Assembly: GCA_963695915.1 (NCBI GenBank) | Contig: CAVOIO010000034.1 | Location: 15,654-79,653, forward strand | Origin: an uncultured beta proteobacterium | Lineage (GTDB): Bacteria; Pseudomonadota; Gammaproteobacteria; Burkholderiales; JACQAP01 | Length of the DNA stretch: 64,000 nt | Reading direction: 5' to 3' | Shown: piece by piece, positions 1 to 64,000 of the stretch | How positions within the stretch are numbered: position 1 is the first letter of the stretch | Layout of the letters: each line of letters opens with the position of its first letter | Notes under the pieces: generated by a model | Told to the model about the DNA's origin: nothing | The model's database searches: none | What the model saw: the letters and a program-made list of their open reading frames with translations, nothing else | Position numbers and translations under genes: made by a program

Positions 1-438
1 CGCTTCCATCACGACATCTACCGCACCCGCAGGGAAGCGCAGGCAGTGGTTCACGCCCATGCGAGTTTCGCCACCACGCTCGCCTGTCTCGGGATGGACG
101 TGCCTGCGTTTCACTACATGATCGCGGTCGCTGGCGGCAACAGCATCCGTTGCGCACCATACGCCACCTTCGGCTCCCGGGAATTGTCTGACCACGCACT
201 GGAAGCTCTTTCGAACCGCAAGGCCTGCCTGCTGGCAAACCATGGAATGATCGCGACCGGGGACAGCCTGAAACGTGCGCTGGCGCTGGCGGTGGAAGTC
301 GAAGCATTGTGCGAGCAGTACTGGCGCGCGCTGCAGATCGGAAAGCCCGCCATTCTTTCCGATGCCGAGATGGAAGTAGTGCTGGAGAAATTCAAGACCT
401 ACGGCAAGAATACAAATGAACACCGCGCACCTCGGTGA
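1..438 (+). CDS. class II aldolase/adducin-family protein, C-terminal part (5' end outside window)
   Basis: Frame 1 is open from nt 1 to TGA 436-438. ...QAVVHAHASFATTLAC...ACLLANHGMIATGDSLKRAL... is the conserved His-containing core of FucA/AraD-type class II aldolases. Confidence 0.75.
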   Translation, partial: RFHHDIYRTRREAQAVVHAHASFATTLACLGMDVPAFHYMIAVAGGNSIRCAPYATFGSRELSDHALEALSNRKACLLANHGMIATGDSLKRALALAVEVEALCEQYWRALQIGKPAILSDAEMEVVLEKFKTYGKNTNEHRAPR

Positions 439-498
439 GAGCCGGTTTTTACGAACGCACACTTGCGCTGTCGCACGGTTGCGCCTAGCTTAGCGGCC

Positions 499-2352
499 AT
501 GGCCGAAGAAAAACCAAACAACCCCCGCCTCCGTCGATACGACGGAATTCGCGCGCACGCTCGCGGAAATTGCGCTGCGCAGCAGCCATCTCTTCAAGGA
601 ACACCTCGCAGAACAGTCGAAGGAGTCCGGCGAGGAACCGGTGGACGAACTCGGCGTCGGCAAGGCTTTCACCGACCTGGCTGCGAAGCTGATGACCGAC
701 CCGTTCAAGCTCGCCGAGGCCGGGATGCGCATGTGGCAGGACTACTTCATGTTGTGGCAGAACACCATGAAGAGGGCCATGGGCGAAGAATCCGCACCGG
801 TGGTGGAAGCTCCCAAGTCCGACAACCGCTTCCGCAGCGAGCTTTGGCAGAACAACCTGGTTTTCGATTACATCAAGCAGTCCTACCTGATCGCCGCGCA
901 GAACATCCAGAAGACCGTCTCCGAAGTCGAAGGCCTCGACGCGCAGACTGCGCGCAAGGTGAAGTTCTTCACCCGCCAGTACGTGGACGCGCTGGCCCCG
1001 ACCAATTTCGTGATGACCAATCCCGAGGTGCTGAAGACCACGGTAGAGACCGGGGGGAAGAACCTGCTCGACGGTCTCAACCACCTGCTCCACGACCTCG
1101 AACGCGGCCACGGCAAGCTGGCGATCAGCATGACCGACTACAAGGCGTTCAAGATGGGCGAAAACGTCGCCACCACGCCCGGGAAAGGTCGTCCACCAGA
1201 ACGATCTGATGCAGTTGATCCAGTATCAGCCGGCCACGACCGAGGTTTACCAGACGCCGCTGCTGATCATTCCGCCATGGATCAACAAGTACTACATCCT
1301 CGACCTGCGGCAGAAGAACTCGTTTATCAAGTGGGCAGTGGACCAGGGCATCACCGTGTTCGTGGTTTCCTGGGTCAATCCCGGCAAGGAACTCGCGAAC
1401 AAGGGTTTCGAGGACTACATGCTGGAAGGCCCGCTGGCGGCGCTGGATGCGGTGGAGAAGGCGACCGGCGAGCGTGAAGTCAACATGATCGGCTACTGCC
1501 TGGGTGGCACGCTCACCGCATCGGCGCTCGCCTGGATGGCGGCAAAGGGACAGTCGCGGGTTAAGAGCGTGACGTTCTTCACCGCGCTCCTGGATTTTTC
1601 CGAACCCGGCGAACTCGGCGTGTTCGTGGACGAAGGCGTGCTTTCCAACCTTGAAAAGAAAATGGAGAGCCGCGGCTATCTCGAAGGCGCGGAGATGGCC
1701 GGCACGTTCAACATGCTGCGAGCCAACGACCTGATCTGGTCGTTCGTGGTGAACAACTATCTGCTCGGCAAGGACCCGTTCCCGTTCGACCTGTTGTATT
1801 GGAATTCGGACTCCACCCGCATGCCGGCGAAAATGCACACCTTCTACCTGCGCAACATGTACATCAGGAACAAGTTGCGCGAACCCGGCGGAATCACGCT
1901 TGCCGGCGTGCCGATTGACCTGTCCAAAATCGACATTCCCACGTATTTCATCTCCACGGTCGAGGACCACATCGCACCGTGGAAGTGCACTTATCTCGGC
2001 GCCCGGTTGCTCAAGGGTCCTGTCCGCTTCGTGCTTGGCGGCTCCGGGCCACATAGCCGGCATCGTCAACCCGCCGGCGGCGAACAAGTACTGGTACTGG
2101 ACCAACGAGAAGCTGCGCGACAGCGCCGACGAATGGCTCTCCACCGCGGAGAAGCACGAAGGCTCGTGGTGGAACGACTGGGGCAACTGGCTGGCCGGCT
2201 TCGGCGGCGACAAGGTTCCCGCCCGCGTTCCCGGCAAAGGCGGGCTGAAAGTCATCGAGGACGCGCCGGGCACTTACGCGAGCTTCAGGCTCGATGCGGA
2301 GCCGGCCGATCCGCCGACGAAACCATCAAGACAAAAAACCAGACGGCGTTAA
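499..2352 (+). pseudogene. phaC: class I poly(3-hydroxyalkanoate) synthase PhaC, reading frame broken 3 times
   Basis: ATG 499 (MAEEKPNN). Frame changes near 520 (C-run), 1190 (TTPGK|[13 protein letters not shown]) and 2050 (VLGGSG|HIAGIVNPP). Lipase box [18 protein letters not shown] and C-terminal GSWWNDW are present. Pieces are ORFs 641-1477, 1209-2447 and 1900-2352. Confidence 0.9.
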
Positions 2353-2417
2353 CACGAAGGTGCACGAAAAAAAGAACAAGGAACACGAAGTACGGCAAAA
2401 GTGATTCTTCGTGTCGA
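2351..2417. repeat. weak member of the tandem-repeat hairpin family (ACACGAAG-type units)
   Basis: aacacgaag gtgcacgaaa ... gaacacgaag directly after the phaC stop, with a short complementary cttcgtgt at 2408-2415. The right arm is much shorter than in the other elements. Confidence 0.3.
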
Positions 2418-2453
2418 GCGCGGTCTGGCGGGCTGCGCGAAGCCTGAAACAGA

Positions 2454-3420
2454 CTAGAGCCACTTTGCCTTTCTGAACCGGTAGAAGAGATAGCCGTCTA
2501 TCGCCACCATTACCGCCACCGTCAGCGGGTAGCCCAGGCTCCAGTTCAGTTCCGGCATGTTGTCGAAGTTCATGCCGTAAACGCCCGCGATCATGGTGGG
2601 CACCGCGACCAGCGCGGCATACCCGGCCAAACGCTTGGTGACCTCGTTTTCCTGGATGGTCAGAAGCGACAGGTTCACCGATATCGCGGTGGTGACCATT
2701 TCCCGCAGAATGTCTATCGACTGGTTCACCCGGGCCAGGTGGTCGTAAACATCGCGGAAATACTCCTGGAGCCCCGCGCAAAGCTGCGGCACCCGGCCGC
2801 CGTAAAGTTTGCTGCTCGCCTCCAGAAGCGGCCCGGCGGCGTGCTTGAGGGTCATCAGTTTCTGCTTCAGGACGTACAGGGATTCAATGATCGCGCGGTT
2901 GTTTTGCCCGGAGAATATTCGCTTTTCGACTTCTTCGAGCTCGCCCTCAAGAGCGTCGAGCACGGGGAAGTAGCGGTCGACCACGGCGTCCATGATCGCG
3001 TAGAGCACATACGCCGAGCCGTGGCGCAGCAAGTCCGGCTCGCGTTCGCTGCGGGCGCGCACGTCGGCAAATCCCCGTTCGGTGTGGCTGCGAACCGAGA
3101 GTACGTAGTTGGGGCCGACGAATATGTCGACTTCGCCGACTTTCAGCTCGTCAGCCCGCAAGCTCCACGGTGTGAAGCACGATGAACAGCGAATCGCCGT
3201 ATTCCTCGATCTTGGGCCGCTGATGGCCGTGTCGCGCGTCCTCGACCGCAAGTTCGTGCAGTCCGAACTCTTGCTGCATCGTTTCGAGTTCTTCCAGGGT
3301 CGGCTCATACAGCGCGACCCAGACAAAACACTCCGGCCGGCGGACATACTCGTGGATCTCCTGCGGCTGAATATCGGCGAGCTTCCGCCCTTCCTCGTAT
3401 GCGACGCAGTTGACCAGCAT
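2454..3420 (-). pseudogene. corA: CorA Mg2+/Co2+ transporter, one frame change
   Basis: N-terminal part MLVNCVAYEEGRKL...FIVLHTVEL (ORF 3151-3453). C-terminal part ...VGEVDIFVGPNYVLSV...YGMNFDNMPEL... with two C-terminal TM helices (ORF 2454-3551). GMN motif present. Junction is near 3160. Confidence 0.9.
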
Positions 3421-3547
3421 GGCAATCTCCTTGCGGGCATCGTAGCACCGCACAAGGAAAGCCGAGGCAAATGGCGGGTTCCGTGATGGTCGGATGGCGT
3501 GGCTGCGGTAGTGCTATTGGTTGGTTCTTCTCCGTGTATTCCGTGGT

Positions 3548-4393
3548 TCACGGTCCTGAAGTGGTGCGCAGCGAAGCGAGATAGCGCATTCCCTCGATCG
3601 CCCGGCTGCCGTACCAGGACGTCATTTCCGCGTCGATCAGTGAAACCGTAACCGTCCGAACCGTGTGACCTGGGATGGGTGATGCAACATTCATCGCCTC
3701 TCTCACCGGCTCGACGTCTCGCAGTCTGAACGCGTAAGGCTCCGAAGAGAGCAGGACACGATCAACGCGTCCAAGTACCGATTCGAGATAGAGGGTTGGG
3801 TAACGATCAGGGTTTTCCGCATAGATCTGGTCCCATCCCACTGCCGCCAGCGTCCGTGCGATATAAGTATCGCGCGAAATCGTCATCCACGGGTCTTTCC
3901 AGATGAGGTACAGCACGCGCGCGCGCGGCAGTATGGAAGTTGCGTCGACCGCTTCGCGATAGGCCGCTCGGAATTCTCGCGCGAGACAGTCCGCCTCGGC
4001 CTCGGCGCGGAAGATTCCACCGAACAGTCGATATAGAGGTGGGTTCTCGAGTGGTCCCATCGGGTGGGTCACGATCACATTCGGCACGAAAGCTGCCGCC
4101 GCTTCGACCCGTTCGCGCGGGTTTTCGTCCACATTTACGATCAGATGAGTTGGCGCCAGCGCCCGGATTTTTTCCAGGTCAAAGTCCTTGGTGCCGCCGA
4201 CCTTGGCGACCTTTTTCACCTCAGGCTTCGGATGGACGCAGAACCCTGTACGGCCCACCATCCGCGAACCAACGCCCAGCGCGAATAACAATTCGGTCAG
4301 GCTGGGCACGAGACTTACGATTCGAGCATCAGACTGGGCCGGCGTATGGGCGCGCCCGCTTGCGTCGGTCAACTGTAAATATCCTGTGTTCAC
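3548..4393 (-). CDS. PBP-fold protein (Peripla_BP_2 / BtuF-TroA-like helical-backbone metal receptor) with no signal peptide
   Basis: 281-aa intact ORF with GTG start. ARIVSLVPSLTELLFALG...GRTGFCVHP...VGGTKDFDLEKIRALAPTHLIV is the typical N-lobe of class III substrate-binding proteins. No hydrophobic leader. Confidence 0.6.
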   Translation of the reverse strand: MNTGYLQLTDASGRAHTPAQSDARIVSLVPSLTELLFALGVGSRMVGRTGFCVHPKPEVKKVAKVGGTKDFDLEKIRALAPTHLIVNVDENPRERVEAAAAFVPNVIVTHPMGPLENPPLYRLFGGIFRAEAEADCLAREFRAAYREAVDATSILPRARVLYLIWKDPWMTISRDTYIARTLAAVGWDQIYAENPDRYPTLYLESVLGRVDRVLLSSEPYAFRLRDVEPVREAMNVASPIPGHTVRTVTVSLIDAEMTSWYGSRAIEGMRYLASLRTTSGP

Positions 4394-4896
4394 GCGATTT
4401 CCAGATCAAATAGAGCACGCGCTCTCGCGGCAGCCTCGCGCAAGTGTCGACAGCTTCTGCATACGCCCGTTGAACTTTCCGACATAGCACTTCCGCCTCC
4501 TCCCGCCGTCCGAAGATGCCGCCGATCAGCCGGTACAGACCCGGATTGTCGAGCGGACCGAGCGGATGTGTGACGACGATATTGGGAACGTAACCGCGCC
4601 AATTCGTCGACCGTGGGTTTTTCGTTTTCGTCCACGTTGACGATCAGATGCGTGGGCGCCAGCCGGCGGATCTCTCCGACGTTTACATCCTTGGTCCCGC
4701 CCACTTTCGGCACCGACTTGACCCGGTCCTCCGGATGGACGCAGAAGCCGGTGCGGCCAACGATACGGTCGCCGAGTCCGAGCTCGAAAAGCAACTCGGT
4801 AATGCTAGGAACGAGGCAGACGATCCGTGCGTCCGGCCCGGCGGCCGCATGGGTGCGCCCGACCGCGTCGGTCAACGGTGAATTTCGTGTGTCCAC
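4390..4896 (-). pseudogene. truncated, frameshifted tandem paralogue of the 3548-4393 PBP-fold gene
   Basis: About 65% identical by eye over residues 1-170 (ARIVCLVPSITELLFELG...GRTGFCVHP...). Frame change near 4600. Homology ends at ...RVLYLIWK, exactly where the next copy starts. The C-terminal lobe is missing. Confidence 0.6.
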
Positions 4897-4919
4897 GCGA
4901 TTTCTCCGGCTTGCTTTCG

Positions 4920-5462
4920 CTACGGCTGACGCTTGGTCGCCGGTTTCCCGGTCGCGCGCGCATTGCGCGCCTTTCGCGGCGGCGAGCCGACCACAACCGG
5001 GGCCGAGGACAACGGTATCAGGCTCTCCTTCAATGTCCGCAGCACGAAGCTCGATTTGCTGTGCCGGATCCCAGGAATCCGGTACAGGCGTTCGCGCAGC
5101 AGGCGCTCGTAATCGCGCGTGTCCTTTACCGCGATGCGGATGTAATAGTCGTAGTCGCCGGACACCAGGTAGGCCTCGAGCACTTCCGGAATCTGCTCCA
5201 GCGTCTTGCCGAAATCGTAGAGCGTCTCGTCGGTATGGCTCTCGAGGGTGACTTGCACGATCACCGTCTCCGTAAAGCCAATTGCGGCCGGATCGATGCG
5301 GACGGTGTAGCCCTGGATCACACCGTCAGCCTCCATTTTCCTGATCCGGTTCCAGCACGGCGTCGGCGACAGACCCACGCGTTTGCTGATGTCCTGCAGG
5401 CTCGCGCGCGCGTCTCCCTGCAGCACCTTCAATATCGCCAGATCGAATTTATCGACATTCAT
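4920..5462 (-). CDS. Lrp/AsnC-family transcriptional regulator
   Basis: MNVDKFDLAILKVLQGDARASLQDISKRVGLSPTPCWNRIRKMEADGVI (HTH) followed by an RAM/AsnC_trans_reg domain. Divergent from the oxidoreductase gene. Confidence 0.9.
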   Translation of the reverse strand: MNVDKFDLAILKVLQGDARASLQDISKRVGLSPTPCWNRIRKMEADGVIQGYTVRIDPAAIGFTETVIVQVTLESHTDETLYDFGKTLEQIPEVLEAYLVSGDYDYYIRIAVKDTRDYERLLRERLYRIPGIRHSKSSFVLRTLKESLIPLSSAPVVVGSPPRKARNARATGKPATKRQP

Positions 5463-5482
5463 TCTGTAGAATAAGCGTTAGG

Positions 5483-5497
5483 CAGAAAATTTTTCTG
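5483..5497. promoter_or_regulatory. near-palindrome CAGAAAATTTTTCTG in the AT-rich divergent intergenic region (candidate operator)
   Basis: Seen directly. It lies 21 nt upstream of the Lrp-family start, in the only AT-rich stretch of this region. Confidence 0.3.
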
Positions 5498-5729
5498 AAT
5501 ATACTGCATTTAGAAGGTAAAGAAGAAGCCTTTTCTCAAGTCTGGCGGGTAGGATGCGTTTGCCGGCAGACAGGGTCGTGCCGATTGAACGGCCGACCTC
5601 GGGACGCGCATGATGTCCTGATGAGGCGGCATGTGGACTGCGTGAAGGACGACCGGTCCAACGCGCTGCAGGGGCGCCGCCGAACCCAAGGCGGTGTGCC
5701 TTATGTCCGAATTCCTACAGGAGTCAGAC

Positions 5730-8700
5730 ATGCAAGAAGTCACATTGGACGACAAGTACGCTTCCGATCAGGGGCGCGTTTATCTGACCGGCATCCAGGC
5801 GCTGGTGCGCCTGGCCCTGGTCCAGCGTCGGCGCGATCTGGCGGCAGGGCTCAATACCGCCGGCTTCATCTCCGGCTATCGCGGCTCGCCGTTGGGCGGA
5901 CTCGACGAAGCGCTGTGGAAGGCAGCCAAGCACCTCGAAGCGCATCACGTCAAATTCCAGCCCGGCGTCAACGAAGAACTTGCCGCCACCGCCGTGTGGG
6001 GCACGCAGCAGGTTCACCTGATCGGCGAGTCGGATTACGACGGGGTGTTCGCCATGTGGTACGGCAAGGGACCCGGCGTGGACCGTTGCGGCGATGTGTT
6101 CAAGCACATGAACTTCGGCGGCACTTCGAAGCATGGCGGCGTGCTGCTGGTCGCGGGCGATGACCACGGTGCCTACTCCTCGACGCTCCCGCACCAGAGC
6201 GATCACCTGTTCTCGGCCTCGATGATCCCGGTCCTGTACCCGTGCAACGTGCACGAATACATCGAGCTGGGATTGCATGGCTGGGCCATGTCGCGGTTTT
6301 CCGGATGCGCGGTCGGTTTCAAGGCGCTGGCCGACACCGTCGAGTCGTCCGCTTCGATCGAGGCCGACCCGTTTCGCATCCAGACCCGCGTGCCGGAGGA
6401 TTTCGTGATGCCGGAGGGCGGACTGAACGGCCGGCTGTCCGGCGATCTGCTCGGCCTGCAGGCGCGCAAGCAGGAGGCGCTGATGCAGGATTACAAGATC
6501 TACGCGGCCATGGCCTACGCGCGGTTGAATCATCTGAACCGCACCACCATCGATTCGCCCAAGGCGCGGCTCGGCATCATCGCTTCGGGCAAGTCGTACA
6601 TGGACGTGCTGGAGGCGCTGGAGGAATTGGGCATAACCGAGCGCAACGCCGCCGAAATCGGCGTTCGCCTCTTCAAGGTCTCGATGCCCTGGCCGCTGGA
6701 GCCGGACGGGGTGCGCGAATTCGCGAAGGGGCTGGAAGAAATCCTGGTGGTCGAGGAAAAGCGCCAGATGGTCGAGTACCAGCTCAAGGAGCAGCTCTAC
6801 AACTGGCATCCCGACGTGCGCCCACGGGTCATCGGCAAGTTCGACGATCAGGGCGAATGGGTGCACCCGCGCGGCGAATGGCTGCTCCCCGCCAAGGCCG
6901 ATTTCTCCATCGCGCAGATCGCCCGCGTCATCGCCGGACGCATCGGGCGTTTTCACCAGAGCGACCTCATCAAGGCGCGGCTCGCCTTCCTGGAGGCAAA
7001 AGAGGCGGTGCTGAACAAGGCGGTGAACACGCCGGTGCGCCCGCCGTACTACTGCTCGGGATGCCCGCACAATACCTCGACCAAAGTGCCCGAGGGCAGT
7101 CTGGCGCTGGCCGGCATCGGCTGCCACGTGATGGCGACCGTGATCTACCCGGAGCAGAACAAGAGCCCGACGCACATGGGTGGCGAGGGCGCGCCGTGGA
7201 TCGGACAGGCGCCGTTCTCGAAGCGCACGCACATCTTTGCCAATCTCGGCGACGGCACCTATTTCCATTCCGGCTCGCTTGCGATCCGGGCCGCGCTCGC
7301 AGCCAGGGTCAACATCACCTACAAGATCCTGTACAACGATGCCGTGGCGATGACCGGCGGGCAGCCGGTCGACGGGCAAATTTCGGTGCCGATGATTGCG
7401 CAGCAGATGGCGGCCGAAGGCGTCGCGCGCATCGCGGTCGTAACGGAAGACCTCGCGCGCTACGAAGACCGCTCGCAATTACCGGCGCTGGTCACGCTGC
7501 ATGACCGCAAGGACATGGAAGCGGTGCAACGGGAACTCAGGGAAGTTCGCGGCGTTTCAGTGCTGATCTACGACCAGACCTGTGCGGCGGAAAAACGCCG
7601 CCGCCGCAAGAAAGGCGAGTACCCGAAGGCCACGCAGCGGGTATTCATCAACGAAGCCGTCTGCGAAGGCTGCGGCGACTGCGGCGTACAGTCGAACTGC
7701 ACTTCGATCCTGCCGATGGAAACCGAGTTTGGGCGCAAGCGCGCGATCGACCAGTCCTCCTGCAACCAGGACTATTCCTGCGTCAAAGGCTTTTGTCCGA
7801 GCTTCGTGACCGTGGAAGGCGGCACGCCGAGGAAATCGCGCGCGGGAAGACGTGAGACAGCCGCGCCGCTGGCGCCGCTGCCGGAACCGGCTACCGCAAC
7901 GCTCGCCGAAACGCCTTACAACATCCTGATCACGGGAATCGGCGGCACCGGCGTCATCACCATCGGCGCGCTGCTGGGCATGGCCGCGCATCTGGAGGGC
8001 AAGGGCACCTCGGCGCTGGACATGACCGGAATGTCGCAGAAGAACGGCGCCGTCACTTCACACGTTCGCATCGCCCGCACGCCGGCCGGCATCCGCGCGC
8101 AACGCATCGCTACCGGCGAGGCCGACCTGATCCTCGGCTGCGACATGCTGACCGCCGGCGCACACGATGCCATTTCCAAGACCCGGCCCGGGCGCACGGT
8201 GGCGGTGATCAACATGCACCAGCAGCCCCCCGGCCAGTTCGCCCAGAATCCCGACTGGCAGTTCCCCGCAGAAGAAATCCGCGCGCTGATCGGTGAATCG
8301 GTCGACGGCCGCGCACATTTCATCGAGGCCACCCGGCTCGCCACTGCCCTGCTCGGGCGACTCGATCGCCACCAACCTGTTCATGCTCGGCTTCGCCTTC
8401 CAGAACGGTCTGATTCCACTGCAGCAGGCCTCGATCCTGCGCGCGATCGAGTTGAACGCCGTGTCCGTCGACGCCAACAAGCAGGCGTTCGACTGGGGGC
8501 GCCGCGCCGCGGTCGATCTCGACGCAAGTCGAGTCGATTGCCACACCCGCCCAGCCGGTGGTGGTGCAGATGCCGCAGAACCTCGAGACGCTGCTGCGCC
8601 GGCGCATCGCCTTCCTGACCGACTACCAGGACGCGGCCTATGCGAAGCGTTACGAGACCCTGGTCGACAAGGTCCGCCGTGCCGAAGCGCGAATTGGCAA

Positions 8701-9232
8701 GGGCGATGCGCTGACCAGGGCGGTCGCGCGATACCTTTCCAAGCTGATGGCCTACAAGGACGAGTACGAAGTCGCCCGGCTTTACGCGAATGGCGATTTC
8801 GAGAAGCGGCTGAACGACGCATTCGAAGGCGAGTTCAAACTGAAGTACAACCTCGCGCCGCCGCTACTGGCGAAACGCGACGCGCAGGGCCGGCTCGTCA
8901 AGTCGCAGTACGGCGCCTGGATGGGACATGCGTTCCGCTTGCTGGCCCCCTTCAAGCGCCTGCGCGGCACCGTCCTCGATCCATTCGGCCGTACCGCCGA
9001 GAGAAGGATGGAGCGCGGGCTGATCCGCGATTACGAAGCCTTGATTGAAGAGATCGCGGGCGCGTTGTCGAAGGACAATCATGAGATCGCAGTCGCGCTG
9101 GCCAGCCTGCCGGAACGCATCCGCGGTTTCGGCCATGTGAAGGAACGCAATGTCGAGGCGGTCGCAGCGGAACGCCAGGCCTTGCTCGCCCGCTTCCGCG
9201 CCCTGGCGGCCGAGGTCGAACATGCCGCGTGA
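5730..9232 (+). pseudogene. indolepyruvate:ferredoxin oxidoreductase-family protein (fused alpha/beta, about 1170 aa), frame broken 2 times
   Basis: AGGAG lies 6 nt before ATG 5730 (MQEVTLDDKY...). TPP-binding GDGTYFHSG and ferredoxin Cys clusters CEGCGDCGVQSNC / CNQDYSCVKGFCPSF are present. Frame changes near 8356 (ALLG|DSIATNLFMLGFAFQ) and 8525 (VDL..|QVESIATPAQPVVVQMPQNLETLL). Confidence 0.85.
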
Positions 9233-9293
9233 TGCGTACGCGTCGCGATTCGGGCAGGAGATCGTGCGAGCGACCAACGGTTTTTGGTTCAAG

Positions 9294-9309
9294 TTTACGT
9301 TAACGTGAA
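9294..9309. promoter_or_regulatory. 16-bp near-palindrome TTTACGTTAACGTGAA upstream of icmF (candidate operator)
   Basis: Perfect core ACGTTAACGT. Located 100 nt upstream of the icmF ATG. Confidence 0.25.
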
Positions 9310-9408
9310 CGTAGGCAATAATGGCTGCCCAGGCGCGATGACCCATTCCGGCGTCAGCGCGGAAATGCCCAGGCCGCGACAGCAACTGCAAACCGACGGG
9401 ACCGCCCC

Positions 9409-12400
9409 ATGACCGATCTCAGCGTACGCACCGCCGATCAAGACAAGCAGGCGAAGAACAAGGTGCGCTTCATCACCGCCGCCAGCCTGTTCGACGGCCA
9501 CGACGCCTCGATCAACATCATGCGCCGCATCCTGCAGGCGAGCGGCGTCGAAGTCATACACCTCGGCCACAATCGTTCGGTGGACGAGATCGTCACCGCC
9601 GCGATTCAGGAAGACGTGCAGGGCATCGCCGTGTCCTCGTACCAGGGCGGACATGTGGAATACTTCAAGTACGCCATCGACCTGCTGCGCGAACGTGGCG
9701 CGAAGGACATCAAGGTGTTCGGCGGCGGCGGCGGGGTGATCGTTCCGGCCGAGATCGACGAACTGCACGGCTACGGCGTGGCGCGCATTTACTCCCCGGA
9801 GGACGGCGCGCGCATGGGTCTGCAGGGAATGATCACGGACATGATCCGCACCGCGGACCGCAACCTCTCCGCAGAGTTGCCGGCGAGCCTCGATGAAGTC
9901 TTCCGCGGCAATTTGCGCGAACTGGCGCGCGTCATCACCGGGCTCGAAAGCGCGACGCTGCCGGAGCCGCTGCGCCAGAAGCTGGCGAAGCGCGCGGCGG
10001 AACATGACAGCGTGCCGGTGCTCGGCATCACCGGGACCGGCGGCTCGGGCAAGTCGTCGCTCACCGACGAACTGATCCGCCGCTTCCGCATCGACCAGGA
10101 CGATGCGCTCAAGATCGCCGTGATTGCCGTAGATCCGTCGCGGCGCAAGACCGGCGGCGCGCTCTTGGGCGACCGCATCCGCATGAATGCGATCAACCAT
10201 CCGAACATCTACATGCGCTCGCTCGCCACCCGGGATGCGGGCAGCGAAATCGCCGCGTGCCTGCCGGACGTAATCGCCGCCTGCAAGTGCGCCGGCTTCG
10301 ACCTGATAATGGTGGAGACTTCCGGCATCGGCCAGGGAGACGCGGCCATCGTCCCGCATGTGGATTTCTCGCTGTACGTGATGACGCCGGAGTTCGGCGC
10401 CGCCAGCCAGCTCGAGAAAATCGACATGCTCGACTTTGCCGACTTCGTCGCGATCAACAAGTTCGACCGCCGCGGCGCGCAGGATGCCCTGCGCGACGTG
10501 CGCAAGCAGGTGCAGCGCAATCGCGGCGCCTTCAAGGAGGCCGCCGAGGCGATGCCGGTATTCGGCACCATTGCCTCGCGGTTCAACGACGACGGCGTGA
10601 CCGCGCTCTATCAGGCAATCGTTGCCGAACTCAGGACCCGCGGGCTCAAGGCCGGCGACGGCAAGCTCAAGCCGACCACCGTAAAGGCTTCGTCGGGGCA
10701 GAACGTTATCGTTCCGCCGGCGCGCGTGCGCTATCTGGCGGAAATTGCCGAAACCGTGCGCGGCTATCACGCCGATGTGGCGAAGCAGACCGGGATTGCG
10801 CGCGAGCGGCAGCATCTGCGGGAAGCAAAGCGGATGCTCCACCTCTCCCCGGCCCTCTCCCCCGCAAGCGGCGGAGAGGGAGTAACGGCGGCGCTGGATG
10901 TGCTCATTGCTGAGCGAGAGAAGACGCTGAGTCCCGAGGCAAGAAAACTGCTGGACGAATGGCCGCAGGTGAAGCAGTCGTATTCAGGTGACGAGCAGGT
11001 CACGAAAACCCGCGATCGCGAGATCCGAACGGTGCTGACGACGACGTCGCTGTCCGGCACCAGGGTGCCGAAGGTGGCGCTGCCTAGGTTCGAGGACGAT
11101 GGCGAAGTCCTCAAATGGCTGATGCGGGAAAACCTGCCCGGCTATTTCCCGTACACGGCGGGCGTGTTCCCGTTCAAACGCGAGAACGAAGACCCGACCC
11201 GGATGTTCGCCGGCGAAGGCGATCCGTTCCGCACCAACGCACGTTTCAAATTTCTGTCCCGGGACATGCCGGCCAAGCGTCTGTCCACCGCGTTCGACTC
11301 GGTGACGCTGTATGGATTCGATCCCCACGAGCGCCCGGACATCTACGGCAAGGTCGGCAACTCCGGCGTGTCGATCGCAACGCTGGACGACATGAAGGTG
11401 CTGTATTCCGGCTTCGACCTATGCGACCCGGCGACTTCGGTGTCGATGACCATCAACGGCCCGGCACCGACCATTCTCGCGATGTTCATCAACACGGCGA
11501 TCGACCAGCAGATCGACAAGTTCGTGGTACAGCATGGCCGTCGACCGAACGAGCAGGAAACCGCGAAGATCCGCGCCTGGACGCAGGAGAATGTGCGCGG
11601 CACCGTGCAGGCCGACATCCTCAAGGAAGACCAGGGGCAGAACACCTGCATTTTCTCCACCGAATTTTCGCTCAAGGTCATGGGTGACATCCAGGAATAC
11701 TTCGTGCGAAACAGGGTGCGCAATTTCTATTCGGTGTCGATCTCCGGCTATCACATCGCCGAGGCGGGCGCGAATCCGATCTCGCAACTTGCCTTCACGC
11801 TGTCGAATGGCTTCACCTTCGTCGAGGCCTATCTGGCCCGCGGCATGAATATCGACGACTTCGCGCCGAACCTGTCGTTCTTCTTCTCTAACGGCATGGA
11901 CCCGGAATACACGGTTCTCGGGCGCGTGGCGCGGCGCATCTGGGCCACGGCGATGAAGAACAAGTACGGCGCCAACGATCGCAGCCAGAAGCTGAAGTAC
12001 CACGTACAGACTTCCGGCCGCTCTCTGCACGCGCAGGAGATCGCGTTCAATGATATCCGCACCACACTGCAGGCGCTGATCGCGGTCTACGACAACTGCA
12101 ATTCGCTGCATACCAACGCCTACGACGAGGCGATCACGACGCCGACTGCCGAATCCGTGCGGCGGGCGCTCGCCATCCAGCTTGTCATCAACCGCGAGTG
12201 GGGCCTGGCGAGGAACGAGAATCCGAACCAGGGTTCGTTCATCATCGACGAACTGACCGATCTAGTGGAAGAAGCGGTACTGCAGGAATTCGAGCGCATC
12301 TCCGAGCGCGGTGGCGTGCTCGGCGCAATGGAAACCGGGTACCAGCGCAGCAAGATCCAGGAAGAATCGATGTACTACGAGCACAAGAAGCATGACGGCT

Positions 12401-12696
12401 CCTATCCGATCATCGGCGTAAACACCTTTCGCAATCCGGATGCGACAGAGGCAGGCGGCAGCATTCCGCTGCAGCGTTCGACTGAGGAAGAGAAGCAGGG
12501 CCAGATACGCCGGCTGCGCGAGTTCCAGATGCGCAACGCCTCCGAGGCACCCGCCGCACTGGAGAAACTGGAGCACACCGTTATCAACAACGGTAACGTG
12601 TTCGCCGAGCTGGTGAACGCCGTTCGCTTCTGTTCGCTCGGCCAGATTACGGATGCGCTGTTCGAAGTCGGCGGCCAGTACCGCCGAAGTATGTAG
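9409..12696 (+). CDS. icmF: fused isobutyryl-CoA mutase IcmF (B12-binding domain + MeaB-like GTPase + mutase barrel)
   Basis: Intact 1095-aa ORF. N-terminal B12-binding domain ([15 protein letters not shown]). G-domain with [13 protein letters not shown] and NKFD. C-terminal methylmalonyl/isobutyryl-CoA mutase catalytic domain. Confidence 0.92.
10842..10882. repeat. REP-like palindrome embedded in frame in the icmF interdomain linker
   Basis: cctctccccggccctctccccc gcaagc ggcggagagggag encodes ..[14 protein letters not shown]... The same ccctctcc/ggagaggg motif type occurs intergenically at 20162-20192. Confidence 0.5.
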
Positions 12697-12744
12697 CGCA
12701 GGCCTGCCCGCCTGATGTCCTTAACCTCAACGGAGAATTAGAAG

Positions 12745-13068
12745 ATGGCCGACTTCAATCTCGATCACCTGAACATGCCGGCACGCGATCCGGAAGGACT
12801 GGCGCGCTGGTATGCGCAGACCTTCGGACTGAAGGCGGATGGGCATCGCGTGCGCGGGCCCGGAGTTCTGATCGCCTTCCAGGCGGGGGAACCGGTCAGG
12901 CGCGCGCCCGAGCTGCACATGGGGTTCCGCGTCCCGAGCATGAAGGTCCTCAACGAATGGGCGGGCAAGCTCGGCAAGCCGATCAAGAAAGGCGAGGAGT
13001 TCAATTCCTTCCAGACCTTCGATCCTGAAGACAATTGTCTCGAGATCTATTGCAAGGCAGACAGTTGA
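12745..13068 (+). CDS. VOC (glyoxalase/bleomycin-resistance/dioxygenase) family protein
   Basis: 107 aa. LDHLNMPARDPEGLARWY...HMGFRV...DPEDNCLEIY follows the betaalphabetabetabeta VOC pattern. GGAG lies before the ATG. Confidence 0.7.
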   Translation: MADFNLDHLNMPARDPEGLARWYAQTFGLKADGHRVRGPGVLIAFQAGEPVRRAPELHMGFRVPSMKVLNEWAGKLGKPIKKGEEFNSFQTFDPEDNCLEIYCKADS

Positions 13069-13098
13069 ACATGAGGAAATTCACCCTTCCGTACTATT

Positions 13099-13542
13099 AT
13101 GGAGTCGCGCCCGCAACTGGCGCTTTTGTGCTTGCGGCCAACGTTTATGGCTGAGCCCCGCCTCCGAATGCTCGCCATCGGTGCGCTCGCGGTCATTCAC
13201 GGCCTGGGCGCGCTCGGCGCACCCTTCGCCGCAGAACTCCATTTCGGTCAGGCTGGTGCGACCGCCCACCAGAACTTTCACGTGATTTGGGAGGCATTCA
13301 AGTACTTCGCCGCTTCGTCGGCATGCCTCGCGATTGCGCTCGGCCCGCTCCGCCGGGGCGAGCGCTGGGCGTGGTGGACCATGCTCGTCGCCTGCCTCTC
13401 GCTCTTCGGGGGCGTTTTCGTGGCGCACGCGCTGTCCGGGGGCGGGCCGGCTATCGATCACTGGTCCTACGGGACTTTCCTCGTAATTTCGATCGTTGCG
13501 CTCGCGGTGCTCGCCCGGGTTCCTCCCCGAGCGAACCGATAG
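13099..13542 (+). CDS. hypothetical small membrane protein (about 4 TM)
   Basis: The ORF has hydrophobic segments (LAIGALAVIHGLGALGA, WWTMLVACLSLFGGVFVA, FLVISIVALAVLA). I recognise no family. The start could be the internal Met at 13150. Confidence 0.4.
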   Translation: MESRPQLALLCLRPTFMAEPRLRMLAIGALAVIHGLGALGAPFAAELHFGQAGATAHQNFHVIWEAFKYFAASSACLAIALGPLRRGERWAWWTMLVACLSLFGGVFVAHALSGGGPAIDHWSYGTFLVISIVALAVLARVPPRANR

Positions 13543-13675
13543 GATTAAACCCCCGCCAGATTGCGCATTCCATTCAGCGCTATAGCGGTAGAACATTCTC
13601 ATAGTAAGCTCTGAAAAAATCGGCGCGATCCCCTGCTGATCCGTCGACGCCGTATCCACCCATGGAGGAGACCTC

Positions 13676-15646
13676 TTGGCGCAGTCCACATCCGCCTCAT
13701 CGCTGGCGGCCGACACTTTTCCGAAGCTGCTGTTGCAGCATGCCGGTGTTCGGCCCGACCGAGTGGCCATCCGAGAGAAAGACCTCGGCATCTGGCAGAG
13801 CTGGTGTTGGTCGCAAGTCGCCGACGAGGTCCGCGCGCTCGCCTGCGGCCTGGCCACCCAGGGTTTCAGGCGCGGCATGAACCTCGCCATCATCGGCGAC
13901 AACCGGCCGCGGCTTTACTGGTCGTTCGCCGCCGCCCAGTCCCTGGGCGGCGTGCCGGTACCGTTGTACCAGGATTCGGTTGCGCAGGAGATGCTGTACG
14001 TGCTCGAGAACGCCGAAATCGAGTACGCCATCGTCGAGGACCAGGAGCAGGTGGACAAGCTGCTCGAGATCCTGCCGCATTACCCGATGCTCAAGCACAT
14101 CTACTACGACGCCCCCCGCGGGCTGCGCAATTACACCCAGCCGCAACTGATGCCTTATGACCGGCTGCGGGAGCTCGGGATCGAGCATCACCGTCAGAAC
14201 CCCGATTTCTTCACGAACTCCATCAACCAGATTCGGCCCGAGGACGTGTGCGTCATTCTCTATACCTCCGGCACGACCAGCAAACCCAAGGGGGTGTGCC
14301 TCACGCATGCCGCATTCATTGCCGCGGCTCGCGGTGATGTCGGTTTTGACGGCTTCACCGAGCGCGACGAGGTGCTCTCATACCTGCCGATGGCCTGGGT
14401 CGGGGATCATCTGTTCTCCTATGCACAGTCGCTGGTCGCCGGCTTCACTGTCAATTGCCCGGAATCTTCCGAGACGGTGATGACCGACCTGCGCGAAATC
14501 GGTCCGACATATTATTTCGCGCCGCCCCGGGTATTCGAGAACCTGCTGACGACGGTGATGATCCGCATCGACGACGCTAGCCGGATCAAGCGCCGCCTGT
14601 TCCACTACTTCATGGCTGTAGCGCGCCGCTGCGGAGCGGAGATCATGGATGGCAAACGGGTTTCGCCGTTCGACCGACTGTTGTATTGGCTCGGCGATCT
14701 GTTGATCTATGGGCCTTTGCGAAACGTGCTCGGTATGAGCCGTATCCGGGTAGCCTATACTGGCGGCGCCGCAATCGGGCCCGACCTGTACCGCTTCTAT
14801 CGCTCCATCGGCATCAACCTCAAGCAGCTCTACGGTCAGACCGAGACCAGCGTCTACGTTTGCAAGCAGCCGAATGGCGCCGCCAAACTCGATTCGGTCG
14901 GCCGGCCGTTGCCAGGGGTGCAGATCAAAATCGCCGAAAACGGCGAAGTCATGGTAAGAACGCCCGGCATGCTCAAGGAGTACTACAAGCGCCCGGACGC
15001 GACCGCGGAGTCCATCTCTCCCGACGGATACTTCATGACGGGCGACGCAGGCTTCTTCGATGCCGACGGCGACCTGAAGATTATCGACCGCGCCAAGGAT
15101 GTCGGAAAACTCGCAGACGGGTCGCTGTTCGCGCCGCAGTTCATCGAGAACAAGCTCAAGTTTTTCCCCTACGTCAAGGAGGCGGTTTGTTTCGGCGACC
15201 AGCGCGAGATGGTCTGCGCCTTTGTCAACATCGACATGCAGGCGGTGGGCAATTGGGCCGAGAAGCGCCACCTGCCCTATAGCGGATACGTCGATCTCGC
15301 CAGCAAGCTCGAGGTCTACGACCTGATCCAGCAATGCGTCGAGCAGGTCAATGCCGACCTTGCCAAGGAGCCGCACCTGGCCGGCTCGCAGATCCATCGC
15401 TTCCTGGTGTTGCACAAAGAGCTCGATCCGGACGATGACGAGCTCACACGCACCCGCAAGGTGCGCCGCAGCTTTGTCGCGCAAAAGTACGACGTACTGG
15501 TGGATGCGCTCTTCGACGGCAAGGCCTCGCAGTTCATCAGCACGCAAGTCAAGTTCGAGGACGGCCGCACCGGCAAAATCGACGCCGATGTAAGAATCCG
15601 CGACGCCGCCACTTCCTCGGCCGCGGCACGACGCATCAGCGCCTGA
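13676..15646 (+). CDS. AMP-dependent synthetase/ligase (long-chain acyl-CoA synthetase-like), first gene of the ABC operon
   Basis: GGAGGAG lies 6 nt before TTG 13676. AMP-binding motif ILYTSGTTSKPKGV, then YGQTETS and TGDAGFFDADGDLKIIDRAKD. 656 aa, intact. Confidence 0.85.
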   Translation: MAQSTSASSLAADTFPKLLLQHAGVRPDRVAIREKDLGIWQSWCWSQVADEVRALACGLATQGFRRGMNLAIIGDNRPRLYWSFAAAQSLGGVPVPLYQDSVAQEMLYVLENAEIEYAIVEDQEQVDKLLEILPHYPMLKHIYYDAPRGLRNYTQPQLMPYDRLRELGIEHHRQNPDFFTNSINQIRPEDVCVILYTSGTTSKPKGVCLTHAAFIAAARGDVGFDGFTERDEVLSYLPMAWVGDHLFSYAQSLVAGFTVNCPESSETVMTDLREIGPTYYFAPPRVFENLLTTVMIRIDDASRIKRRLFHYFMAVARRCGAEIMDGKRVSPFDRLLYWLGDLLIYGPLRNVLGMSRIRVAYTGGAAIGPDLYRFYRSIGINLKQLYGQTETSVYVCKQPNGAAKLDSVGRPLPGVQIKIAENGEVMVRTPGMLKEYYKRPDATAESISPDGYFMTGDAGFFDADGDLKIIDRAKDVGKLADGSLFAPQFIENKLKFFPYVKEAVCFGDQREMVCAFVNIDMQAVGNWAEKRHLPYSGYVDLASKLEVYDLIQQCVEQVNADLAKEPHLAGSQIHRFLVLHKELDPDDDELTRTRKVRRSFVAQKYDVLVDALFDGKASQFISTQVKFEDGRTGKIDADVRIRDAATSSAAARRISA

Positions 15647-15648
15647 CC

Positions 15649-16446
15649 GTGAACACGAACCCGGCGGACCGGCGTATCGGCGAGGTGATCCTGAAGATGG
15701 AGAACATCTCGCTCGCCTTCGGCGGCGTCAAGGCGCTCAGCGAGGTGAGTTTCGACGTGCGCGAACACGAGATCCGCGCCATTATCGGGCCCAACGGCGC
15801 CGGCAAGAGTTCGCTGCTCAACGTCATCAACGGGGTCTACCACCCTAACGAGGGCACCGTGACCTACAAGGGCAATACCCGCCGGCAGATGCGCCCCTAC
15901 GAGGCGGCGAGCCAGGGAATCGCACGCACCTTTCAGAACATCGCGCTGTTCAAGGGGATGACGGTGCTGGACAACATCATGACCGGGCGAACTCTGAAGA
16001 TGCATGCCGGCTTCCTGTCTCAGTGCCTGTATTTCGGCAGCGCGCAGCGTGAGGAATTGGAGCACCGCGAGAAAGTTGAGCAGATCATCGATTTTCTGCA
16101 GATCGAGTCGATTCGCAAGACGCCGGTGGGGCGACTGCCCTACGGCCTGCAGAAACGGGTCGAACTCGGCCGCGCGCTGGCAGCGGAACCGGAGCTGCTG
16201 CTGCTCGACGAGCCGATGGCCGGCATGAATGTGGAGGAAAAGCAGGACATGAGCCGCTTCATCCTCGACGTCAACGACGAATTCGGCACCACCATTGTTC
16301 TCATCGAGCACGACATGGGCGTGGTGATGGATCTGTCGGACCGCGTGGTGGTGCTCGACTACGGCCGCAAGATCGGCGACGGTTCGCCGGACGAGGTCCG
16401 CGCCAAGCAGGCCGTGATCGACGCCTATCTGGGCGTAGCCCATTGA
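15649..16446 (+). CDS. branched-chain-amino-acid-type ABC transporter ATP-binding protein (LivG-like)
   Basis: Walker A GPNGAGKSS, signature and Walker B LLLLDEPMAGM. GTG lies 2 nt after the upstream stop. The alternative start is ATG 15694. Confidence 0.9.
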   Translation: MNTNPADRRIGEVILKMENISLAFGGVKALSEVSFDVREHEIRAIIGPNGAGKSSLLNVINGVYHPNEGTVTYKGNTRRQMRPYEAASQGIARTFQNIALFKGMTVLDNIMTGRTLKMHAGFLSQCLYFGSAQREELEHREKVEQIIDFLQIESIRKTPVGRLPYGLQKRVELGRALAAEPELLLLDEPMAGMNVEEKQDMSRFILDVNDEFGTTIVLIEHDMGVVMDLSDRVVVLDYGRKIGDGSPDEVRAKQAVIDAYLGVAH

Positions 16447-16453
16447 TGAACTC

Positions 16454-16584
16454 GGTGAGGGGTGAGGTGGGAGGAGTGAGGGGAAATGCTTTTACCCATT
16501 TCGCTGCGACCTCGGCCAAATTTGTCGCTGACGCAATCAATATCGTGAGGATTTTCCTCACCCCTCACTCCTCACCCCTTACGC
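16454..16584. repeat. tandem-heptamer inverted-repeat element (GTGAGGG type)
   Basis: Left arm 16454-16483 ggtgaggggtgaggtgggaggagtgagggg begins 7 nt after the upstream stop. Right arm 16556-16584 cctcacccctcactcctcaccccttacgc ends 1-7 nt before the next start. The spacer is 72 nt and AT-richer. Confidence 0.8.
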
Positions 16585-16585
16585 A

Positions 16586-17503
16586 TTGACTATGTCTTTC
16601 TTCTTCGAAGTCCTTATCGGCGGGCTGATGGCGGGAGTTCTCTACTCGCTGGTGGCCTTGGGATTTGTGCTCATCTTCAAGGCGTCCGGCGTGTTCAATT
16701 TCGCCCAGGGCGCCATGGTGCTTTTCGCCGCTCTGACGCTGGTGCGGTTGATGGAAATTCTGAAAGGAACGTTTTCTCCATTCCTGCTGGCACTTGCGAT
16801 AACCATTGTCGTCATGATCGGACTTGCGCTGGTGATCGAGCGACTGGTGCTGCGGCCGCTGGTGAACCAGGCTGGCATCAGCCTGTTCATGGCGACAATC
16901 GGTATTTCCTATGTATTGGACGGTTTCGGGCAGGCGGTGTGGGGCAGCGACATTTACAAGCTCGATATCGGCATGCCCAAACGTTCGCTGACGTTGTTCG
17001 AGTCCGTATTCGAGGGCGGCGTATTGGTGCCCGGCGGGGACCTGGTCGCGACGCTGATCGCCGGTCTGCTGGTGGCGGGTCTGGCGATTTTTTTCCAGAA
17101 GACTCGCATTGGCCGGGCGCTGCGTGCGGTGGCAGACGACCACCAGGCCGCCCAGTCGGTCGGCATTCCGCTGAACTATATCTGGGTGATCGTGTGGACG
17201 GTGGCTGGGCTGGTCGCGCTGGTGGCCGGCATGGTGTGGGGTTCCAAGCTCGGCGTGCAGTTTTCGCTTGCGCTGGTCGCCCTGAAGGCGCTGCCGGTCC
17301 TTATTCTTGGCGGGTTCCAATCGATTCTTGGAGCCATTGTGGGCGGGCTCATCATCGGCGCCGGAGAAAAGCTTTCCGAGGTCTACCTGGGACCGCTGGT
17401 CGGCGGTGGTATCGAAAACTGGTTTGCCTACGTGCTGGCGTTGCTGTTCCTTCTCGTCCGGCCCGAGGGTCTGTTTGGCGAGAAGCACATTGATCGTGTT
17501 TGA
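16586..17503 (+). CDS. ABC transporter permease (LivH-like)
   Basis: 305 aa and polytopic. LYSLVALGFVLIFKASGVFNFAQGAMV is the typical LivH N-terminus. Start is TTG 16586 or ATG 16592. No SD. Confidence 0.9.
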   Translation: MTMSFFFEVLIGGLMAGVLYSLVALGFVLIFKASGVFNFAQGAMVLFAALTLVRLMEILKGTFSPFLLALAITIVVMIGLALVIERLVLRPLVNQAGISLFMATIGISYVLDGFGQAVWGSDIYKLDIGMPKRSLTLFESVFEGGVLVPGGDLVATLIAGLLVAGLAIFFQKTRIGRALRAVADDHQAAQSVGIPLNYIWVIVWTVAGLVALVAGMVWGSKLGVQFSLALVALKALPVLILGGFQSILGAIVGGLIIGAGEKLSEVYLGPLVGGGIENWFAYVLALLFLLVRPEGLFGEKHIDRV

Positions 17504-17508
17504 GAAAT

Positions 17509-17654
17509 GCGTGAGGGGTGAGGGGTGAGGGGTGAGGGGTAATTCGGTAGCCGATTTTCTTGCGGCGGGGTGGTCCGGACTTTGGAGCACCGGGCCGCTT
17601 TGTTTTTCCGTTTTGACTCCTCACCCCTCACCCCTCACCCCTCACACCTCACGC
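17509..17654. repeat. tandem-heptamer inverted-repeat element ((GTGAGGG)x4)
   Basis: Left arm 17509-17539 gcgtgaggggtgaggggtgaggggtgagggg begins 5 nt after the stop. Right arm 17619-17654 cctcacccctcacccctcacccctcacacctcacgc is its near-perfect reverse complement. The 79-nt spacer contains ggtccgg..ccgggcc followed by gctttgttttt. Confidence 0.85.
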
Positions 17655-17670
17655 CTTTAGGGTCTGACAA

Positions 17671-18735
17671 GTGTTTTACAGAGAAGCGGGACAATTCAAG
17701 TCTTCCTACGCGGCCGACCAAGCGGTGTTCCCGATCCTTCAGGATCGAGTATTCATCGCAATCTGGCTTGCGGTCGGTTTCATTCTGGTGCCGCTGCTCT
17801 CGAGCGAGTATCTGTTCCGCGCGATATTCATTCCGTTCCTGATCATGGCGCTTGCGGCACTCGGGCTGAACCTTCTGGTCGGCTACTGCGGGCAGCTTTC
17901 GCTCGGCACCGGCGGGTTTATGGCTGTGGGCGCCTACGCCGCCTACAACCTGTGCGTGCGCATCCCGGGCCTGAATCCGCTGGTGGCGTTTCTGCTCGCC
18001 GGCGGCGTAGCGACGCTGGTCGGCATCGTGTTCGGCATTCCCAGTCTGCGCATCAGGGGCTACTACCTGGCCGTGGCCACCCTGGCTGCGCAATTCTTCC
18101 TGGACTGGGTGTTCAGCCGGGTCGCATGGTTCACCAACAACTCACCATCGGGTTCCATCACCGCGCCGCCGTTAACGCTATTCAGCCTTACCTTCGAAAC
18201 CCCGGTCAGGAAGTACCTGCTGTGCCTTGCGATTCTGGTGTTGTTCGCGGTGGTAGCGAAGAATATCGTGCGCGGCCGCATCGGGCGCGTCTGGATGGCG
18301 ACGCGCGACATGGACGTAGCCGCGGAAATCATCGGCATCCGCCCCATGTATGCGAAACTTTCCGCATTCGCGGTGAGTTCATTCTTCATCGGCGTTGCGG
18401 GTGCGCTCTGGGCGTTCGTTCACCTGGGGTCATGGGAACCGCTCGCCTTCGACATCAATCGGTCATTCAGTATCCTTTTCATGGTCATCATCGGCGGGCT
18501 GGGTTCGATCCTGGGCAGTTTGCTCGGCGCGGCCTTCATTACCCTGTTGCCGCTATTGCTCAACCAGCTACCCCAATGGTTCGGCATCGCGATTTCAACG
18601 GCGATGATCTCGCACCTGGAATCGATGATCTTCGGGGCTCTGATCGTTTTTTTTCTAATCGTGGAACCGCTGGGATTGGCGCGGCTGTGGCGCATCGGCA
18701 AAGAAAAATTGCGCTTGTGGCCGTTCCCGTATTAA
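17671..18735 (+). CDS. ABC transporter permease (LivM-like)
   Basis: 354 aa and polytopic. LNLLVGYCGQLSLGTGGFMAVGAY is the LivM signature region. GTG start. Confidence 0.9.
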   Translation: MFYREAGQFKSSYAADQAVFPILQDRVFIAIWLAVGFILVPLLSSEYLFRAIFIPFLIMALAALGLNLLVGYCGQLSLGTGGFMAVGAYAAYNLCVRIPGLNPLVAFLLAGGVATLVGIVFGIPSLRIRGYYLAVATLAAQFFLDWVFSRVAWFTNNSPSGSITAPPLTLFSLTFETPVRKYLLCLAILVLFAVVAKNIVRGRIGRVWMATRDMDVAAEIIGIRPMYAKLSAFAVSSFFIGVAGALWAFVHLGSWEPLAFDINRSFSILFMVIIGGLGSILGSLLGAAFITLLPLLLNQLPQWFGIAISTAMISHLESMIFGALIVFFLIVEPLGLARLWRIGKEKLRLWPFPY

Positions 18736-18793
18736 CTTGACGAGGAAGCAAACCACAGCCGGCCGCGGCACCATCTAATAAGGAGGCAACATC

Positions 18794-20125
18794 ATGGAGA
18801 AGTTCTTAAGTCTCAAGGCCCTGGTGCTGGGAGTCACCGCGGCGGGCGCACTCTCGGCAGCAGCGCAGACGTTCGCGCAGGCCAATGAACAGTTCGTTCC
18901 GGCACTCGTTTATCGAAGCGGCCCTTATGCGCCCAACGGCGTCCCCTTTGCAAACGGCTATGCGGACTATCTGACCCTGGTGAACGAACGCGACGGCGGC
19001 ATAAACGGTGTGAAGATCGTTTTCGAGGAATGCGAAACCGGCTACTCGACCGACCGCGGCGTAGAGTGCTACGAGCGCCTGAAGGGTAAGGGGCCCACCG
19101 GTGCGGCCGTGTTCAGCCCGCTCTCCACGGGGATCACCTACGCACTGACGGAAAAGGCGCCAGTGGACAAGATCCCGCTGATTACCATGGGCTACGGCCG
19201 CTCCGAATCCGTTGATGGGAGCGTGTTCGCATGGAACTTCCCGTTGCTGGGCACCTATTGGACTGCCGCCGACGTGATCATCCAGTACATCGGCCAAATG
19301 AACGGCGGCCTCGACAAGCTCAAGGGCAAGAAAATCGCACTGGTGTATCACGACTCGCCCTACGGCAAGGAGCCGATCCCGCTGCTCAACGAGCGCGCCA
19401 AGCGCCACGGCTTCGAACTGCTCACGATCCCGGTCACGCACCCGGGTGTGGAGCAAAAGGCGGCGTGGTTGCAGATCCGCCAGAACCGTCCCGATTACGT
19501 GCTGCTGTGGGGTTGGGGTGTGATGAACTCCACCGCGATCAAGGAAGCGGTGGCGGTGAACTATCCGCGCGACCACATGATCGGCGTATGGTGGGCCGGC
19601 GCCGAGCCCGACGTTCTGCCCGCTGGCGAAGACGCGAAGGGCTACAACTCCATCGCCCTGCAGCACTCGGCAGGCCAGATAGCGGTGCACGCGGACATCC
19701 TCAGGAATGTGTACGACAAGGGCAAAGGCGCAGGCAAGCGGGAGGAGGTGGGGCACGTGCTCTACAACCGCGGCATGCTCAACGCCATGCTGGTGGTCGA
19801 GTCGATCCGCGCTGCCCAGGGAAAATACGGCAAGAAACCGATGACTGGCGAACAGGTGCGCTGGGGCATAGAGAACCTCAACCTCGACCAGAACCGTATC
19901 AAGCAACTCGGTTTTGCCGGCATGCTGCAGCCATTAAAGGTGTCGTGCAATGATCACGAGGGCGTGCGCCATGCGCGTATCCACCAGTGGGACGGCGCCA
20001 AGTGGAAGTTCGTGTCGGACTGGATCGAAGGCGACAACACGCTGCTGCGGCCGATGGTGGACGAGGCGGCCAGGAAATACGCCAAGGAAAAGAACATCAC
20101 CCCGCGCGACTGTACAAAGGCGTGA
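18794..20125 (+). CDS. ABC transporter substrate-binding protein (type I PBP, LivK-like), secreted
   Basis: Strong SD aaggagg. Signal peptide MEKFLSLKALVLGVTAAGALSAAAQTFA. 443 aa, intact. Confidence 0.9.
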   Translation: MEKFLSLKALVLGVTAAGALSAAAQTFAQANEQFVPALVYRSGPYAPNGVPFANGYADYLTLVNERDGGINGVKIVFEECETGYSTDRGVECYERLKGKGPTGAAVFSPLSTGITYALTEKAPVDKIPLITMGYGRSESVDGSVFAWNFPLLGTYWTAADVIIQYIGQMNGGLDKLKGKKIALVYHDSPYGKEPIPLLNERAKRHGFELLTIPVTHPGVEQKAAWLQIRQNRPDYVLLWGWGVMNSTAIKEAVAVNYPRDHMIGVWWAGAEPDVLPAGEDAKGYNSIALQHSAGQIAVHADILRNVYDKGKGAGKREEVGHVLYNRGMLNAMLVVESIRAAQGKYGKKPMTGEQVRWGIENLNLDQNRIKQLGFAGMLQPLKVSCNDHEGVRHARIHQWDGAKWKFVSDWIEGDNTLLRPMVDEAARKYAKEKNITPRDCTKA

Positions 20126-20131
20126 ACGAAA

Positions 20132-20234
20132 GTGAGGGGGAAGGGGTGAATAAGCGAAGCGCTCCCCCTCCTCTGTGGCCCGGGGGAGAGGGCGCAGTGT
20201 GAGGGATCACGCATTCACCCTTCACGCATTCACC
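20132..20234. repeat. tandem-heptamer inverted-repeat element (GTGAGGG/GTGAATG type) with nested REP-like palindrome
   Basis: Left arm 20132-20151 gtgagggggaaggggtgaat. Right arm 20213-20234 attcacccttcacgcattcacc. The spacer carries ctccccctcctctgtggcccgggggagaggg (20162-20192). Confidence 0.7.
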
Positions 20235-20254
20235 TGCCGATTGCCAACCTGAAC

Positions 20255-21078
20255 ATGTCAGTACAAGCTCCAGCCGCCCTCCTGACCGTAAATAATATCG
20301 AGGTAATCTACGACCACGTGATCCTGGTGTTGAAGGGCGTCTCGCTCAAGGTGCCGGACGGCACGATCGTGGCCCTGCTCGGCGCCAATGGTGCGGGCAA
20401 GTCCACCACGCTCAAGGCGATCTCCAATCTGTTGCGCGCCGAGCGCGGCGAGGTCACCAAGGGCTCGGTCGGAATTCGACGGCGAGCGAATCGATCAGCT
20501 CAATCCCTCCGACGTGGTCAAGCGCGGAGTCGTGCAGGTGATGGAAGGCCGCCATTGCTTCGCCCATCTCACCGTGGAGGAGAACCTTCTCACCGGCGCG
20601 TTCACCCGCAACGTGGGTCGCACCGAGATCGCCGCAGACCTTGACAAGGTCTACGACCTATTTCCCGCGTCTGAAGCAGCGCCGCAGCAGCCAGGCCGGC
20701 TACACCTCGGGCGGTGAACAGCAGATGACGGCGGTAGGCCGCGCGCTGATGGCACGACCGAGGCATGATTCTTCTCGATGAACCCTCGATGGGACTCGGC
20801 GCCACAGATCGTCGAGGAAATCTTCGAAATCGTGCGCGGGCTGAACGAGAAGGAGAAACGTGAGCTTCCTGCTGGCCGAACAGAACACCAATGTCGCGTT
20901 GCGTCACGCCGATTACGGCTACATCCTTGAGAACGGCCGCGTCGTGATGGACGGCCCGGCGGCCGATCTCGCAAATAACGAAGACGTAAAGGAGTTCTAC
21001 CTCGGGCTTTCGACCTCCGGGCGCAAGAGCTTCCGCGATTCGAAGCATTACCGCCGCCGCAAGCGCTGGCTGGCTTGA
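20255..21078 (+). pseudogene. ABC transporter ATP-binding protein (LivF-like), frame broken about 5 times
   Basis: Walker [29 protein letters not shown] and [16 protein letters not shown] appear only after frame changes near 20468, 20660, 20763, 20795 and 20858. C-terminal part is VSFLLAEQNTNVAL... Confidence 0.85.
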
Positions 21079-21082
21079 CGGC

Positions 21083-21180
21083 GGTGAGGGGTGAGGAGCG
21101 AGGGACGAGGGTAAGAGTAAAGGCGCATACAGCCTACGTCTGTCTATTTCCTCGACCCTCGCCCCTCGTCCCTCGCCCCC
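21083..21180. repeat. tandem-heptamer inverted-repeat element (G[TC]GAGGG type)
   Basis: Left arm 21083-21111 ggtgaggggtgaggagcgagggacgaggg begins 4 nt after the stop. Right arm 21150-21180 cctcgaccctcgcccctcgtccctcgccccc ends 5 nt before ATG 21186. Confidence 0.8.
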
Positions 21181-21185
21181 GAATC

Positions 21186-22492
21186 ATGGACTACTACGAC
21201 GACCTCGAAACCCGGGAGCCGGAAGTACGGGAAAGCGCGCTGTTTGCAGCGTTGCCCGGACAGATCGCGCACGCCAGGGCAAATGCTCCTTACTTCGCGC
21301 GCCTGCTGAAGGATGTCGAACCGAACTCGATACGCGACCGCAAGGCGCTGGCGAAGCTGCCGGTCACGCGCAAGTCCGACCTGATTGCACTGCAGAAGGA
21401 CGCGCCGCCGTTCGCCGGAATGACGGCGGTTGCGACCGGCGCTCTGGGCCGGGTGTTCTCTTCACCGGGTCCGATTTACGACCCGCAGGGCGCCAGGGGT
21501 GATTTCTGGCGCATGGGCCGGGCGCTGTTCGCGGCGGGGTTCCGGCGCGGCGACCTGGTGCACAACACGTTCTCCTATCATTTCACGCCGGCGGGAATGA
21601 TGATGGATCTGGGCGCGCAGGCGATCGGCTGCGCGGTGTTCCCGGCCGGCATCGGGCAGACCGAACTGCAGGTCGCGGCGATTGCGGACCTTAAACCGGA
21701 TGGCTACGCCGGAACGCCTTCGTTCCTGAAGATCCTTCTCGAGAAAGCCGACGAACTGAAGGCCGACGCCTCGAGCCTGAAGAAAGCACTGGTGTCGGGC
21801 GAGGCCTTGCTGCCGCCGGTGCGCGACGTGGCTCAAGGCGCGCGGCATCGACGTGCGCCAATGCTACGGCACCGCGGACCTGGGGCTGATCGCCTACGAA
21901 ACCGAACCGATGGGCGGACTGATCGCGGACGAAGGCGTCATCGTCGAGATCCTGCGCCCCGGCACCGGCGATCCAGTCGCCGAAGGTGAAGTCGGGGAAG
22001 TGGTGGTGACGACGTTATGCACCGAGTATCCGCTGATCCGCTTCGCCACCGGCGATCTGTCCGCCGTGGCCGTCGGCATCAGCCCCTGCGGCCGCACCAA
22101 TACGCGCATCAGGGGATGGATGGGACGTGCCGACCAGACGACGAAAGTGAAAGGCATGTTCGTGCATCCTTCGCAGGTTGCGCAGGTGGTGAAACGCCAC
22201 CCGGAGATCCTGAGGGCGCGGTTGGTTGTGGACCATGATGCCGAAAAGAACGATCGCATGACGCTTGCGCTGCGAAGTCCGCAACCGGAACGATCTGCTG
22301 GCGCAGGCCATTACCAATACGCTGCGCGAGGTGTGCAAGCTGCGCGGACAGGTCGAGTTCGCCGACGCCGGCTCGCTGCCCAACGACGGCAAGGTTATCG
22401 AGGATTTACGCAAGTACGACTTAGTAACCCTCAGCGCAAAGGCGCGAAGGCGTAAGGATCGAAAGAAGGCGAAACGATCGAAGAACGTCTAG
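21186..22492 (+). pseudogene. phenylacetate-CoA ligase-like adenylate-forming enzyme (PaaK / F390-synthetase family), frame broken 2 times
   Basis: MDYYDDLETREPEVRESALF...LPVTRKSDL...FSSPGPIYDP..; YGTADLG..; KVKGMFVHPSQV. Frame changes near 21830 and 22265. The last 16 codons (..AKARRRKDRKKAKRSKNV) are encoded by the next repeat arm. Confidence 0.8.
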
Positions 22493-22552
22493 GATCAGGC
22501 GCTCTGTTCGCGACTGTCTTCACTCCTCACCCTTCGCTCCTCAGCGCTTCAC
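22444..22552. repeat. tandem-heptamer inverted-repeat element (GCGAAGG type)
   Basis: Left arm 22444-22487 gcgaaggcgtaaggatcgaaagaaggcgaaacgatcgaagaacg overlaps the 3' end of the upstream ORF. Right arm 22518-22552 cttcactcctcacccttcgctcctcagcgcttcac. Pairing is imperfect and can occur in several registers. Confidence 0.6.
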
Positions 22553-22575
22553 TTGGATTTGAAGCGAACGCCTAA

Positions 22576-23164
22576 ATGTCCACTCACTCGATCAGCAAGT
22601 ACCCCGTCCCGAAGCTCGAAGACCTGCCGCAGGACATCCGCGCCAAGATGCTGGAAGTGCAGCAGAAGGCCGGGTTCATTCCCAACGTGTTCCTGACGCT
22701 CGCGCACCGGCCGGACGAATTCCGCGCCTTTTTCGCCTACCACGACGCGCTCATGCTCAAGGACTCCGGGCTCAGCAAAGCCGAGAAGGAAATGATCGTG
22801 GTCGCCACCAGCGGGTTGAACCGGTGCCCCTATTGCGTGATCGCCCACGGCGCCATCCTGCGCATCTACGCGAAGAATCCGCAGATCGCCGACCAGGTCG
22901 GCGATCCATCACCGCAAGGCCGACATCACGCCGCGCCAGAAGGCAATGCTGGATTTCGCTTGCAAGCTCGCCCGCACTCCCGAGGCCCTGGCCGAAGCTG
23001 ATCACGAGGCGCTGCGCAATTACGGCTTCAGCGCCGAGGATATTTGGGACATCGGCGCCATCACCGCGTTGTTCGCGCTTTCAAACCGCATGGCGCATCT
23101 GATCGACATGCGCGCCAACGACGAGTTCTACCTGCTCGGGCGCGTTCCGCCACCCGGCCGGTAA
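22576..23164 (+). pseudogene. peroxidase-related / AhpD-like carboxymuconolactone-decarboxylase-family protein, one frame change
   Basis: ...EKEMIVVATSGLNRCPYCVIAHG... (CxxC-type AhpD core). One extra base near 22900 (ADQV|AIHHRKADITPRQKAMLDFACKL). Confidence 0.8.
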
Positions 23165-23210
23165 TCAGCCGAACCTCCTGTACGGCAAAGGTTTTGCGCT
23201 GGCCCGCCGG

Positions 23211-23219
23211 TGATATAAT
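23211..23219 (+). promoter_or_regulatory. extended -10 promoter element TGaTATAAT upstream of aceE
   Basis: ccggTGATATAATttt lies 78 nt upstream of ATG 23297. Only a weak -35 (ttttgc) is present at 16-nt spacing. Confidence 0.4.
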
Positions 23220-23296
23220 TTTTGCCAAAATCGGGCGCGGCGTCACGAACACCGCAGTCCCGAATTACGACCGCAACCTCACCAAAGGCAGAAATC

Positions 23297-25978
23297 ATGG
23301 CAGCGCTTCCGGATGACGATCCGCAGGAGACGAACGAGTGGCTGGATGCGCTCGACGGCCTGCTTCAGCACGAGGGCCCGGAGCGCGCGCACTATATTCT
23401 GGAGAAGCTGATCGAGAAGGCGCGCCGCTCGGGCGTGTACCTGCCATACAGCGCCAATACCGCCTACATCAATACCATTCCGCCCGGCAAGGAGGAGCGC
23501 TCCCCGGGAGACCACGAGCTGGAACACCGGATCCGCTCGTACGTGCGCTGGAACGCCGCCGCGATGGTGTTGCGCGCCAACAAGAAGTCCTCCGAACTGG
23601 GCGGCCACATCGCCAGCTTCGCCTCGGCCGCCACGCTCTACGACGTCGGCTTCAATCACTTCTGGCACGCGCCTTCGGAGAACCACGGCGGCGACATGCT
23701 GTTCTTCCAGGGACATTCCTCCACGGGGGTCTATGCGCGCGCCTTCATGCTCGGGCGGCTGACCCGGGAGCAGATGGACAACTTCCGCCAGGAAGTGGAG
23801 GGCAAGGGCCTGTCTTCCTATCCGCATCCGTGGCTGATGCCGGACTTCTGGCAGTTCCCGACGGTGTCGATGGGGCTGGGTCCGATCATGGCAATCTACC
23901 AGGCGCGCTTCATGAAGTACCTGCAGGACCGCGGCCTGGCCAACACCGAGGGCCGCAAGGTCTGGTGCTTCCTCGGCGACGGCGAGATGGACGAGCCCGA
24001 GTCGATGGGCGCGATCGGCGTGGCGTCGCGCGAAAAGCTCGACAACTTGATTTTCGTGGTGAACTGCAACCTGCAGCGCCTGGACGGCCCGGTGCGCGGC
24101 AACGGCAAGATCATCCAGGAACTCGAGTCGGATTTCCGCGGCGCCGGCTGGAACGTGATCAAGGTGATCTGGGGCTCCTACTGGGATCCGCTGCTGGCCA
24201 GGGACAGGAACGGCCTGCTGGTCAAGCGCATGGAAGAGTGCGTGGACGGCGAGTACCAGACGTTCAAGTCCAAGGATGGCGCCTACGTGCGCAAGCACTT
24301 CTTCGGCAAGTACCCGGAGTTGCTGGAGATGGTGGCCAACATGTCCGACGACGACATCTGGCGGCTGAATCGCGGCGGCCATGATCCGCACAAGATTTAC
24401 GCCGCGTATTCCGCGGCGGTGAAGCACCAGGGCCAGCCGACGGTGATCCTGGCCAAGACCATCAAGGGCTACGGGATGGGCGAGGCCGGCGAGGCGCAGA
24501 ACATCACTCACCAGCAGAAGAAGATGGGAACGACCTCGCTGAAGGCGTTCCGCGACCGCTTCAACCTGCCGGTCCCGGACGACAAACTGGAGGAAGTTCC
24601 CTACCTCACTTTCGAGGAAGGTTCACCCGAACTCGACTACATGCGCAAGCATCGCGAGGCGCTGGGCGGCTATCTGCCGTCGCGCCGCCCCAAGGGCGAC
24701 GCACTGGAAATACCGGCGTTGTCCGCCTTCGAACCGCTGCTGAAGAGTTCGGAGGAGCGCGAGGTTTCCACCACGATGGCGTTCGTGCGCATCCTCAACA
24801 TCCTGGTGAAGGACAAGAATATCGGCAAGCGCGTGGTGCCGATCGTGCCCGACGAATCCCGCACTTTCGGCATGGAAGGCATGTTCCGGCAACTGGGCAT
24901 CTGGTCTTCCGTCGGCCAGCTCTATACGCCGCAGGACGCCGACCAGTTGATGTTCTACAAGGAGGACAAGCACGGCCAGATCCTGCAGGAAGGCATCAAC
25001 GAGCCCGGGGCGATGTCCTCCTGGATCGCCGCGGCGACGTCGTATTCGACGCACGGCGTGTCGATGATCCCGTTCTACATCTACTACTCGATGTTCGGCT
25101 TCCAGCGCGTCGGCGACCTGGCCTGGGCGGCAGGCGACCAGCGCGCGCGCGGCTTTCTTCTGGGCGGGACTTCCGGCCGCACCACGCTGAACGGCGAGGG
25201 CCTGCAGCACGAGGACGGCCACAGCCACGTCCTGGCTTCGACCATCCCGAACTGCATTTCCTACGACCCGACCTTCTCCTACGAAGTGGCGGTGATCATC
25301 CAGGACGGCCTGCGCCGCATGGTCAGGGAGCAGCAGGACGTCTTTTTCTACATCACGCTGTTGAACGAGAACTACAGCCATCCGGCGATGCCGAAAGGCG
25401 CGGAAGACGGCATTCTCAAGGGGATGTACAGGCTGCGCGAGGGGAGAGGGGAGAGGGGAGAGGGGAGAGGGAAAAAGGACACCCCGAGAGTCCAATTGCT
25501 GGGCAGCGGCGCGATTCTGCGTGAAGTCATCGCCGCGCAGGACCTGCTGGAAAAGGACTTCGGCGTGTCCGCCGACGTGTGGAGCGCGACCAGCTTCAAC
25601 GAACTGCGCCGCGAGGGTCTCGAGGTACAGCGCTGGAACCTGCTGAATCCCGAGCAAAGTCCGCGCGAAACCTACGTGAGCCGGTGCCTGAATCACGCGC
25701 CCGGTCCGGTGGTTGCAGCGACCGATTACATGAAGATTTTCGCCGATCAGATCCGGCCGTTCATCTACAAGCCTTACGTGGTGCTCGGCACCGACGGTTT
25801 CGGCCGCTCCGACTACCGGCGGCAGTTGCGCAAGTTCTTCGAAGTGGATCGCTACTACGTCACCGTGGCCGCGCTCAAAGCGCTTGCCGATGAGGGCAGC
25901 GTGCCGGCCGCGACGGTGGCCAAGGCGATCAAGAAGTACGCGATCGATCCGGGCAAGCCGAATCCGGTTACGGTCTGA
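23297..25978 (+). CDS. aceE: pyruvate dehydrogenase E1 component (homodimeric type)
   Basis: Intact, 893 aa from MAALPDDDPQETNEWLDALDGLL. GGHIASFASAATLYDVGFNHFW and GDGEMDEPES are present. Co-linear with E. coli AceE as I recall it. Confidence 0.95.
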   Translation: MAALPDDDPQETNEWLDALDGLLQHEGPERAHYILEKLIEKARRSGVYLPYSANTAYINTIPPGKEERSPGDHELEHRIRSYVRWNAAAMVLRANKKSSELGGHIASFASAATLYDVGFNHFWHAPSENHGGDMLFFQGHSSTGVYARAFMLGRLTREQMDNFRQEVEGKGLSSYPHPWLMPDFWQFPTVSMGLGPIMAIYQARFMKYLQDRGLANTEGRKVWCFLGDGEMDEPESMGAIGVASREKLDNLIFVVNCNLQRLDGPVRGNGKIIQELESDFRGAGWNVIKVIWGSYWDPLLARDRNGLLVKRMEECVDGEYQTFKSKDGAYVRKHFFGKYPELLEMVANMSDDDIWRLNRGGHDPHKIYAAYSAAVKHQGQPTVILAKTIKGYGMGEAGEAQNITHQQKKMGTTSLKAFRDRFNLPVPDDKLEEVPYLTFEEGSPELDYMRKHREALGGYLPSRRPKGDALEIPALSAFEPLLKSSEEREVSTTMAFVRILNILVKDKNIGKRVVPIVPDESRTFGMEGMFRQLGIWSSVGQLYTPQDADQLMFYKEDKHGQILQEGINEPGAMSSWIAAATSYSTHGVSMIPFYIYYSMFGFQRVGDLAWAAGDQRARGFLLGGTSGRTTLNGEGLQHEDGHSHVLASTIPNCISYDPTFSYEVAVIIQDGLRRMVREQQDVFFYITLLNENYSHPAMPKGAEDGILKGMYRLREGRGERGEGRGKKDTPRVQLLGSGAILREVIAAQDLLEKDFGVSADVWSATSFNELRREGLEVQRWNLLNPEQSPRETYVSRCLNHAPGPVVAATDYMKIFADQIRPFIYKPYVVLGTDGFGRSDYRRQLRKFFEVDRYYVTVAALKALADEGSVPAATVAKAIKKYAIDPGKPNPVTV
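25441..25471. repeat. (GGGGAGA)x4 heptamer array in frame inside aceE
   Basis: ggggagaggggagaggggagaggggagaggg encodes ..LREGRGERGEGRGKKD.., in the loop that in E. coli AceE reads ..KLETIEGSKGKVQLLGSG. Confidence 0.85.
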
Positions 25979-25981
25979 ACC

Positions 25982-26154
25982 GAGTGAATGAGTGAAGGGT
26001 GAACGAGTGAAGGGTGAAAGACTCAGAACATGACCAAATCGGGGATTCCCTGTTGACCCGGCGGCGCGGACGAACGCTTTACCCGTTCACCTTTCACGCC
26101 TTCACACATTCACGCATTCACCATTCACTCATTCACCCTCATCACTGATTCACC
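25982..26154. repeat. tandem-heptamer inverted-repeat element (GTGAAGG/GTGAATG type) filling the aceE-aceF gap
   Basis: Left arm 25982-26020 gagtgaatgagtgaagggtgaacgagtgaagggtgaaag begins 3 nt after the aceE stop. Right arm 26077-26154 (ctttacccgttcacctttcacgccttcacacattcacgcattcaccattcactcattcaccc...) ends 9 nt before the aceF ATG. Confidence 0.85.
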
Positions 26155-26163
26155 GCATAAAAC

Positions 26164-27493
26164 ATGGGAAGCTTACGCGACGTCCTCGTCCCCGACATCG
26201 GCGATTTCAAGAACATCCCGGTGATCGAAGTCCTGGTCAAGCCGGGTGATACCGTCAAGGCGGAAGACTCGCTGATCACGCTCGAATCCGACAAGGCGAC
26301 GATGGAAGTCCCGGCGCCTTTCGCCGGCGTGGTCAAGGAAATGAAGATCAAGCCCGGCGACAAGGTATCGGAAGGCATGCCGATCCTTAGCCTGGAAATC
26401 AGCGAAGGTGCACGGCTTCCGCAGCCGCGGCCCCGCAGAAACCCGCCCCGGCACCGGCGCCGGCGACAGCCGTCCAGGCAGCCGCTCCGGCGGCCAAACC
26501 GGCGCCCGCACCTGCTCCCGCTCCCGCACCGTCCCCCAGCTTGCTGCCGTCGGGCCGATCGACGAGGCCGGCTTTTCCAAGGCGCACGCCAGCCCTTCGG
26601 TGCGCCGTTTCGCGCGCGAGCTGGGCGTCGATCTCGCCCGCGTCAAAGGCAGCGGCCCGAAGGAACGCATTCTCAAGGAAGACATCGCCAGCTTCGTAAA
26701 GAACGCGCTGGCGCAACCGGCCGGCGCGTCCGGTGGGGGCGCCGGTCTGGCGATTGGGACTCCCAGCCTGGCCGCAGGTGGACTTCGCGAAGTTCGGCCC
26801 GGTCGAAGACCAGCCGATGTCGCGCATCAAGAGGATTTCCGGCCCGGCCCTGCATCGCAACTGGGTGCATATCCCGCACGTTACCCAGAACGACGAAGCA
26901 GACATCACCGAACTCGAAGCCTTCCGCAAGAGCATGGCAGACGAAGCGCAGAAACAGGGCGTCAAGCTGACGCCGCTTGCGCTGATCATGAAAGCCGTGG
27001 TGGCCGCGCTCAAGGTCCACCCGGAGTTCAATTCCTCGATCGCGCCCTCGGGCGATGCGCTGATCCTGAAACGCTACTACCACATCGGGGTTGCCGTGGA
27101 CACGCCGGGCGGTCTGGTGGTGCCGGTGGTCCGCGACGTTGATCAGAAGGGCGTGCTGCAACTGGCGAAGGAACTGGGCGAGATGAGCGCCAAGGCGCGC
27201 GACGGCAAGCTCGGACCCGGCGGACATGCAGGGCGGCACTTTCTCGATATCCAGCCTCGGCGGAATCGGCGGCACGCATTTCACGCCGATCATCAATGCG
27301 CCCGGAAGTCGCTATTCTCGGCGTATCGAAATCGACGACCAAACCGGTGTGGAAGGACGGCCAGTTCGTGCCGCGGCTGATGTTGCCGTTGTCGCTGTCC
27401 TACGATCACCGTGCGGTCGACGGCGCGCAGGGAGCAAGGTTCATTACCTACCTCAATAGCGTGTTGTCAGACATCCGCCGGGTGCTCCTCTGA
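26164..27493 (+). pseudogene. aceF: dihydrolipoamide acetyltransferase E2 of pyruvate dehydrogenase, frame broken about 5 times
   Basis: One lipoyl domain (LESDKATMEVPAP), an Ala/Pro linker, E3-binding domain (ASPSVRRFARELGVDL) and the catalytic domain ([13 protein letters not shown]). Frame changes near 26405, 26535, 26755, 27220 and 27300. Confidence 0.9.
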
Positions 27494-27524
27494 ACAACTC
27501 GGGGCGGAAGGCGGTTCTCGGCGC

Positions 27525-28196
27525 GTGACTTTGCCCGCTCTCGGTGTTCTCGGCGGAACGTTTGACCCCATCCATTTCGGGCATCTGCGGCTGGCGCAGG
27601 AACTTGCGGACGCACTCGGGCTGGCACGCGTGCGCTTCATTCCCACCGGCACTCCACCGCACCGAGACGCCGCCGACGGTTAGCGGCACGCATCGCCTGG
27701 AGATGGTGCGAATCGCGATCGCCGGCAATCCCCTTTTCGAATCGGACGACCGGGAGATACGTCGCGACGGTATCAGCTACACCTACGATACCTTGATCCG
27801 AATTGCGCGAACAGTTGGGAGAGCGGCCGCTGTGCCTGCTGATGGGTGCGGATGCATTTACCGCACTGACCACCTGGCACCGCTGGCAGGAGTTGTTCGA
27901 CCTCGCTCATGTCGTGATCGCGCATCGACCGGGATTTCGGCTGCAGGAACTGCAGGCCTCGCTGCCGGCCCCGCTGCGACAAAATCTACTCTGCAACGCC
28001 TGGCCGGCGCACCGGGTATCGCTGCGCTGCACACGCCGGGTCGGTTCTTACCCGTGAAATCACGGCGCTCGACATCTCGGCCACCCGCATCCGCGCCCTG
28101 TTGGCGCAGGGCTCAAGCCCGCGCTATCTGGCCCCGGATGTCGTTCTCGAATACATTGACCACAACCACCTTTACAAGGATTCCGATGCACGTTGA
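27525..28196 (+). pseudogene. nadD: nicotinate-nucleotide adenylyltransferase, frame broken about 4 times
   Basis: [15 protein letters not shown] (HxGH motif) and ..ISATRIRALL.. (ISSTxxR-like motif). Frame changes near 27665, 27800, 27985 and 28055. Confidence 0.8.
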
Positions 28197-28600
28197 AGCC
28201 ATCAAGCATGCCGTCGTCGAAGCGCTCGAGGAAATCAAGGCCATCCGATATCACGGTGCTGGACGTAAGGCAGATGACCTCTCTGTTCGACTACATGATC
28301 GTCGCCAGCGCCGGATCGACCCGGCAGACCAAGGCTCTGGCGAACAACGTGCAGGACAAGCTCAGGCAGATCGGCGCGCGCGTGCTTGGCGTCGAGGGCG
28401 AGCAGACGGGCGAGTGGGTGCTGGTGGACTTGGGCGAGATCATCGTCCACGTGATGCAGCCGGCGGTGCGTGCCTACTACAATCTCGAGCAGCTTATGGG
28501 GCGGGACGCCACCGTCTCCGCACCCGACCAAATGGCGAAGCGCCCCCGGAGCCGAACCGTCACGCGCCCTGTGACCAACGCGGCGCTGCCAGCGTTGTGA
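28186..28600 (+). pseudogene. rsfS: ribosome silencing factor RsfS (iojap-like), one frame change
   Basis: MHVEAIKHAVVEALEEIKA|DITVLDVRQMTSLFDYMIVASAGSTRQ...EWVLVDLGEIIVHVM. One extra base near 28247. The start overlaps the nadD end. Confidence 0.8.
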
Positions 28601-29078
28601 AATTGCATGTCATCGCGTTAGGGCATAAGCCGCCCGACTGGGTTGCGGAGGGGTTCGAAGAGTATGCCCGCCGCATGCCGCACTCCGCACGCATCCATCT
28701 CATCGAGGTCAAGCCGGCCCCCCGCAGCCGCCAGACCCCTTCGGGAGCCTCGGTTGCCCGGATCCTTGCCGTAGAGAAATCCCGCATTCTTGCGGCCATT
28801 CCCTCCGGCTGTGTAAAAATAGCGCTGGACGAACGCGGAAAGCAGATCTCCACCGCCGATCTGGCCCGCAGGCTGGACGACTGGATGCAGGGAGGACGCG
28901 ATGTCGCGTTCGTGATCGGCAGCGCGGACGGGCTGGATCGGGACCTGAAGGCGGGTGCCGATCTCCTGCTGTCGCTCTCGGCAATGACGCTCCCGCACGC
29001 GCTCGTACGCGTGCTGCTTGCCGAGCAGCTATACCGCGCGCTTTCGCTGATCCGAATCACCCGTACCACCGCGATTGA
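28597..29078 (+). pseudogene. rlmH: 23S rRNA (pseudouridine1915-N3)-methyltransferase RlmH, one frame change near the 3' end
   Basis: VKLHVIALGHKPPDWVAEGFEEYARRM...VAFVIGSADGL...LSLSAMTLPHALVRVLLAEQLYRA. Restoring one base near 29055 gives ..LIRNHPYHRD*. GTG overlaps the rsfS stop. Confidence 0.85.
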
Positions 29079-29127
29079 CGGCGCCGCATCCGGCGCCAAC
29101 CACAACGAGATCTCGAGAACAGCAAAC

Positions 29128-29748
29128 GTGCCGTCGCTGGAAAAACACATCTACCTTGCCTCGCGCAGTGCACGGCGCCGCGATCTGCTCAAGCAGATGG
29201 GCGTGAACTTCGAAATGCTGCTGCTGCGCGAAGGCGCCGGACGGGACGCGGATTTCAACGAGTCCGAGCTTGCGGGGGAAACGCCGCGCGAGTACGTGGT
29301 GCGGGTGGCGCGCCTCAAGGCCGAGGCGGGCTGGCTGCGCCTGGAGCAGCGTCGGCTGATGCGCCATCCGGTGCTCGCGGCCGACACTACGGTCGCCCTG
29401 GGCGACACCATCCTCGCCAAACCCAAGGACCGCGAGGATGCGGTGGCCATGCTGAAGCAGCTTTCCGGAACAGTTCACCATGTCTATACCGCGGTGGCGA
29501 TCAAGTTCTACGACTCGCTGAAGGAAGCGCTGTCGGTGACCGAGGTGCGTTTTCGCGAGCTCTCCGACGACGAAATCCGGCGTTACGTCGCAACCGGGGA
29601 GCCGCTGGACAAGGCCGGCGCATACGGCATCCAGGGCAAGGCATCGATGTTCATCGAGACCATCAACGGCAGCTACACCGGCGTGGTCGGCCTGCCGATA
29701 TTCGAGACCGCGCGCCTGCTGGGCCATTTCGGCTTCCAGCTGCTGTGA
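29128..29748 (+). CDS. maf: Maf-like nucleoside triphosphate pyrophosphatase
   Basis: ..HIYLASRSARRRDLLKQMG...LAADTTVALGDTILAKP...DKAGAYGIQG... The start is uncertain; I take GTG 29128. Confidence 0.8.
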   Translation: MPSLEKHIYLASRSARRRDLLKQMGVNFEMLLLREGAGRDADFNESELAGETPREYVVRVARLKAEAGWLRLEQRRLMRHPVLAADTTVALGDTILAKPKDREDAVAMLKQLSGTVHHVYTAVAIKFYDSLKEALSVTEVRFRELSDDEIRRYVATGEPLDKAGAYGIQGKASMFIETINGSYTGVVGLPIFETARLLGHFGFQLL

Positions 29749-31200
29749 ACGAAGAAATCCTGATCAACGTCACGCCGCAGGAAACGCGGGTTGCGGTGAT
29801 GCAGCAGGGCGTGGTCCAGGAACTGCACGTCGAGCGCATCGGCAGCCGCGGCCTGGTCGGCAACATCTACCTCGGCGAAGTAAGCCGGGTGCTGCCGGGA
29901 ATGCAGTCGGCCTTCATCCAGATCGGGCTGGACCGCGCGGCGTTCCTGCACGTCGCCGACATCTGGGGCCACCGCCAGAACCAGGACGAGGCCAAGCCGA
30001 TCGAACGCATCCTGCACGACGGCCAGAAGCTGCTGGTGCAGGTCATCAAGGATCCGATCGGCACCAAGGGCGCGAGGCTTTCCACTCAGGTGAGCATTGC
30101 CGGACGGCTGCTGGTCTACCTGCCGCAGGAATCGCACATCGGCATCTCGCAGCGCATCGAAGACGAGGCCGAGCGCGCGCTGCTCAGGGAAAAGCTGCAA
30201 CACCTGATCCCGGCGGATCGAGCCGGGCGGATTCATCGTCCGCACCATGGCGGAAACCGCAAGCGAATTGGAACTGGGCAACGACATCGGGTACCTGCGC
30301 AAGCTCTGGTCCGACATCAAGGAGAAGGCCGTCACCGCCACCGCCCCGGCACTGCTGTACCAGGACCTGACGCTGAGCCTCAGGGTGCTGCGCGATTTCG
30401 TCAACGACCAGTGCGACCGCGTCCTGGTGGATTCGCGCGAAACCTTCCAGCGCATGCAGGCGTTCGCCAACGACTACACGCTGTCCTTCGCCGACCGCAT
30501 CCAGCACTACTCCGGCGACCGCCCGCTTTTCGATCTGTACAGCGTCGAGGACGAGATCGAGCGGGCACTGGCCCGTCGCGTGCCGCTCAAGTCCGGCGGT
30601 TATCTCATCATCGACCAGACCGAGGCGCTGACAACCATCGACGTCAATACCGGCGGTTTCGTCGGAGGTCGCACTTTCGACGACACCATATTCAAGACCA
30701 ACCTGGAAGCCGCGCAGGTGATCGCACGCCAGCTGAGGCTGCGCAACCTGGGCGGAATCATCATCCTCGACTTCATCGACATGGACAACGAGGTGCACCG
30801 CGACGCGGTGCTATCGGAGTTCAAGAAGGCGCTCGCTCTCGACCGCACCCGCATGACCGTGAACGGCTTCACCCAGCTCGGCCTGGTGGAGATGACCCGC
30901 AAGCGCACCCGCGAGAGCCTCGCCCACATCCTGTGCGAACCCTGCCCCACCTGCCAGGGACGCGGCGAGGTGAAAACTGCGCAGACGATCTGCTACGAAA
31001 TCCTGCGGGAGCTGCTGCGCGAGGCACGCCAGTTCGATGCTCGCGAGTTCCGCATCCTCGCTTCGCAAATGGTGATCGACATGTTTCTCGACGAGGAATC
31101 GCAGAGCCTGGCAATGCTCGAGGAATTCATCGGCAAGCCGATTTCACTTCAGGTCGAGACGATCTACACGCAGGAGCAGTACGACATTGTTCTCATGTGA
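29745..31200 (+). pseudogene. rng: ribonuclease G, one frame change
   Basis: S1 domain (GNIYLGEVSRVLPGMQSAFIQIG) and catalytic core (TTIDVNTGGFVG, IILDFIDM). Frame change near 30225 (..GGFIVRT|MAETASE). GTG overlaps the maf stop. Confidence 0.9.
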
Positions 31201-31207
31201 GGGTCTA

Positions 31208-31241
31208 GGCGCGAGGCATGAGGCGCGAGATCGAGGAGCGA
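31208..31241. repeat. single purine-rich tandem-repeat arm (GGCGCGAGG-type) after the rng stop
   Basis: ggcgcgaggcatgaggcgcgagatcgaggagcga. I found no matching complementary arm nearby. Confidence 0.35.
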
Positions 31242-31362
31242 TCTTCGATTGCACTAAACGCCGTTCAAACACAACATGCCGCGCAGCGGCCTGTTGCAAC
31301 GTAGGTTCATGTTTGGCTCGGAGGCGGCGAGATCAACGTTATGCCGAGGTCAATGGGTCCCG

Positions 31363-31394
31363 AAGGAATCAAAAGGAACGCAAAGGAAAACCGG
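31363..31394. repeat. single arm related to the ACGCAAAG-type element at 41414
   Basis: aaggaatcaaaaggaacgcaaaggaaaaccgg shares gaacgcaaaggaaa..ccgg with 41431-41449. Confidence 0.35.
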
Positions 31395-31408
31395 GAGTCG
31401 CTACCCCA

Positions 31409-31723
31409 TCAATCGGCCTTGAGCCCGGCAGCCTTAAGCCGTCCCCTTAGGCGTCCCACTTCCTCAATCAAATCCGCGACCAGGGCGGCGAGTTCCTGGT
31501 TGGCGTCGAAATCCCGTTCCAGTGCCGCAAGCCGGCGCGCGCGCGCCAAGTCGGCACTGACGAAGCGCCATTCGACGGATTTCAGCGAAGCGCTACCCAA
31601 GAGGCCGGCTTCCACACGCTCCACGATCCACCGAGGCTCGACTGCGCAGGCCCGGGCCAGATCCTCGAGGGTCAGCGCAACTTCGTCCAGCAATATGCCG
31701 GTCAGAATGTCATCTTGCGCCAT
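31409..31723 (-). CDS. cbpM: chaperone-modulator CbpM (MerR-like HTH)
   Basis: 104 aa. MAQDDILTGILLDEVALTLEDLARACAVEPRWIVERVEAGLL. Lies 4 nt downstream of cbpA. Confidence 0.8.
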   Translation of the reverse strand: MAQDDILTGILLDEVALTLEDLARACAVEPRWIVERVEAGLLGSASLKSVEWRFVSADLARARRLAALERDFDANQELAALVADLIEEVGRLRGRLKAAGLKAD

Positions 31724-31727
31724 TGGC

Positions 31728-32669
31728 TCATACCCCAAGTTTCTGACGCGGATTGAACGCGAGTTCACGGGCCATGGTTTCGTAAACTTGACGCGCCTTG
31801 TCGCTGTCGGCGGGCGGAAGCACCACGTCCAGCACCAGATATAGATCGCCCGGCGGAATCTCCGGGAATGCCTCGCCCTTTCAGGCGCAGCTTGCGACCC
31901 GTTTGAGAGCCGGCGGGCACCTTTACCTGCACGTTGCCGGAAGGCGTGGGCACTTCGATGGATGCGCCAAGAGCGGCCTCCCACGGGGTCACCCGCACGG
32001 TCTGGTATACATCCCGCCCTTCGACGCGATATCTGGGGTCGGGACTAAAATGTACTTCCAGATACAAGTCGCCTGCCGGACCACCACCCACGCCGGGACT
32101 GCCTTGACCGGCAAGACGAATGTGCTGGCCCTCTTTCACACCCTTTGGAACTTGCACATTGAGGGTGCGCTCGTCGGTGACGACGCGGCCTGACGCGTCA
32201 TGCTTTGCCGCACGCAGGGCGATCGTCCGAGTCGCCCCGTGATATGCGTCCGGGAGATCGATCAGGATCTTGGCGTGATGATCCCCGCCTCGCATCTGAT
32301 AAGTCTCCGGCGCCCCGGTCACCGCCGGCGCGGCCAAAGAGGCTGGCAAAGAAGTCGCTGAAGTCTGCCGGCCTGTGCGCCGTGAGCGCCGTCGCCGGAA
32401 AACTCGAATCCCGCGTCCCAGCCAGGCGGCGGCTGAAAATCCTGTCCTGTCTGCCAGCGGCTGCCTAGTTGGTCATAGGCCGCGCGCTTTTCAGGATCGG
32501 AAAGCACGGCGTAAGCCTCGTTGACTTCCTTCATGCGCTTTTCCGCATCCGGCTCCTTGCTCACATCCGGATGAAACTTACGGGCAAGTTTGCGGTAGGC
32601 CTTCTTGATTTCGTCCGCCGGCGCGGTTTTCTCGACACCGAGGACCTGGTAGTAATCCTTGAATTCCAC
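31728..32669 (-). pseudogene. cbpA: curved-DNA-binding DnaJ-like co-chaperone CbpA, frame broken about 3 times
   Basis: J domain [39 protein letters not shown] (HPD motif). Then [11 protein letters not shown] and GGDHHAKILIDLPDAYHGATRTI, ending ..ARQVYETMARELAFNPRQKLGV*. Frame changes near 32385, 32300 and 31860. Confidence 0.85.
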
Positions 32670-32763
32670 TTGGCCGCTTCCCGAAGGTTATTGCGCTGTT
32701 GAGCCCGGCTTCGACTTCTTCAGAGGGTCAGATTGGGGCGGACTCCTATATTTCCCAGACCCA

Positions 32764-33183
32764 CTACGGCAAAGAACCCCTCTCGAAGATCTCGACAGCG
32801 GGCGGATAGGCCATCCAGGGAACGGCGGACCTTGTCCAGACATGCCGCTCGACCGAGAGCCAACCAGGGTCATCGAACGTTCCTGCGGAGACCGTGCGGC
32901 CGCCAGGTGACTGTTCCGAGGTCAATGTCACGGTGGTGCCGCAGCGCGGGCAGAACTCGAGCCGGATCCAGCGATGGCTTTCGTCGGAGTGGTATTGATA
33001 GGTCGAGAGCGGGCCGCCGCGGATCTCGAGGTTCTCGTCCTTGAAGTGGGCCACAACCGCGAAGGCGCTGCCAGTGCGGTGCTGGCAGTGCGTGCAATGG
33101 CATACAGATACTCGCGCGGGTCTGTCTTTCGCCCGGTAGCGAACCGAACCGCAAAGACAGCCTCCTTCGTGGACCTCCGACAT
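32764..33183 (-). CDS. GFA (glutathione-dependent formaldehyde-activating / CENP-V-like) family protein
   Basis: GGCLCGSVRY...CHCTHCQ...FCPRCGT are the Zn-binding Cys motifs. 139 aa, intact. Confidence 0.85.
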   Translation of the reverse strand: MSEVHEGGCLCGSVRYRAKDRPARVSVCHCTHCQHRTGSAFAVVAHFKDENLEIRGGPLSTYQYHSDESHRWIRLEFCPRCGTTVTLTSEQSPGGRTVSAGTFDDPGWLSVERHVWTRSAVPWMAYPPAVEIFERGSLP

Positions 33184-33188
33184 CGTCG

Positions 33189-35134
33189 CTACGCGACTTT
33201 GGCCACTTTCGCGGCAGCCGGCTCGCGCACCAGCACGTCACGGATCTGGGTGAGTTCCTCGACCTGTTTGCCGAGCTGCAATTGTTGCTGCTCCAGCTGT
33301 CGCACACGCTCCTGCAGCGTGTTGATGTCGCCGACAATCTTGCGCAGGTTCTCGACGCGCCGCTCCAGCAGCTTCTGGTGTTCCTTGAGCTGCATGGATA
33401 GCGGCAGGAGCGCCGACCTGATCCACGAGTCCAGCTCCGCGCGCAGCGCGCGGAACAGGTCGCGCGCATGCGCAACCAGCCCGTTGTAGAATCGCCGCAC
33501 CAGGAAGTGCTTCTCGGTCATGACGTTGACCGGGTCCTTGCAGAAACGCTCGGTGCTCTGTTGCAGCGAGTGCATGCGCAGGATGTGGCGTTCGAGGTTG
33601 AGCGCCGGCGGAGTCATCCTGGGGAAGCCGTACATCTTGTGGAACTCGTTGTACACGCCGTCAACGTAGTTGCGGGTCTCGCCGGCGAAGTTGAGGATCT
33701 TCTCGGCCTGGCGCGAGAAGGTATCGAACAGCGCTTGCATGCTGCGCATCAGCCCCGCGGTAGTCCAGCTGCCCTCGATCGTCTGCTGGCTCTTGCTCAT
33801 GATGTCGTTCAGGCGCTCGTCGGAGAGCGTATCGAGCAGCACATGGCCCTGCTTGAGCACGGTGCCATAGGAATTCTTGAAACTCTCCATGTGGTGCAGG
33901 TAACTGGCCCTGTCCGTCTCCAGCTTGGCGAGCAGCACCGTGGCGAGATCGCGGTTCTTGCCCGAGAGCTTGGACATCTCCTGCAGTTCGCTCTTGGCGC
34001 TGGCCAGTTGCGCCGTCACCGACTGCAGTGACGTTTGCACCATGCCGCCGATCTCCCTGGATACAGCGGCGCGCAGTATCTGCTGTTTCGACGGGATGAT
34101 CTCCTCGGCCATCAGGCGTTCGAGATCGCCGATGCGGCTTCTCCTGAGCAGTTCTTCGTCGTCGCGGATGCGCGCAATCAGGCCTTTCTGCGCGGACAGC
34201 GCAATGACGTGATCAATCGGGAGATCCGAGTATTTTCGCGGTCTCTTCCCTCTGCCTCTCGATTCCGATCTCGATCTGATCCTCGCTCTTGAGGTCGTCC
34301 CACATGAGGTCGATCTTGTTGAGAACGGCGATGCGGCGCGTGACATAGGTCTGCACGTATTTCTGCCAGACGTCCAGATCGGATTTGGTCACGCCCGTGT
34401 CCATCGCCAGCAGGAACAGTACTGCATGCGCGCTGGGGATCATGGAAAGGGTCAGTTCCGGCTCGGTGCCGAGCGCGTTCAGCCCGGGCGTATCGAGGAT
34501 CACCAGGCCTTTCTTGAGCAGCGGATGCGGATAGTTGATGAGTGCATGACGCCAACATGGGATTTCCACCCTGCCGCCGTACTTCACCACCACGGTGGTG
34601 GTCACGAAGTCCGATTCGTCGAGCAGGCCCAGCGCCCCGGCTTCGTCGACCGTTACCGACTTGACCTGGGCCAGACTGGACATGGCCTTGGTCATTTCTT
34701 CATGGGAACTCAGATCGAGCTTGATCTTCACCCACTCGACCGTCTGGTGCTTGAGCGCGGCAATGCTCTCGTCGCTCTTGCGCGATTCGATCGGCAACAG
34801 CTTGATGTACGGTTCTTCGGTGGCGTCGTAGTAGATTTCGGTGGGGCACATGGTGGTGCGCCCGACATCCGAAGGCAGCAGCCGTTGCTTGAAATCGGAG
34901 AAGAACATGGCATTGATCAGTTCGGTCTTGCCGCGCGAGAACTCGGCAAGAAAAGCGAGGATCATGCGGTCGTTGCGCAGGCTCTCGGCCAGATCGTAGA
35001 TGCGCAGGCTGCGCTGGATATCGGCGTGACCGTGGTTCTCGAGCCAGGACTGGTAGGCCTCGATGCAGGCACGCAAGTTCGTCGCGCCATTGCTGGTACT
35101 GCGTTACCTGGTCTTCTAGGTCGCTGATCATCAT
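33189..35134 (-). pseudogene. bacterial dynamin-like GTPase (about 647 aa), frame broken 2 times
   Basis: ORF pieces 34700-35134, 34213-35076 and 33189-34346 join. G1 AEFSRGKTELINAMF, switch I GRTTMCPTEI, G3 DTPGLNALG, G4 LNKIDL. Long helical C-terminus ending in the coiled coil LQERVRQLEQQQLQLGKQVEEL. Frame changes near 35070 and 34230. Confidence 0.8.
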
Positions 35135-35447
35135 TGCAGAAGTTCTTTCAATCGAACCAGCAGGGTCTGCCCGGGGTTCGAGATTTCGATGGTCTTGGTA
35201 CGCCCGCGGCTGCCACGTCTAATGATAACCTGCCGGCCCGGCAGATCAAACTTTTTCTTAAGAAAATCAAGGAGCAGCGTGTTGGCCCGGTCCTCGATTG
35301 CAGGGGCGGCAACTCGTACTTTCAGGATGCCCGCCGTGGAACTCCGGCGATCTCGGTGCGGCTGGCGTTAGGCTGCACCCGGAGCACCAGTGTGAGCACA
35401 GTCCCGATCCGGGCTATAGCAGAACCAGGATTCGGCCAAGGCGTCAC
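35131..35447 (-). pseudogene. yggU: DUF167 / YggU-family protein, one frame change
   Basis: ..LTLVLRVQPNASRTEIAGV..|..ILKVRVAAPAIEDRANTLLLDFLKKKFDLPGRQVIIRRGSRGRTKTIEISNPGQ.. resembles E. coli YggU. The stop TGA overlaps the dynamin ATG (ATGA). The proposed GTG start overlaps the yggT stop (GTGA). Confidence 0.65.
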
Positions 35448-36018
35448 AGCATCCGGCTGAAGAGTGAGTATGAGCGGGGCAACCGGCCACATACAGCAAC
35501 AACTGGCACAACACCAGTACGAACAACGGCGAAAGATCCACCCCGCCGACCGGAGGTATGCGGCGCTGGAACGGCCTGAGGAAAGGCCGCGTCAGGCTTA
35601 CCAGGACGCTCATCGCCGGACTGCGCGGATTCACCCATGACAGGATGGCCTGCGCGATGACCGCCACCATGAGAATGTACAGAAAGCGCTTCAGCAGATT
35701 GACGACGGCCAGAAGAATCAATCCCGCGATCGCCGTGCCGACTGTCGGTCCCATTTCGAATCCGCTGATGGCCCTGATCGAGATGATCAGAAGAACTTCG
35801 ACCACCCACGCCAGCAGAAGCGTGGACATGTCGTAACCCCACAGGCCAGGAATGACGCGGCGCGCCGGCCGGACCATGAAATCGGTCAGCGCGGCAAGGA
35901 ACTGCGAAAGCGGATTGCGTGCCGGCGCGCGCACCGCCTGCATATAAAAACGCAGCAGAAGCGCGAGTGAGAACAATCCCAGAACGGTCTCGAGCAGGAA
36001 TATCAATGCCTGGTTCAT
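35444..36018 (-). pseudogene. yggT: YggT-family (YlmG-like) integral membrane protein, probable frame change near the 3' end
   Basis: MNQALIFLLETVLGLFSLALLLRFYMQ...LSWVNP...GGVDLSPLFVLVLCQLLL. The listed frame runs on to 35368. A 1-nt shift near 35485 ends the protein at TGA 35444 (..RLPRSYSLFSRML*). Confidence 0.7.
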
Positions 36019-36035
36019 CTATGTGGATTCAGTCG

Positions 36036-36848
36036 TCAGGTCTTGCCGTATTCGTCGCCCAATTCGATCGAACGCCGGGCGGCGGCGCGCACAGCGTCCA
36101 CCACGCGGCCCTTCAGCTCGAAGGACTCCATCACCTGGAGTGCACGTTCGGTCGTACCGCCCTTCGAAGTGACGCGAGCTCGCAACACTGCCGGCGGCTC
36201 GGCACTGCCGGCCGCAAGTTTCGCCGCACCGACGAAAGTCTCCACAGCCAGGTTGCGCGCCTGTTCTTCGCTGAATCCGAGCTCCTGCGCCGCCTGCTGC
36301 AACGCCTCGATGAAGTAGAAGACGTACGCTGGGCCGCTGCCCGACACCGCCGTCACGCCGTCCATTCGGTTTTCGTTATCCAGCCAGATTACGGTACCGA
36401 CTGCACCCAGAACACTCTGTGCCGCTTTCCTGTCGGCGTCAGTGGCCATCGGTGCCGCATACAAGCCAGTGATTCCGGCGCGCAAAATTGCCGGGGTGTT
36501 CGGCATCGCCCGCACGATGCGGCCATGACCGCCAAGCCAGCGCGACAGATCCGCGGTACGAATGCCGGCTGCAATGCTGACCACCAACTGTCCGTGCAGA
36601 TGCGGCCGCAACCTTTGCGCCACGTCGCGCAGGTGCTGCGGCTTGACTGCAAGCAGCACGACATCCTCCACGACGCCGGTTTCTGCGAGCCCTGCCTGCG
36701 CTACCACACCAAATGCCTGCCGCAGACTATGGCGCGCGTCCTCGGACACCTCGACGACGCGAATGTCGCTGGCCGCGAGCCCCTGCTTGAGCAGGCCGCC
36801 GATAAGTGCGGTGGCCATGTTGCCGCCGCCAATGAAAAGAATGCGCAT
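36036..36848 (-). CDS. proC: pyrroline-5-carboxylate reductase
   Basis: MRILFIGGGNMATALIGGL (Rossmann fold) and ..VSGSGPAYVFYFIEAL..TSKGGTTE. 270 aa, intact. Confidence 0.92.
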   Translation of the reverse strand: MRILFIGGGNMATALIGGLLKQGLAASDIRVVEVSEDARHSLRQAFGVVAQAGLAETGVVEDVVLLAVKPQHLRDVAQRLRPHLHGQLVVSIAAGIRTADLSRWLGGHGRIVRAMPNTPAILRAGITGLYAAPMATDADRKAAQSVLGAVGTVIWLDNENRMDGVTAVSGSGPAYVFYFIEALQQAAQELGFSEEQARNLAVETFVGAAKLAAGSAEPPAVLRARVTSKGGTTERALQVMESFELKGRVVDAVRAAARRSIELGDEYGKT

Positions 36849-36964
36849 GTTGGAAAACTGAAATCCGTTTGGCCAGTGGCTACGTTCGCGCCGGCAACAC
36901 GTTGCCATCGGTGCGTCGCGCCGTCTGCGCGAAATCGTCGTCCCGATCAGTATATAGGCGGCCG

Positions 36965-37776
36965 TTATCCAGCGCTGGTACCGCGTTCGCCGAAAATGGC
37001 GCGGCCAACGCGGACCAGCGTCGCGCCCTCGGCGATTGCCGCCTCGAAGTCATCGGACATGCCCATGGACAGCGTATCGAGCGCGACTCCCCGGCGCAGA
37101 AGGTCGTCCCGGATCTCTCGCAACATGCGGAAGCGGCTGCATTGCAGCGCCGTGTCGGGCGTCGGTTCGGGGATCGCCATCAGACCACGCAGGCGCAGGC
37201 GGGGCAACTGCATGATCGTCTGCGCGAGGTCGAATATTGCATCCGGCGCCACGCCGCTTTTGCTGACTTCACCGCTAATGTTGACCTGGATACAGACCTG
37301 CAGCGGCGGCTTGGCGTTTGGGCGCGACACCGACAGGCGCTCGGCGATCTTCGCGCGGTCAATGCCGTGGACCCAGTCGAAGTTCTCCGCGATCGCCTTG
37401 GTCTTGTTGCTCTGGATCGGGCCAATGTGGTGCCACTCCAAAGGGCGGTGCAGGGGCCCCTCTGTGGATGTGATCCCGCCGGAGAGGCCCACGTCGCCCT
37501 GAGTTCGTTGATCATTTTGATTTGCGGATGCGACGTGCCGCTCGCGGACAAGGTGCGAGGAGGTCGAAAAGTGCGGCGATTTTCTCGATCCCTTCCTGCG
37601 CATAGTTCTCCCCAAAGGCGGTCTGGCCGGCGGCAAAGGCTTCGGCTATCGCCTGCGGCGGAAAGGTCTTGCTGACCGCAACCAGGGTGATCTCCCCGGG
37701 GGGCGCGCCCGGCAGCCCTGGCGGCCTCAGAAATGCGTGCTTTAACAGCTTGCAAGCGGGATGCTATTGTTGTCAT
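36965..37776 (-). pseudogene. yggS: PLP-binding YggS/PLPBP-family protein, frame broken at least 2 times and carrying an extra segment of about 120 nt
   Basis: MTTIASRLQAVKARISEAARAAGRAP|GEITLVAVSKTFP..FGENYAQEGIEKIAAL ... LEWHHIGPIQSNKTK...LSMGMSDDFEAAIAEGATLVRVG. Frame change at the C-run near 37650 and again near 37560. Confidence 0.85.
37454..37490. repeat. REP-like imperfect palindrome inside the extra yggS segment
   Basis: ggggcccctctgtggatgtgatcccgccggagaggccc. The same cctct..ggagagg motif type is seen at 10842 and 20162. Confidence 0.45.
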
Positions 37777-37891
37777 AATCGTCTTGCAGATTTCAATGTA
37801 AGCATCGAATGCAACAAGCCTTTTCTGATCCGCGGCGTGGCCACCGGCACGCTCTTCGCACCCCCATCTTGCCTTTGTCGGGGAATTATAA

Positions 37892-38933
37892 ATGGACATC
37901 TCTGAACTCCTCGCTTTCGTCGTCAAGAACAAGGCTTCGGACCTGCATCTCTCTGCCGGTCTGCCGCCCATGATCCGCGTCCACGGCGACGTGCGGCGCA
38001 TCAATCTGCCGCCGATGGAGCACAAGGACGTGCACGCGATGATCTACGACATCATGAACGACGGTCAGCGCAAGTTCTACGAAGAGAACCTGGAGTGCGA
38101 CTTCTCGTTCGCGATCCCGAACCTGGCGCGTTTCCGGGTCAATGCCTTCGTGCAGAACCGCGGCGCGGGCGCGGTGATGCGGACCATTCCATCGAAGGTG
38201 CTTACCCTGGAGGAGCTGAAGGCGCCTGCCATTTTCAAGGAGATCGCGAAATACCCGCGCGGCGTGGTGCTGGTCACCGGCCCCACCGGATCGGGCAAGT
38301 CCACCACGCTCGCGGCGATGGTCAACGACATCAACGAAAACGAATTCGGCCATATCCTGACGGTCGAGGACCCGATCGAGTTCGTGCACGAGAGCAAGAA
38401 GTGCCTGATCAACCAGCGCGAAGTCGGACCGCACACACTGTCGTTCAACAATGCGCTGAGAAGCGCGCTGCGCGAGGATCCGGACATCATCCTGGTGGGC
38501 GAGTTGCGCGACCTCGAAACCATCCGGCTGGCGCTGACCGCGGCCGAAACCGGCCACCTGGTATTCGGCACGCTGCATACCAGCTCGGCGGCAAAGACCA
38601 TCGACCGGATCATCGACGTGTTCCCCGCGGCGGAAAAGGAAATGGTGCGGGCGATGCTCTCGGAATCGCTGCGCGCCGTGATCTCGCAGACTCTTTGCAA
38701 GACCAAGGACGGCGGCGGCCGCGTGGCCGCGCACGAAATCATGATCGGCACTCCGGCGATCCGCAACCTGATCCGCGAGGCCAAGGTCGCGCAAATGTAC
38801 TCGGCCATTCAGACCGGCCAGAATCTGGGCATGCAGACGCTCGACCAGAATCTCGCGGAAATGGTGAAGAAAAACCTCGATTGCGAAGGAAGAGGCCCGC
38901 GGCAAAGCGGCCAACAAGGACAGCTTCAACTAA
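37892..38933 (+). pseudogene. pilT: type IV pilus retraction ATPase PilT, one frame change near the 3' end
   Basis: MDISELLAFVVKNKASDLHL.. with Walker A GPTGSGKSTT. One extra base near 38880. The restored end is ..AKEEARGKAANKDSFN* with TAA at 38931-38933. Confidence 0.9.
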
Positions 38934-38971
38934 GCGCACGGCGTCGCGGAATATCCTGCCAGGAGCAATCG

Positions 38972-40110
38972 ATGGAAAAAGACCAGGCCGTCAAATTCAT
39001 ACACGAACTGCTGAGGGGCATGGTGGCGAGAAAGGCATCGGACCTTTTCATCACCGCCGGATTTCCGCCGGCGTTCAAGGTCGACGGCAAGATGACGCCG
39101 GTGTCGAACCAGAGCCTGACGCCGCAGCACACCCAGGAACTGGCCCGCTCGCTGATGAACGACAAGCAGGCGCAGGAGTTCGAAGGCACCAAGGAATGCA
39201 ATTTCGCGATCAACCCGCCCGGGATCGGGCGTTTCCGCGTGAACGCTTTCGTGCAGCAGCAGCGCGTCGGCATCGTGCTGCGGACCATCACCACGACCAT
39301 TCCCAAGTTCGAGGAACTCGGCCTGCCCCCGGTGCTGAAGGACGTGGCGATGACCAAGCGCGGTCTGGTGATCTTTGTCGGCGGCACCGGCTCCGGCAAA
39401 TCCACGTCGCTGGCGGCGATGATCGGCTACCGCAACGAGAACAGCTATGGCCACATCATCACGATCGAAGACCCGATCGAGTACGTGCATGACCACAAGA
39501 ACTGCCTGATCACCCAGCGTGAAGTCGGGGTCGACACCGACTCCTGGGAAACCGCGCTGAAGAACACCCTGCGGCAGGCGCCGGACGTGATCCTGATCGG
39601 CGAAATCCGCGAACGCGAGACCATGGAACACGCCGTCGCCTTCGCCGAAACCGGCCACCTGTGCATGGGCACGCTGCACGCCAACAGCGCCAACCAGGCG
39701 CTCGACCGCATCATCAACTTCTTCCCGGAAGAGCGCCGCGCCACAGTTGCTGATGGACCTTGTCGCTGAACCTCAAGGGGCTGATCTCGCAACGGCTGAT
39801 CCCGCTCAAGGACACCAAGGGCCGCGCCGCGGCGATCGAGATCCTGCTCAATTCGCCGCTGATCTCCGACCTGATCTTCAAGGGCGAGGTGCACGAGATC
39901 AAGGAGATCATGAAGAAGTCGAGGGAACTGGGCATGCAGACCTTCGACCAGGCGCTGTTCGAGCTCTACGAGACTGGAAAAATCAGCTACGAGGACGCAA
40001 TGCGCAACGCCGACTCGATGAACGAACTGCGGCTGCAGATCAAGCTGCACGGCAAGGAAGCGCAGGACCGCGACCTCACCACCGGGGTGGATCACCTGAA
40101 CATCGTCTGA
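38972..40110 (+). pseudogene. pilU: PilT-family ATPase PilU, one frame change
   Basis: MEKDQAVKFIHELLRGMVARKASDLFIT.. with Walker A GGTGSGKSTS. Frame change near 39745 (FFPEERR|..QLLMDLSLNLKGLISQRL). Confidence 0.9.
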
Positions 40111-40130
40111 CGAATCGTCAGACGATATCA

Positions 40131-40244
40131 GGGATGAAGGCGGAAGGAAGGGCAAGAGACTGCTAAGAAAGGACTCTACGGCCTTCAATGCCGTCCGCTG
40201 TTATCTCACTTCATCCCTCATCCCTCATCCCTCGTCCCTGCTTC
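40131..40244. repeat. tandem-heptamer inverted-repeat element (GATGAGG/GGAAGGA type) between convergent genes
   Basis: Left arm 40131-40158 gggatgaaggcggaaggaagggcaagag. Right arm 40207-40244 cacttcatccctcatccctcatccctcgtccctgcttc also supplies the last codons (..QGRGMRDEG*) of the minus-strand gene. Confidence 0.75.
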
Positions 40245-41390
40245 TCGCGCCGCATCGCGCCGGCAACGATCTTGAATTCGTACAGCCGGCACTCCAGCGG
40301 GCCGTTGTAAAGCGGGGTGCGCTTAGATGGTGACAGTCCGATCAGCTTGGGCAGGCGCAGATCGGCGGTGAACAGGTAGGCGCGCCAGCCGGCAAACTTC
40401 TTTTTGAGCACGTCCCCCAGCTGCGGATAGAACGCAGCCAGTTCTCCTGCTCACCCAGGCGCACGCCGTAAGGCGGATTGGTCACCAGCACGCCTTCGGC
40501 GGCCGGCGCCGAAATTTCCAGCACGTTGGCCTGTTTGAGGCTGACCGCATCGGCCAATCCTGCGGCAGCCAGGTTCTCGCGCGCAAGCTTGAGCGCGTCT
40601 CCGAACAGATCGCTGCCGAAAATCGGCGTCCGGGCGTCATTCCTGATCCGCGCTTCGGCATTGCCCCTGGTGCGGACCCACTCCGCAGCATCGAAGTTGC
40701 GCAGCTTCTCGAACGCGAACCTGCGATTGACGCCCTGCCGGAATGCCCCGCGCGATCTGCGCTGCTTCGATCAGCACCGTGCCGCTGCCGCACATCGGAT
40801 CGAGCAGCGGGGTACCCGGCGTCCAGCCGGCAAGCGTCAGAATTCCGGCGGCGAGGTTTTCGCGCAAGCGGCGCTTCGCCCGCCATCTGCCGTGAACCGC
40901 GCTTGAACAGCGGCTCACCCGAGGTGTCGAGATAAATCGTGAACCGCTCGACGTCGAGAAAGGCGTGGATGCGCACATCGGGCTGCGCCGTATCCACGCT
41001 TGGGCGGCTTCCTGTTTGCCCACGGAACTTGTCGCAGGCCGCATCCTTGATCCGCAGCGTGATGAATTCCAGGCTCTTGAGCGGGCTCGCGACCGCCGCG
41101 ACATTCACCCGGATCGTGAGGCCGGGATCGAACAGACGCTGCCAGTCCAGAGCGTACACGCCGCGATAGACATCGTCCTCGTTGCGGTAGCGGCCCGAGC
41201 CGATCTCCCACAGCACCCGGCTGGCGATGCGGCTGTGCAGGTTGGCGGAATAGGCGAGCGGCAGCGTCCCGCCAAAGCCCACGCCACCTTCCACCGTGCC
41301 GATGTCCGATGCGCCCAACTCGCCGAGTTCGGCGGCCAGCAATGCCTCGAGCCCTCGCGGACAGGGCGCAAAAAACCGTTCTTGCTTCAA
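40211..41390 (-). pseudogene. THUMP-domain class I SAM-dependent RNA methyltransferase (UPF0020 / RlmL-N-like), frame broken about 3 times
   Basis: TTG start, MKQERFFAPCPRGLEALLAAEL. ..[15 protein letters not shown] (SAM motif I) and VTNPPYGVRLG (NPPY motif). Frame changes near 40870, 40730 and 40445. Confidence 0.8.
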
Positions 41391-41413
41391 GATAAAGCAC
41401 CCAAATCAGACCT

Positions 41414-41573
41414 CAACGCAAAGACGCAAAGAACGCAAAGGAAACCCGGATAATGGGAACGAATGGTTCATGGCACCGATACTCTGATAGCCGTGCTTGC
41501 GGCGAACCGGGTCTGCAGAGCGATATTTGCGTCCATTCATCAGCATTTCTTTGCGTTCTTTGCGTCTTGCGTG
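41414..41573. repeat. tandem-octamer inverted-repeat element (ACGCAAAG type)
   Basis: Left arm 41414-41444 caacgcaaagacgcaaagaacgcaaaggaaa. Right arm 41546-41573 tttctttgcgttctttgcgtcttgcgtg. The spacer is 101 nt. Confidence 0.85.
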
Positions 41574-41588
41574 GGAGATGGTAGAGTT

Positions 41589-41930
41589 CTAGAGGCCCAG
41601 GAAAACTTCGAACTCGATGCGCTTCCAGGGATCGCGATGCTTGGTCAGGCGCACGATGCGCGCTTGCAGCCGGTTGCCGCGGTCGAGCTGGCGGGCCACC
41701 GCTTCATTTTCCTTGCGCGGCACATAGCCGAGCTTGTGGCCGTTCCATTCCACGCGCACCGCCCGCGCATCATGCGCGTTGTCGGGCTCCCGGATCAGGG
41801 CGAGCACATCGCCGACTTTCATCTGCTCCCAGAGTTCCTTGCCTTGGTAGTACTGAAAGCCGGCCAGCGGGGAATTCTGCACCAGGATGCGCGCGGTGAC
41901 CTGCGCCGCATGCAGCGTACTGCGCACCAT
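41589..41930 (-). CDS. stand-alone HIRAN-domain protein
   Basis: ..LAGFQYYQGKELWEQMKVGDVLALIREPDNAHDARAVRVEWNGHKLGYVPRKENEAVARQLDRG.. matches the HIRAN pattern. Start taken at MVRSTL. Confidence 0.7.
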   Translation of the reverse strand: MVRSTLHAAQVTARILVQNSPLAGFQYYQGKELWEQMKVGDVLALIREPDNAHDARAVRVEWNGHKLGYVPRKENEAVARQLDRGNRLQARIVRLTKHRDPWKRIEFEVFLGL

Positions 41931-41973
41931 AAGGCCGCGATCAGTAAGCCGCGCGCCAGTGATGTCATGGTTC

Positions 41974-42387
41974 TCAGAACGGCTGCAATTCCACCAGCAG
42001 CACGATGGCAACAAGCAGCACCACCGGAAACTCGTTTAACCAGCGGTAGAACACGTGGCCGTGGCGGTTACGGTCACGCTTGAAGTCAAGCATCAGTTTG
42101 CCGCAATACACATGGTAGGCGACCAGCACCGCGACCAGCACCAGCTTGGCAACCAACCATCCGCCGTGATAGCCATACCCCAGCCACAACCATGCGCCCG
42201 ACAGCAGCGTCAGTAGCGCGCCAGGCGTCATGATGCCGTAGAACAGCTTGCGCTCCATGATCTTGAAGCGTTCGAGGCTCGGCCGGTCCTCGCTCATGGC
42301 GTGATAGACGAAAAGCCGCGGCAGGTAGAACAGCCCGGCGAACCAGGTGACCATGAAGATGATGTGCAGCGACTTGATCCAGAGCAT
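41974..42387 (-). CDS. hemJ: protoporphyrinogen IX oxidase HemJ (UPF0093 family)
   Basis: MLWIKSLHIIFMVTWFAGLFYLPRLFVYH is the HemJ N-terminal signature. 137 aa with 4 TM helices. Confidence 0.85.
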   Translation of the reverse strand: MLWIKSLHIIFMVTWFAGLFYLPRLFVYHAMSEDRPSLERFKIMERKLFYGIMTPGALLTLLSGAWLWLGYGYHGGWLVAKLVLVAVLVAYHVYCGKLMLDFKRDRNRHGHVFYRWLNEFPVVLLVAIVLLVELQPF

Positions 42388-42412
42388 TGCGAAATCGCAG
42401 TTTGTCGGATCG

Positions 42413-44959
42413 TCAGGATGCCCAGCGCCGGTAGAACGCCCGCTTCGCGCACTCTACCAGCAGCAGGTAAGTCACGACCATCCCCGCGAGCAGCGCGAAG
42501 AAAGCCGCGGGCGGCGTGACGAAACCGAGGTGGGGTGCGAGCGCGGTGAACGGCAATGCAACGGCGACGGCAACCACGGCCAGGGAGGTCGCCACCAATG
42601 CCGCGGCCGGCCGGCTCTTCAGCGGATTGCCGCGCGTGCGGATGACGAAAATGACCAGGACTTGCGTAGCCAGCGACTCGATGAACCAGCCGGTCTGGAA
42701 GAGCGCCCGGCCGGCATCGAACACCTCGAGCAGCAGGAAAAAGGTGAGAAAATCGAACAGCGAGCTCACCGGCCCCGCCACCCACATGAAGCGGCGCACG
42801 AAATCCATGTCCCAGGCGCGCGGCCGGGCGAGGTCCGCGTCGTCCACCCGATCCATCGGGATCGTCAGTTCGGAAATATCGTAGAGCAAGTTGTTCAGCA
42901 GGATCTGGGTCGGCAGCATCGGCAGGAATGGCAGAAACAGCGAGGCGGCCGGCCATGCTGAACATGTTTCCGAAGTTCGAGCTGGTGCCCATCATGATGT
43001 ACTTCATGACGTTGCCGAAAGTGCGCCGTCCCTCGACGCACGCCCTCGTGCACGACCTTCAGGTCGTGGGCGAGCAGGATCATGTCGGCCGTCTCCCGCG
43101 CCACGTCGACTGCGGTATCCACCGACAGGCCGACGTCGGCGGAATGCAGCGGCGGGGCGTCGTTGACGCCGTCCCCAAGATAGCCGACGACCTGTCCGCG
43201 CGCTTTCAGCGCCAGGATGATGCGGTTCTTCTGCTGCGGATTCACCCGGCAGAAAAGGTTGGCACCCTCGACCACCGCCTGCAGGCCGTCGTCGTCCAGC
43301 TGCGCGATCTGCGCCCCGCTGAGCACGCCGCTGCACCTCGATGCCGAGCATGCGGCAGACGTGGCGGGTCACCTGCTCGCCGTCGCCGGTGACGATCTTC
43401 AGCGCGATGCCGTCGGCGGCGAGCATGCGCAACGCCTCGCGGGCGGACTCCTTCGGCGGGTCGAGGAAGGCGGCGAATCCGCAGAACGTCAGCCCGGTCT
43501 CGTCGTCTACCACGGCGTGCGGATGGTCGCGCGCGACCTCCTTAACCGCCACGCCGAGCACTCGGAAACCCTCGTCGCCCAGCGCGTCGAGCCGCTGCTG
43601 CAGGCGCGCGCGCGCGGCGGCGTCGAGGGGCGCGCGCACGACGTCGTCCTCGAAGTCGACCGACAGCCTCAGAATTTCCTCGGGTGCACCCTTGACCACC
43701 AGGAGGCGGGCGGCACCGTCGTCGGCCAGGACCGAGATGCGGCGGCGCTCGAAGTCGAATGGCACTTCGTCGATCTTCTGCAGGCCGCTTACGTCGATGT
43801 GGGTGTGCGCGAGGATGGCGTCGTCGAGCGGGCTGCGCAGCCCGGTCTCGAACGCACTGTTGATGTAGGCCAGCCGCAGCACGCGCTCGGATTCTCGGCC
43901 GCGGGCGTCCTCGTGGCGCTCCAGCCGGATCTTCGCCTCGGTGAGCGTGCCGGTCTTGTCGGTGCACAGCACGTCCATGCTGCCGAGGTCCTCGATCGCC
44001 GACAGGCGGCGCACCACCACCTGCCGCTGCGCCATGCGTCCGGCGCCGCGCGCCAGGGTCACCGACATCACCATCGGCAGCAGTTCCGGCGTCAGACCGA
44101 CGGCGAGCGCCAGCGCGAACAGGAACGACTCGAGCCAGGGCCGGCCGAACAGCGCATTGACCAGCAGCACGAACAGCACCAGCAGCAGCGTCATGCGCAG
44201 GATCAGCATGCCGAAGCGGCGGGTGCCGCGTCTCGAAGGCGGTCGGGGGCGGCTCGGCCTGCAGGGCGGTCTCGATGGCACCGACCGCGGTGGCCGCGCC
44301 GGTGCGGCAGACCAGCAGCCGGGCGTTGCCGGAGATGATCGAGGTGCCCATCAACACCGCGTTGGTCGCCGCGTCCATGCGCTCGCCGCCGTGCAGGTCG
44401 CCGGGATGCTTCTCCACCGGATAGGGTTCGCCGGTGAGCAGTGCTTGTTGCACGAAGAGGTCGCGCGCTTCCAGTACCCGCGCGTCCGCCGGCACCAGGT
44501 CGCCAGCGGAGACTATCGACCACGTCGCCGGGGACGAGGTCCGCGATCTCGACTTCGCCCAGATGGCCGTCGCGCAACACGCGCGCGCGCACCGCCACCG
44601 AACGGCGCAGCCGTTCCACCGCCCGGCCGGCGCGGTTTTCCTGGACGAAATCCAGGGTCACCAGACAACACGACCATGGCCACGATGATGACGAAGCTCG
44701 CGGTCTCTCCAGTGATCGCGGCCACCGCACTGGCGGCGAGCAGCACCAGCACCAGTGGATTGCGAAAGCGCGCCAGAAACTGCAGTGGCAGGGGAATGCG
44801 GCGAATTTCCTGCAGTTCGTTGGGGCCGAAGCGCGTGCGCCGCAGGCGCGCCTCGCGTTCGCTCAGACCGGCTGTGCCGGTCTCCAGTTCGGCGAGTTGC
44901 ACGGCAAGGGGCTCGAGCCACCAGACCTCGGAACATGGACTGGCGGCGGGGTGAGACAT
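42413..44959 (-). pseudogene. mgtA: Mg2+-importing P-type ATPase MgtA, frame broken about 6 times
   Basis: DKTGTLT phosphorylation site, TGDGVNDAP-type hinge (GYLGDGVNDAPPL) and C-terminal NLLYDISELTIPMDRVDD. Frame changes near 44660, 44500, 44225, 43325, 43010 and 42940. Confidence 0.85.
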
Positions 44960-44960
44960 G

Positions 44961-45746
44961 TCAGGAAAGCAGCCGTCGCCGCGTCAGAACCAGTGCGACA
45001 TAGAACGCGACCGCCGCGTAACCCAGCAAAACCAGCACATGAAATGCCGGCTCGGCCGGCGCGACGCCGACGACCAGCGGACGAGCCAGAAGGACGGCAT
45101 GGGTAAGCGGCAGAACCGAGGAGACCACCTGTAGCGCCCCGGGAAGCTGGTCAGTCGGGAAGAACACGCCGCAGAGCAGCACCATCGGCGTGATCAGCAG
45201 CGTGAAATAATAAAGAAAAAAATCGTAGCTCGGCGAAACGGCATTCATGACCAGTCCGAGGCAGGCAAACGTCAGCCCCACCAGGAAGGCGAGCGGGACG
45301 ATCCACAACGTGAGCGGCGAATGCGACAGCCCGAGCACCCAGATGATAATCAGGATCGCGCAGCCGGAAAGAAAGCTCTTGCTCGCCGCCCACGCCGCCT
45401 CGGCAGCCACCACGTCGTCGAGGTTGATCGGCGCGTTCATGATGGCATCCCAGGTCCTCTGCACGTGCATGCGTGAGAATGCGGAATACAGCGCCTCGAA
45501 GGTCGCGGTGTTCATGGTGCTGTAGCACACCGTGCCGGCCGCCAGGAAAGTGATGTACGGCAGTCCGCCGACCTTGCCGACCAGCGCGCCCAGGCCATAG
45601 CCGAGCCCGAGCATGTACAGCATCGGGTCGGCGAGATTGCCGAGCATCGATGGAATCGCGAGCTTGCGCCAGACCAGGAAGTTGCGGCGCCAGACATGCG
45701 CGAAACGCAGGCTCAGGGCCGGCGGACGGAAATCTTTCGCTCTCAT
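44961..45746 (-). CDS. nodJ: ABC-2-type exporter permease (NodJ-like)
   Basis: 261 aa, intact, 6 TM. ..FLVWRKLAIPSMLGNLADPMLYMLGLGYGLG.. The stop lies 1 nt from the mgtA start. Confidence 0.8.
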   Translation of the reverse strand: MRAKDFRPPALSLRFAHVWRRNFLVWRKLAIPSMLGNLADPMLYMLGLGYGLGALVGKVGGLPYITFLAAGTVCYSTMNTATFEALYSAFSRMHVQRTWDAIMNAPINLDDVVAAEAAWAASKSFLSGCAILIIIWVLGLSHSPLTLWIVPLAFLVGLTFACLGLVMNAVSPSYDFFLYYFTLLITPMVLLCGVFFPTDQLPGALQVVSSVLPLTHAVLLARPLVVGVAPAEPAFHVLVLLGYAAVAFYVALVLTRRRLLS

Positions 45747-45788
45747 CGCCCTTGTATCCGTATCCCGGTGAAACCGAGAGCGCTGTTG

Positions 45789-45819
45789 CCTTCGCCCCTC
45801 GCTCCTCGCCCCTCTTTCC
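45789..45819. repeat. single pyrimidine-rich heptamer arm (CCTCGC[CT] type) between nodI and nodJ
   Basis: ccttcgcccctcgctcctcgcccctctttcc. No convincing partner arm. Confidence 0.4.
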
Positions 45820-45828
45820 TGTTCACGA

Positions 45829-46740
45829 TCAGTCCCGCAGGTCGCGCCCGGTGAGTTTCAGGAAGACGTCCTCCAGATTCGCAGGCCGGTGAAGGTAGCG
45901 TAAACCCGGACGATTCTGCAGCGTGGCAATCAACGGTTCGGCGCGGTTGGTATAGCAGAATATGGTCTCGCCGGTATGCTCGGCTCGCATGGCAAGTTTT
46001 TCGCCGTGCTCAGCCGCCCATCCCGCAACGTCTTCCCCGTACACCTCCAGCACCTCCGGCTCGATGTGACGCGAGATCAGTTCGCGCGGGCTGCCGGTGG
46101 AAATGATGCGGCCATGGTCCATGATCGACAAGCGCCGGCAAAGGCGTTCCGCCTCGTCCATGAAATGCGTGGTCAGCAGGATGGTCTTGCCCCGGTTCAG
46201 CAACTGCTTGAGCCGCTCCCAGATCAGGTGGCGGGCCTGGGGATCGAGTCCGGTGGTCGGCTCATCCAGGAATATCAGGTCGGGGTCGTTGATCAACGCC
46301 CGCGCCAGCGACAAGCGCCGCTTCATCCCGCCGGAGAGGGTCTGGATCTTCGAGTTCGCGCGGTTGGTCAGGCCGGCGAACTCCAGAAGTTCGGGAATGC
46401 GGCTTCGCGTGACGGCGTCAGCCTGGCCGAAATAACGCCCGTACACAAGCAGGTTTTCGAACACGGTGAAGTCCGGGTCGAGGTTGTCGAGCTGCGGCAG
46501 TACGCCCAAGCGGATGCGGGCCTCGCGCGCAGCCTTCGGTACCGGAAGACCGAGCAGCGAGATCTCTCCCGCATCCGGATCGGAAAGGCCCAGGCACAGT
46601 CGCAGCGTGGTGGTCTTGCCGGCACCGTTGGGTCCAAGCAGTCCGTGGCACTCGCCGGCCTCCAGCGAGAGGTTCACGCCGCGCACGACTTCGAGGTCGC
46701 CGTAGGATTTGCGCAGGTCTTTGACTTCAAGAAGCGGCAT
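45829..46740 (-). CDS. nodI: ABC exporter ATP-binding protein (NodI-like)
   Basis: 303 aa, intact. [36 protein letters not shown]. Confidence 0.85.
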
Positions 46741-46769
46741 GTGAAATACGAGATTAGTTCAAAGGCGTT

Positions 46770-46905
46770 GACGCAGAGGGCGCAGAGGAAACAAGAAAGG
46801 ACACAAAGAAATGTTGGGATACGAACAATTTCAAGTTTTCAATAGCGTCCTTTCTTTTTTCTTTGCGCTCTCTCTGTGGTTCCCTCTGGCGGGACGTCTC
46901 TGCGT
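46770..46905. repeat. tandem-repeat inverted-repeat element (GCGCAGAGG / AAGAAAGG type)
   Basis: Left arm 46770-46811 gacgcagagggcgcagaggaaacaagaaaggacacaaagaaa. Right arm 46848-46905 tcctttcttttttctttgcgctctctctgtggttccctctggcgggacgtctctgcgt. The spacer is 36 nt. Confidence 0.75.
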
Positions 46906-46949
46906 ACAACGGCCCTTGAACTGGTTTCTCTGTTTGAGCTTGTTCGGGA

Positions 46950-47564
46950 TCAGGCGCGACAGTGTCTTTCGACAAGTTTCTGCAGCGTCACCAGATTCCC
47001 ATGGAAAAAATGGCCGGCGCCGGGAAACACCACGATCGGAAGCTGTTGCGGACGGGCCCAGTCGAGTGCGTCCTTGAGTGGCACCACGTCGTCTTCCTCG
47101 CCGTGCACCACCAACGTTCCCGCGGGAACCGTGCCGACCGGGAAGCGACCGACCGCGGGCGCCACCAGCACCAGATGCCTCGGCCCGAGTCGCTCGTGCG
47201 ACAGAGGCGGCGACGAAGCCGCCGAAGGAGAATCCGCCCAGCGCCAACTCGCCCTCGCCGTAGGTGCGCCGCGCGTGCTCCGCGAGCGCCAGGAAATCCT
47301 CGATTTCGCCGCGGCCCTCGTCGAACGACGCCGTCACTGGCGCCGACGCCGCGGAAATTCAGTCGCAGCGCGCAGTACCCCGAGCGCGAAGAACGCCTTC
47401 GCCAGGGTCTGCACTACTTTGTTGTCGAGCGTGCCGCCGTAAAGCGGATGCGGATGCGCTACCAGCGCCACGCCGCGGCGCGCCTCGCCGGGATCGTTGG
47501 CGACGATCTCGAGTTTGCCCGCGGGCCCGTCAATCGAGAGCCGGCTCTGTGATGCAGATTTCAA
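46950..47564 (-). pseudogene. alpha/beta-fold hydrolase (about 205 aa), frame broken 2 times
   Basis: ..VALVAHPHPLYGGTLDNKVV.., nucleophile elbow GFSFGG and ..VVHGEEDDVVP..GAGHFFHG. Frame changes near 47335 and 47170. Confidence 0.7.
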
Positions 47565-47870
47565 ATGCGCAGGCGCTCGACGATGCGGCCGTGGACCAGA
47601 TGCTCGTCTATGATCTCATCGATGTCGCTCTTGTCCACGTAGGTGTACCAGATTTCCTGGGGATAGACAGCGATCACCGGGCCCTCGTCGCAGCGGTCCA
47701 TGCAGCCCGCCTGGTTTACCCGCACCTTGCCCGGGCCGGCGAGTTGCAGCGACTTGACGCGGGCCTTGGCATAATCGCGCATTTCCTGTGCGTGATGATT
47801 GTTGCAGCACGCCGCACCGGGCTTCGCGCTGGTTGCAGCAGAAGAACACGTGATACTTGTAATGGCTCAA
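47561..47870 (-). pseudogene. thioredoxin-like [2Fe-2S] ferredoxin, one frame change
   Basis: SHYKYHVFFCCNQRE|PGAACCNNHHAQEMRDYAKARV...NQAGCMDRCDEGPVIAVYP. The start is uncertain (TTG 47870). Confidence 0.7.
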
Positions 47871-47899
47871 CGGCAAGACCCGTTGTTCCGGGGCGCGTA

Positions 47900-48235
47900 T
47901 TATAAGCCGCGCAGCGACCGGGTACTTGCGCGCGTTGATCGCCATCTTTTCCAGCGCCGCTTCCACCGGATCGATGTCCAGGACGTCCGCGAGCCGTACC
48001 AGGTAAAGCAGGACGTCGGCGATCTCGTGCGCCACGGCGGCGCGCTGCGACTCGGGCAGCGCTAGCGCTCTCGCTCCGGGGTCAGCCACTGAAAGTGCTC
48101 CATGATCTCGGCGGCCTCGATCGCCACCGACATCGCCAGGTTCTTCGGAACATGGAACTGCTCCCAGTCGCGCTCGGCGGCGAACTGCCGCAACCGCTCG
48201 CGCAGATCGTTCAGCGAATCGGAAGTTGAATTCAT
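47900..48235 (-). pseudogene. MazG-like nucleotide pyrophosphohydrolase, at least one frame change; 3' end uncertain
   Basis: MNSTSDSLNDLRERLRQFAAERDWEQFHVPKNLAMSVAIEAAEIMEHFQW..|..ESQRAAVAHEIADVLLYLVRLADVLDID. The ATG overlaps the upstream stop (ATGA). No in-frame stop occurs before the ferredoxin gene as sequenced. Confidence 0.6.
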
Positions 48236-49394
48236 CGTCGTTGCCTTCCATTAGCCGCGGCGGCCGGCACGCCCCGGTCTTGCGCGCGCAAGCAGAATAC
48301 AGGTAAGCGAGCGTGAGAAAGGGCCACAGTGCAGACAGCAGCCGCGTCATGCCGTTGAAGCTGACGTAATGTCCGTGCCGCCACACTTTCAATGCCGCGA
48401 CGAGGTAGGGATTCTCCGGAGCGAGGTTCACCACGATCAATCCGAGCACAAGGCAGACCGCTGCCGCGTGGATGAGAACGCTCCTGTGCGCGCGCGCCAG
48501 CAGAAGCCACGCCGCGAGGCCGATCGCGAGCCCCAGCAGCGACCCCGGCGTCAGCCACAGCGACGGATTGCCGGGAATGAACAGTGCCGAGGAAGCGATC
48601 GTTTTCAGCGCCAGTGCCGCGGCGGTCAGCGCGGTGAGCGAGACCGCGGCACCGAGGAAGGATCGCGCGATCGCAGTGAGCAGAAAGGCCACGCCGGCAA
48701 AGTTGAGCGCGGCAACGCCGGCTTCCAGGTAACGGTAGGACTCGGCCGAATAACTCACGCTGACCTGACCCGGCACCAGGTGGCGCAGATCGCCGTTGCC
48801 GAACAGCCAGATTTCCGCGTTGAGCTGGGTCAACAGCCACAGCGCGAGCAGCACGAAGCCGTAGGCAGTCATTGCGCCGGGCAGAAAGTACCGTCCGCGC
48901 AGCCGGTACAGTTCGCCGGAAAGCAGCCAGCGTTCCCCGAACATGTACGCTGCAGCGGCACCGAGCACCGTTCCGCCCGCGTTGGTGAGCAGGTCCACGT
49001 TGGAAGCAATGCGCGAAGGCAGATAGCCCTGCGCCAGTTCGATCGACAAGACTGAACAGCGTTCCGGCCAGCACCCCGAGCACCGCCGCCGCCCATCGCG
49101 GCATGCGCCCCATGATAGTCAGGGTGAGCAGCAGTCCGAGCGGAAGATAGGCAAGAACGTTGAGCGTGATATCGGAAAGCGGTGACGTAAAAAGGCCAGT
49201 CGGCAAGAACGAACGCGGTGGCATTCTTCGACCGGCGCACGCGCCAGCCGGAGAACGGGATAGAGGCTGGCATACGCCACCAGCAGCGGGTAAGCTACCG
49301 TGAGGTAACGTACCAGCTTGGATCTGCGCGAGTAACGCGTCGGGAGGAGAAAAACGGACCGCTCATGTTCTTGTGTGGAGTGCGCCGGGCACAA
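48232..49394 (-). pseudogene. VanZ-like polytopic membrane protein, frame broken at least 2 times; ends approximate
   Basis: ..YPLLVAYASLYP.., ..DITLNVLAYLPLGLLL.. and ..ELAQGYLPSRIASNVDLLTNAGGTVLG.. form a VanZ-type core followed by several more TM helices. Frame changes near 49230 and 49050. Confidence 0.5.
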
Positions 49395-49426
49395 TCAAAC
49401 GAGACCGCAGCCATCGGAAGCTCTGA

Positions 49427-50405
49427 TTGAGATTCTATGACATCTTCAACGGCGACGCCGACGGCATCTGCGCGCCTGCATCAACTGCGACTTGCCGATC
49501 CGCGCGACGCGGAGCTCATTACCGGTGTCAAGCGCGATATCGAGCTGCTCGCTCGCGTGAGCCGCTGGTCCCGGCGATGAAATCACGGTGCTCGACGTTT
49601 CGCTGGAAACGAATCGCAGCGACCTGATGCGCATGCTGGAGGCCGGGGTGCGTTGCCGGTACTTCGATCACCACTTCGCCGGCGCGGTCCCCAGCCATCC
49701 TCTGTTCGACGCGCACATCGATACCGACGCCGTCAGTCTGCACCAGCCTGATCGTCGATCGCTATCTGCGCGGGAAGTACCGGGCATGGGCGATCGTCGC
49801 TGCGTTCGGGGACAATCTGCTGGAATCCGCGCTTGCCGCAGCCGCGAGCCTGCAAATTCCGGCGCACGATCTCGAAGTGCTGCGCGAACTGGGCGAATGC
49901 CTGAACTACAACGCCTACGGAGAATCGGTGGAGGACCTGCATTTTCATCCCGCCGAACTCTATCGGCGCTTGCGCCGCTACGCCGATCCACTGGTGTTTT
50001 GCGCGCACGCTCCCGAATTCGAGGTACTACGCCGTGCCTACGCCGACGACCTTGAGCAGGCGCGCGCGTTGCCGGTGGTGAAGCGAGGTGAGGGCTGCAT
50101 CGCGGTGTTCATGCCGGACGAGGCCTGGAGCCGGCGTGTTTCCGGTGCATTCGCCAACGAACTGTCGCAACGTCATCCGGCACTCGCAGTGGCATTGCTG
50201 GTACGCGCGACAACGCGGGTATCGGGTGAGCCTGCGTGCGCCGCAAAACGCGACGCAGGGAATCGCATCTGGCCCGTCAAGTTCGACTCCGGCAGCGGCC
50301 GGGAACGCGCTGCCGGCATCCAGTTCCTGCCGGATCAGGACGTCGAACGGCTGCTTGAATCGCTCGAACGGGCCTACGCGGCGAAGACCCCGCCACCGAC
50401 GTCTA
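49427..50405 (+). pseudogene. DHH-family phosphoesterase-like protein, frame broken about 5 times; 3' end uncertain
   Basis: LRFYDIFNGDADGICA|LHQLRLADP.., ..RYFDHHFAG.. (DHH motif) and ..AFGDNL... Frame changes near 49475, 49565, 49740, 50205 and 50255. Confidence 0.55.
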
Positions 50406-50434
50406 AGCGGCGGCGCCCGTGCCGTCGTCGAGTT

Positions 50435-51491
50435 CTATTTCGCCTTGATCTCGGTCCAGATGCGGTTGAGCAGCTGGCGTTCCTTGGGCGTCATGTCCTT
50501 CAACTGCTCCAGCCGCTTCGCCGATTCCGCATCCGGGAATACCGCCTTGTTGTTCTTGATCTCCGGCTTGATGGTCTTCATTGCGTCGGTATTCGGATTG
50601 CCCGAGCCGATCATGTTGGTGAGGTCCGCGGAGTTCTTGCCGTCGAGCATGAAATTGATGAACTGGTGCGCAAGGTCCGGCCGCGGCGCGGTCTTCGCGA
50701 TCACCATCGCGTCCAGCGCCAGCACCGCACCTTCCTTCGGCAGGCTGTGGCGGATGCGGAACTTCTGCTTGGCTTCCTGCGCCCCGAGGTCGGCCTGGAA
50801 GATGTCGTTCGAGTAGCCGTGCACCACCCAGAGATTTCCGGTGGATAAGTTCCTTGATGTAACCCTGCGCCATGAAGGCCGCCCAATAGGGCTTGGCCTT
50901 GACGATGACGTCGCTAGCCTGCTTCCAGTGCTTGGGATCGCGGTCGTTCACCGAGTAACCGAGGTACTTCAGCGCCGCCGCCATCAGCTCGCTCTGGCTG
51001 TCGAGTACGGTCACGCGGCCCTTGATCTTCGCGAGGATCTTGGGGTCGAAGATCACCGCCCAGGAATCGACCGTGATGCCCAGTTCCTTCATCTTCTGCT
51101 CGTTGTAGCCGATCAGCGTGATCGACATCGCGTACGGCGCCGAATACTTGTTGCCCGGGTCGAATTCGGTGTTCAGGTACTGCGGCATGACGTTCTTGAA
51201 GTTGGGGATCTTGCTCTTGTCCAGCGGCTGCAGCCAGCCGGCCTTGGCCATGCCGGCGACGTAGTTCGACGTCGGCACGATGACGTCGTACCCTTTGGCG
51301 CCGGCGGCAAACTTGGCGATCACTTCCTCGTTGTCGCCGAAGTAGTCCTGCACCACCTTGCATTTGCAGGACTTCTCGAAACGCTCCACCGTCTCCGGCG
51401 CGATGTAGTCGTTCCAGTTGTACAGATGCAATTCGTCCTTTGCCAGCGCCGGCAGGCTTGCGAGCAGCAGCAGGGACAGCAGCTTCTTCAT
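50435..51491 (-). pseudogene. potD: spermidine/putrescine ABC transporter substrate-binding protein, one frame change
   Basis: Signal peptide MKKLLSLLLLASLPALA, then ELHLYNWNDYIAPE. Frame change near 50835 (..YIKEL..|..VVHGYSNDIFQA). Confidence 0.85.
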
Positions 51492-51614
51492 GGTCGCTCT
51501 CCGTAGTTGTGGGATACCGATCCTCTAAACGCCTAGGTTATGAAATCACGCCCGCCGCAGTCCAGAGGCTATTCGGAGGATACATCCCGGCGCACCGGCG
51601 ATCCGCGCGGAATC

Positions 51615-52388
51615 TCACTGACTGCGCAGTGCGCCGGGAGACAGCTTCGAGGCGATCAGTATCAGCGCCAACGTCAGCAGCATCAGCAGCGTTGACACGG
51701 CGTTGACTTCGGGCGTCACGGCGATCTTCACCATGGTGTAGATCTGCAACGGCAGTGTGGAGGAACCGACGCCCGCGGTGAAGAAGGTGATGACGAAGTC
51801 GTCGATCGACAGCGTGAACGCCATCAGCGCGCCGGCCACCACCCCAGGCATGATCAGCGGCAGGGTCACCAGGCGAAATGCCTGCCACGGCGTGGCGCCC
51901 AGGTCGCGGGCCGCCTCGGTCAGGCTCTCATCCATGCCGGCGAGCCGCGAGCGCACCACGATGGCGACGAAGCCGACGCAGAAGGCGATGTGGGACAGAA
52001 CGATCGACACCATGCCCAGCGTAATGTTGAGCATGACGAAGAAAATCAGCAGCGAGACGCCCATGAGGATCTCGGGAATCGCGATCGGCGCCAGCACCAG
52101 CACCGGCAGCAGTCGCATCTTGTAGCGGTACATCGCGTAGCCGGCCATGGTGCCGAGGACGGTGGAGACCGCACTTGCGGTCAGCCCGATCACGAGCGAG
52201 TTCCATGCCGCCTTCAGCATCTTTTCGTTGCCGAAGAGCTTCTCGTACCAGGACAGCGTGAAGCCGACCCATTCGGCATTGAGCCGCGAATCGTTGAAGG
52301 AATAGGCGACCACGATCACCAGCGGCGCATACAGAAAAGCGTAGGCAAGGAAGCCGGCAAACCAAAGCCAGGGCGAACGGCGGTTCAT
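51615..52388 (-). CDS. potC: spermidine/putrescine ABC transporter permease PotC
   Basis: MNRRSPWLWFAGFLAYAFLYAPLVIVVAYSFN.. and EAARDLGATPWQAFRLVTLP (EAA loop). 257 aa, intact. The ATG overlaps the potB stop. Confidence 0.9.
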   Translation of the reverse strand: MNRRSPWLWFAGFLAYAFLYAPLVIVVAYSFNDSRLNAEWVGFTLSWYEKLFGNEKMLKAAWNSLVIGLTASAVSTVLGTMAGYAMYRYKMRLLPVLVLAPIAIPEILMGVSLLIFFVMLNITLGMVSIVLSHIAFCVGFVAIVVRSRLAGMDESLTEAARDLGATPWQAFRLVTLPLIMPGVVAGALMAFTLSIDDFVITFFTAGVGSSTLPLQIYTMVKIAVTPEVNAVSTLLMLLTLALILIASKLSPGALRSQ

Positions 52389-53277
52389 ACCCGCGCTCTC
52401 CTGCCCACCCAGGCGGCCAACCCGGCCAGCCCCACCGCCATGACGGTCAGCACCATCGACAGCACGCTCCCGAAGGGCCAGTCGCGGGTGTCGAGAAACT
52501 GCTGCTTGATCACGTTGCCGATCATGATGCCCTCGGTGCCGCCGAGAATGTCGGGAATGGCGAAGATGCCGAGAGCGGGGATGAACACCAGCGCCGCGCC
52601 GGCGTACACCCCCGGCAGCGACAGCGGGAACGTGACCCGCCAGAAGCGCTGCCAGGCGTTCGCGCCCAGGTCCTGCGCGGCATCGAGCAGCGCCGGGTCG
52701 TGCTTCTCCAGGTTGGCGTACAGCGGCAGCACCATGAAAGGCAGGTGCACGTACACCAGGCCGACGATCACCGCGAACGGCGTGAACAACAGCGACACCG
52801 GCTCGAAGCCGAAGAAGCCGATGAACGGCGTTCAGCGCGCGCACGAACACCGACTGCGGCCCGAGGATGATCATCCAGGCGTAGACGCGGATCAGGAAGT
52901 TCGACCAGAACGGCAGGATCACCAGCAGCACCAGCAGGTCGCGGTGTTTTTTCGGGCTGCGGGCGATCAGCATCGACAGCGGGTAGGCGATGACCAGGCA
53001 TACCAGCGTGGTGACCGCCGCGTAGGCGAACGACTTGATGAAAAGCTGGGTGTAGAGGAAATCGGAAAAGAAGCGGCCGTAGTTCTCCGCGGTCAGGTCG
53101 AGATGGCCGCCGGCTTCGTCCTCGTAGAACAGCGGCGCCAGGCCGCCGAACTCGCCAGGGTTGCGGAACGACGCGACCACCATGATCAGCACGGGAATGG
53201 CGAAGAACACCAGCAGATAGGCGAGCGGCGGCCCGCTGATCAGCCACTTGTGCAGGCGGTTCTGTTTACGGTGTCAT
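52385..53277 (-). pseudogene. potB: spermidine/putrescine ABC transporter permease PotB, frame broken 2 times
   Basis: MTP|KQNRLHKWLISGPPLAYLLVFFAIPVL.. and ..DAAQDLGANAWQRFWRVTFP (EAA loop). Frame changes near 53268 and 52830. Confidence 0.85.
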
Positions 53278-53302
53278 TTCTCGCTATGAGAACGGAAACC
53301 GG

Positions 53303-53450
53303 AACCGCCAAGACGCCAAGGCCGAAGAAGACCGAATTGATAATTGGTCATCGCGGATATTCCCTGAGAAGTTCGACCGTGAGATCCATCTCCATTGCCG
53401 TTCGCTCGCGTTTCCTCTGAATTCCTTGCGGCCTTGGCGTCTTGGCGGTT
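53303..53450. repeat. tandem-octamer inverted-repeat element (CGCCAAGA type) filling the potA-potB gap
   Basis: aaccgccaagacgccaaggccg (53303-53324) is a perfect 22-nt reverse complement of 53429-53450 (cggccttggcgtcttggcggtt). The spacer is 94 nt. Confidence 0.9.
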
Positions 53451-53476
53451 CAACTGATCTCCAAGCCGTCAGTCGT

Positions 53477-54556
53477 TCAGAAAATGCCCGGCGTCGTACG
53501 CCAGTTCACCTGTACGTCGTCGCCGGCCTCGAAGAATTTGGTGCGCCCCGCCGCGGAGTTGGGCAGCAGCGCCTCGATGCGCTTGCCGCCGGCAAGCTCG
53601 ACGATGTACACGGTGACGTCGCCGAGATAGAGGAAGTCGTACACCTTGCCTGCAAAACGGTTCAGATCCGGCTCGTCGGGCAGATCGCGGCCGATCGCCA
53701 CTTTCTCGGGACGCAACGCCAGCACGCCCCGCAACCCCGGTTGATCGCCTTCCACGTTGAGCGCGGAAACATCGCCGATGCCGTCGAGATGCACCGTCAT
53801 GCGCTCGCCCTGCGCAGGCCTTGATTTCGCCCTCGAGCAGGTTGCACTGGCCGATGAAGTCGGCGACGAAGCGATTCTTCGGGAAAGCCGTAGATCTTCG
53901 ACGGCTCGTCGATCTGTTCGACCCGCCCCTGGTTCATCACCGCGATCCGGTGCGACAGTGCCAGTGCTTCGCCCTGATCGTGGGTCACGTAAACGAAAGT
54001 GACGCCGATTTCTTTCTGCAGGCCGATCAGTTCGAGCTGCACGCTTTCCTTGAGCTTTGCATCCAGCGCCGCCAGCGGCTCGTCGAGCAGCAGCAGCTTG
54101 GGCCGGTTGATCGAGCGCGCGGGCCACCGCCACGCGCTGCTTCTGGCCGCCGGACAGTTCATTGGGATAGCGCCTGTTCATGCCGGTAAGGCGCACGTCC
54201 TCCAGCGCCTCTTCCACCCGCCGGCTGATTTGCGCCGGGTCCGCCTTCGCCATGCGCAACGGGAAGGCGATGTTGTCTTCGACGTTCATGTGCGGAAACA
54301 GCGCGTAGCTCTGGAACACCGTGTGGATGTTGCGGGCTTCCGGCGGAATGCCGGTCATGTCCTGGCCGTCGACGACGATCCTCCCGGCATCGGGCACGTC
54401 GAATCCGGCGATCATCCTCAACAGTGTGGTCTTGCCGCAGCCCGAGGGGCCCAGCAGGGTGAAGAACTCACCGGCCTCGATGCTGATGCTGACGTCGTTG
54501 ACGGCGGCGAAATCGCCGAAGCGACGGGTGACGTTGCGAATCTCGAGTAGCGCCAT
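53477..54556 (-). pseudogene. potA: spermidine/putrescine ABC transporter ATP-binding protein PotA, frame broken 3 times
   Basis: [36 protein letters not shown] and a C-terminal TOBE-like domain. Frame changes near 54125, 53880 and 53825. Confidence 0.9.
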
Positions 54557-54821
54557 GTCCTGCCCTGTGCTCCGCCCTGATTTTGCAAGGCGGCAATTCT
54601 AGCAAGGGCTTGAAAAAGCGGGGGGATTATTGAAGGCGCAGTCGCGGAACAGCGGCATCTGCAACCACGGCAAGTGGCTCGGGAGAACTTTGGGAATCAC
54701 GGATATGCCCCTGGCGGCCGGCATAAAGAAAAGCCGCAAGACCTTGCGGACTTGCGGCTTCCCAGGAGAAACTCCGGCCACCACCCCGTTTCCGGGCGGT
54801 ACCGGGTCGTTGGACCGAGCG

Positions 54822-56413
54822 CTAGAAGAATACGGCAGCGCGCAGGCTGATTACTTTTTCCGAGTCCTGGCGCGCGTGGCTCCCGCTACATCCAAGGGCG
54901 TCACCGCCTGGGCAGGCGATGTCGAGCTGGGCTTGAACTTGGTGTCGGCATAGTTAAGCATGAACCTGACGTTCGGATTCAGAAGCCAGTTGACAGCCCA
55001 CAGTGAGCGTTTCGGCTTTGTCGACGTTCTGCTCGCGCGAACTCGCCGCCGCTGACACTGATATCGGAGGCATCATAAGAGATAGCCGCACGCCAAGTTG
55101 CCATGCTCCGGGCCCGCTACCGGGCTTGAAGTTGTTGTTCGGCTTGATTCCGGAGAATATGCCGCCGCGATAGACGTCCGACCATTTCTCGCCGGTGATG
55201 TTCCAGATCAGTTCGATGTAGTCGGTGTCCACGTCCCCGACGACCGTTTGGCCTGCTGACTGGTGATTCGCGTCGAAGGACGCGGTCACCATCTCGCCCT
55301 GGAACTTGAACGGGCCACACGCCAGCGCCACTCCAGGCCGGTCATTTCCTTGCTTACGTTGGCGTTGATTTCGTCGGCGGCACCGAAATCGGCTGTCGGC
55401 AAGACTGAGCCACCGATCTGTGCGTCGATAGTACGTTAGCTGAGACCCCGATTCTCGCTGCTGAATCCGACGATCGTCGCTCTGGTCGTGGCGCTGCTGC
55501 CGACGAGGTCTGCGATGAAACCGCCGGCCGGATCTGGTAATGACCGTCGGTGCCCGCCACGCCAAGGTGGACCACGCTGTTCGACATTTTGAAAAGCTGC
55601 GCGGCGTTCATGGTAAGCCGCGCGGCGCTCTGAAAGCCGTCGCCTTCGGACTGCTGTCTCGAATCCTGCTGGAAATGGGACACGGCATAAGTGAGGCCTC
55701 TCGATCGGCTCGCCATGGAGCATCACCCCGAGTTTCTTGGCGGGAACCAACTGGTTCACGTAAGAGCGTTCCATGAAATCGATGTTGTTGGAACTGGTCA
55801 GCTCTTCGAGGCTGAACGGCTGCTTGAAGCGACCCATCCGGAACTGAATCGGCTTGACGTAGCCAAGGTTCAACCATGCAGTATCGATCGATCGCCGCTG
55901 CCTACGAGGTTGGTCACTACCTCATAGGTGATGTCATTGAACATCTTGCCGTTGACGCCAGATCCGCGCGCGGCGAATCTCGAAGCCATCTCCAAGCGAA
56001 GCACTGTCGCGGTCGTTGAATTCACCGTACCCGTCCGGAAGATCCCGGTAGTCGAAATGCAGGCGGCCGACGACGGCGATCGAATGCTGGCCGTCAGCCG
56101 ATTCGACCCTCAGCCCCGGGCCTGGGCTGACCTTGGCGCAAATCTTTTGCCTTGGCTTTTTGCTCCTCCTCGAGCGCCGCGTCGAGCGCTTCCTTGCGCT
56201 TCTCGGCGCGTGCTTCGGTGCGCATTTCCTGGTATTCCTCTTCGGAAATCACGCCCTTGTCGTGCAGCTTTTCGACGATGTCCTCCATGTCGACGGCAAA
56301 CGCCGACAGGCGGAAAGCCACAGAACAGCGCTGCGATCGAGGCGGCGAGGGTGAGGCGTTTCGGCGCCCAGTTCCGGCAGGCTGGAGTTGTTCGTCTTGG
56401 TATTCGATCCCAT
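54822..56413 (-). pseudogene. phosphate-selective porin O/P-family outer-membrane porin, heavily disrupted (at least 8 frame changes)
   Basis: taggagaaatcaATG at 56413. Signal-like KRLTLAASIAALFCG, a helical EDIVEKLHDKGVISEEEYQEMR segment, GYVKPIQFRMGRFKQPFSLEELTSSNNIDFMERS (Porin_O_P core) and the C-terminal ..ISLRAAVFF*. Confidence 0.75.
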
Positions 56414-56619
56414 TGATTTCTCCTAAGTTTAAATACCTGACGCGACCACCATTCGGAAGGCCTATGGAGGCGGCAGCGCCCGAATCTGGCAGGAAGTTGC
56501 ATACGGCCGACGCGCCGGTACACCAACGGGCAGGATTTTGGCGACCGATTGTGACAATTTCATTAAACGTCACATAGAGACCGCCAAGGATTGCGGCGTA
56601 GCCGGCAGCGGCGGTCAGA

Positions 56620-58144
56620 TCAGCCAGGCACGCGATCTGCAAGCAGCAGAACGATCAGGAGGACCGACAGGATTCCGGTCAGCAGGCGGTTGTGGCGCCG
56701 CTGACTTTGCAGCAAAGCATCCATTGCCGCGCGCAGGTCGTTGGCAGGACGATCCGATAGCGCGCGATGCACCAGGCGCGGCAACTGCGGCAGCAGCACC
56801 GCCCATTGCGGCGCCTCGTTGCGCAGGTTGCGCAACAGGCCGCGCCAGCCGACCTGCTCGGACATCCAGCGTTCGAGATAGGGTTTGGCCGTTTTCCACA
56901 GATCCAGGTCGGGATCGAGGTCCCTGCCCAGGCCTTCGATGTTGAGCAGGGTCTTTTGCAGCAGCACCAGTTGCGGCTGGATCTCGATGTTGAAGCGGCG
57001 CGAGGTCTGGAACAGACCGCAGCAGCACCTTGCCGAAGGAAATCTCCTTCAGCGGTTTGTCGAAGATCGGCTCGCACACCGCGCGAATCGCGGTCTCGAA
57101 CTCGTCCACGCGGGTCTGCGGCGGAATCCAGCCGGACTCGATGTGGACCTCCGCCACGCGCCGGTAGTCGCGCCGGAAGAAGGCGAGGAAGTTCTGCGCC
57201 AGGTAATTCTTGTCCACCTCGGTGAGCGTGCCCATGATGCCGAAATCCAGCGCGATGTAACGCCCGTCCGGCGCGACGAAGATGTTGCCGGGATGCATGT
57301 CGGCATGGAAGAAACCGTCGCGGAACACCTGGGTGAAGAAGATCTCGACGCCGGCGCGCGCCAGTTTCGGAATATCGATGCCCTGTTGGCGCAGTCTTTC
57401 GACCTGGCTTACCGGCGTGCCGCTCATGCGCTGCATCACCATGACCTGGCTGCTGCAGAAGTCCCAGAAGATCTCCGGCACCCGCAGGAAGCGGAGAGTT
57501 CGTCGAAGTTGCGGCGCAACTGGCTGGCGTTCGCCGCCTCGCGCAGCAAGTCGAGTTCGTCATTGAGGTGCTTCTCGAACTCGCCGACCACTTCCCGCGG
57601 CTTCAGGCGGCGGCCGTCCTTCCACAGCCGCTCGATCAATCCGGCGGCGACATTGAGCAACGCAATATCTTCGACGATGATTCGGTCAGATCCCCGGCCT
57701 CAGGATCTTCACCGCCACTTCGCGCCCGCCGGGCAGTAACGCGAAATGCACCTGTGCCACCGAGGCGCTGGCGACCGCCACGGCGTCGAAGCGCTCGAAC
57801 ACTTCCGAGGCAGGCTTGCCGTAGGCGCGCTCCAGGGACTGGAACACCTGTTCGGCCGCGAACGGCGGCACCTGGTCCTGTAGTTTCGCCAGTTCGTCGG
57901 CGATGTCGAGCGGGATCAGGTCGCGGCGGGTGGACAGCACCTGGCCGAACTTCACGAATATCGGCCCGAGCGCTTCCAGCGCGAGGCGCAGACGCTCTCC
58001 GCGCGGCCGCTCGAGGCGGCGCCAGAACAGCAGCCCCGCAGTCAACACGCGCAATCCGCGCACCCTGGCATGGCCGAGGAAGAACTCGTCCAGCCCAAAG
58101 CGCAACGAGATGTACACGATCTTGAACAGCCGCAGCAGGTGCAT
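56620..58144 (-). pseudogene. ubiB: ubiquinone biosynthesis regulatory protein kinase UbiB (ABC1 family), frame broken 3 times
   Basis: ..[21 protein letters not shown].., ..ASVAQVHFA.. and ..[13 protein letters not shown]... Frame changes near 57680, 57470 and 57010. Confidence 0.9.
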
Positions 58145-58185
58145 GAAAGGTGACGGCGAGTGCGCCGCGCTTTCCTTATGTTCTT

Positions 58186-58780
58186 CTATCTGCCGCGGAC
58201 CGGCCGCGACAGGCGCTCGATGCGCTTGTCCAGGCGCTCCACGGCATCGCGCAGTTCGTCTACCTCGCGCATGAACTCGGCGGCCTGCAAAGGCGTGACC
58301 AGCATACCGACGTTCTCCTCGGTGAGATATTCGGCGGCGTTTTCGGCCAGGCTCATGGCAGCCTGCTTCGGCCACGCGGCGGCCGCCCGTCCTGCCTGCG
58401 CCATGCGATGCGCCGCGATGTCGCCGACCACCCGGCTCAGGTCCTCCTCCACATCCCAGCGCAGGTTGGATGCGACCTGGGAAATGACCGCGGCAAAATC
58501 GGTATCACCGGTGACTTCGGCCTTGCGCCAGGCTTCCTCGCCGTCCGCCAATACCTCGAGCAGCGTGAGGTGCGTGAGCCGGATCGTCACCGCCGGCGCG
58601 GCTTCCGGCAGCGCCGGCTGCAATCTGCCGTCTGCCGCCACCGCCAACGCCAGCCGGGCCGGAAACACGTCGAAAAGCGCAGTCTTGCCGGCGTGTGCAC
58701 TCAGCTTGGCACGCGCCCACGGCGCGGACTCGAGCAGGTGATTGGCGAATGCGACGAAACGCGGCGGCAAGCATCGGCAT
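58186..58780 (-). pseudogene. ubiJ: SCP2-domain ubiquinone biosynthesis accessory factor UbiJ, one frame change near the 5' end
   Basis: Located between ubiE and ubiB. ..[47 protein letters not shown].. The ATG overlaps the ubiE stop. Confidence 0.7.
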
Positions 58781-59518
58781 CAGATCTTGTGGCCGCGGTG
58801 CAAGCGCCACCACCCCGGCGTTGAGGTTGTAGTACTCGACGCGCGCGCAGCCGGCCTGTTCCATCATCCGCTTAAGTTCTTCCTGTCCGGGATGGCGGCG
58901 AATCGACTCGGCGAGGTAGCGGTAGCTGTCCGCATCGTCGGCTACCAGTTTTCCCAGCAGCGGCAACACCTTGAACGAGTAGCCGTCGTACAGCGGCTTG
59001 AGCGGCTCCCACACCTGCGAGAACTCCAGCACCAGCAGGCGCCCGCCGGTGCGCAGCACGCGCAGCATTTCCGCCAGCGCGGTTTCCTTGTGCGTCATGT
59101 TGCGCAGCCCGAAGCCCACCACCGCGCAATCGAAATAGTCGGCCGGGAACGGCAGGCATTCGGCGTCGCACTGCACCACCGGCACGACACGGCCGCGGTC
59201 GAGCAGCCGGTCGCGCCCGCGCGCGAGCATCTCGCCGTTGATGTCGGTCAGCCACACCTGCCCGCTCGCGCCGACCCGCGCCGCGAACAGCGCGGACAGA
59301 TCCCCGGTGCCGCCGGCCACGTCCAGCACCCGGCCGCCTTCCCTCACCCCGCTCATCTGCACCGCGAAGCGCTTCCACAGCCGGTGCATTCCCGCCGACA
59401 TCAGGTCGTTCATCAGGTCGTAACGCGGCGCCACCGAGCGGAATACGCCGGCGACTTTCTTCGCCTTGTCGTCCTCGGCGACCTGCTGGATATCCGAAGT
59501 CGGTGGTTTTCTTTCCAT
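58780..59518 (-). pseudogene. ubiE: demethylmenaquinone/ubiquinone C-methyltransferase UbiE, one frame change near the 3' end
   Basis: ..[36 protein letters not shown]... Removing one base near 58800 gives ..GVVALHRGHKI*. Confidence 0.9.
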
Positions 59519-60000
59519 TCAGAGCTTCTTCCAGCCGGGTTTGGGTTGAGGCTGGGCAGCGGCCGGCACGACCTCGCGGCTGGCGCCTTCTTTCGCCATC
59601 CGGTCCAAGATATTCCTTCCACAAGCTTTCCTTGTCCACGCCCAGTCCGTAAAGATAGTCCCACGAGTACAGCCCGGTGTCGTGACCATCGCTGAAAACC
59701 AGCCGCACCGCGTAGTTACCCGACCGGCTCGACCGCCGCGATCTCGACGTCCTTCTTGCCGGTCTGCAGCACTTCCTGGCCCGGTCCGTGACCGCGCACC
59801 TCAGCCGATGGCGAGTAAACGCGCAACAGTTCGCACTCCAGGCGGAACGAATTGCCGTCGTCGAACGCGACTTCGAGGACGCGCGACTTCTGATGCAGCT
59901 TGATTTCGGTGGGGCGGGGCGCCCCGGGTTGAAGTCCTGCCACAGGAGTTTCTGGCGACGTCGAATCAGGTGCCCCGTGCTGCCGGGAGCGGGACTGCAT
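59519..60000 (-). pseudogene. DUF971 (gamma-butyrobetaine-hydroxylase-N-like) protein, frame broken 2 times
   Basis: ..EIKLHQKSRVLEVAFDDGNSFRLECELLRVYSPSAEV..|GNYAVRLVFSDGHDTGLYSWDYLY.. The stop lies 0 nt from the ubiE ATG. Confidence 0.65.
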
Positions 60001-60060
60001 GATAGCCGCGGGCGGGCATCCGGAACAGCCGGCTCAGCCAGCCTGTCGGCCTGGCAGAAA

Positions 60061-60094
60061 CTGTCACGAGCTTGTAACATTTGCTTCATAGTAT
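60061..60094 (+). promoter_or_regulatory. Pho box (CTGTCACgagcTTGTAAC) plus -10 (TAGTAT) upstream of phoB
   Basis: Two 7-nt repeats with 11-nt periodicity resemble the E. coli consensus CTGTCATA(A/T)A(T/A)CTGTCA(C/T). They lie 10 nt upstream of tagtat and 34 nt before the phoB ATG. Confidence 0.55.
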
Positions 60095-60127
60095 TGCAAA
60101 CGCTCAAATCCGACTGGTACAGCAGCC

Positions 60128-60815
60128 ATGGCAGCCACCATCCTCGTGGTCGAAGACGAACCGGCAATCCAGGAATTGATTGCCTACAACCTGAAACAGG
60201 CCGGCCACCAGCCATTGCGCGCCGACAACGCCGAGCAGGCGATGAACCTGGTCCAGAACGCGCTTCCCGATCTGGTGCTGCTCGACTGGATGCTGCCCGG
60301 GCAGTCCGGAATCGATTTTGCCCGCAGGCTGCGAAGCGACCGGCGAACCCGGACGGTGCCGATCATCATGCTTACCGCCCGCATCCGACGAGCAGGACAA
60401 GCTGACGGGCCTGGATACGGGTGCGGACGACTACATCACCAAGCCGTTTTCGCCGCGGGAGCTGAACGCGCGCATCAAGGCGGTGTTGCGGCGACGCGCG
60501 CCGCAGATGACCGACGACGTGGTGCAACTCGGCGGACTGAAGCTCGATCCGGCCAGCCACCGCATCTCCGGCAACGGCGACCCGGTGATCCTCGGTCCCA
60601 CCGAATTCCGCTTGCTGCATTTTCTGATGACGCACCCGGAACGCGTGCATTCGCGTACCCAGTTGCTGGACCAGGTTTGGGGCGACCATGTCTTCGTCGA
60701 AGAGCGCACCGTGGACGTGCATATCCGGCGACTGCGCAAGGCGCTCGAACCCTCCCGGCTCGACCGCCTGGTGCAAACCGTGCGCGGTACCGGCTACCGC
60801 TTCTCCGCAACCTGA
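60128..60815 (+). pseudogene. phoB: phosphate-regulon response regulator PhoB, one frame change
   Basis: [33 protein letters not shown]..; ..[26 protein letters not shown]..; winged-helix C-terminus ..VRGTGYRF. Frame change near 60385. Confidence 0.9.
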
Positions 60816-60901
60816 CCTGCGGGGCCCCGCTCCGAATCGGCTCCGGCAAATTCTGGGATAATCCGCCCTGGCTAACCCAGAGGACGGAACGCTTGAAGTC
60901 C

Positions 60902-62240
60902 ATGTGGGGGAGACCCCTCTCCACCGTCGTCCTGATCGGCATTCTGGCGCTGGTCTGCTGGCCGATTCTCGGCAGCGAGGGCGCCTTGCTGGTCCTCGCC
61001 GCGCTCCTTCTGGCTGTGCTTTTCCATCACCTTCTGAATCTCTCGGCGCTCTACCGCTGGCTCCAGAACCCGCGACTCGGAGAACGTTCCAGTGGGCAGC
61101 GGGGCCTGGGAGTATGTGTTCTCGCACCTGCTCAGGATGCTCAAGCAACACGAGCAAAGCGAAGTACGGCTGGGCGAGGCGCTGTCGCGCTTTCAACTCG
61201 CGGGCGCGGCGCTTCCGGACGCGGTGGTGATCCTGGGCGAGGGTGACCGAATCGAATGGTGCAACCCCAAGGCGGAGGACTACTTCGGTCTCGACAACGA
61301 AAGCGACCGCGGCCAGCAGATTACCTACATCCTGCGCCAACCACAGTTCGTCGAACACCTGTCGTCCGCCCATGTCGGTGAGTCGCTGGTGCTGCGGGTT
61401 TCGCGCGAGCTGGACGAGATCGTGCTGTCGGTGCAACTGGTTCCCTACGGCGACCGGCACAAACTCATTCTCGGACGCGACATCACCCGCTGGGAACGGC
61501 TGGAAACGACCCGGCGCGATTTCGTCGCCAACGTTTCGCACGAGTTGCGCACGCCGCTCACCGTGGTCGGCGGATTTCTCGAGACCTTGAGCGACATGAA
61601 AAAGCCGGACCCGGAAATGACGCGGCGCTCGATCATGCTCATGGCGCAGCAAACCAGCCGCATGACGCGGCTGGTGGATGACCTGCTGACATTGTCGCGA
61701 CTGGAGAGCGCGCACAATCCGGTACGCGAAGAGGACGTCAACGTCCCGGACCTCGTCAAGGCGCTGCACCAGGATGCGGTGGCGCTTTCCGCCGGCCGGC
61801 ACAAGCTGCGCGTCGGGCTCGAATCGAATGACTGGCTGAGGGGAAACACCGAGGAACTGCGCAGCGCCTTCGGCAACCTGATCAGCAATGCGGTGCGCTA
61901 TACGCCGGAAAGCGGTGAGGTGGAAATACGCTGGGAAAGGCGCGACGGCGATTCCGTGTTCGCCGTGCGGGACACCGGCATCGGCATCGAGCCGCAGCAC
62001 ATCGACCGCCTGACCGAGCGTTTCTACCGGGTGGATCGCAGCCGCTCGCGCGAAACCGGCGGCACCGGGCTGGGACTGGCAATCGTCAAGCACGTGCTCA
62101 ATCGCCACCAGGCGCGTCTCGAGGTCCAGAGCAGCCTGGGAAGCGGCAGCACCTTCTCGGTAATTTTTCCGGAAACCCGGCGCCTGCCCGCCAAAGGGCC
62201 GGCGGCGGCTTTGGTCCAGGAACCCGCGATTTCCCGTTAG
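60902..62240 (+). pseudogene. phoR: phosphate-regulon sensor histidine kinase PhoR, one frame change
   Basis: Two N-terminal TM helices, a PAS domain, H-box FVANVSHELRTPLT, N-box and G-boxes (DTGIGI, GGTGLGLAIV). Frame change near 61090. Confidence 0.9.
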
Positions 62241-62725
62241 GGTTTTCTCTCCAGCAACCCGGACAATTGCTGTTGCATCGAGCGGACGAATCCCGCCGGC
62301 AGCGGACGGGCGCCGTCCCGTTGCCTGGCTCCGAACACCGGGTTGGGAAAATGCGGATCGTCGGCAAAGCGCGGAATGATGTGCCAATGCAGGTGCGGCA
62401 CCATGTTGCCGAAGCTGGCCAGGTTGATCTTCTCCGGTGCGAGGAGTTCGCGCAGCACGCGTTCGACGACGAACACGGTATTCATCAACCGCGCACGCTC
62501 GGCTTCGGTGAGATCGGTCATCTCTTTCGTGTGGGCATTCAGGATCACCCGGCAATAGGCGGGATGATCGGCATCGCCGATCAGCACCACTCGGGCGAAG
62601 CCGTCGTTCCAGAGCACTTCGCCCCCGGCTTGCGCGCACAGCGCGCAAGCAGTGACGGGTGACGAGTGACCGGTAACTGGAGAAACCTTTCCCGTACTGA
62701 TTCTGGTCTTGGATCGGCTAGTCAC
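62237..62725 (-). CDS. HIT (histidine triad) family hydrolase; start uncertain
   Basis: ..NMVPHLHWHIIPR.. (HxHxHxx motif) and CALCAQ..EVLWNDGFARVV. As listed, the first 25 or so codons (GTG 62725) are encoded by the adjacent repeat element. Confidence 0.8.
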   Translation of the reverse strand: MTSRSKTRISTGKVSPVTGHSSPVTACALCAQAGGEVLWNDGFARVVLIGDADHPAYCRVILNAHTKEMTDLTEAERARLMNTVFVVERVLRELLAPEKINLASFGNMVPHLHWHIIPRFADDPHFPNPVFGARQRDGARPLPAGFVRSMQQQLSGLLERKP

Positions 62726-62740
62726 AAGTCACCGCTCACT
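62652..62740. repeat. tandem-heptamer inverted-repeat element (GTGACGG type) at the intI truncation point
   Basis: Left arm 62652-62677 gtgacgggtgacgagtgaccggtaac. Right arm 62721-62740 gtcacaagtcaccgctcact. The spacer is 43 nt. Confidence 0.7.
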
Positions 62741-62914
62741 ATTCGCCAGCGCCGAGGGGGGGTGGCGCTAATCGTGGACCAGCACAAACCGCGGTACCCA
62801 ATCGACATAAGACTGCTCGGTGCGGATACTATTGTGCTTGACGCGCAGCCGACCGCGGATCTGGTCCAGGAGCTTCGGTTCACTGGGCGGGACCGGGTCG
62901 GGATCAGGGCGCAT
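62735..62914 (-). pseudogene. intI: integron integrase IntI, N-terminal ~60-codon remnant with premature TAG
   Basis: MRPDPDPVPPSEPKLLDQIRGRLRVKHNSIRTEQSYVDWVPRFVLVHD*RHPPSALANSE aligns with the IntI1 N-terminus (..[47 protein letters not shown]). Everything downstream is missing. Confidence 0.7.
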
Positions 62915-62980
62915 GGCACAGTCTCCGGTAATCGCAAAATGAGCAGGATCATGAGCTTGAGCACGGTACTGTATATTTAT

Positions 62981-63034
62981 ACACCTTCCAGGTGTCTTTA
63001 CAAGCACCTCGAAGGTGTCTACTTCTAGTTAGGG
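62981..63034 (+). other. attI-like site: two tandem ~20-bp repeats each containing an inverted repeat, then GTTAGGG
   Basis: ACACCTtccAGGTGTCTttac and gCACCTcgaAGGTGTCTactt (direct repeat AGGTGTCT at 62990 and 63013), followed by the crossover-type GTTAGGG at 63028-63034, 16 nt before the first cassette ORF. Confidence 0.5.
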
Positions 63035-63050
63035 CTCGAAGGAACCGCCG

Positions 63051-63461
63051 ATGGTCGATCCGGATATCGAGAAGTTCGTTGAGATGATTGATGCAAAGGA
63101 GCCCCTCGCAGACGATGAGCACTACGTCACTTTCCGAAGGATGTTCAAGCGTCATAACTATTTTCTGTTGAAGGGACGCTTTCTCATCGTGAAGATCAGC
63201 CGCAGCGATAGGCCTTTCTGGGGTCTAGGGAAGGATTTCGTCGACTTCCTGAATGAGCTGAACAACTACTATTTGGTGCTGCTTACCTCGCCGCGCGAAG
63301 GTTGGGTCTTTCCGAAGGCTGATGTGAACGCGAACATTCGGTCGCATAAGTGGAAGCTTCGCGAGGCTGATAACAACTACAAGATCAATCCCCCGCTCCC
63401 TGATCGAGGGGCGTTCTCGGGCGCAAGTCGGTTCTATGAAAAGCTCGGAATCGAGCCCTAA
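63051..63461 (+). CDS. integron cassette ORF 1, hypothetical protein (136 aa)
   Basis: GAAGGA lies 7 nt before the ATG. The stop TAA lies inside the attC R'' box. MVDPDIEKFVEMIDAKEPLADDEHYVTF...LIVKISRSDRPFWGLGKDFVDFL..YYLVLLTSPREGWVFPKADV.. I recognise no family. Confidence 0.6.
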   Translation: MVDPDIEKFVEMIDAKEPLADDEHYVTFRRMFKRHNYFLLKGRFLIVKISRSDRPFWGLGKDFVDFLNELNNYYLVLLTSPREGWVFPKADVNANIRSHKWKLREADNNYKINPPLPDRGAFSGASRFYEKLGIEP

Positions 63462-63536
63462 CCCCCGCATCGACACGGACCCTTCACAGCAGCGCTCCGC
63501 GCTGCTGTTGCGGGCCGGTCATGCGGATCGTTAGAG
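63456..63536 (+). repeat. attC site of cassette 1 (81 bp)
   Basis: R'' ccctaac ... R' gttagag (6/7 complementary). Inner arms ccgcatcgacacggaccc / gggccggtcatgcgg pair with bulges. The central stem is perfect: cagcagcgc tcc gcgctgctg. Confidence 0.65.
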
Positions 63537-63548
63537 CGCACCCGCACC

Positions 63549-63953
63549 ATGATGAGGATTACGAGTCCCGCCGCAAATGTGATCCGTGAATGGTTGCGGT
63601 GCTCGGCAATAGCTCATCCGGCCGTTCGCCTGATTCAAACGTCGAACGCTCCGCCTGAGATTCGGCAAGCCCTCGACCGCGGAGCCCACCGAAAGGAGAT
63701 TGAAGAGATTGCGGTGAGGGAGCTTGCGAAGCAACCGAAATACCTCTATCCAGGTATTTATCCGCGCTCCCACTTCCTGTGGATCTTCACCGCGACTATC
63801 GACGGCTTTCGGTTTGCGTCTCCTTTCTTTCATCCACCATACGCACGCCGCGCGATGAGAAGAGGCGTCCTTGATGTGGCCGAACGAGGTTTGGTTCTTA
63901 AGGATGCTGATGGAACGGTTGTACTCCCCAAGCAGAGAACCGGTGCGCTCTAA
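63549..63953 (+). CDS. integron cassette ORF 2, hypothetical protein (134 aa)
   Basis: Begins 13 nt after the attC1 GTT. The stop TAA lies inside ctctaac. I recognise no family (..LYPGIYPRSHFLWIFTATIDGFRFASPFFHPPYARRAM..). Confidence 0.5.
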   Translation: MMRITSPAANVIREWLRCSAIAHPAVRLIQTSNAPPEIRQALDRGAHRKEIEEIAVRELAKQPKYLYPGIYPRSHFLWIFTATIDGFRFASPFFHPPYARRAMRRGVLDVAERGLVLKDADGTVVLPKQRTGAL

Positions 63954-64000
63954 CTTTTCGCTGCAGTCGACGCCTATCGGCGCGGCTGAGCTAGTTCGTT
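63948..64000 (+). repeat. attC site of cassette 2 (partial, cut by window end)
   Basis: R'' ctctaac, then gctgcagtcgacgcc tatc ggcgcggctgagc as an imperfect palindrome. R' cannot be assigned before the sequence ends. Confidence 0.4.

Follow-up and report, generated by a model that had tools for sequence, protein, structure and literature searches.

How can the two arms of an intergenic inverted repeat stay complementary when the sequence of both changes from one site to the next? The question is raised by elements of 90-190 bases that occupy many gene-to-gene gaps of an uncultured betaproteobacterium. Each is built from a purine-rich (R) arm of 7-9-base repeat units, a spacer, and a pyrimidine-rich (Y) arm that mirrors the R arm. 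We studied these elements in one stretch of 64 kb (the window) and at roughly 20 further loci of the same clade. The initial annotation of the window had described them as non-coding, self-complementary and alike in architecture, a description that the present analysis supports, and had read their locus-to-locus changes as covariation supporting a selected stem or, alternatively, as two arms homogenised against each other.

The elements are real, are restricted to one small clade and are replaced very fast. All 11 full sites of the initial annotation were present (Table 1). A strict detector (arms of at least 14 nt, at least 78% complementary, 20-140 nt apart, periodic and purine-skewed) found 6 elements in the window, against a mean of 0.03 and a maximum of 1 in 30 dinucleotide shuffles; 2.0 Mb of outgroup sequence (156 loci) gave 9 matches, or 0.29 per 64 kb. 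The elements fold far better than dinucleotide shuffles, strongly at 7 of the 11 full sites (z -5.3 to -10) and more weakly at the four with folding starts 20128, 22430, 62648 and 40127 (z -1.3 to -4.1), and their sense and antisense folding energies revealed no consistent bias. A contig from another assembly (L001, GCA_025450795.1), 99.5% identical to the window, carries the elements, as do many k141 short-read contigs, which establishes their presence in independent assemblies. The perfect match noted between 53303-53324 and 53429-53450 and the match of about 30 nt between 17509 and 17619 were both recovered, within the inverted repeats listed for elements E10 and B. The description of the arms as tandem units was borne out in part: Tandem Repeats Finder reported two arrays, one per arm, for only 5 of the 11 full sites, the others having 2-3 degenerate units. 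The four sites annotated as weak or single-armed resolved into a short hairpin (2351-2417), spanned by an open reading frame with a junk translation, and solo purine arms, of which those at 31208 and 45789 lie just past stop codons; a search for a partner of the tract at 31363-31394 found none. The arm at 45789 is conserved in L176 with one substitution.

Table 1. Elements and solo arms of the window, with z-scores of RNA folding against 100 dinucleotide shuffles, keyed by the start of the folding window
Feature	Coordinates	Strand	Context	Arms	Inverted repeat	Fold z (start)
Element A	16454..16584	.	livG/livH junction	R arm 16454-16483, GTGAGGG-type; Y arm 16556-16584	16455-16481/16556-16582, 27 nt, 85%	-6.0 (16450)
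Element B	17509..17658	.	livH/livM junction	(GTGAGGG)x4.3, 75-82 nt spacer, (CCTCACC)x5.4	17505-17540/17623-17658, 36 nt, 94%	-10 (17505)
Element C	20132..20234	.	sbp/livF junction	degenerate R arm; Y arm TCACGCATTCACCCTTCACGCATTCACC		-2.6 (20128)
Element D	21083..21180	.	livF/AMP-binding gene junction	GTGAGGG/GCGAGGG/ACGAGGG units mirrored as CCTCGC/CCTCGT	21095-21111/21163-21179, 17 nt, 94%	-6.4 (21080)
Element E	22434..22552	.	AMP-binding/CMD junction	R arm CGCAAAGG/CGCGAAGG-type; Y arm decayed		-2.9/-4.1 (22430)
Element F	25982..26154	.	PDH E1/E2 junction	GTGAATG/GTGAAGG/GTGAACG x5, spacer, TTCACN x7.6	25984-26011/26109-26136, 28 nt, 89%	-5.3/-6.6 (25978)
Element E7	40131..40244	.	between convergent HTH-like gene and rlmL	left arm GGATGAAGGCGGAAGG; right arm (TCATCCC)x4		-1.3/-2.1 (40127)
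Element E8	41414..41573	.	HIRAN/rlmL junction (minus-strand genes)	(ACGCAAAG)x3, spacer, (CTTTGCGT)x2-3	41421-41440/41549-41568, 20/20 (own detector)	-6.0 (41410)
Element E9	46770..46905	.	hydrolase/ABC ATPase junction	GACGCAGAGG-type		-5.7 (46766)
Element E10	53302..53451	.	potA-like ATPase/permease junction	perfect arms GAACCGCCAAGACGCCAAGGCCG	53302-53324/53429-53451, 23/23	-8.1 (53299)
Element E11	62652..62740	.	adjoins HIT-family gene (putative context)	GTGACGG/GTGACGA/GTGACCG, then GTCACAAGTCACCGCTCAC		-3.3 (62648)
Weak element	2351..2417	.	between convergent phaC and corA	ACACGAAGG units, short partner CTTCGTGT		-1.9
Solo purine arm	31208..31241	+	immediately past stop of upstream plus-strand gene	GGCGCGAGGCATGAGGCGCGAG...
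Solo purine tract	31363..31394	.		AAGGAATCAAAAGGAACGCAAAGGAAAACC
Solo purine arm	45789..45819	-	immediately past stop of ABC ATPase gene	GGAAAGAGGGGCGAGGAGCGAGGGGCGAAGG

All arm units belong to one mutational continuum, roughly SRYRARGG, and within it the elements of the clade use at least 8-10 families of 7-10-nt units side by side. The spacers (about 40-110 nt) are unrelated between loci, and the earlier statement that no single REP or MITE consensus underlies the elements is supported. They are not uniformly AT-richer than the arms, as had been claimed, GC content being 0.47-0.49 at the arm edges and 0.58-0.62 in the centre. Purine content declines gradually across the element, from 0.75 to 0.26, a gradient that would be expected from growth in place, with decayed arms making up the inner parts. 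Inside element C lies a REP-like hairpin of Y-to-R order (about 20158-20195). The polarity of the elements themselves is R-then-Y in all of about 25 independent cases, and an unbiased scan for purine tracts adjoining pyrimidine tracts recovered 6 R-then-Y and 0 Y-then-R arrangements in the window and 7 and 0 in clade relatives; the purine arm is indeed always 5'. Note that the reverse complement of R-spacer-Y is again R-spacer-Y, and polarity is consequently uninformative on the direction of genes or replication.

Alignment of orthologous intergenic regions, a comparison that the initial annotation had proposed, revealed differences in both presence and unit number. At one and the same stop-to-start junction, genomes whose flanking genes differ by 4-15% have unrelated elements, remodelled arms or no element at all; L162 and L082 are 95.7% identical across livH and livM, yet differ radically at 5 of 6 junctions. 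Element A is identical in L001, and site A presents six arm types over seven lineages. Five arm types occur at site D among clade genomes, and six when outgroup L002 is included, where a single-unit inverted repeat (GCGTGAAG...GCTCACGC) encloses an inner hairpin; in L083, tandem units surround a hairpin orthologous to it, a pair of states that suggests growth in place. The spacer of element B is orthologous in L082. Element C is orthologous in L162 and L003 and absent in the L082 species, in which stop and start overlap as GTGA and TGAAC, which flanks the element in other genomes, is present once at the empty site. An element is also missing from site B of L083 and from sites E8 and E10 of L179, the last having a gap of about 29 nt. 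At site F the L082 species retains Y-arm units alone (48 nt) and L002 has none. At site E8 of L176, whose flanks are 94.5% identical, the filling is unrelated and only the terminus CTTTGCGGTGAAG is retained, and element E9, with longer terminal inverted repeats (TTCAAGGGCGTTGACGCAGAG in relatives), is orthologous in L176 and L179. Single arms may be overwritten with loss of pairing, as in window E7, which has a left-arm 16-mer in common with L174 (18291-18397) and differs from its L176 counterpart, whose arms still pair at 94%. Outgroup gaps at these junctions measure 8-60 nt.

Smaller steps are visible between closer sequences. Over 6.5 kb at 99.5% identity, the window and L001 differ by only two indels, one GTGAGGG unit in each arm of element B (L001 being shorter). 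This concerted change is a single case, and in the other comparisons one arm changed alone. For example, the L162-type element B has a right arm of 5 units in L162, 4 in L180 and about 3.4 in L182, with the left arm unchanged. In PDH E1, a purine heptamer array in a variable loop also shows in-frame expansion, which adds to the evidence for slippage.

The arms also recur between sites. In the window, GTGAGGG-type arms are found at three full sites (16454, 17509 and 21083), and the solo arms at 31208 and 45789 have related units of GYGAGG type; CGCAAAG-type units form two full sites (22434 and 41414) and the tract at 31363, and GTGAAKG-type arms two sites. Arms of the same type, down to their non-repeat termini, appear at non-orthologous sites across genomes and species: the L082 site D arm matches that of window A, termini included, the arms of L003 site D, L082 site A and window E9 match one another, the L164 site E arm matches window E8, and L174 site G has a 16-mer in common with window E7. 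The unit family of the weak element at 2351 is that of L003 site A. In L162 the sharing extends to a whole element, spacer included, with sites A and B, at junctions 1 kb apart, identical at 129/162 positions; L174 site B holds the orthologue, and both members of the pair are found in L180-L183. The description of the units as locus-specific was therefore overstated.

Mismatches between arms comprise 79 G:T, 82 A:C and 160 other pairs, and the near equality of the first two implies that no RNA-wobble filter acts on the sense strand. Alignments of orthologous elements, in which compensatory changes had been proposed as a test, held almost none (0/38 and 2/45). Perfect arms of 20-27 nt reproduce a heterogeneous order of units, as in window E10 and in the L162 counterpart of element E, built of the same units (CGCAAAGG-CGCGAAGG-CGCAAAGG, 27/27), and lineage-specific variants are mirrored in both arms (GCGAGG/ACGAGG in window D, GTCAGG in L082 site D). 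Given the lack of wobble bias and the near absence of compensatory pairs, the complementarity looks copied at the DNA level rather than selected pair by pair. These results, together with the overwriting of a single arm at 40131, speak against covariation supporting a selected stem and fit the homogenisation of one arm against the other.

The base of the stem lies at a median of about 6 nt past the stop codon and about 15 nt ahead of the start codon. Nearly every core-clade genome has an element at the same six junctions, although the sequences there have been replaced completely, and three other junctions are never occupied in any genome: acs/livG, where the genes overlap, livM/sbp, with a conserved 61 nt that includes AAGGAGG, and cmd/E1, a TATAAT promoter region. 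Genes downstream of elements mostly lack a Shine-Dalgarno sequence, whereas sbp has AAGGAGG. No transposase or RAYT was found among the window ORFs scanned against Pfam (a set without some short ORFs) or among the genes called in about 100 kb of relatives.

We lean towards the view, drawn from sequence comparison, that the elements would be a clade-specific superfamily of DNA-level self-complementary microsatellite elements, intergenic hairpin repeats. Slippage, template switching from arm to arm, ectopic conversion and deletion would drive them, and the tolerance of operon junctions would be the filter. Gain and loss of units through slipped-strand mispairing is shown by the comparisons of unit number. 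As at quasipalindromes, template switching within a strand or conversion directed by the hairpin would then recopy one arm from its partner, producing long perfect Watson-Crick arms that would later decay through point mutation. The observed sharing of arms and whole elements between sites may reflect ectopic conversion or duplication, and loss, documented at one site, may proceed through deletion across the hairpin base. Selection would be a filter only, the elements persisting where a hairpin is tolerated, in the stop-to-next-start gaps of co-transcribed or convergent genes, and only in the orientation that places the G-rich arm ahead of the C-rich arm in any transcript. A C-rich arm transcribed second would find its purine partner already present and pair at once, and so could not act as a Rho loading site. 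Similarly, a fold that keeps stop and start codons adjacent at the stem base could preserve translational coupling for genes that mostly lack a Shine-Dalgarno sequence of their own. Junctions that stay occupied through complete turnover, such as site A, could instead be places where a hairpin is needed, and arm families common to distant sites and species could also be the product of true transposition.

The former possibility, that polycistronic mRNA requires a long stem-loop at these junctions and that repeats are the easiest way to build and rebuild one, is one we entertain with some doubt. The hairpin might be a 3' protective structure, an RNase III site setting cistron stoichiometry, or a stop/start staple for reinitiation. 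The persistent occupation of six junctions and avoidance of three, the bracketing of stop and start codons, the contrast between most downstream genes and sbp, and a strict polarity visible to any transcript all agree with it. One element lies 3' of a binding-protein gene, like the REP after malE (the malE-malF REP stabilises the upstream binding-protein mRNA), and in L176 E9 a left CGCAGAG faces a right CTTTGCG, a combination that is G-U compatible in sense RNA. However, neither the mismatches overall nor the folding energies favour the sense strand, compensatory pairs are almost absent, elements E and E7 of the window have decayed (z -1.3 to -2.9), others have been deleted outright, solo arms persist, and outgroups manage with their short gaps. 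Transposition would make the elements non-autonomous, in several MITE or REP/BIME families whose arms are terminal inverted repeats recognised by an enzyme, or several, with genes elsewhere in the genome. Several observations would suit it: the conserved termini of arm families that occur in more than one species and at non-orthologous loci (e.g., TTCACC|GC...GC|GGTGAA and TCGGTGAGGGG...CCTTACGCATT), the full-length paralogous pair, presence/absence differences among close relatives, the TGAAC at site C, the CATTGA that flanks window element A, and one element copy on an IMG/VR contig. We nevertheless judge it unlikely: copies of one family have unrelated spacers, one neighbouring pair excepted, target-site duplication is inconsistent, single arms are replaced independently, the arms (GTGAGGG, CGCAAAG, CGCCAAGA, GGATGAAGG) are too diverse for one enzyme, and no candidate enzyme appeared among the genes scanned. 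The only full-length paralogues, moreover, are just 1 kb apart, which favours local conversion.

Folding of the G-rich arm into a DNA or RNA quadruplex, an idea put forward for GGGNATC repeats, would account for (GTGAGGG)4 at 17511-17540, a textbook G4N3 motif, and for the several G3-4 tracts in the arms at 16454 and 21083, and position and polarity match the repeats of Xanthomonas and Nostoc. Most unit families, however, are without G-tracts (ACGCAAAG, CGCCAAGA, CACGAAGG, GTGAATG, GTGACGG, GTGATTA), and a perfect complementary partner would compete with the quadruplex. The diversity of units argues against this as a general explanation, and we consider it very improbable. The window assembly is apparently error-prone, with many genes split or fused relative to relatives, and this could invite the idea of chance inverted repeats or an assembly artefact. 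We give that idea practically no credence, as it is already refuted by the identity with L001, the orthologues in other species and the shuffle controls.

Several known systems resemble the self-complementary microsatellite elements favoured here. REPs are palindromes of 20-40 nt that follow one or a few consensus sequences in each genome and come with a RAYT. Like REP/BIME sequences, our elements are intergenic, transcribed, hairpin-forming, species-specific and located in operons and at 3' ends, but they have tandem-unit stems around 40-110-nt spacers, many consensus types and no RAYT in the material scanned. With MITEs (Correia, ERIC, RUP) they share a length of 100-200 nt, terminal inverted repeats, intergenic location, presence/absence polymorphism and multi-locus families; they differ in having internally repetitive arms remodelled arm by arm, with no conserved internal core, consistent target-site duplication or identifiable parent IS. 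Integron attC sites likewise combine conserved structure with variable sequence in imperfect inverted repeats directly past a stop codon, but here there is no R-box (GTTRRRY) core, integrase or cassette array, and the flanks are syntenic housekeeping operons. Template-switch mutagenesis at quasipalindromes (Ripley; Lovett and colleagues) and palindrome-stimulated deletion between short direct repeats would, with no need for selection on pairing, explain perfect arms, mirrored variants and the exact removal of sequence between TGAAC repeats. It is a mutational mechanism and not an element family, and we know of no case in which it builds elements of such size or density.

The closest precedent is found in Xanthomonas, which has convergent inverted pairs of GGGAATC heptamer repeats, with GGGGA(C/T)T repeats in Nostoc (Rehm et al. 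2015, PMC4692102). The Xanthomonas repeats are tandem G-rich heptamers, intergenic and mostly between co-directional ORFs, with the G-rich strand less than 50 bp past stop codons (sense) and the C-rich strand less than 50 bp ahead of starts (antisense repeats); each genome has 70-75 close pairs, always convergent (PMC4692102). Repeat number varies between species, the single or paired type is usually kept, and there is no IS association; one unit is used genome-wide, with a preference for four units that was read as quadruplex formation, and, in a comparison of two species, 83% of repeats had kept their gene context (PMC4692102). Our elements are alike in their tandem G-rich heptamers, intergenic position near stops and starts, convergent polarity and lack of IS association. 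They differ in their many unit families, most of them unable to form a quadruplex, and in wholesale replacement between genomes only 4-6% diverged. The elements consequently look like a many-family relative of the Xanthomonas pairs rather than a wholly new kind, and the earlier remark that they were not recognised as a described repeat family needs this qualification. Long SSRs of 5-11 nt in prokaryotes, as summarised from Mrazek et al. 2007 (PMC4679880), have heptamers as their commonest unit, occur in phylogenetically scattered genomes that include Betaproteobacteria (Burkholderia), and are proposed to originate by polymerase slippage. Heptamer units and a proposed slippage origin are thus common to our elements, these SSRs and cyanobacterial STRR heptamers; the arrays covered in that summary are direct, not paired inverted arrays filling stop-to-start gaps.

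The window is unusually dense in inverted-repeat elements, which are real and occur at roughly one per 5 kb. The initial annotation had described 11 sites with a purine-rich arm (R), a spacer, and a reverse-complementary pyrimidine-rich arm (Y), and this architecture was recovered at all 11, with arms of 20-50 nt and spacers of 38-108 nt. When folded against dinucleotide shuffles, the stems proved more stable: the gain was large at seven sites (z -5.3 to -10) and modest at the other four (z -1.3 to -3.3). A strict detector found 6 elements in the window versus 0.03 per shuffled window, and 0.29 per 64 kb in outgroups (2.0 Mb, 156 loci). A tract scan blind to complementarity returned six purine-then-pyrimidine pairs and no reverse pairs in the window, and seven versus none in clade relatives. 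An assembly artefact was ruled out by L001 (GCA_025450795.1), a different assembly 99.5% identical over 6.5 kb that has elements A and B, and by the orthologues of elements present on dozens of short-read contigs. Other parts of the original description were modified. Tandem arrays with a period of 7-9 were confirmed by TRF but were detectable in both arms at five sites only, and the spacers, said to be AT-richer, are not uniformly so. A higher-order 19-nt repeat (GAAGGCGAAACGATCGAAA, x1.9) lies within the purine arm of element E.

Positions of elements, solo arms, and associated features in the window and in the contigs of relatives
Feature	Sequence	Position	Context
Weak element	window	2351	between convergent genes
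Element A	window	16454	livG/livH gap
Element B	window	17509	livH/livM gap
Element C	window	20132	sbp/livF gap
Element D	window	21083	livF/AMP-binding gap
Element E	window	22434	AMP-binding/CMD gap
Element F	window	25982	E1/E2 gap
Element E7	window	40131	between convergent genes
Element E8	window	41414	between co-directional minus-strand genes
Element E9	window	46770	between co-directional minus-strand genes
Element E10	window	53302	between co-directional minus-strand genes
Element E11	window	62652	
Solo purine arm	window	31208	directly past stop codon
Solo purine arm	window	45789, minus strand	directly past stop codon
Solo pyrimidine arm	L082 species		directly before E2 start
livM/sbp spacer	window	18736-18793	element-free
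19-nt repeat	window	22446-22482	purine arm of element E
In-frame heptamer array	window	25439-25471	PDH E1 (ORF 23297-25978)
sbp/livF overlap	L164 (L082 species)	13514-13517	element C missing; compare window 20123-20257
Duplicated element, site A	L162	9827-10000	flanks livH
Duplicated element, site B	L162	10910-11071	flanks livH
Element on viral-collection contig	L175	3259-3354	
Extended LivH	L184	331-1671 (P0002)	
Short-loop hairpin, opposite polarity	window	~20158-20195	
Short-loop hairpin, opposite polarity	L176	~10830-10885	
Short-loop hairpin, opposite polarity	L002		site D
Short-loop hairpin, opposite polarity	L083		site D
Short-loop hairpin, opposite polarity	L054	12428-12513	
Split or fused gene regions	window	20255-21078, 21186-22420, 37892-39769, 40245-41390, 42413-44959, 56615-58375	intact in relatives

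Protein-anchored searches place the window (~62% GC) in an uncultured lineage of Betaproteobacteria/Burkholderiales. The nearest species representatives are L003, an 'uncultured Alcaligenaceae' MAG with a 93% identical LivH, and L002, an uncultured betaproteobacterial MAG (88%). The genes are housekeeping in nature and include a liv-type ABC transporter operon with two acyl-CoA ligase-like genes, PDH E1/E2, pilT/pilU, proC, hemJ, rlmL, a P-type ATPase, polyamine-type and ABC-2 transporters, ubiE/ubiB, and a two-component system. Scans of the whole window for tRNA and tmRNA found none, and Rfam 15 covariance models gave 0 matches at gathering score. No transposase, integrase or RAYT was present among the window ORFs scanned, and no RAYT (Y1 transposase) among the genes called in ~100 kb of relatives. 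In the window livF, the AMP-binding gene, rlmL, the P-type ATPase gene and ubiB are broken into several ORFs and pilT/pilU look fused, relative to the intact genes of L162, L176 and L179. Since several genes are split or fused in this way, the window probably derives from an error-prone (long-read) assembly, and the pattern suggests indel errors of such an assembly, or pseudogenes.

Gene calls in relatives give the operon order acs-livG-livH-livM-sbp-livF-(AMP-binding)-CMD-[promoter]-E1-E2, in which elements A to F fill stop-to-start gaps. The outer stem starts a median of ~6 nt past the stop codon and ends a median of ~15 nt ahead of the next start. Of 12 elements, 9 have co-directional neighbours and 2 are flanked by convergent genes. 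Many genes downstream of elements are without a Shine-Dalgarno sequence of their own, as are their counterparts in outgroups. The junctions acs/livG, livM/sbp and CMD/E1 were element-free in every genome examined. At the first of these the genes overlap and at the last there is a conserved TATAAT. The livM/sbp spacer (58-61 nt) is conserved throughout the clade and contains a strong AAGGAGG and a palindromic, GC-rich core (CAGCCGGCCGCGGCAC). It may serve regulation or processing upstream of the binding-protein gene. The polarity proposed for the elements, R then Y, was found in every case. This architecture is strand-symmetric, its reverse complement being again R-spacer-Y. Constant polarity is consequently uninformative about the direction of genes or replication, and its interpretation as a replication or transcription signal was rejected. 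A transcript from either direction reaches the purine arm first. No intrinsic terminator (GC-rich stem, short loop and T-run) was called at the outer stem of any element, with counts equal to those of shuffles.

Comparison with relatives (L-numbered contigs or loci) revealed rapid turnover. Nucleotide identities of livH and livM define a tree that joins L162 with L082 (95.7%), then L174 (~93.6%), the window with L001 (~92.7%), L003 (~85.5%), and the pair L083 and L002 (~80.5%). Most of these junctions in outgroups L002, L005, L085 and L086 are gaps of 8-60 nt, or have longer fillings without tandem arrays, whereas the same junctions in the core clade hold elements of 100-230 nt; the elements are thus a clade-specific gain. 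Site A carries an element in seven lineages, and six arm types are represented (GTGAGGG in the window, GTGAGGC in L162, GTGACNN in L174, CACGAAGG in L003, CGCAGAG in L082 and CACAGAG in L084) and site D has five arm types. Three unrelated fillings occupy site B, where the window groups with L082, and L162 with L174, contradicting the gene tree. Even L162 and L082, with flanking genes that are 95.7% identical, differ radically at five of the six junctions. A second region, obtained via HemJ, exhibited the same behaviour: E8 of the window and of L176 (94.5% identical flanks) are unrelated except for one terminal unit, E8 and E10 are absent in L179, and one arm of E7 has been rewritten; conservation was observed for E9 and for the solo arm at 45789. 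Loss is documented at site C, at which the L082 species has a single TGAAC and others have TGAAC-element-TGAAC. Without element C, sbp ends and livF begins within a shared GTGA, and the N-terminus of LivF becomes VNESTQA instead of MSVQA, so gain or loss of an element alters the start codon of the downstream gene.

The livG/livH gap of the more distant L004 and L007 (75-78% identical) is 115-124 nt long and contains an inverted repeat that is A/C-rich and then G/T-rich (GACACAACATCA...TGATGTTGTGT). The junction may thus have held a hairpin before the purine-unit elements arose. In L184, a high-GC relative, the intergenic element is absent, the livH start overlaps the livG stop (TGATG), and the 446-aa LivH has a long N-terminal extension.

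The sequence of the elements had been regarded as locus-specific. This held for spacers, which are unrelated between loci, but not for arms, which recur at non-orthologous sites. In an all-against-all Smith-Waterman comparison of spacers, orthologues alone exceeded the null (27 vs 6.7 +/- 1.8, maximum 16), together with one neighbouring paralogous pair in L162, where the same element of 155-170 nt occurs at sites A and B, 1 kb apart, with 129/162 positions identical, spacer included; the pair recurs in L180-L183. Both arms are common to the elements at site D of L082 and site A of the window, including the non-repeat termini TCGGTGAGGGGTGAGG and CCTTACGCATT. Arms of the CGCAGAGGACGCRGAG type are common to L003-D, L082-A and window E9, CGCAAAGACGCAAAGRACGCAAAG to L164-E and E8, the heterogeneous 16-mer GGATGAAGGCGGAAGG to L174-G and E7, and ACACGAAGG to L003-A and the weak window element at 2351. 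The units form a connected mutational network, jointly described by roughly SRYRARGG, with chains such as GTGAGGG-GCGAGGG-ACGAGGG and CGTGAAGG-CGCGAAGG-CGCAAAGG-CGCAGAGG-CACGAAGG-CACGGAGG, and neighbouring variants often appear together in one arm. At least eight unit families occur in the 64 kb, none of them GGGNATC. The initial annotation would have been contradicted by arms that are diverged copies of a few families, and their recurrence goes part of the way towards this. The spacer comparison gave no shared MITE core, and no consistent target-site duplication was present across ~35 elements, with suggestive cases at site C (TGAAC) and window A (CATTGA).

Slippage of units is directly visible. 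The window and L001 differ by only two indels, each of one unit, one in each arm of element B. The L162-type right arm of this element counts 5 units in L162, 4 in L180 and ~3.4 in L182, beside a constant left arm, so arm lengths need not change jointly. The idea of concerted change that the L001 comparison had raised was dropped, given that arms change singly in these strains and between L082 and the window. A purine heptamer array also expands within the coding sequence of PDH E1, where (GAGGGGA)x4.7 occupies a variable loop in frame, giving GRGERGEGRG; the array is longer in the L082 species (GRGVGEGRGVKDDGRG) and absent from L162 and L002. Heptamer slippage consequently seems to be a general mutational habit of the clade. 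Site D suggests that elements may have grown in place: in L083, tandem units surround an inner hairpin whose orthologue in L002 is enclosed by an inverted repeat of a single unit. The gradual gradient of purine content across elements (0.75 to 0.26) points in the same direction.

Complementarity within loci of differing sequence had been attributed either to between-locus covariation from a selected stem or to homogenization of the arms against each other. The second account fits our results better. The best arms are perfectly Watson-Crick paired over 20-27 nt and reproduce a mixed order of unit variants (27/27 in L162-E, 23/23 in window E10), and both arms share lineage-specific variants (GCGAGG in window D, GTCAGG in L082 D), which fits the recopying of an entire arm from its partner. 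Mismatches between arms in 35 distinct elements oriented with genes comprised 79 G:T, 82 A:C and 160 others. Selection for pairing in the sense RNA should raise G:T, and the lack of enrichment argues against it. Folding energies showed no consistent bias between sense and antisense strands. Alignments of orthologous and paralogous elements (RNAalifold) contained compensatory double changes in 0/38 and 2/45 pairs, and many broken pairs. Pairing has also disappeared: in window E7, sequence of a different family has replaced the left arm (z -1.3), the counterpart arms in L176 still pairing at 94%, and the right arm of window element E has decayed. Taken together, these patterns favour copying at the DNA level. 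The main rival holds that a hairpin is functionally required at the junctions for mRNA protection, processing or coupling, and its best support is that the same junctions stay occupied through complete sequence turnover. The absence of wobble enrichment, of strand bias in energy, and of more than a handful of compensatory pairs nevertheless makes a required hairpin rather unlikely.

We judge it somewhat probable, from sequence comparisons, that the elements are self-complementary microsatellites driven mainly by DNA-level processes, with selection acting as a filter on position and orientation. Unit number would change by slippage, template switching of the quasipalindrome kind would recopy an arm from its partner, sequence would move between elements by ectopic conversion or duplication, and hairpin-stimulated deletion would remove them. 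The putative filter would act on where elements sit and how they are oriented. A self-closing fold would keep stop and start codons adjacent, many downstream genes having no Shine-Dalgarno sequence, and a G-rich arm transcribed first would pair the C-rich arm on emergence, leaving no Rho loading site in the untranslated gap. Transposase-driven MITEs or REPs would account for the shared arm families, but unrelated spacers, arm-by-arm remodelling, and the lack of consistent target-site duplications render this origin improbable. Quadruplex formation by the G-rich arm can apply to the GTGAGGG family only, as arms of this type alone have four or more G3+ tracts and CGCAAAG, CGCCAAGA, GTGAATG and others do not. 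We give little credence to the proposal that a dedicated process rather than generic slippage makes and replaces the elements, and that these also act as 'stop-start staples'. One candidate process might be structure-specific recombination or templated repeat synthesis that extends the 3' ends flanking a break with purine-rich units, which by itself would generate the invariant R-then-Y polarity on both strands. As staples, the elements might set translational coupling and Rho escape at operon junctions. If true, they would constitute a new structure-defined class of fast-evolving element, with a logic comparable to that of attC sites.

Purine arms were also considered as Shine-Dalgarno mimics or CsrA (GGA) sites, a reading rejected because only some units are alike and the motifs would be base-paired; units of the CACGGAGGA type presumably fit the RsmE-type consensus CANGGANG, a candidate resemblance. 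A supply of stop codons in all frames was likewise rejected, since it holds for GTGA families only.

The closest precedent is the paired heptamers of Xanthomonas, whose genomes have ~185 GGGAATC arrays and, among these, 70-75 close pairs that converge (Rehm et al. 2015, PMC4692102). Those repeats lie within 50 bp past stops (sense) or before starts (antisense), are mostly transcribed and unlinked to IS elements, and 83% maintain the same gene context between the two species compared (PMC4692102). The present elements resemble the Xanthomonas and Nostoc repeats in having tandem 7-nt units that are non-coding, mostly between co-directional ORFs, G-rich just past stops and C-rich just before starts, with close pairs convergent. 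They differ in having many unit families and no single genome-wide consensus (GGGNATC), and in that most of their families are unable to form quadruplexes, whereas the known repeats have G3+ tracts and a preference for four units. They also differ from Xanthomonas in their long spacers and much faster turnover. As summarized in PMC4679880, the long SSRs of Mrazek show heptamer arrays to be common in some Betaproteobacteria. REP/BIMEs, MITEs and attC sites each share some properties with the elements and each fail at least one defining feature tested. REP/BIMEs are imperfect palindromes of 20-40 nt with a genome-specific consensus and a conserved 5' tetranucleotide, and here no common consensus exists. 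MITEs share terminal inverted repeats, and arms and termini are indeed common to non-orthologous sites, but conserved internal sequence is absent. Integron attC sites carry R''/R' cores (RYYYAAC...GTTRRRY) and come with an integrase in a cassette context. Judged from their termini (GYGTGA.../...TCACRC or TTCACCGC.../...GCGGTGAA) and their flanks of syntenic housekeeping operons, the present elements do not fit that description. The elements are therefore a many-family, fast-evolving form of a known repeat kind and not a categorically new element.

If the microsatellite reading is right, DNA-level processes in this clade make, homogenize, swap and erase non-coding hairpins over a few percent of sequence divergence, and do so within essential operons that stay undisrupted. 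The main interest of the elements is as a natural system for hairpin birth, homogenization and replacement in operons. They broaden the Xanthomonas observation from one quadruplex-prone unit to a many-family system, which weakens the quadruplex explanation for such repeats. They also point to a general rule, purine-rich past stop codons and pyrimidine-rich before starts, in at least three groups (Betaproteobacteria, Gammaproteobacteria and Cyanobacteria), which leads to testable ideas on Rho loading and translational reinitiation. In practice the elements provide hypervariable markers for strains. They also pose a hazard to assembly and to covariation analyses of RNA structure, because complementarity is kept without selection on pairing.

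One typical element lies on L175 (IMG/VR UViG_3300027921_000150; 14.9 kb, 64% GC), the only viral-collection contig to match the paired GTGAGGG pattern in one scan, which is too little from which to argue for phage carriage. This element begins 3 nt past a stop codon, and AAGGAG and ATG come next. A second type of hairpin, with a short loop and opposite polarity (e.g., CCCTCTCCCC-TTGC-GGGAGAGGG, then CCAGGGAGAGGGGG or GGGTGAGGG), recurs inside or in place of elements and at a Variovorax locus. It may represent a REP-like motif of wide occurrence, from which the GTGAGGG unit possibly arose.

Follow-up and report, generated by a model that had tools for sequence, protein, structure and literature searches.

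Single-base frame breaks throughout a 64-kb betaproteobacterial sequence probably stem from a consensus of merged strains

A stretch of 64,000 nucleotides from an uncultured beta proteobacterium (the window, by which we mean this whole stretch) carries broken reading frames in most of its genes, essential ones included. This raises the question of whether the breaks are mutations of a real genome or errors made while its sequence was being built. By frameshift-aware alignment to intact orthologues, taken from a panel of 15+ independent metagenome or MAG contigs, we found about 95-100 single-base frame breaks, which disrupt 36 of ~57 genes (Table 1). Insertions of one base (+1) number ~90 and deletions of one base (-1) only 4-7, that is a ratio of roughly 15-20:1, and the same alignments revealed no in-frame stop in the true coding sequences. 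The first-pass annotation had proposed about 80 breaks in about 36 of 59 genes, of which the number of affected genes holds while the total was a slight undercount. It had also described the breaks as mostly single extra bases, many of them outside homopolymers, and the counts given here and below bear this out.

Three independent methods concur that the breaks are genuinely present in the given sequence. A codon-usage Viterbi parse, which uses no reference, returned 38-62 junctions at which one base is skipped and 8-18 at which two are skipped, depending on the penalty applied. When the repaired translations were compared with Pfam, 33 junctions fell within one contiguous domain match, for example in PhaC_N, CorA, POR, ABC_tran, 2-oxoacid_dh, RsfS and RNase_E_G, as well as in DnaJ_C, UPF0020, E1-E2_ATPase, ABC1, Porin_O_P, Response_reg and PhoR. 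The third method combined frameshift-aware protein-to-DNA alignment to intact orthologues with base-level projection of 31 related contigs. On nine related contigs the orthologous genes are all full length, and the break load of the window is far above that background. The positions singled out earlier as examples agree with ours (1190, here 1188; 20763; 26405, in the aceF linker with its net +1; 27665, here ~27671; 44500, here 44506-44520). Likewise, the fused giant ORFs 27544-29748, 37892-39769 and 51615-53210 are all present, the second being the fusion of pilT with pilU caused by the break at 38879, and the essential genes nadD, aceF, ubiB and ubiE are indeed struck repeatedly.

Table 1. 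Frame breaks along the window, with the clean features discussed in the text. Sites are +1 insertions unless otherwise described.
Feature	Interval	Strand	Breaks	Sites	Remarks
phaC	496..2349	+	3	~526, 1188, 2046	two junctions within Pfam matches (PhaC_N, Abhydrolase_1)
corA	2457..3420	-	1	3153	within Pfam CorA match
ior (indolepyruvate ferredoxin oxidoreductase family)	5730..9229	+	2	8354, 8520	initial 2.6 kb clean; bases absent from both references (L110, L111)
clean block (icmF, AMP-binding gene, livG/H/M/K-like genes)	8521..20471 (~12 kb)		0		
livF-like ABC ATPase	20255..21075	+	5	~20472, 20657, 20763, 20798, 20859	bases absent from 3/3 references
paaK-like AMP-binding gene	21186..22420	+	2	21827, 22267	
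CMD/AhpD-like	22576..23161	+	1	22899	base absent from 5/5 references
aceE	23297..25975	+	0		intact; no window-specific indel, 4-12 references covering
aceF	26164..27490	+	at least 4	net +1 in Ala/Pro linker 26410-26540 (exact site ambiguous), ~26753, 27217, 27300	26753 absent from 16/19 references in one alignment, 16/16 in another; 27217 and 27300 absent from 18/18 each
nadD	27540..28193	+	6	~27671, 27797, 27979, 27989, 28020, 28027	each base absent from 7-10 of 8-12 references
rsfS	28186..28571	+	2	~28244, 28493	6-9 references
rlmH	28597..29075	+	1	single-base deletion at 29054	close to C-terminus
rng (RNase G)	29745..31197	+	1	30218	within Pfam RNase_E_G match
cbpA (DnaJ-class)	31734..32669	-	3	~31861, 32303, 32366	2/2 references
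dynamin-like GTPase	33192..35131	-	2	34224, 35075	
yggU-like	~35150-35440	-	2	35324, ~35343	
yggT	35447-36018	-	2-3	35463, 35493, plus 35440 at gene end	
yggS	36968..37776	-	2	~37565, 37703	
pilT	within 37892..40107	+	1	38879	repaired protein 97% identical to orthologues
pilU	within 37892..40107	+	2	~39741, 39759	pilT/pilU 95-97% identity to L117
THUMP methyltransferase	within 40228..41968	-	4	40246, ~40728, 40866; -1 at 40443	
HIRAN-domain gene	within 40228..41968	-	1	single break near 41920	
mgtA	42416..44959	-	6	~42947, 43038, 43333, 44231, 44520, 44662	
hydrolase	within 46953..49313	-	3	47197, 47327, 47382	
ferredoxin	within 46953..49313	-	1	47821	
MazG-like	within 46953..49313	-	3	47917, 48065, 48070	
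VanZ-like	within 46953..49313	-	3	49044, 49179, 49261	
DHH/DHHA1-family	49427..50392	+	6	~49476, 49563, 49727, 50203, 50265, 50280	79% identity to reference L117
potD (pot operon)	within 50438..54556	-	1	50846	pot operon sites supported by 5-8 of 5-8 references
potC (pot operon)	within 50438..54556	-	0		intact
potB (pot operon)	within 50438..54556	-	1	52826	
potA (pot operon)	within 50438..54556	-	4	53812, 53886, 54113; -1 at 53499	
phosphate-selective porin	54935..56413	-	~12 (rough count; reference just 49% identical)	breaks at approximate positions	references just 47-49% identical; three junctions within Pfam Porin_O_P match
ubiB	within 56641..59943	-	4	57016, 57487, 57501, 57688	
ubiJ	within 56641..59943	-	1	~58759	
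ubiE	within 56641..59943	-	2	~58801, 59491	
DUF971	within 56641..59943	-	2	~59612, 59718	
phoB	within 60128..62129	+	1	60383	within Pfam Response_reg match
phoR	within 60128..62129	+	1	~61078	within Pfam PhoR match

Once repaired, the broken genes encode proteins that resemble their orthologues as closely as those of unbroken genes do. Frameshift-aware alignment gave 91% identity without stops between the repaired phaC product and the 619-aa PhaC of reference L111, phaC being covered by base-level alignment as well, and repaired potD is 97% identical to its intact counterpart P0255. In frameshift-aware alignment, the mgtA product matches Cupriavidus necator MgtA at 67% identity over aa 20-866 of 867, again with no stops. 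The rlmH deletion is seen as an additional A in 4/4 close relatives, and as a one-base deficit in 6/7 once two distant covering references are added. Apart from its breaks, yggS carries a segment of ~120 nt (37440-37560) that is absent from relatives.

The breaks are spread in blocks and without regard to gene function, the clean 12 kb and aceE standing against dense blocks that reach a maximum of 6 breaks per kb. The largest gap between events measures 11,952 nt, for which we estimated a probability of ~1e-7 under a uniform rate. Genes that share an operon, or whose products belong to one complex, can be in opposite states: aceE is clean and aceF is not, and the livGHMK genes are clean while livF is among the densely hit.

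What are the inserted bases? They are private to the window, since at well-covered sites all or nearly all covering relatives lack them, and their composition fits that of the sequence. The inserted base copies a neighbour in 15/61 events, compared with 47% expected (p = 4e-4); it matches neither neighbour in the other 46, and only 5/61 lie within runs of at least 3. No shared motif was found around the insertions, and neither the 5' nor the 3' dinucleotide contexts were enriched, allowing for 61 events. More importantly, the inserted base is an allele found in relatives at the adjoining site in 35/71 events, when 15.7 would be expected of random insertions; none of 20,000 simulated runs of random insertion reached 35. 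This fraction grows with the number of relatives, up to 10/11 (4.3 expected) where 9 or more references are available. A second test, free of references, asked what replacing the neighbour by the inserted base does to the codon: the swap is synonymous in 44/70 events versus 25.4 expected (p = 6e-6). Of the four deletions that were resolved, two or three likewise fall at sites where relatives are polymorphic. Only about half of the events are linked to a known alternative allele, and some sites (21827 and 20763, for instance) are invariant across the 2-4 relatives that could be compared there; we attribute the events without a match to the small number of relatives at many sites. None of the collections searched contained this strain, the closest DNA being 92% identical.

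Taking these observations together, we hold it probable, at about 85%, that the frame breaks are not mutations and are errors of consensus building from two non-identical haplotypes. The sequence points to extra bases that are neither random read errors nor homopolymer errors and that sit on polymorphic, mostly synonymous sites. Finding the two alleles of a SNP, in most cases a synonymous one, side by side suggests in turn a consensus drawn from two non-identical haplotypes; their presence in the read set and the software step responsible are both what we infer from this pattern. At least two co-occurring strains, closely related to each other, would have contributed to the contig, either because a long-read assembler or polisher collapsed their reads or because an overlap-consensus tool merged their contigs. 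At some SNPs the aligner would show, in place of the substitution, an inserted base in one haplotype and a deleted one in the other, and a consensus rule retaining both bases would lengthen the site by one and shift the gene by +1. Occasional loss of both bases may account for the few -1 events. Stretches represented by a single haplotype would remain clean, which could give the alternation of clean and dense blocks.

A first alternative is residual read errors. Watson and Warr in 2019 reportedly described frameshift-causing indel errors in long-read assemblies. Errors of this kind are well known from Nanopore and PacBio assemblies, MAGs and long-read metagenomics in general (10.1101/2021.08.23.457338; PMC9262707, Sereika et al. 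2022). As in the window, the single-base indels split conserved genes or fuse neighbours and leave predicted proteins shorter than their homologues, and they are removed by polishing. The window could be an unpolished or thinly covered, error-prone consensus (from long reads, for example) of one strain, with residual random insertion errors unrelated to polymorphism. The private single-base indels, the inserted-base composition and the uneven density, as expected of local coverage, would all agree with this. However, random errors have no reason to match the alleles of relatives, nor to prefer synonymous alternatives, and many more deletions would be expected of them. Moreover, the nanopore consensus errors on record are indels in homopolymers (PMC9262707), and the errors described for long-read assemblies include deletions in large number, whereas here homopolymers are avoided, duplication of the neighbour is depleted, nearly all events are insertions and they sit at polymorphic sites. 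We therefore regard random errors as unlikely, although they are the strongest of the competitors. Homopolymer-type long-read indel errors were considered separately and rejected, on the number of inserted bases unlike both neighbours and on the excess of insertions over deletions.

The remaining alternatives place the extra bases in real DNA. In recently host-restricted bacteria with genome decay, such as Mycobacterium leprae, Sodalis and Shigella, a large share of genes is frame-disrupted, and with many of its disrupted genes hit more than once the window looks alike at first sight. A real and very recent mass pseudogenisation, whether the lineage had newly become host-restricted or was decaying for other reasons, is nevertheless very improbable. 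Decay brings nonsense mutations, deletions of all sizes, IS insertions and relaxed selection, none of which is seen here: nonsense codons and large intragenic deletions are absent, the Pfam hits include no transposase family, and the genes align end to end. The excess of insertions is opposite to the deletional bias of bacterial pseudogenes, which Mira, Ochman and Moran in 2001 and Kuo and Ochman in 2009 are said to have described, and the non-homopolymeric context is unlike replication slippage. Repaired proteins have 79-97% identity to orthologues, no lower than intact neighbours against the same references (potB 95%, potD 95% and potA 94% compared with 97% for intact potC; aceF 92-97% compared with 96% for intact aceE against P0001/L081), so that relaxed selection in the broken genes was not seen by this measure of amino-acid identity. 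Furthermore, essential genes are multiply hit while their complex or operon partners are intact, and nothing in a mutational process would favour placing a synonymous alternative allele beside a SNP site. The preference for an artefact over mass pseudogenisation, already expressed in the first-pass annotation, is upheld by this evidence. Another possibility within real DNA, less probable still, is that recombination with a sister strain followed by faulty heteroduplex or mismatch processing left both alleles in tandem; if so, the window would record a sudden wave of +1 frameshifts, so young that no other decay has had time to build up. Finally, a cell might tolerate extra bases by programmed recoding, be it +1 ribosomal frameshifting, transcriptional slippage or quadruplet decoding. 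Programmed +1 frameshifting in prfB and transcriptional-slippage rescue in endosymbionts show that a gene with one extra or missing base may still yield a full-length product, and almost all events here are in one direction (+1). Yet the known cases depend on shift sites that are conserved, or on long poly(A) tracts, with a shift common to orthologues, whereas the window lacks a shared motif as well as slippery or poly(A) tracts, the orthologues do not carry the extra base, and some genes would require up to 6-12 shifts. Recoding is hence the least credible explanation of all, with a negligible chance of being correct.

The proposed consensus of merged strains has a parallel in heterozygous regions of eukaryotic genomes, where, according to the Hapo-G paper, local polishers mix haplotypes and break coding frames (PMC8092372). 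In both situations the consensus of two haplotypes equals neither and may disrupt a reading frame that both of them keep intact. Unlike that case, which concerns diploid eukaryote assemblies and short-read polishing, the mixing proposed here would be between co-occurring bacterial strains. We found no paper describing the exact doubling of adjacent alleles, and the footprint with both alleles side by side is derived from this sequence. Its value lies in serving as a quality-control diagnostic.

By parsing the window with a codon-usage Viterbi model that permits one or two bases to be skipped within a coding run, a check that needs no reference, we found 38 one-base and 8 two-base junctions with a strict penalty, and 62 and 18, respectively, with a looser one. 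When the repaired runs were translated and scanned against Pfam, 33 junctions sat inside one uninterrupted domain match (for instance in PhaC_N, CorA, POR, ABC_tran, 2-oxoacid_dh, RsfS, RNase_E_G and DnaJ_C, and also in UPF0020, E1-E2_ATPase, Hydrolase, ABC1, Porin_O_P, Response_reg and PhoR), which indicates that homology runs on through the frame change. For the tally per gene, we used a frameshift-aware protein-to-DNA aligner with called orthologous proteins as queries. One break each was counted in corA, CMD, rlmH (a deletion), rng, pilT, HIRAN, ferredoxin, potD, potB, ubiJ, phoB and phoR; two each in ior, paaK-like, rsfS, dynamin-like, yggU, yggS, pilU, ubiE and DUF971; two to three in yggT; three each in phaC, cbpA, hydrolase, MazG-like and VanZ-like; four each in aceF (at least four), the THUMP methyltransferase, potA and ubiB; five in livF-like; six each in nadD, mgtA and DHH; and about 12 in the porin, for which the reference is weak. 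Positions are approximate in the porin, the aceF linker, HIRAN and yggS. Altogether, 36 of about 57 genes are affected, by about 95-100 breaks. The first-pass annotation, which had put the figures at about 80 breaks and about 36 of 59 genes, was therefore right, if slightly low, and the example coordinates and fused reading frames that it gave were confirmed as well. By type, the events comprise about 90 +1 insertions and four clear -1 deletions, with a few more deletions possible in the porin. The frameshift-aware alignments revealed no in-frame stop inside true coding sequences. Stop-to-stop ORFs taken as references produced spurious events and stops, and were realigned with called gene coordinates; the stops listed with them lay upstream of start codons or within antisense ORFs, and comparing the longest ORFs before and after repair was of no help, since long antisense ORFs are common at the 62% G+C of this betaproteobacterial 64-kb window.

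The window strain itself was not found in any collection searched, and the product of its aceE has no exact match on record. For aceE, the nearest GTDB species representative, a Burkholderiales MAG, reaches no more than 84% amino-acid identity, with Nitrosomonadaceae-like MAGs coming next, and the closest entry in a large protein collection, P0001 from a JGI soil-type metagenome, shares 96%. Related contigs were reached via P0001 (L081), via ior homologues (L110 and L111) and via potD homologues (L112 to L119), and a single search of metagenome contigs for exact 28-mer matches provided 17 usable ones. The syntenic DNA used for comparison is 78-92% identical to the window, 92% being the closest DNA found. 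Relatives were compared by pairwise BLAST and projected onto window coordinates, and orthologues are full length in every relative with gene calls. At well-covered sites, all or nearly all covering relatives lack exactly one base that is present in the window (see the table), and in aceE, which is covered by 4-12 relatives, the window has no indel of its own. Intergenic DNA likewise contains single extra bases that only the window has, indicating that the process reaches beyond genes; the three intergenic ones could alternatively be natural indels. Among the relatives, several aceE indels are private to a single contig, and the public metagenome contig L108 (Ga0137420_1371207), whose alignment over 2.9 kb of aceE contains 76 gap characters, also appears to be a record rich in errors.

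Positions in the window of frame breaks and other features, with the state of the relatives
Feature	Position (nt)	Window	Relatives
Stray base	~26753	present	absent from 16/19
Stray bases	~27217 and 27300	present	absent from 18/18
Stray base	~27672	present	absent from 10/12
Stray base	~27797	present	absent from 10/11
Stray-base pairs	27979/27989 and 28020/28027	present	absent from 8/10 in each pair
Allele site	27797	ATCC	ACC or ATC
Allele site	27979	CGAC	CGA or CGC
Allele site	27989	TACT	TAC or TAT
Allele site	28020	ATCG	ATG or ATC
Clear -1 deletions	29054, 40443, 53499 and ~41920
Intergenic extra bases	23200, 32713 and 32760	present	absent from 2-3 of 2-3 references
12-kb stretch without event	8521-20471
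Densest stretches	26.4-28.5 kb and 47.2-50.4 kb	~6 events per kb
Regions without any reference	12.7-13.6 kb and 62.2-64 kb
Alignment of L108	23368-26323
Tandem Peripla_BP_2-like genes	3551-4393 and ~4400-4900
Extra base, second Peripla_BP_2-like gene	4591	present	absent from both references
Heptamer repeat run, upstream of CMD gene	22515-22560
Heptamer repeat run, aceE-aceF spacer	26095-26150
Gly/Glu/Arg-rich repeat, aceE	~25440-25480
~120-nt segment, yggS	37440-37560	present	not in yggS of L096, L112 and L117
mgtA	42416-44959	present	absent from L112, L115, L117 and L118
ABC ATPase and ABC-2 permease pair	44964-46740	intact	found in L112 and L115, not in L117 and L118

Real gene decay is almost certainly not the cause of these breaks: nadD, aceF, ubiB and the other listed genes are almost certainly intact in the organism. 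Once repaired, the proteins aligned end to end and were as similar to their orthologues as those of unbroken genes, with identities of 92-97% for aceF, 97% for pilT, 95% for pilU, potB and potD, and 94% for potA, compared to 96% and 97% for the intact aceE and potC; repaired potD also shares 97% identity with an intact protein of 351 aa. We detected no nonsense codons, transposase domains or internal deletions, and among small indels insertions exceed deletions by about 15-20 to 1, whereas bacterial pseudogenes show the opposite, a deletional bias. Moreover, essential genes are struck repeatedly while partners in the same complex or operon escape, as aceE is clean next to a much broken aceF, and livGHMK next to livF. 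Break density tracks position and not function, and the estimated chance of an event-free gap as long as the one observed is about 1e-7 under a uniform rate.

Plain read noise does not account for the breaks either. It would suit the composition of the inserted bases (G 18, C 16, A 16, T 11 for the 61 events that could be positioned to the base where local identity was good), which fits background and a uniform distribution alike, with no dinucleotide enrichment around the inserted bases. However, the inserted base was the same as one of its neighbours in only 15/61 events versus 47% expected (p = 4e-4), the other 46 standing alone. Such scarce neighbour duplication contrasts with nanopore consensus errors, which are described as homopolymer indels (PMC9262707). 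Among 18-31 events, the insertions had at first seemed to favour G/C, to create CpG or to follow 'GA', an impression that was gone at 61 events.

At many sites the aligned stacks show the relatives split between two alleles, with the window carrying both side by side. We deleted the inserted bases, realigned all relatives and took random insertions at nearby positions as a null: the inserted base was some relative's allele at the adjoining site in 35 of 71 cases versus 15.7 expected, a value reached in 0/20,000 simulations. The share of matches climbs with the number of relatives available (5/18, 12/28, 8/14 and 10/11, the last versus 4.3 expected), a rise which suggests that nearly all events are of this doubled-allele kind. 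Swapping the neighbour for the inserted base is synonymous in 44/70 cases versus 25.4 expected (p = 6e-6), a test that uses the reading frame only. Of the four deletions, two or three likewise coincide with positions where the relatives are polymorphic.

The simplest reading of these patterns is that the contig would be a consensus of two closely related haplotypes, where we infer both the haplotypes and a faulty software step. At some SNPs, a gap-friendly alignment would render the substitution by an insertion paired with a deletion, and the consensus rule would then retain both bases and rarely discard both, which would explain the one-sided direction of the indels. Because the two alleles of a SNP differ from one another, homopolymers would be avoided, and retention of both alleles would also explain the match to relatives' alleles, the synonymous excess and the lack of other damage. 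The block pattern would follow if the clean stretches derived from one haplotype only. The culprit could be a contig-merging step, or else a long-read assembler or polisher applied to a mixed population. Local consensus tools are known to mix haplotypes in heterozygous regions and thereby break coding frames (Hapo-G, PMC8092372); we found no published description of exactly this footprint, with both alleles kept side by side. Together, these data support a collapsed-strain artefact and no real biological feature, which sharpens the preference for an artefact expressed in the first-pass annotation.

The breaks have no biological significance. This contig cannot be relied upon for calling genes, estimating completeness or counting pseudogenes, and the same probably applies to the rest of the assembly; the contig is also unfit as an argument for genome decay. 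The breaks are of low interest save as a quality-control signature: insertions only, homopolymer avoidance and inserted bases that represent a synonymous alternative allele of the adjoining base make a cheap, read-free diagnostic that can tell collapsed-strain errors from platform noise and true pseudogenes.

Other features of the window were also noted. No tRNA gene was found in the 64 kb by a tRNA scan, and no Rfam family at gathering threshold. The second of two tandem Peripla_BP_2-like genes is seemingly truncated. The additional segment in yggS (~38 codons) has no second copy within the window and no terminal repeats, and may represent either a genuine insertion specific to this lineage or a further fault of assembly. 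The imperfect heptamer repeats (CATTCAC / TTCACYC) are also found in relatives with variable copy number. In aceE, the Gly/Glu/Arg-rich repeat REGRGERGEGRGKK gives a product of 893 aa instead of 886; it is common to P0001 and L081, and its length differs among relatives. The mgtA gene, for which the Cupriavidus necator mgtA served as reference and is the closest plasmid-borne homologue (66% identity), lies between a UPF0093 gene and the ABC-2 permease gene. Since four relatives lack it at the corresponding position, it was either gained in this lineage or lost in the relatives, and the uneven presence of the adjacent ABC pair indicates that this neighbourhood is variable among close relatives.

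Follow-up and report, generated by a model that had tools for sequence, protein, structure and literature searches.

Architecture of the repeat-hairpin elements

The stretch of DNA analysed here (64,000 nt, termed the window) contains ten hairpin elements, E1–E10, six of which lie within 16446–26166. In each, tandem units of 7–9 nt make up two mutually complementary arms, a purine/G-rich one at the 5′ side and a pyrimidine one at the 3′ side. Repeats and hairpins are far in excess of chance: TRF detected arrays of period 7–9 with copy numbers of 3–7.6 in every arm of the window elements, a GTGAGGGGTGAGG-like pattern occurred 25 times against 1.7 expected, and RNA folding of the nine operon elements yielded z-scores of −2.9 to −9.4 with ΔG values of −37.9 to −97.6 kcal/mol.

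On the plus strand, E1 (16454–16582) occupies the livG/livH spacer, with a purine arm at 16454–16483 (GGTGAGG ×4.3), a unique spacer and a pyrimidine arm at 16556–16582 (CCTCACC ×3.4; ΔG −59.6 kcal/mol, z −5.6), and is followed after 9 nt by the ATG of a livH-like permease gene (16592–17503) without a Shine–Dalgarno sequence (SD). E2 (17509–17658) lies in the livH/livM spacer with arms of (GTGAGGG)×4.3 at 17511–17540 and (CCTCACC)×5.4 at 17619–17656 (ΔG −97.6 kcal/mol, z −9.4); the livM-like permease gene behind it (17671–18735) has an SD-less GTG start after TAGGGTCTGACAA, the ancestral junction sequence, which is identical in the element-free relative L009. The gene for the substrate-binding protein (sbp; 18794–20125) is the sole internal cistron with a strong SD (AAGGAGG) and has no preceding element in the window. 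E3 (20132–20233), in the sbp/livF spacer, shows outer arms at 20132–20152 and 20207–20233 (GTGAAKG/TCACGCAT units; ΔG −49.7 kcal/mol, z −3.2) and a nested palindrome, CCCCTC...GGGGAG, at 20159–20195. The livF/paaK-like spacer holds E4 (21083–21179), with arms of GGTGAGG/CGAGGGA ×3–4 and CCTCGCC ×4.3 (ΔG −57.3 kcal/mol, z −6.8), the paaK-like/CMD-like spacer E5 (22434–22551), with imperfect arms of GCGMAAGG-type units against CTTCACTCCTCACCCTTCGC (ΔG −46.9 kcal/mol, z −2.9), and the aceE/aceF spacer E6 (25982–26153), with arms of (GAGTGAA/GGGTGAA)×5 and (TTCACNCA)×7.6. The aceF gene itself (26164–27380, plus strand) is frameshifted in the window and starts at an ATG without an SD. From livG to aceF, elements are present at six of the seven junctions examined.

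Three further elements lie on the minus strand, namely E8 (41415–41573) in the HIRAN/THUMP-methyltransferase spacer, with arms of ACGCAAAGA 8–9-mers (ΔG −57.8 kcal/mol, z −5.5), E9 (46773–46887) between a frameshifted hydrolase gene and the ABC ATPase gene nodI, with GCAGAGG/AAAGAA-type units (ΔG −37.9 kcal/mol, z −4.1), and E10 (53302–53451) between potA-like and potB-like genes, with 23-nt arms of perfect complementarity (GCCAAGAC units; ΔG −70.4 kcal/mol, z −5.9). A solo arm without a complementary partner, (GAGGGGC)×3.3 (E12; 45783–45827, minus strand), is located 14 nt past the stop of the ABC ATPase gene. E7 (40129–40248) has a weak stem (z −1.35) and a minus-strand arm of (GGGATGA)×4.1; the stop codon of an RlmL-like ORF (40211–40213) falls within its array. 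Nine of the ten elements are situated between co-oriented genes and one, E7, between convergent genes, and no element was found in any of the window's divergent gene gaps.

The units differ from element to element (GTGAGGG, GAGTGAA/GTGAAGG, CGAGGGA, ACGCAAAGA, GCAGAGG and GCCAAGAC). Polarity was followed over 1.17 Mb of window and relatives, where 34 of 36 paired arrays were G-first, none was C-first and two were neutral; the period was 7 in 23 of these elements, 8 in seven and 9 in four. A canonical four-tract G-quadruplex (G4) motif is present, in either arm, in three of the ten window elements (E2, E4 and E7) as well as in an array inside aceE, and is missing from the other seven.

Placement relative to stops and starts

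An earlier note on this DNA had described the elements as filling the intercistronic gaps almost exactly, and its plus-strand stop and purine-arm coordinates were reproduced on recomputation. The upstream stops end at 16446, 17503, 20125, 21078 and 25978, and the purine arms start at 16454, 17509/17511, 20132, 21083 and 25982, corresponding to 7, 5, 6, 4 and 3 nt past the stop. The pyrimidine arms end at 16582, 17658, 20233, 21179, 22551 and 26153, which is indeed shortly (9, 12, 21, 6, 24 and 10 nt) before the starts at 16592, 17671, 20255, 21186, 22576 and 26164, with about 4–24 nt between stem end and start; the start at 16586 that had also been proposed for the livH-like gene is not retained, as ATG 16592 is conserved in orthologs and 16586 is not. 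The paaK-like ORF upstream of 22576, a start for which the note had listed no preceding stop, runs into the purine arm of E5 if the 1-nt insertion at 22420 is genuine and not an error.

The same arrangement had been claimed for the minus strand. There, none of the three starts behind elements (41390, 46740 and 53277) has an SD, as stated, but the spacing is looser. At HIRAN/methyltransferase ~15 nt separate the stop at 41589 from the stem, and 24 nt the stem from TTG 41390; at potA/potB the corresponding distances are 25 nt from the stop at 53477 and 24 nt to ATG 53277, a start that requires a 1-nt frame correction. At hydrolase/nodI the real stop of the frameshifted hydrolase gene is at 46950, >60 nt from the stem, which ends 32 nt before ATG 46740.

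For 59 junction elements of the window and its relatives, the median distance was 6 nt from stop to stem and 13 nt from stem to start, the stem being nearer the stop in 42 and nearer the start in 14. This stop-proximity is the only direction-dependent signal that we found, and the larger stem-to-start distance agrees with the initiation region of the next gene simply having been preserved. The unpaired path from stop to start amounts to about 10–36 nt in the window. The spacers that hold the elements separate co-directional genes of what are evidently operons, so that no transcript can read through them without including a hairpin of −38 to −98 kcal/mol.

The proposal that the hairpins act on the polycistronic mRNA agrees with these operonic spacers and stop-proximal stems, but a sense-strand signature did not accompany them. 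G:U pairs were not enriched on the sense strand, the sense fold being more stable in 19 cases and the antisense fold in 31, and arm length showed no asymmetry with respect to transcription direction. The start regions behind elements were neither unusually unstructured nor unusually accessible. A scan for intrinsic terminators detected none at any element end, the outer stems being followed by mixed sequence. The terminator-like stem with a T-run that had been reported in the E2 spacer is present (~17562–17618, plus strand) and is the only stem with such a run; its orientation is flipped in the relatives L017 and L085, and it is therefore not conserved as a sense-strand terminator. Searching the whole window on either strand against Rfam 15 gave no match at the gathering score.

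Shine–Dalgarno status in the window and in relatives

As the earlier note had observed, the six plus-strand starts behind elements lack GGAG, GAGG and AGGA at −17 to −4, and their duplexes with ACCUCCUUA have ΔG values of +0.7 to −3.6 kcal/mol. All four starts that it had named as element-free controls do carry an SD (duplex ΔG −12.2 at 18794, −9.3 at 13676, −6.9 at 5730 and −7.3 at 56413). These four are, however, a favourable selection, and the broader statement that element-free starts have an SD was not borne out, with an SD motif at only 6 of 20 hand-curated element-free starts in the window. Given this low SD use, its absence from all six starts has P ~0.12, and from all nine on both strands P ~0.04.

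In the comparison of orthologous junctions, named beforehand as a possible refutation of a role in translation, SD status across 80 syntenic loci tracked junction and lineage, not the element. Among element-free orthologous junctions an SD was present at 0/9 for livH/livM, 1/4 for sbp/livF, 0/2 for livF/paaK and 0/2 for paaK/cmd, so that these four junction families are SD-less with or without an element. Conversely, AGGAGG at livM/sbp is kept with elements (3/3) and without them (9/9), alphaproteobacterial relatives retain GGAG between element and start, and more distant relatives have an SD in 63 of 96 cases with elements versus 68 of 102 without. A pooled close-clade table does show a deficit (SD at 11/52 starts behind elements versus 16/34 without; Fisher P = 0.017), which vanishes on stratifying by junction, and since orthologs are non-independent samples these P values are optimistic. 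The one junction at which the SD differs with the element is aceE/aceF, where three element-free relatives have GAGGAG and a TTG start and three genomes with the element have an ATG and no SD, a difference confounded by clade.

In L009, which has no element at livH/livM, the junction TAGGGTCTGAcaaGTG is identical to the right flank in the window, indicating that the SD-less initiation region is older than the element. Most genes behind elements thus appear to have been SD-less before the repeats arrived, and to have stayed so. With element-free orthologous junctions equally SD-less, the suggestion that the missing SD marks an SD-independent or re-initiation device is not supported. Nor is the proposed free C/U-rich leader, for which the pyrimidine arm, being paired and anti-SD-like, is a poor candidate.

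Gain, turnover and inversion among relatives

Gap lengths are bimodal: junctions with elements span about 80–230 nt, those lacking them roughly −1 to 70 nt. In element-free relatives, four junction families have gaps of −1 to 43 nt, aceE/aceF one of ~40 nt and sbp/livF gaps of 55–70 nt, and it is because of these short gaps that the 100–190-nt insert appears to fill the space. At least at livH/livM, comparison of the junctions suggests that an element was inserted into a tight, coupled junction.

Orthologous elements are homologous, with 80–86% identity; E6 and its L017 counterpart share 81% over 171 nt, and E3 is homologous to the elements of L001 and L006. The element orthologous to E2 is inverted in place in L017 and L085, which implies that recombination between arms does occur. 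Between window and L017 the E2 spacer is 82% identical, compared with 62–73% at flanking third codon positions, a value that hints at either constraint or recent exchange. An all-against-all BLAST of 208 spacers found homology only between orthologous junctions; between different junctions only the low-complexity arms match and the spacers are unique. Within metagenome contigs the E2 spacer recurs once, in L085 at the same junction, and at no other locus.

Pairing is preserved despite complete turnover of unit sequence. One unit position, for example, changes from G–C to A–U in all three units of both arms between L001/L002 and L009. L001 also holds a nested element and L002 a solo arm, an array of GGGGATT type lies at livF/paaK in L017, and the units of alphaproteobacterial relatives (GCGAATA, GGCAGTA) are not of G-tract type. 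Elements at livH/livM belong to at least four types unrelated to one another. Presence or absence varies even among relatives that are 90–95% identical (L009, L002), and hence no single copy is essential. Within aceE, a 21-nt in-frame heptamer expansion was observed.

Direct repeats flanking the elements were no longer than expected, the longest match averaging 4.29 nt for 42 elements against 4.19 ± 0.15 nt for permuted pairs. Short flank matches that contain a stop codon are seen at three elements: CATTGA (E1), GTYTGA (E2) and TGAAC (E3). We found no sign of a transposing master copy, and a non-exhaustive scan of proteins of the 64-kb window revealed no RAYT (IS200/IS605-like Y1) transposase.

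Relation to known repeats

An excess of heptamer simple sequence repeats (SSRs) was reportedly described by Mrazek et al. in 2007 and is said to have formed the basis for the work of Rehm et al. Convergent pairs of G-rich heptamer SSRs have been reported for Xanthomonas (GGGAATC) and Nostoc (GGGGAYT), with no known function (Rehm et al. 2015, PLoS One, PMC4692102). The elements studied here share with that class the tandem ~7-nt units, typically in about four copies and at least two, with a G-rich strand, and the two convergent arrays, G-rich on the plus and then on the minus strand, that form an inverted repeat. They also share its location mainly between co-oriented and rarely between divergent ORFs, with the G-rich array less than 50 bp past the stop on the coding strand and its partner less than 50 bp ahead of the following ORF, and its reappearance, variable in length and sequence, between the same genes of related genomes. 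In contrast, the window units do not follow the consensus GGGAATC or GGGGA(C/T)T, varying instead (GTGAGGG, GTGAAGG, CGCAGAGGA, ACGCAAAGA, GCCAAGAC) and including 8- and 9-mers, and most arms lack the four or more G3 tracts that confer G4 potential. Further differences are the host, which belongs to an uncultured lineage of Burkholderiales, the very high density (the six of seven junctions noted above), and the inversion, nesting and concerted compensatory change seen here.

REP and BIME sequences of Enterobacteria and Pseudomonas, and REPINs, stabilise upstream mRNA and, within ~15 nt of a stop, affect translation termination. Like them, the present elements are extragenic palindromes in operons and after stops, would be transcribed into stable stem-loops and vary in presence between strains. 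A REP is a 20–40-bp palindrome whose copies form one conserved family in a given genome; many have a GTAG/CGTC head and are accompanied by a cognate RAYT transposase. The present elements, by contrast, have arms of tandem arrays, sequences not conserved between copies, unique spacers of 40–110 nt and no visible link to a transposase; a single conserved palindrome family was not recovered. With MITEs (Correia, ERIC, RUP, Nezha) they have in common a length of 100–200 bp, terminal inverted repeats, an intergenic, often co-transcribed position and the potential for a long RNA hairpin. MITEs are recognised by a conserved core copied at many loci and by target-site duplications; the spacer and flank comparisons above revealed neither. 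An intrinsic (Rho-independent) terminator, a stem directly followed by a U-run, does not describe the elements, as only the inner stem of E2 has a T-run. The hairpin at genes 38 and 25 of phage T4 positions a real SD by bringing it close to the AUG. T4 and coupled initiation (termination–reinitiation, 70S scanning) resemble our case in that a stable hairpin shortens the effective distance between translation signals, and the downstream cistrons, without an SD of their own, stem from junctions with 0–40-nt gaps. No SD is found at the stem base here, unlike T4, and we treat the likeness as a hypothesis only.

Origin and possible consequences of the elements

Taken together, the elements are a new example of a known repeat class and not a new translation signal. 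They are probably REP-like intergenic repeats that arise and turn over in place and that have colonised Burkholderiales junctions whose downstream genes mostly lacked an SD already. Each consists of two convergent arrays of short units, mostly heptamers, G-rich at the 5′ side of each strand, making a long inverted repeat around a locus-unique spacer. In-place turnover apparently involves slippage of the repeats, sequence exchange from arm to arm and, now and then, inversion, and intercistronic junctions seem to have been colonised repeatedly in this lineage. The right-hand remnant of an insertion would be where translation of the downstream gene was originally initiated; at livH/livM the remnant includes the old stop codon of the upstream gene, and livG/livH appears to be similar.

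In the mRNA, near-perfect pairing of the arms would loop the insert out and leave stop and start separated by the short unpaired path at the stem base, such that the old coupling or re-initiation could continue and the insertion be tolerable. A stem within ~6 nt of the stop may also act as a stop-proximal, REP-like barrier to 3′ exonucleases and slow termination of the upstream cistron, and a G-first, C-last order on both strands would, with either strand transcribed, never leave the C-rich arm open to loading of Rho. These consequences for the mRNA we infer from sequence. Strict polarity and repeated independent gains at one junction are hard to explain by neutrality alone.

A rival reading, which we regard as unlikely, holds that the elements are adaptive post-transcriptional devices of REP type, which block 3′-to-5′ exonucleases and thereby set relative segment stability, slow termination or trigger rescue where the stop is ~15 nt away or less, hide C-rich RNA from Rho and tune cistron stoichiometry. 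The very stable stems at a median of 6 nt from stops, the confinement to co-oriented and convergent genes, the pairing kept through unit turnover and the universal G-first polarity, predicted by Rho avoidance on either strand, all suit such a role; for E. coli, the passage of PMC6815119 that cites Liang, Rudd and Deutscher 2015 treats control of translation termination by REPs as established. Pairing can, however, also be kept up by inverted arms that exchange sequence in the absence of selection, a strand-specific signature was not found, and the variable presence in L009 and L002 shows that no single copy is essential.

The model of the earlier note, here in the form that the hairpins have been selected as mRNA devices through which internal cistrons without an SD are translated, by juxtaposing stop and start for shunt-like or 70S re-initiation or by providing the C/U-rich arm as an S1-binding leader, is in our judgement quite improbable. 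It draws on the tight stop-to-stem and stem-to-start spacing, the short unpaired path, the presence of an SD at 0/9 starts behind elements versus ~30% elsewhere in the window, and GAGG/GGAG directly past the stop in many purine arms. The aceE/aceF junction, with an SD only where the element is absent, likewise fits this idea and speaks against our preferred explanation, with clade as a confounder. Against it stand the SD-less state of the same cistrons in element-free relatives, including the identical livH/livM region of L009, the coexistence of strong SDs with elements at livM/sbp and in alphaproteobacterial relatives, the missing sense-strand excess of G:U or stability, start regions of ordinary accessibility, elements between convergent genes (E7) or as solo arms, and the paired, anti-SD-like pyrimidine arm.

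A function at the DNA level, in which G-quadruplexes or cruciforms serve supercoiling, replication, recombination or local stability and gene adjacency is secondary, is very unlikely. Polarity, arm length and fold energy are symmetric between strands, arm–arm recombination occurs, and the Xanthomonas/Nostoc units form G4 and i-motif in vitro (Rehm et al. 2015, PMC4692102). Yet the canonical G4 motif is restricted to E2, E4 and E7 among the window elements, units such as ACGCAAAGA, GCCAAGAC and GAGTGAA are incapable of G4, the alphaproteobacterial units are not of G-tract type, and a pure form of this model leaves the stop-proximity of the stems unexplained. Finally, trans-mobilised miniature transposons of MITE or REPIN type that preferentially insert at stop codons might account for repeated independent gains at one junction and for the stop-containing flank matches at E1, E2 and E3, but are highly improbable in view of flank repeats no longer than in permuted pairs, spacers that are each unique with only low-complexity arms in common, an E2 spacer confined to its own junction in the metagenome scan, and unit sequences that vary between elements of one genome.

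Architecture and folding of the intercistronic elements

The window, which has a G+C content of 62%, encodes, according to Pfam, an acyl-CoA ligase, a liv-type ABC transporter, a paaK-like ligase and a CMD-like protein, with aceE-aceF downstream, and nearly all gaps from the acyl-CoA ligase to the aceF cistrons hold one element per spacer. The elements are composed of a 5′ arm of 3–5 tandem purine/G-rich units of 7–9 nt, a spacer of 40–110 nt and a 3′ arm built from the pyrimidine-rich complement of that unit. Ten such paired elements are present in the 64 kb, and their units vary by element, comprising GTGAGGG, GTGAAGG/GAGTGAA, CGAGGGA, ACGCAAAGA, GCAGAGG and GCCAAGAC. RNA folding of the nine elements located between co-oriented genes yielded −37.9 to −97.6 kcal/mol with z values of −2.9 to −9.4, and the tenth, situated between convergent genes, folded weakly (z −1.35). 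No Rfam family matched within the window, and no intrinsic terminators formed by the outer hairpins were found among its elements. The G-quadruplex (G4) was rejected as the common denominator, as only 3 of the 10 window elements qualify.

Many of the purine-arm units contain TGA or TAG and, because they repeat with a period of 7, three consecutive units stop all three reading frames. The purine arm is an all-frame stop pad and the pyrimidine arm is stop-free. The stop codon of an RlmL-like ORF is a TGA inside a (GGGATGA)n array at 40211–40239. Solo purine arms, whose partner is absent, were observed at 45783–45827 of the window and at 11333–11360 of the related locus L002, where the arm is retained between the substrate-binding protein gene (sbp) and livF, abuts the livF ATG and gives the Shine-Dalgarno (SD)-like GGGAAGGGG. 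These solo arms suggest the loss of spacer and pyrimidine arm by deletion.

Lack of an SD in the downstream genes is independent of the elements

The earlier note had described the plus-strand elements as filling the intercistronic gaps almost exactly, and all five stops, all five arm starts and all six gene starts on which this rested proved correct, with 3–7 nt from stop to arm and 6–24 nt from arm to start. On the minus strand, for which the same had been claimed, the placement is looser (15, 25 and >60 nt past the stop; 24–32 nt ahead of the start), and the flanking gene of two of the examples is definable only after frameshift correction. The reported lack of an SD at the six plus-strand starts was confirmed, with GGAG, GAGG and AGGA absent at −17 to −4 and the best anti-SD duplexes ranging from +0.7 to −3.6 kcal/mol; likewise, the four starts named as positive controls do carry an SD (−6.9 to −12.2 kcal/mol). 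As a base rate we used 20 hand-curated predicted starts, replacing a noisy composition-based gene map and longest-ORF start calls, and detected an SD motif at 6 of these 20 element-free starts against a positional background of 8%. Since few starts anywhere in the window carry an SD, 0/6 alone is not significant (P ~0.12).

Scanning species-representative genomes with the binding protein of the window yielded 80 syntenic loci, the closest belonging to uncultured Burkholderiales/Alcaligenaceae MAGs (83–94% amino-acid identity) and the most distant to Hyphomicrobiaceae and other Alphaproteobacteria. The junction lengths are bimodal, with about −1 to 70 nt (mostly <45) where no element is present and about 80–230 nt where there is one. 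The long gaps of the relatives show the same architecture built from other units (GTGAGGC, GTGACGA, CACAGAGAA and GGGGATT), those of the alphaproteobacterial elements being GGGAGTA, GCGAATA and GGCAGTA.

We tabulated the SD for each junction, anchoring the starts on conserved N-termini, with orthologous loci being non-independent samples. Within the close clade, an SD was found with and without an element, respectively, at 4/9 and 3/5 starts for livG–livH, 2/10 and 0/9 for livH–livM, 3/3 and 9/9 for livM–sbp, 1/13 and 1/4 for sbp–livF, 1/11 and 0/2 for livF–paaK, and 0/3 and 0/2 for paaK–cmd. The aceE–aceF junction, with 0/3 and 3/3, is the sole one in this clade where the SD differs by element state, and its two states also differ in clade (92–95% versus 78% identity) and in start codon (ATG versus TTG). 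For the distant relatives, the SD rates were 63/96 with and 68/102 without an element, and the alphaproteobacterial elements follow the stop and precede a GGAG that has been kept. The earlier note had tied the absent SD to the element and had named SD-less orthologous junctions devoid of elements as its refutation; such junctions occur for four of the six element-bearing junction families of the window, and by this measure the idea is refuted there. Together, these data show that the downstream genes are SD-less independently of the elements. The case illustrates how a conspicuous arrangement can be told apart from a cause.

The right flank of the elements corresponds to the old junction

The element-free livH–livM junction of locus L009 reads ...GAT AGG GTC TGA caa GTG, and TAGGGTCTGACAAGTG lies directly 3′ of the pyrimidine arm at the same junction in the window as well as in the related loci L001 and L017. 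A second Arg-Val-stop ending (CGT GTT TGA) precedes the purine arm at livH–livM. Likewise, the right flank at livG–livH, CGCATTGACTatg, is similar to GCACTGAC-atg, the corresponding junction in element-free relatives. The L009 junction and the right-flank matches therefore indicate that the downstream cistron kept its pre-insertion initiation region, including the old stop codon. Accordingly, the elements seem an exact fit for the gap since, at four junction families, the spacing before insertion was ≤43 nt, and the SD is absent after the elements because none was present before insertion. The 'missing SD' at most junctions is thus a legacy of once tight and coupled gene boundaries, not a product of the repeats.

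A search for target-site duplications gave longest shared flank substrings that were no better than those of permuted pairs. The CATTGA, GTYTGA and TGAAC matches at the livG–livH, livH–livM and sbp–livF elements (E1–E3) more plausibly represent what is left of the ancestral gene end.

The elements are insertions evolving in place

Elements at the same junction are homologous over their full length across genomes, with 80–86% identity, and those at different junctions have low-complexity arms alone in common. The spacer core of the livH–livM element (E2, 17509–17658) has one true ortholog in the metagenome collection, at the same junction of locus L085, the other 12 matches being chance (coding DNA). 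A MITE with a shared core was rejected, the spacers being unique and the E2 core occurring in that collection only at its own junction. Both arms and the spacer of E2 are reversed with respect to the flanking genes in L017 (8728–8865) and L085 (~660–860), at 86% identity over 140 nt; the livH–livM element of locus L006 has the same orientation as that of the window. This inversion looks like in-place flipping via recombination between the inverted arms. The terminator-like stem followed by a T-run, which had been noted earlier in the E2 spacer, is present in the window but not conserved on the sense strand, because the element is inverted in L017 and L085.

Comparing L001 and L002 with L009, one unit position has changed from G-C to A-U, and it has done so in every one of the three units of each arm. 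This change is concerted, compensatory evolution, which could arise either from selection for pairing or from slippage and conversion between the arms. A nested arrangement is found at the livH–livM junction of L001 (1353–1487), where outer GTGAGGC/CCTCACC arms enclose, in place of the spacer, a second tandem-repeat palindrome of GGTGATTA/TAATCACT 8-mers. Within aceE (23222–25978), an in-frame (GAGGGGA)x4.7 array at 25439–25471, a canonical G4 motif, is 21 nt (3 units, 7 aa) longer than in L002 and L017, converting ...FSEGKGKKD... to ...LREGRGERGEGRGKKD.... As the orthologs are devoid of this expansion, heptamer slippage evidently acts in coding DNA too. Taken together, the elements are insertions that evolve in place within short operon spacers.

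Other, unrelated REP-like palindromes reside at the same operon junctions in L007 (514–662), L018 (7558–7798), L056 and L067 (livG–livH), as well as at junctions of L074, L027, L060 and L067. Their types include CCCCTC...GGGGAG(A)GGG, also nested inside the sbp–livF element of the window (E3) at 20159–20195, and GTCATTCCCGCG...CGCGGGAATGAC. Palindromic inserts of several kinds are drawn to these junctions.

Strand symmetry and arm polarity

If selection acted on the sense-strand RNA, arm mismatches should favour sense-strand G:U pairs. This explanation was rejected, as the fold was more stable in sense for 19 and in antisense for 31 elements; G:U pairs amounted to 175/2238 in sense and 217/2335 in antisense, the antisense folds being slightly more stable, if anything. 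Arm lengths showed no asymmetry relative to transcription (15 versus 14), and the start regions were not unusually open, with a mean unpaired probability of 0.35–0.57 equal to that of SD-led controls.

An asymmetry with gene direction was evident in the stem position, whose median distance is 6 nt on the stop side and 13 nt on the start side, an order seen in 42 versus 14 elements. The simplest reading of these stop-proximal stems is that ~10–20 nt of the downstream initiation region must be preserved. The arms are G-first/C-last in a ratio of 34:0, with 2 neutral, among the 36 paired arrays of the window and the relatives' loci L001–L080, a polarity that is identical read on either strand; the published class shares it, its arrays being 'always convergent' (Rehm et al. 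2015, PMC4692102). Our favoured guess for the G-first polarity is Rho avoidance, since in this order the partner arm would always emerge ahead of the C-rich one.

Relation to known repeats and a possible mechanism

The window elements match the class of convergent G-rich heptamer repeats that Rehm et al. (2015) described from Xanthomonas and Nostoc in architecture, position and variability. In contrast, its GGGAATC/GGGGAYT consensus is absent from them and its G4 potential is found in 3 of the 10 only; therefore, they are new members of this kind but not of its sequence family. Although REP-like in placement, they do not qualify as REPs, because there is no conserved palindrome family, nor as MITEs, because there is neither a shared core nor a target-site duplication. 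Besides Xanthomonas and Nostoc, the range of these poorly known convergent heptamer-repeat palindromes now takes in uncultured Burkholderiales and Hyphomicrobiaceae. New compared with Rehm et al. are the strict arm polarity across lineages and many unit sequences, the concerted compensatory change through all units of both arms, and the in-place inversion of elements.

Mechanistically, a near-perfect stem would loop the insert out and leave the old stop and start about 10–36 unpaired nt apart, and this proximity at the stem base would let coupling persist. A stop-proximal stem would also be expected to form a REP-like exonuclease barrier and a brake on termination; REPs reportedly brake translation termination (Liang et al. 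2015, cited in PMC6815119). A more far-reaching reading, in which the hairpins play an active part, strikes us as quite unlikely: a replication/repair-tied process or a dedicated enzyme would build G-first/C-last tandem-repeat palindromes specifically at ORF 3′ ends, and selection would keep them for a bridge at the stem base. Ribosomes terminating 3–7 nt ahead of the stem would then pass to the SD-less start 5–25 nt beyond it, and the arm order would conceal C-rich RNA from Rho. The 34:0 polarity, the recurrent and independent acquisition of elements at identical junctions and the aceF SD loss in element-bearing genomes are compatible with this reading, though no demonstration of it. If true, it would provide the operons of soil Proteobacteria with a structural system that serves both translational coupling and anti-polarity. 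Whether intercistronic hairpins of −60 to −100 kcal/mol beside SD-less starts are tolerated or exploited by operons is experimentally tractable, with implications for translational coupling, Rho polarity and mRNA decay.

Frame breaks, the aceE start and mosaic identity

Many single-base indels relative to intact orthologs were detected in livF (20470, 20656, 20764, 20798 and 20855), the paaK-like gene (21827, 22265 and 22420) and aceF (26412–27300), and frame breaks also occur in the hydrolase gene (46950–47564), near the potB-like start (53265) and in the RlmL-like gene near 40480. They are mostly insertions outside homopolymers and split the genes into 2–5 frames, so that we set the ORF boundaries of the frame-broken genes by homology and not by the raw reading frame. 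Over the same region, the genes running from the acyl-CoA ligase to the binding protein are free of indels, as is aceE, making for an oddly uneven distribution. The indels reflect either errors in the local assembly or genuine pseudogenes.

Just upstream of the long aceE ORF lies GGTGATATAATTT, a TATAAT-like hexamer (region 23207–23297). The aceE start is probably the ATG at 23297, as the alignment with distant orthologs begins only at residue 26, and aceE may have its own promoter, apart from the liv-paaK operon.

The third-codon-position identity of the window to the same relatives (L001, L002 and L017; genes within 16592–20125) was 0.65–0.69 for livH and livM, and 0.82–0.86 for the binding-protein gene (versus L001 and L002). 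This mosaic identity within one operon suggests recombination among these lineages.

Follow-up and report, generated by a model that had tools for sequence, protein, structure and literature searches.

Probable platform end of a chromosomal integron with a destroyed integrase gene in an uncultured soil Burkholderiales bacterium

Inactivation of the integron integrase is pervasive, above all in soil and freshwater lineages (PMC3108266; PMC12444791). In Xanthomonas, a chromosomal integron located downstream of ilvD has undergone repeated, lineage-specific inactivation of the integrase gene, intI (Colombi et al. 2025, PMC12444791). Clusters of attC sites lacking an integron integrase are known as CALINs (Cury et al. 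2016, PMC4889954), and a search with a C-terminal profile found intI pseudogenes near 15 of 279 of them (Cury et al., PMC4889954). The cassette promoter of class 1 integrons, Pc, lies inside intI1, where its variants affect amino acids 31, 32, 38 and 39 of the integrase; the PcPUO variant has TCGACA as its -35 hexamer (PMC2791841). LexA boxes, with the consensus CTGTatatatatACAG, are sited at intI promoters (PMC3108266). Finally, gene-less cassettes that act as promoters have been described in Vibrio superintegrons and in oral metagenomes (Blanco et al. 2024, PMC11014356; PMC6557892).

Here we analyse a stretch of 64,000 nucleotides (hereafter the window) whose last part very probably represents the platform end of a chromosomal integron of the sedentary type, from an uncultured soil Burkholderiales, in which the integrase gene has been destroyed (Table 1). 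The candidate attI, the Pc-like site, the cassettes and the attC sites are structurally intact, and two complete cassettes lie in the window. IntegronFinder's published definitions would class the locus as a CALIN that retains an intI remnant, not as an integron. A complete integron combines PF00589, the IntI C-terminal profile and one or more attC sites, and the integrase-specific C-terminal domain is gone here. What we find is the content of a CALIN: two attC sites in the window, seven in a longer, nearly identical metagenome contig (L081), and no functional intI in 64 kb.

Table 1. Features of the integron remnant and of its chromosomal neighbour, in window coordinates. A slash marks the cassette junction.
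Feature	Position	Strand	Basis or remarks
HIT-family gene	62237-62725	minus	PF01230, E = 8e-15; chromosomal neighbour, outside the integron
intI remnant	62735-62914	minus	IntI N-terminus, premature TAG, 3' part gone
Premature TAG, codon 49 of intI	62768-62770	minus	Translation; also in L081
Promoter-like TCGACA-17-GATACT	62802-62830	plus, toward cassettes	Only sigma-70-like site in 62600-64000 (0.4 expected)
LexA-box-like CTGTATATTTATACAC	62969-62984		7 of 8 consensus bases, AT-rich spacer; between intI start and attI
Two 16-nt direct repeats, CACCTTCCAGGTGTCT and CACCTCGAAGGTGTCT	62982-63020	plus	Repeat search; 23 bp apart; contain AGGTGTCT
Putative attI core GTTAGGG	63028-63034	plus	Recombination point probably between G63028 and T63029
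Cassette 1 (502 bp)	63029-63530	plus	Carries ORF1
ORF1 (136 aa)	63051-63461	plus	AGGA 7 nt upstream of ATG; conserved hypothetical protein
attC1 (81 nt)	63456-63536	plus	R'' CCCTAAC ... R' GTTAGAG
Cassette 2 (468 bp)	63531-63998	plus	Carries ORF2
ORF2 (134 aa)	63549-63953	plus	Conserved hypothetical protein
attC2 (57 nt when complete)	63948-64000, cut by window end; complete site equivalent to 63948-64004	plus	CTCTAAC ... GTTGGGC
ORF-less cassette (363 bp), cassette 3	First two bases, 63999-64000	plus	Junction G/TTGGG

The original prediction had placed an IntI-type N-terminus on the minus strand, interrupted by a premature TAG and cut off at about 60 codons, and this description holds in every part. 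From the ATG at 62914 the translated frame reads MRPDPDPVPPSEPKLLDQIRGRLRVKHNSIRTEQSYVDWVPRFVLVHD, the TAG, then RHPPSALANSER, and stops at about 62735; codons 1-48 are thus followed by the TAG as codon 49 and by 11 further codons. Codon 49 is AAG (Lys) in relatives, and TAG in both the window and L081, which was assembled independently. Homology to IntI runs to the residues RHP, at about codon 52, and the HIT gene comes next. Since homology stops after RHP, about 280 codons including all catalytic residues have been deleted, and the stump lacks both the catalytic tyrosine-recombinase domain and the IntI-specific insertion. The remaining homologous codons, about 52 in number, show non-conservative changes at conserved positions.

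Is this stump a fragment of an integron integrase or of some other tyrosine recombinase? Its sole Pfam match is PF13495 (E = 6.7e-7). In NCBIfam, the integron-integrase models NF011946 (E = 1.8e-11) and TIGR02249 (E = 1.2e-7) alone match it, and no XerC/D model does at E ≤ 1. The scores on these two models are far under the full-length cut-offs because only some 52 residues are left. The stump shares 65% identity with the IntI N-terminus of one relative (L015), and can also be aligned with the N-terminus of IntI1. We found no second IntI-like sequence within the 64-kb window. As homology ends at about codon 52 on the HIT side and the window contains no other IntI-like sequence, intI is a pseudogene remnant, not a functional integrase gene: the stump is the 5' end of an intI that has lost its 3' part.

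The relatives provide the context for this loss. We observed phoR-HIT synteny at more than 50 loci, and an intI or its remnant lies beside phoR-HIT in the window and in L001, L004, L005, L008, L009, L010, L011, L015 and L019. In L008, L019 and L015 the gene is still full-length, lying between HIT and attI, and scores 481, 499 and 422 bits, respectively, on TIGR02249, whose cut-off is 265 bits; the choice between IntI and XerC/D raised with the original prediction thus falls to IntI. By its syntenic position, the stump is orthologous with these bona fide intI genes, and the conservation of the phoR-HIT-intI order in several MAGs supports the label 'chromosomal'. L002 also shows a match to the IntI C-terminus at the phoR-HIT position, at a contig end.

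Elsewhere the gene has been truncated, with endpoints that differ between L004, L001, the window, L009, L011, L005 and the proteins P0002-P0010. The stumps at this locus retain 25-100 codons, and large 3' deletions are the main route of inactivation. The intI homology is split in L010, where a 132-aa ORF overlies its 3' end. The different cut points in other relatives mean that decay was recurrent or progressive. The deletion in the window extends to the HIT gene, which adjoins the remnant and lies beside phoR. Short GTGAY repeats in the vicinity of HIT are possible deletion start points. The junction between HIT and the stump is found in two further assemblies, L081 and a Logan contig of 961 bp with matching gene order, the latter being the only record to which look-ups with ORF1 and with the 48-aa stump led. 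Finally, the phoR-HIT locus hosts two distinct intI/attI types, one in the window, L001 and L009, the other in L008, L010 and L011.

These two types help to delimit attI, which the original prediction had recognized in the repeats and the GTTAGGG motif; the motif and the intI start codon are 114 bp apart. Up to ...ACTTCTAGTTAG, that is, GTT and about three more bases, the window, L001 and L009 are alike, and beyond it their sequences are unrelated. Similarly, L008, L010 and L011 are alike up to ...CTTCTAGTT and divergent beyond. Shared sequence ending a few bases past GTT in two independent attI types argues strongly for an attI junction at this point. The comparison agrees with the prediction and indicates an attI site beside the intI start, with a GTTRRRY core at the first cassette joint. 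Within the direct repeats, AGGTGTCT occurs at 62990-62997 and 63013-63020, and by eye their cores are palindromic, ACACCT-N3-AGGTGT and GCACCT-N3-AGGTGT, the first of which is also listed by the repeat search. The repeats are kept in L001 and L009; at their alignment position L008, L010 and L011 have another repeated motif, CGTCAA. We presume that they are candidate accessory integrase-binding sites of attI.

The cassettes differ from their surroundings in composition, with a GC fraction of 0.49-0.53 in cassette 1 versus 0.62-0.66 in the flank. The overall drop, from about 0.64 to about 0.50-0.56 in the cassettes, suggests a foreign origin. The two plus-strand ORFs proposed earlier are present, and their TAA stops do lie inside (C/T)CTAAC boxes: both are R'' boxes, CCCTAAC (63456-63462) for ORF1 and CTCTAAC (63948-63954) for ORF2. 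ORF1 has 104 homologues at 35-79% identity and falls in no Pfam family. Its AlphaFold model (pLDDT 92) weakly resembles a PD-(D/E)XK/Hjc-like fold (Foldseek E = 0.016, TM 0.43-0.49); despite this possible likeness, the ORF1 family has no invariant acidic residue. One ORF1 homologue at another locus, P0013, is also followed by an attC-like site. ORF2, which exactly as read has no database record, has 77 homologues in 41 representative clusters, none of them annotated; its AlphaFold model reaches a pLDDT of 89 and gave no convincing fold or sequence match in the PDB. Both ORF families are therefore conserved and without known function, as had been anticipated for these cassettes.

Folding of the attC1 bottom strand gives -32.2 kcal/mol (z = -5.2; none of 200 shuffles equals this value). 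In the fold the R boxes are paired, the spacer is unpaired, and the three single-base bulges all sit on the 3' ('') arm. The site ranked first among seven candidates in a scan of the 64 kb, on both strands, for R boxes combined with folding. The AAC and GTT triplets are exact in both attC sites; the outermost bases of attC1 depart from the RYYYAAC/GTTRRRY consensus. For a second line of evidence we built our own covariance model, R1, which is distinct from that of IntegronFinder and was derived from nine attC sites of relatives picked by a rule-based scan, leaving out the window's own sites; in the consensus structure of the relatives' sites, 11 of 19 pairs covary. R1 recovers attC1 with 47.8 bits (E = 3e-9) and attC2 with 31.4 bits (E = 2.4e-5, flagged as 3'-truncated), the complete copy of attC2 in L081 reaching 41.9 bits. 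The window's third hit has E = 3.1. Both significant hits are co-oriented and each overlaps the stop of an ORF.

The bottom-strand folding suggested as a check gave a divided answer: attC1 showed its three extrahelical bases and a clear energy signal, and attC2, while laid out like attC1, folds no better than shuffles (z = -1.2). Given this z-score, attC2 is backed by the covariance model and by its cassette junction, not by folding energy. All four copies of a repeated cassette described below start exactly at G/TTGGG, behind four different attC sites including attC2. The two attC structures are thus present in the window, and the alignments indicate that they mark cassette boundaries at G/TT. 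No terminator-like T-runs are present at the attC palindromes, Rfam families gave no match, with gathering thresholds applied to the window and E ≤ 1 to L081, and we found no tRNA genes.

The array was expected to continue past the window, and it does. L081, which we found through a frameshifted variant of the stump (P0010) and which is 99.4% identical to the window, carries an array of at least seven cassettes with seven co-oriented attC sites, five of them past window position 64000. Its attC sites are heterogeneous (57-100 nt) save those of the repeated cassette, and the end of the array lies beyond L081. L001, L005 and L009 also have arrays at this locus. Exact 52-mer scans of genome and metagenome contigs gave no match, and a probe with the ABC-ATPase gene of L010 was uninformative on the right-hand chromosomal flank.

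With a dead integrase, such an array would be expected to be frozen. Alternatively, it may be a CALIN serviced in trans by an intact integron integrase located elsewhere in the genome or on mobile integrons. We consider this possible but somewhat unlikely. The canonical structure retained by attC1, attC2 and the downstream sites would be compatible with continued use, as would the fact that half of CALINs occur in genomes with an IntI elsewhere (PMC4889954). In addition, the window, L001 and L009, which share one attI type and a truncated intI, have different first cassettes, and an identical type of ORF-less cassette is present in L001 and in many metagenome arrays. Turnover may thus have continued after the truncations or may have preceded them; cassette differences among lineages that are older than the truncations would need no integrase in trans. 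Moreover, the window itself contains no second IntI-like sequence, the window and L081 arrays are identical across their overlap, and copies of the repeated cassette within the array are only 89-94% identical, which argues against recent duplication. A frozen array thus remains the reading that we prefer.

The stump also overlaps a promoter-like element, whose hexamers fall on codons 29-30 and 37-38 and which, by analogy with class 1 integrons, is a putative cassette promoter at the position homologous to Pc. Could the stump have been kept by selection for this Pc homologue and attI, serving the first cassettes as a domesticated unit of constitutive expression? The element coincides exactly with the Pc position of class 1 integrons, its -35 hexamer is retained by five truncated copies (window, L001, L005, L009 and L011) with a usable -10 in four of them, and deletions always affect the 3' side of intI, sparing its 5' end and attI. 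However, intact genes have the hexamers just as truncated ones do, and the codons in which they lie are conserved, so that conservation of the hexamers in relatives is not independent evidence. The stump of L004, which stops at about codon 25, has lost the element, and this weakens any general rule. One-sided erosion could equally follow if deletions began at the GTGAY repeats mentioned above. Selection on the stump is therefore a tentative idea, which we rate as rather improbable beside simple decay.

A further regulatory candidate, CTGTATATTTATACAC, came from a scan for the LexA box pattern CTGT-N8-ACAG. Matches of 7 out of 8 positions are not above chance across the window, and this one alone has an AT-rich spacer. 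It may be what remains of an SOS-controlled intI promoter and is given here as a lead only.

That the locus is not an integron at all but a generic tyrosine recombinase fragment (XerC/D or phage integrase) lying near palindromic repeats or terminators is extremely improbable: the short homology (52 residues), the low scores relative to full-length cut-offs and the occurrence of the SAM-like N-terminal domain PF13495 in other recombinases would allow it, but the exclusive match to two integron-integrase models over XerC/D, the unambiguous IntI genes in synteny, the palindromes with R boxes, one-sided bulges, attC-type covariation and overlapping ORF stops, and the cassette-type junctions at G/TT without terminator-like T-runs all speak against it.

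We thus return to a chromosomal integron that lost its integrase, for which the following history can be proposed. Judging from the relatives, the ancestor would have had a full-length intI between HIT and attI, whose transcription ran away from the cassettes and started at a promoter that may have overlapped a LexA-type box. IntI would have joined circular cassettes at G/TT of attI (GTTAGGG), and the cassettes would have been read from a promoter within the 5' part of intI, where class 1 integrons have Pc. The gene then lost its 3' part up to the HIT gene, and local excision, insertion and shuffling are no longer possible. The array would now behave as one immobile, operon-like block, provided that no other integron integrase works on it in trans.

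The third cassette deserves separate mention. This 363-bp ORF-less element is present in four copies in the L081 array (89-94% identical to each other). It is found in L001, and no fewer than 30 metagenome contigs from soil or sediment carry it at 72-96% identity, frequently in tandem and frequently as the first cassette behind attI. A long-range inverted repeat is conserved in it, with CCGTTTGCGTCACG and CGTGACGCAAGCCG as its conserved arms. A structured RNA was considered and set aside for want of evidence: the RNAalifold value of -119.5 for 37 copies is inside the column-shuffled range of -107 to -119, and covariation counts are no better than those of shuffles. A small protein was rejected as well, as variation shows no three-base periodicity in any frame. 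No convincing sigma-70 promoter was seen by eye on either strand. That the cassette constitutes a previously undescribed, functional non-coding family (a promoter, protein-binding or RNA element modulating array expression) is conceivable, but we regard it as doubtful.

How does this locus compare with known systems? It does not challenge the current understanding of integrons. As an example of decay it is genuine but ordinary, the type being well known, and it adds one more case to the pattern in which soil and freshwater chromosomal integrons often lose their integrase and keep their cassettes. It also brings to notice two conserved cassette protein families and an abundant ORF-less cassette. 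Like known gene-less cassettes, the latter has neither a conserved ORF nor codon periodicity, is bounded by junctions and recurs in arrays; unlike those of Vibrio and oral metagenomes, it belongs to an unrelated sequence family and has no evident sigma-70 promoter.

The organization of the platform recalls that of class 1 integrons (Jove et al. 2010, PMC2791841), with divergent intI and cassettes, a GTTRRRY core at the first junction and two repeated motifs upstream of the core. By analogy, the likeness may extend to the promoter-like element, which overlaps codons homologous to IntI1 amino acids 30-31 and 38-39 and has the same -35 hexamer, TCGACA, as PcPUO. Unlike class 1 integrons, the locus is chromosomal and probably sedentary, its integrase is dead, and it has no Tn402, 3'-conserved segment or resistance cassettes.

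As in other CALINs, at least two co-oriented attC sites are found with no nearby gene for the IntI-specific domain. Unlike in a typical CALIN, an intI remnant and an attI site are still attached. Pseudogene searches using a C-terminal profile probably miss N-terminal stumps of this kind, and some 'orphan' CALINs may thus have decayed in situ rather than been displaced.

The most extensive parallel is with Xanthomonas, whose integron was reportedly the subject of earlier work by Gillings and colleagues. In both cases one chromosomal site (here phoR-HIT) holds the integron throughout a clade, arrays vary by lineage, some members have an intact intI and others an independently inactivated one, and most cassette proteins are of unknown function. 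The differences lie in the order (here uncultured Burkholderiales MAGs), in the anchor gene, in the prevalence of large 3' deletions that leave a stump of 25-100 codons, and in the coexistence of two intI/attI types at one locus. After Xanthomonas, this is a second clade-wide example of a single locus at which intI may be intact, interrupted or truncated to various lengths, and as such it offers a natural series for the study of how and why integrases are lost.

Every element of the original prediction at 62735-64000 is present: the intI stump with its TAG, the repeats and GTTAGGG beside its start, the two ORFs whose stop codons sit in (C/T)CTAAC boxes, and attC1 (see table). The stump had been called an IntI-type fragment rather than a generic XerC/D recombinase, and profile searches agree. 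The 61-residue fragment matches PF13495 in a Pfam search, and its NCBIfam matches are the integron-integrase models NF011946 (E 1.8e-11, with a residue-for-residue alignment spanning positions 6-60) and TIGR02249 (E 1.2e-7) and none other, with no XerC/D model at E ≤ 1. The premature TAG stands where relatives have a Lys codon, AAG; past it, the translated frame reads RHPPSALANSER up to a second stop near 62735. Since homology ends after RHP, at about codon 52, and the HIT gene comes next, some 280 intI codons have been lost, including the entire catalytic domain. Two non-conservative changes (HYS to HNS, WVRRF to WVPRF) affect stump positions conserved in relatives, and no second IntI-like sequence was found within the 64-kb window.

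Coordinates of the features at the integron locus
Feature	Position	Strand	Remarks
phoR	61092-62240		After phoB; tail to tail with the HIT gene
HIT-family hydrolase gene	62237-62725	minus	Next gene, same strand as stump; PF01230, E 8e-15
intI stump ORF	start ATG 62914	minus	Reads MRPDPDPVPPSEPKLLDQIRGRLRVKHNSIRTEQSYVDWVPRFVLVHD, then TAG at 62768-62770
TCGACA-17-GATACT	62802-62830	plus	Only sigma-70-like site in 62600-64000
LexA-box-like CTGTATATTTATACAC	62969-62984		Between intI start and the direct repeats; 7/8 consensus match, AT-rich spacer
AGGTGTCT, two copies	62990-62997, 63013-63020		One in each of two 16-nt direct repeats, which lie 23 bp apart
GTTAGGG	63028-63034		attI core
ORF1	63051-63461	plus	136 aa; TAA stop inside CCCTAAC
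attC1	63456-63536	plus-strand array	Fold, scan, covariance model
ORF2	63549-63953	plus	134 aa; TAA stop inside CTCTAAC
attC2	63948-64000		Flagged as 3'-cut by the covariance model
ORF-less cassette, window	63999-64000 onward		First two bases only
ORF-less cassette, L081	1946-2307, 731-1099, 368-730, 7-367	minus	
ORF-less cassette, L001	5193-5556		

With PhoR as a probe, we collected 80 loci from species-representative genomes; the nearest relatives (PhoR 88-92% identical) are uncultured Burkholderiales/Betaproteobacteria MAGs. The phoR-HIT synteny is widespread, and in a subset of these loci intI or a remnant of it follows HIT, as expected of the chromosomal integron that had been proposed. 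The gene is full-length in L008 (348 aa) and L019 (331 aa) and a 309-aa open frame in L015, with TIGR02249 scores of 481, 499 and 422 bits, respectively (cut-off 265). L010 shows a split intI homology, with a 132-aa ORF over the intI 3' end, and L002 retains an IntI C-terminal match at the contig end. Stumps with differing endpoints occur in L004, L001, L009, L011 and L005: that of L004 breaks off at about codon 25, several reach about codon 50, and the L001 stump extends to about codon 56. Among database proteins, the ten best matches to the stump are likewise all short (48-102 aa) with differing ends, and one, P0002, fuses the intI N-terminus directly to the last 20 IntI residues. This range of full-length, split and variously cut genes identifies the locus as an old chromosomal integron whose integrase was lost repeatedly or eroded progressively.

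Some relatives show further features. The 132-aa ORF of L010 (11678-12076, minus strand), beginning MRFYYVYVLMSGKDGNWYTGYT, looks GIY-YIG-like by eye, and a 356-aa ORF (13166-14236, minus strand), by eye transposase-like, follows attI in the expected cassette place; the attC covariance model found no attC site in L010. In L006 (PhoR 89% identical), phoR (10001-11146) and the HIT match (20854-21141) lie about 10 kb apart, which implies an insertion or rearrangement between them. Tandem repeats of 7-8 nt, of a GTGAY type, are seen at the stump/HIT junction in the window (62652-62674 and 62720-62742), in L001 (2951-2981 and 3032-3071, two arrays in inverted orientation) and in L004 (about 11700-11725). 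The recurrent intI 3' deletions could have used them as slippage or microhomology substrates; alternatively, they could be part of the upstream or N-terminal region of the HIT gene.

The attI site predicted beside the intI start was examined in an alignment of nine loci that began at the intI start and reached into the array. In one platform type (window, L001, L009), a common sequence extends through ACTTCTAGTTAG, with unrelated DNA beyond; in another (L008, L010, L011), a different common sequence runs up to CTTCTAGTT and then diverges. In both, similarity is lost just a few bases beyond the GTT of GTTRRRY, which marks the attI recombination junction. By our own reading, each 16-nt direct repeat has a palindromic core; where the window has its two AGGTGT palindromes, the second type carries repeated CGTCAA, once palindromic. 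Such type-specific repeats would fit integrase-specific accessory binding sites. The two intI/attI types share one phoR-HIT locus among close relatives (stump identity 54% versus 83%). The differing repeats suggest either that the integrase and its accessory binding sites have changed together or that the platform was replaced. The LexA-like box, in the presumed intI promoter region, would agree with SOS control, as known for intI promoters (PMC3108266); it is only a lead, since the window contains no excess of LexA-type matches (9 against 14.5 expected). By eye, similar boxes, such as CTGTTCATATATCCAG, also occur in the L008/L010/L011 platform type.

The attC sites were assessed by folding, by a rule-based scan and by a covariance model. 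The bottom-strand folding expected of both sites held for attC1 (-32.2 kcal/mol, z -5.2, equalled by no shuffle), whose layout is canonical: the R boxes pair, a short spacer stays unpaired, and three single-base bulges lie without exception on the 3' arm; attC2 folds weakly on its own (z -1.2). In the scan, which covered both window strands, attC1 ranked first of seven candidates; in L001, L005 and L009 the same scan detected co-oriented sites downstream of attI. Nine of these scanned sites, aligned with one from L081, an ENA metagenome contig, gave a consensus structure that is bulged on one arm and has 19 pairs, 11 of them with compensatory changes. The model built from this alignment, with no window sequence, gave three matches in the window at E ≤ 10: attC1 (47.8 bits, E 3e-9), attC2 (31.4 bits, E 2.4e-5) and a third (9.9 bits, E 3.1) treated as noise.

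According to the record of the stump's 48-aa product, the source contig measures 107,770 bp. L081, reached through a frameshifted stump variant (P0010), matches window 62601-64000 at 99.4% in reverse complement and runs on for another 2,305 bp. It contains attC2 entire (57 nt, CTCTAAC...GTTGGGC, 41.9 bits) and five further co-oriented attC sites, so that the array, predicted to continue past 64000, holds at least seven cassettes. Cassette GC content is 0.49-0.56, versus 0.62-0.66 in the flank. ORF1 and ORF2 are real genes. ORF1 has 104 homologues (35-79% identity), each of about 137 aa; none is annotated, and most lie on short contigs. One homologue, on a 67-kb contig, has an attC-like site overlapping its stop. 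The confident AlphaFold model of ORF1 (pLDDT 92) weakly resembles PD-(D/E)XK/Hjc nucleases (E 0.016, TM 0.43-0.49), and the ORF1 family has no invariant acidic residue. ORF2 has 77 homologues, 41 representative clusters and a confident model (pLDDT 89), for which structure and sequence searches gave no convincing match. Cassette 4 carries a 235-aa ORF.

A single 363-bp cassette without an ORF makes up cassettes 3, 5, 6 and 7, in copies that are 89-94% identical. All L081 copies start exactly at G|TTGGG, each behind a different attC, which independently confirms attC2 as a junction. An 18-mer scan with BLAST filtering picked up this cassette, at 72-96% identity, on at least 30 metagenome contigs. 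It often occurs in tandem, and in L139 and L101 it lies directly after attI, beside a full-length intI. It shows no codon periodicity and no Rfam match; a conserved RNA fold was rejected for lack of support, since column-shuffled controls fold as well as the alignment does. An inverted repeat, CCGTTTGCGTCACG / CGTGACGCAAGCCG, is conserved, of which only the first arm gives an unbiased measure, the second having served as search pattern. Promoter activity is known from gene-less cassettes (PMC11014356), a kind to which this one may belong.

Is there also a cassette promoter within the stump? The sigma-70-like site overlaps stump codons 29-30 and 37-38, which, from our own alignment to IntI1, we take to correspond to IntI1 residues 30-31 and 38-39. 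The class 1 promoter Pc lies within intI1, and its variants change amino acids 31, 32, 38 and 39; the -35 hexamer here, TCGACA, is identical to that of one natural Pc variant (PMC2791841). Both hexamers are kept in intact and most truncated relatives and are missing from L004, but this conservation alone proves nothing, as they fall within conserved codons.

By IntegronFinder's published definitions, which require an intI that this locus no longer has, it would be a CALIN (an attC cluster without integron integrase), with an intI remnant and attI attached; in function it behaves like, and it descends from, a sedentary chromosomal integron. The array may be frozen, depending on the rest of the genome. 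The original interpretation is supported at every testable point. The locus is of modest interest, adding a further case to a known phenomenon, the chromosomal integron with a decayed integrase: inactivation is predicted for 43-46% of intI homologues, above all in soil and freshwater lineages (PMC3108266). Repeated or progressive loss of intI at the phoR-HIT locus agrees with the pattern of the ilvD-linked integron of Xanthomonas, where inactivation was repeated and lineage-specific (PMC12444791).
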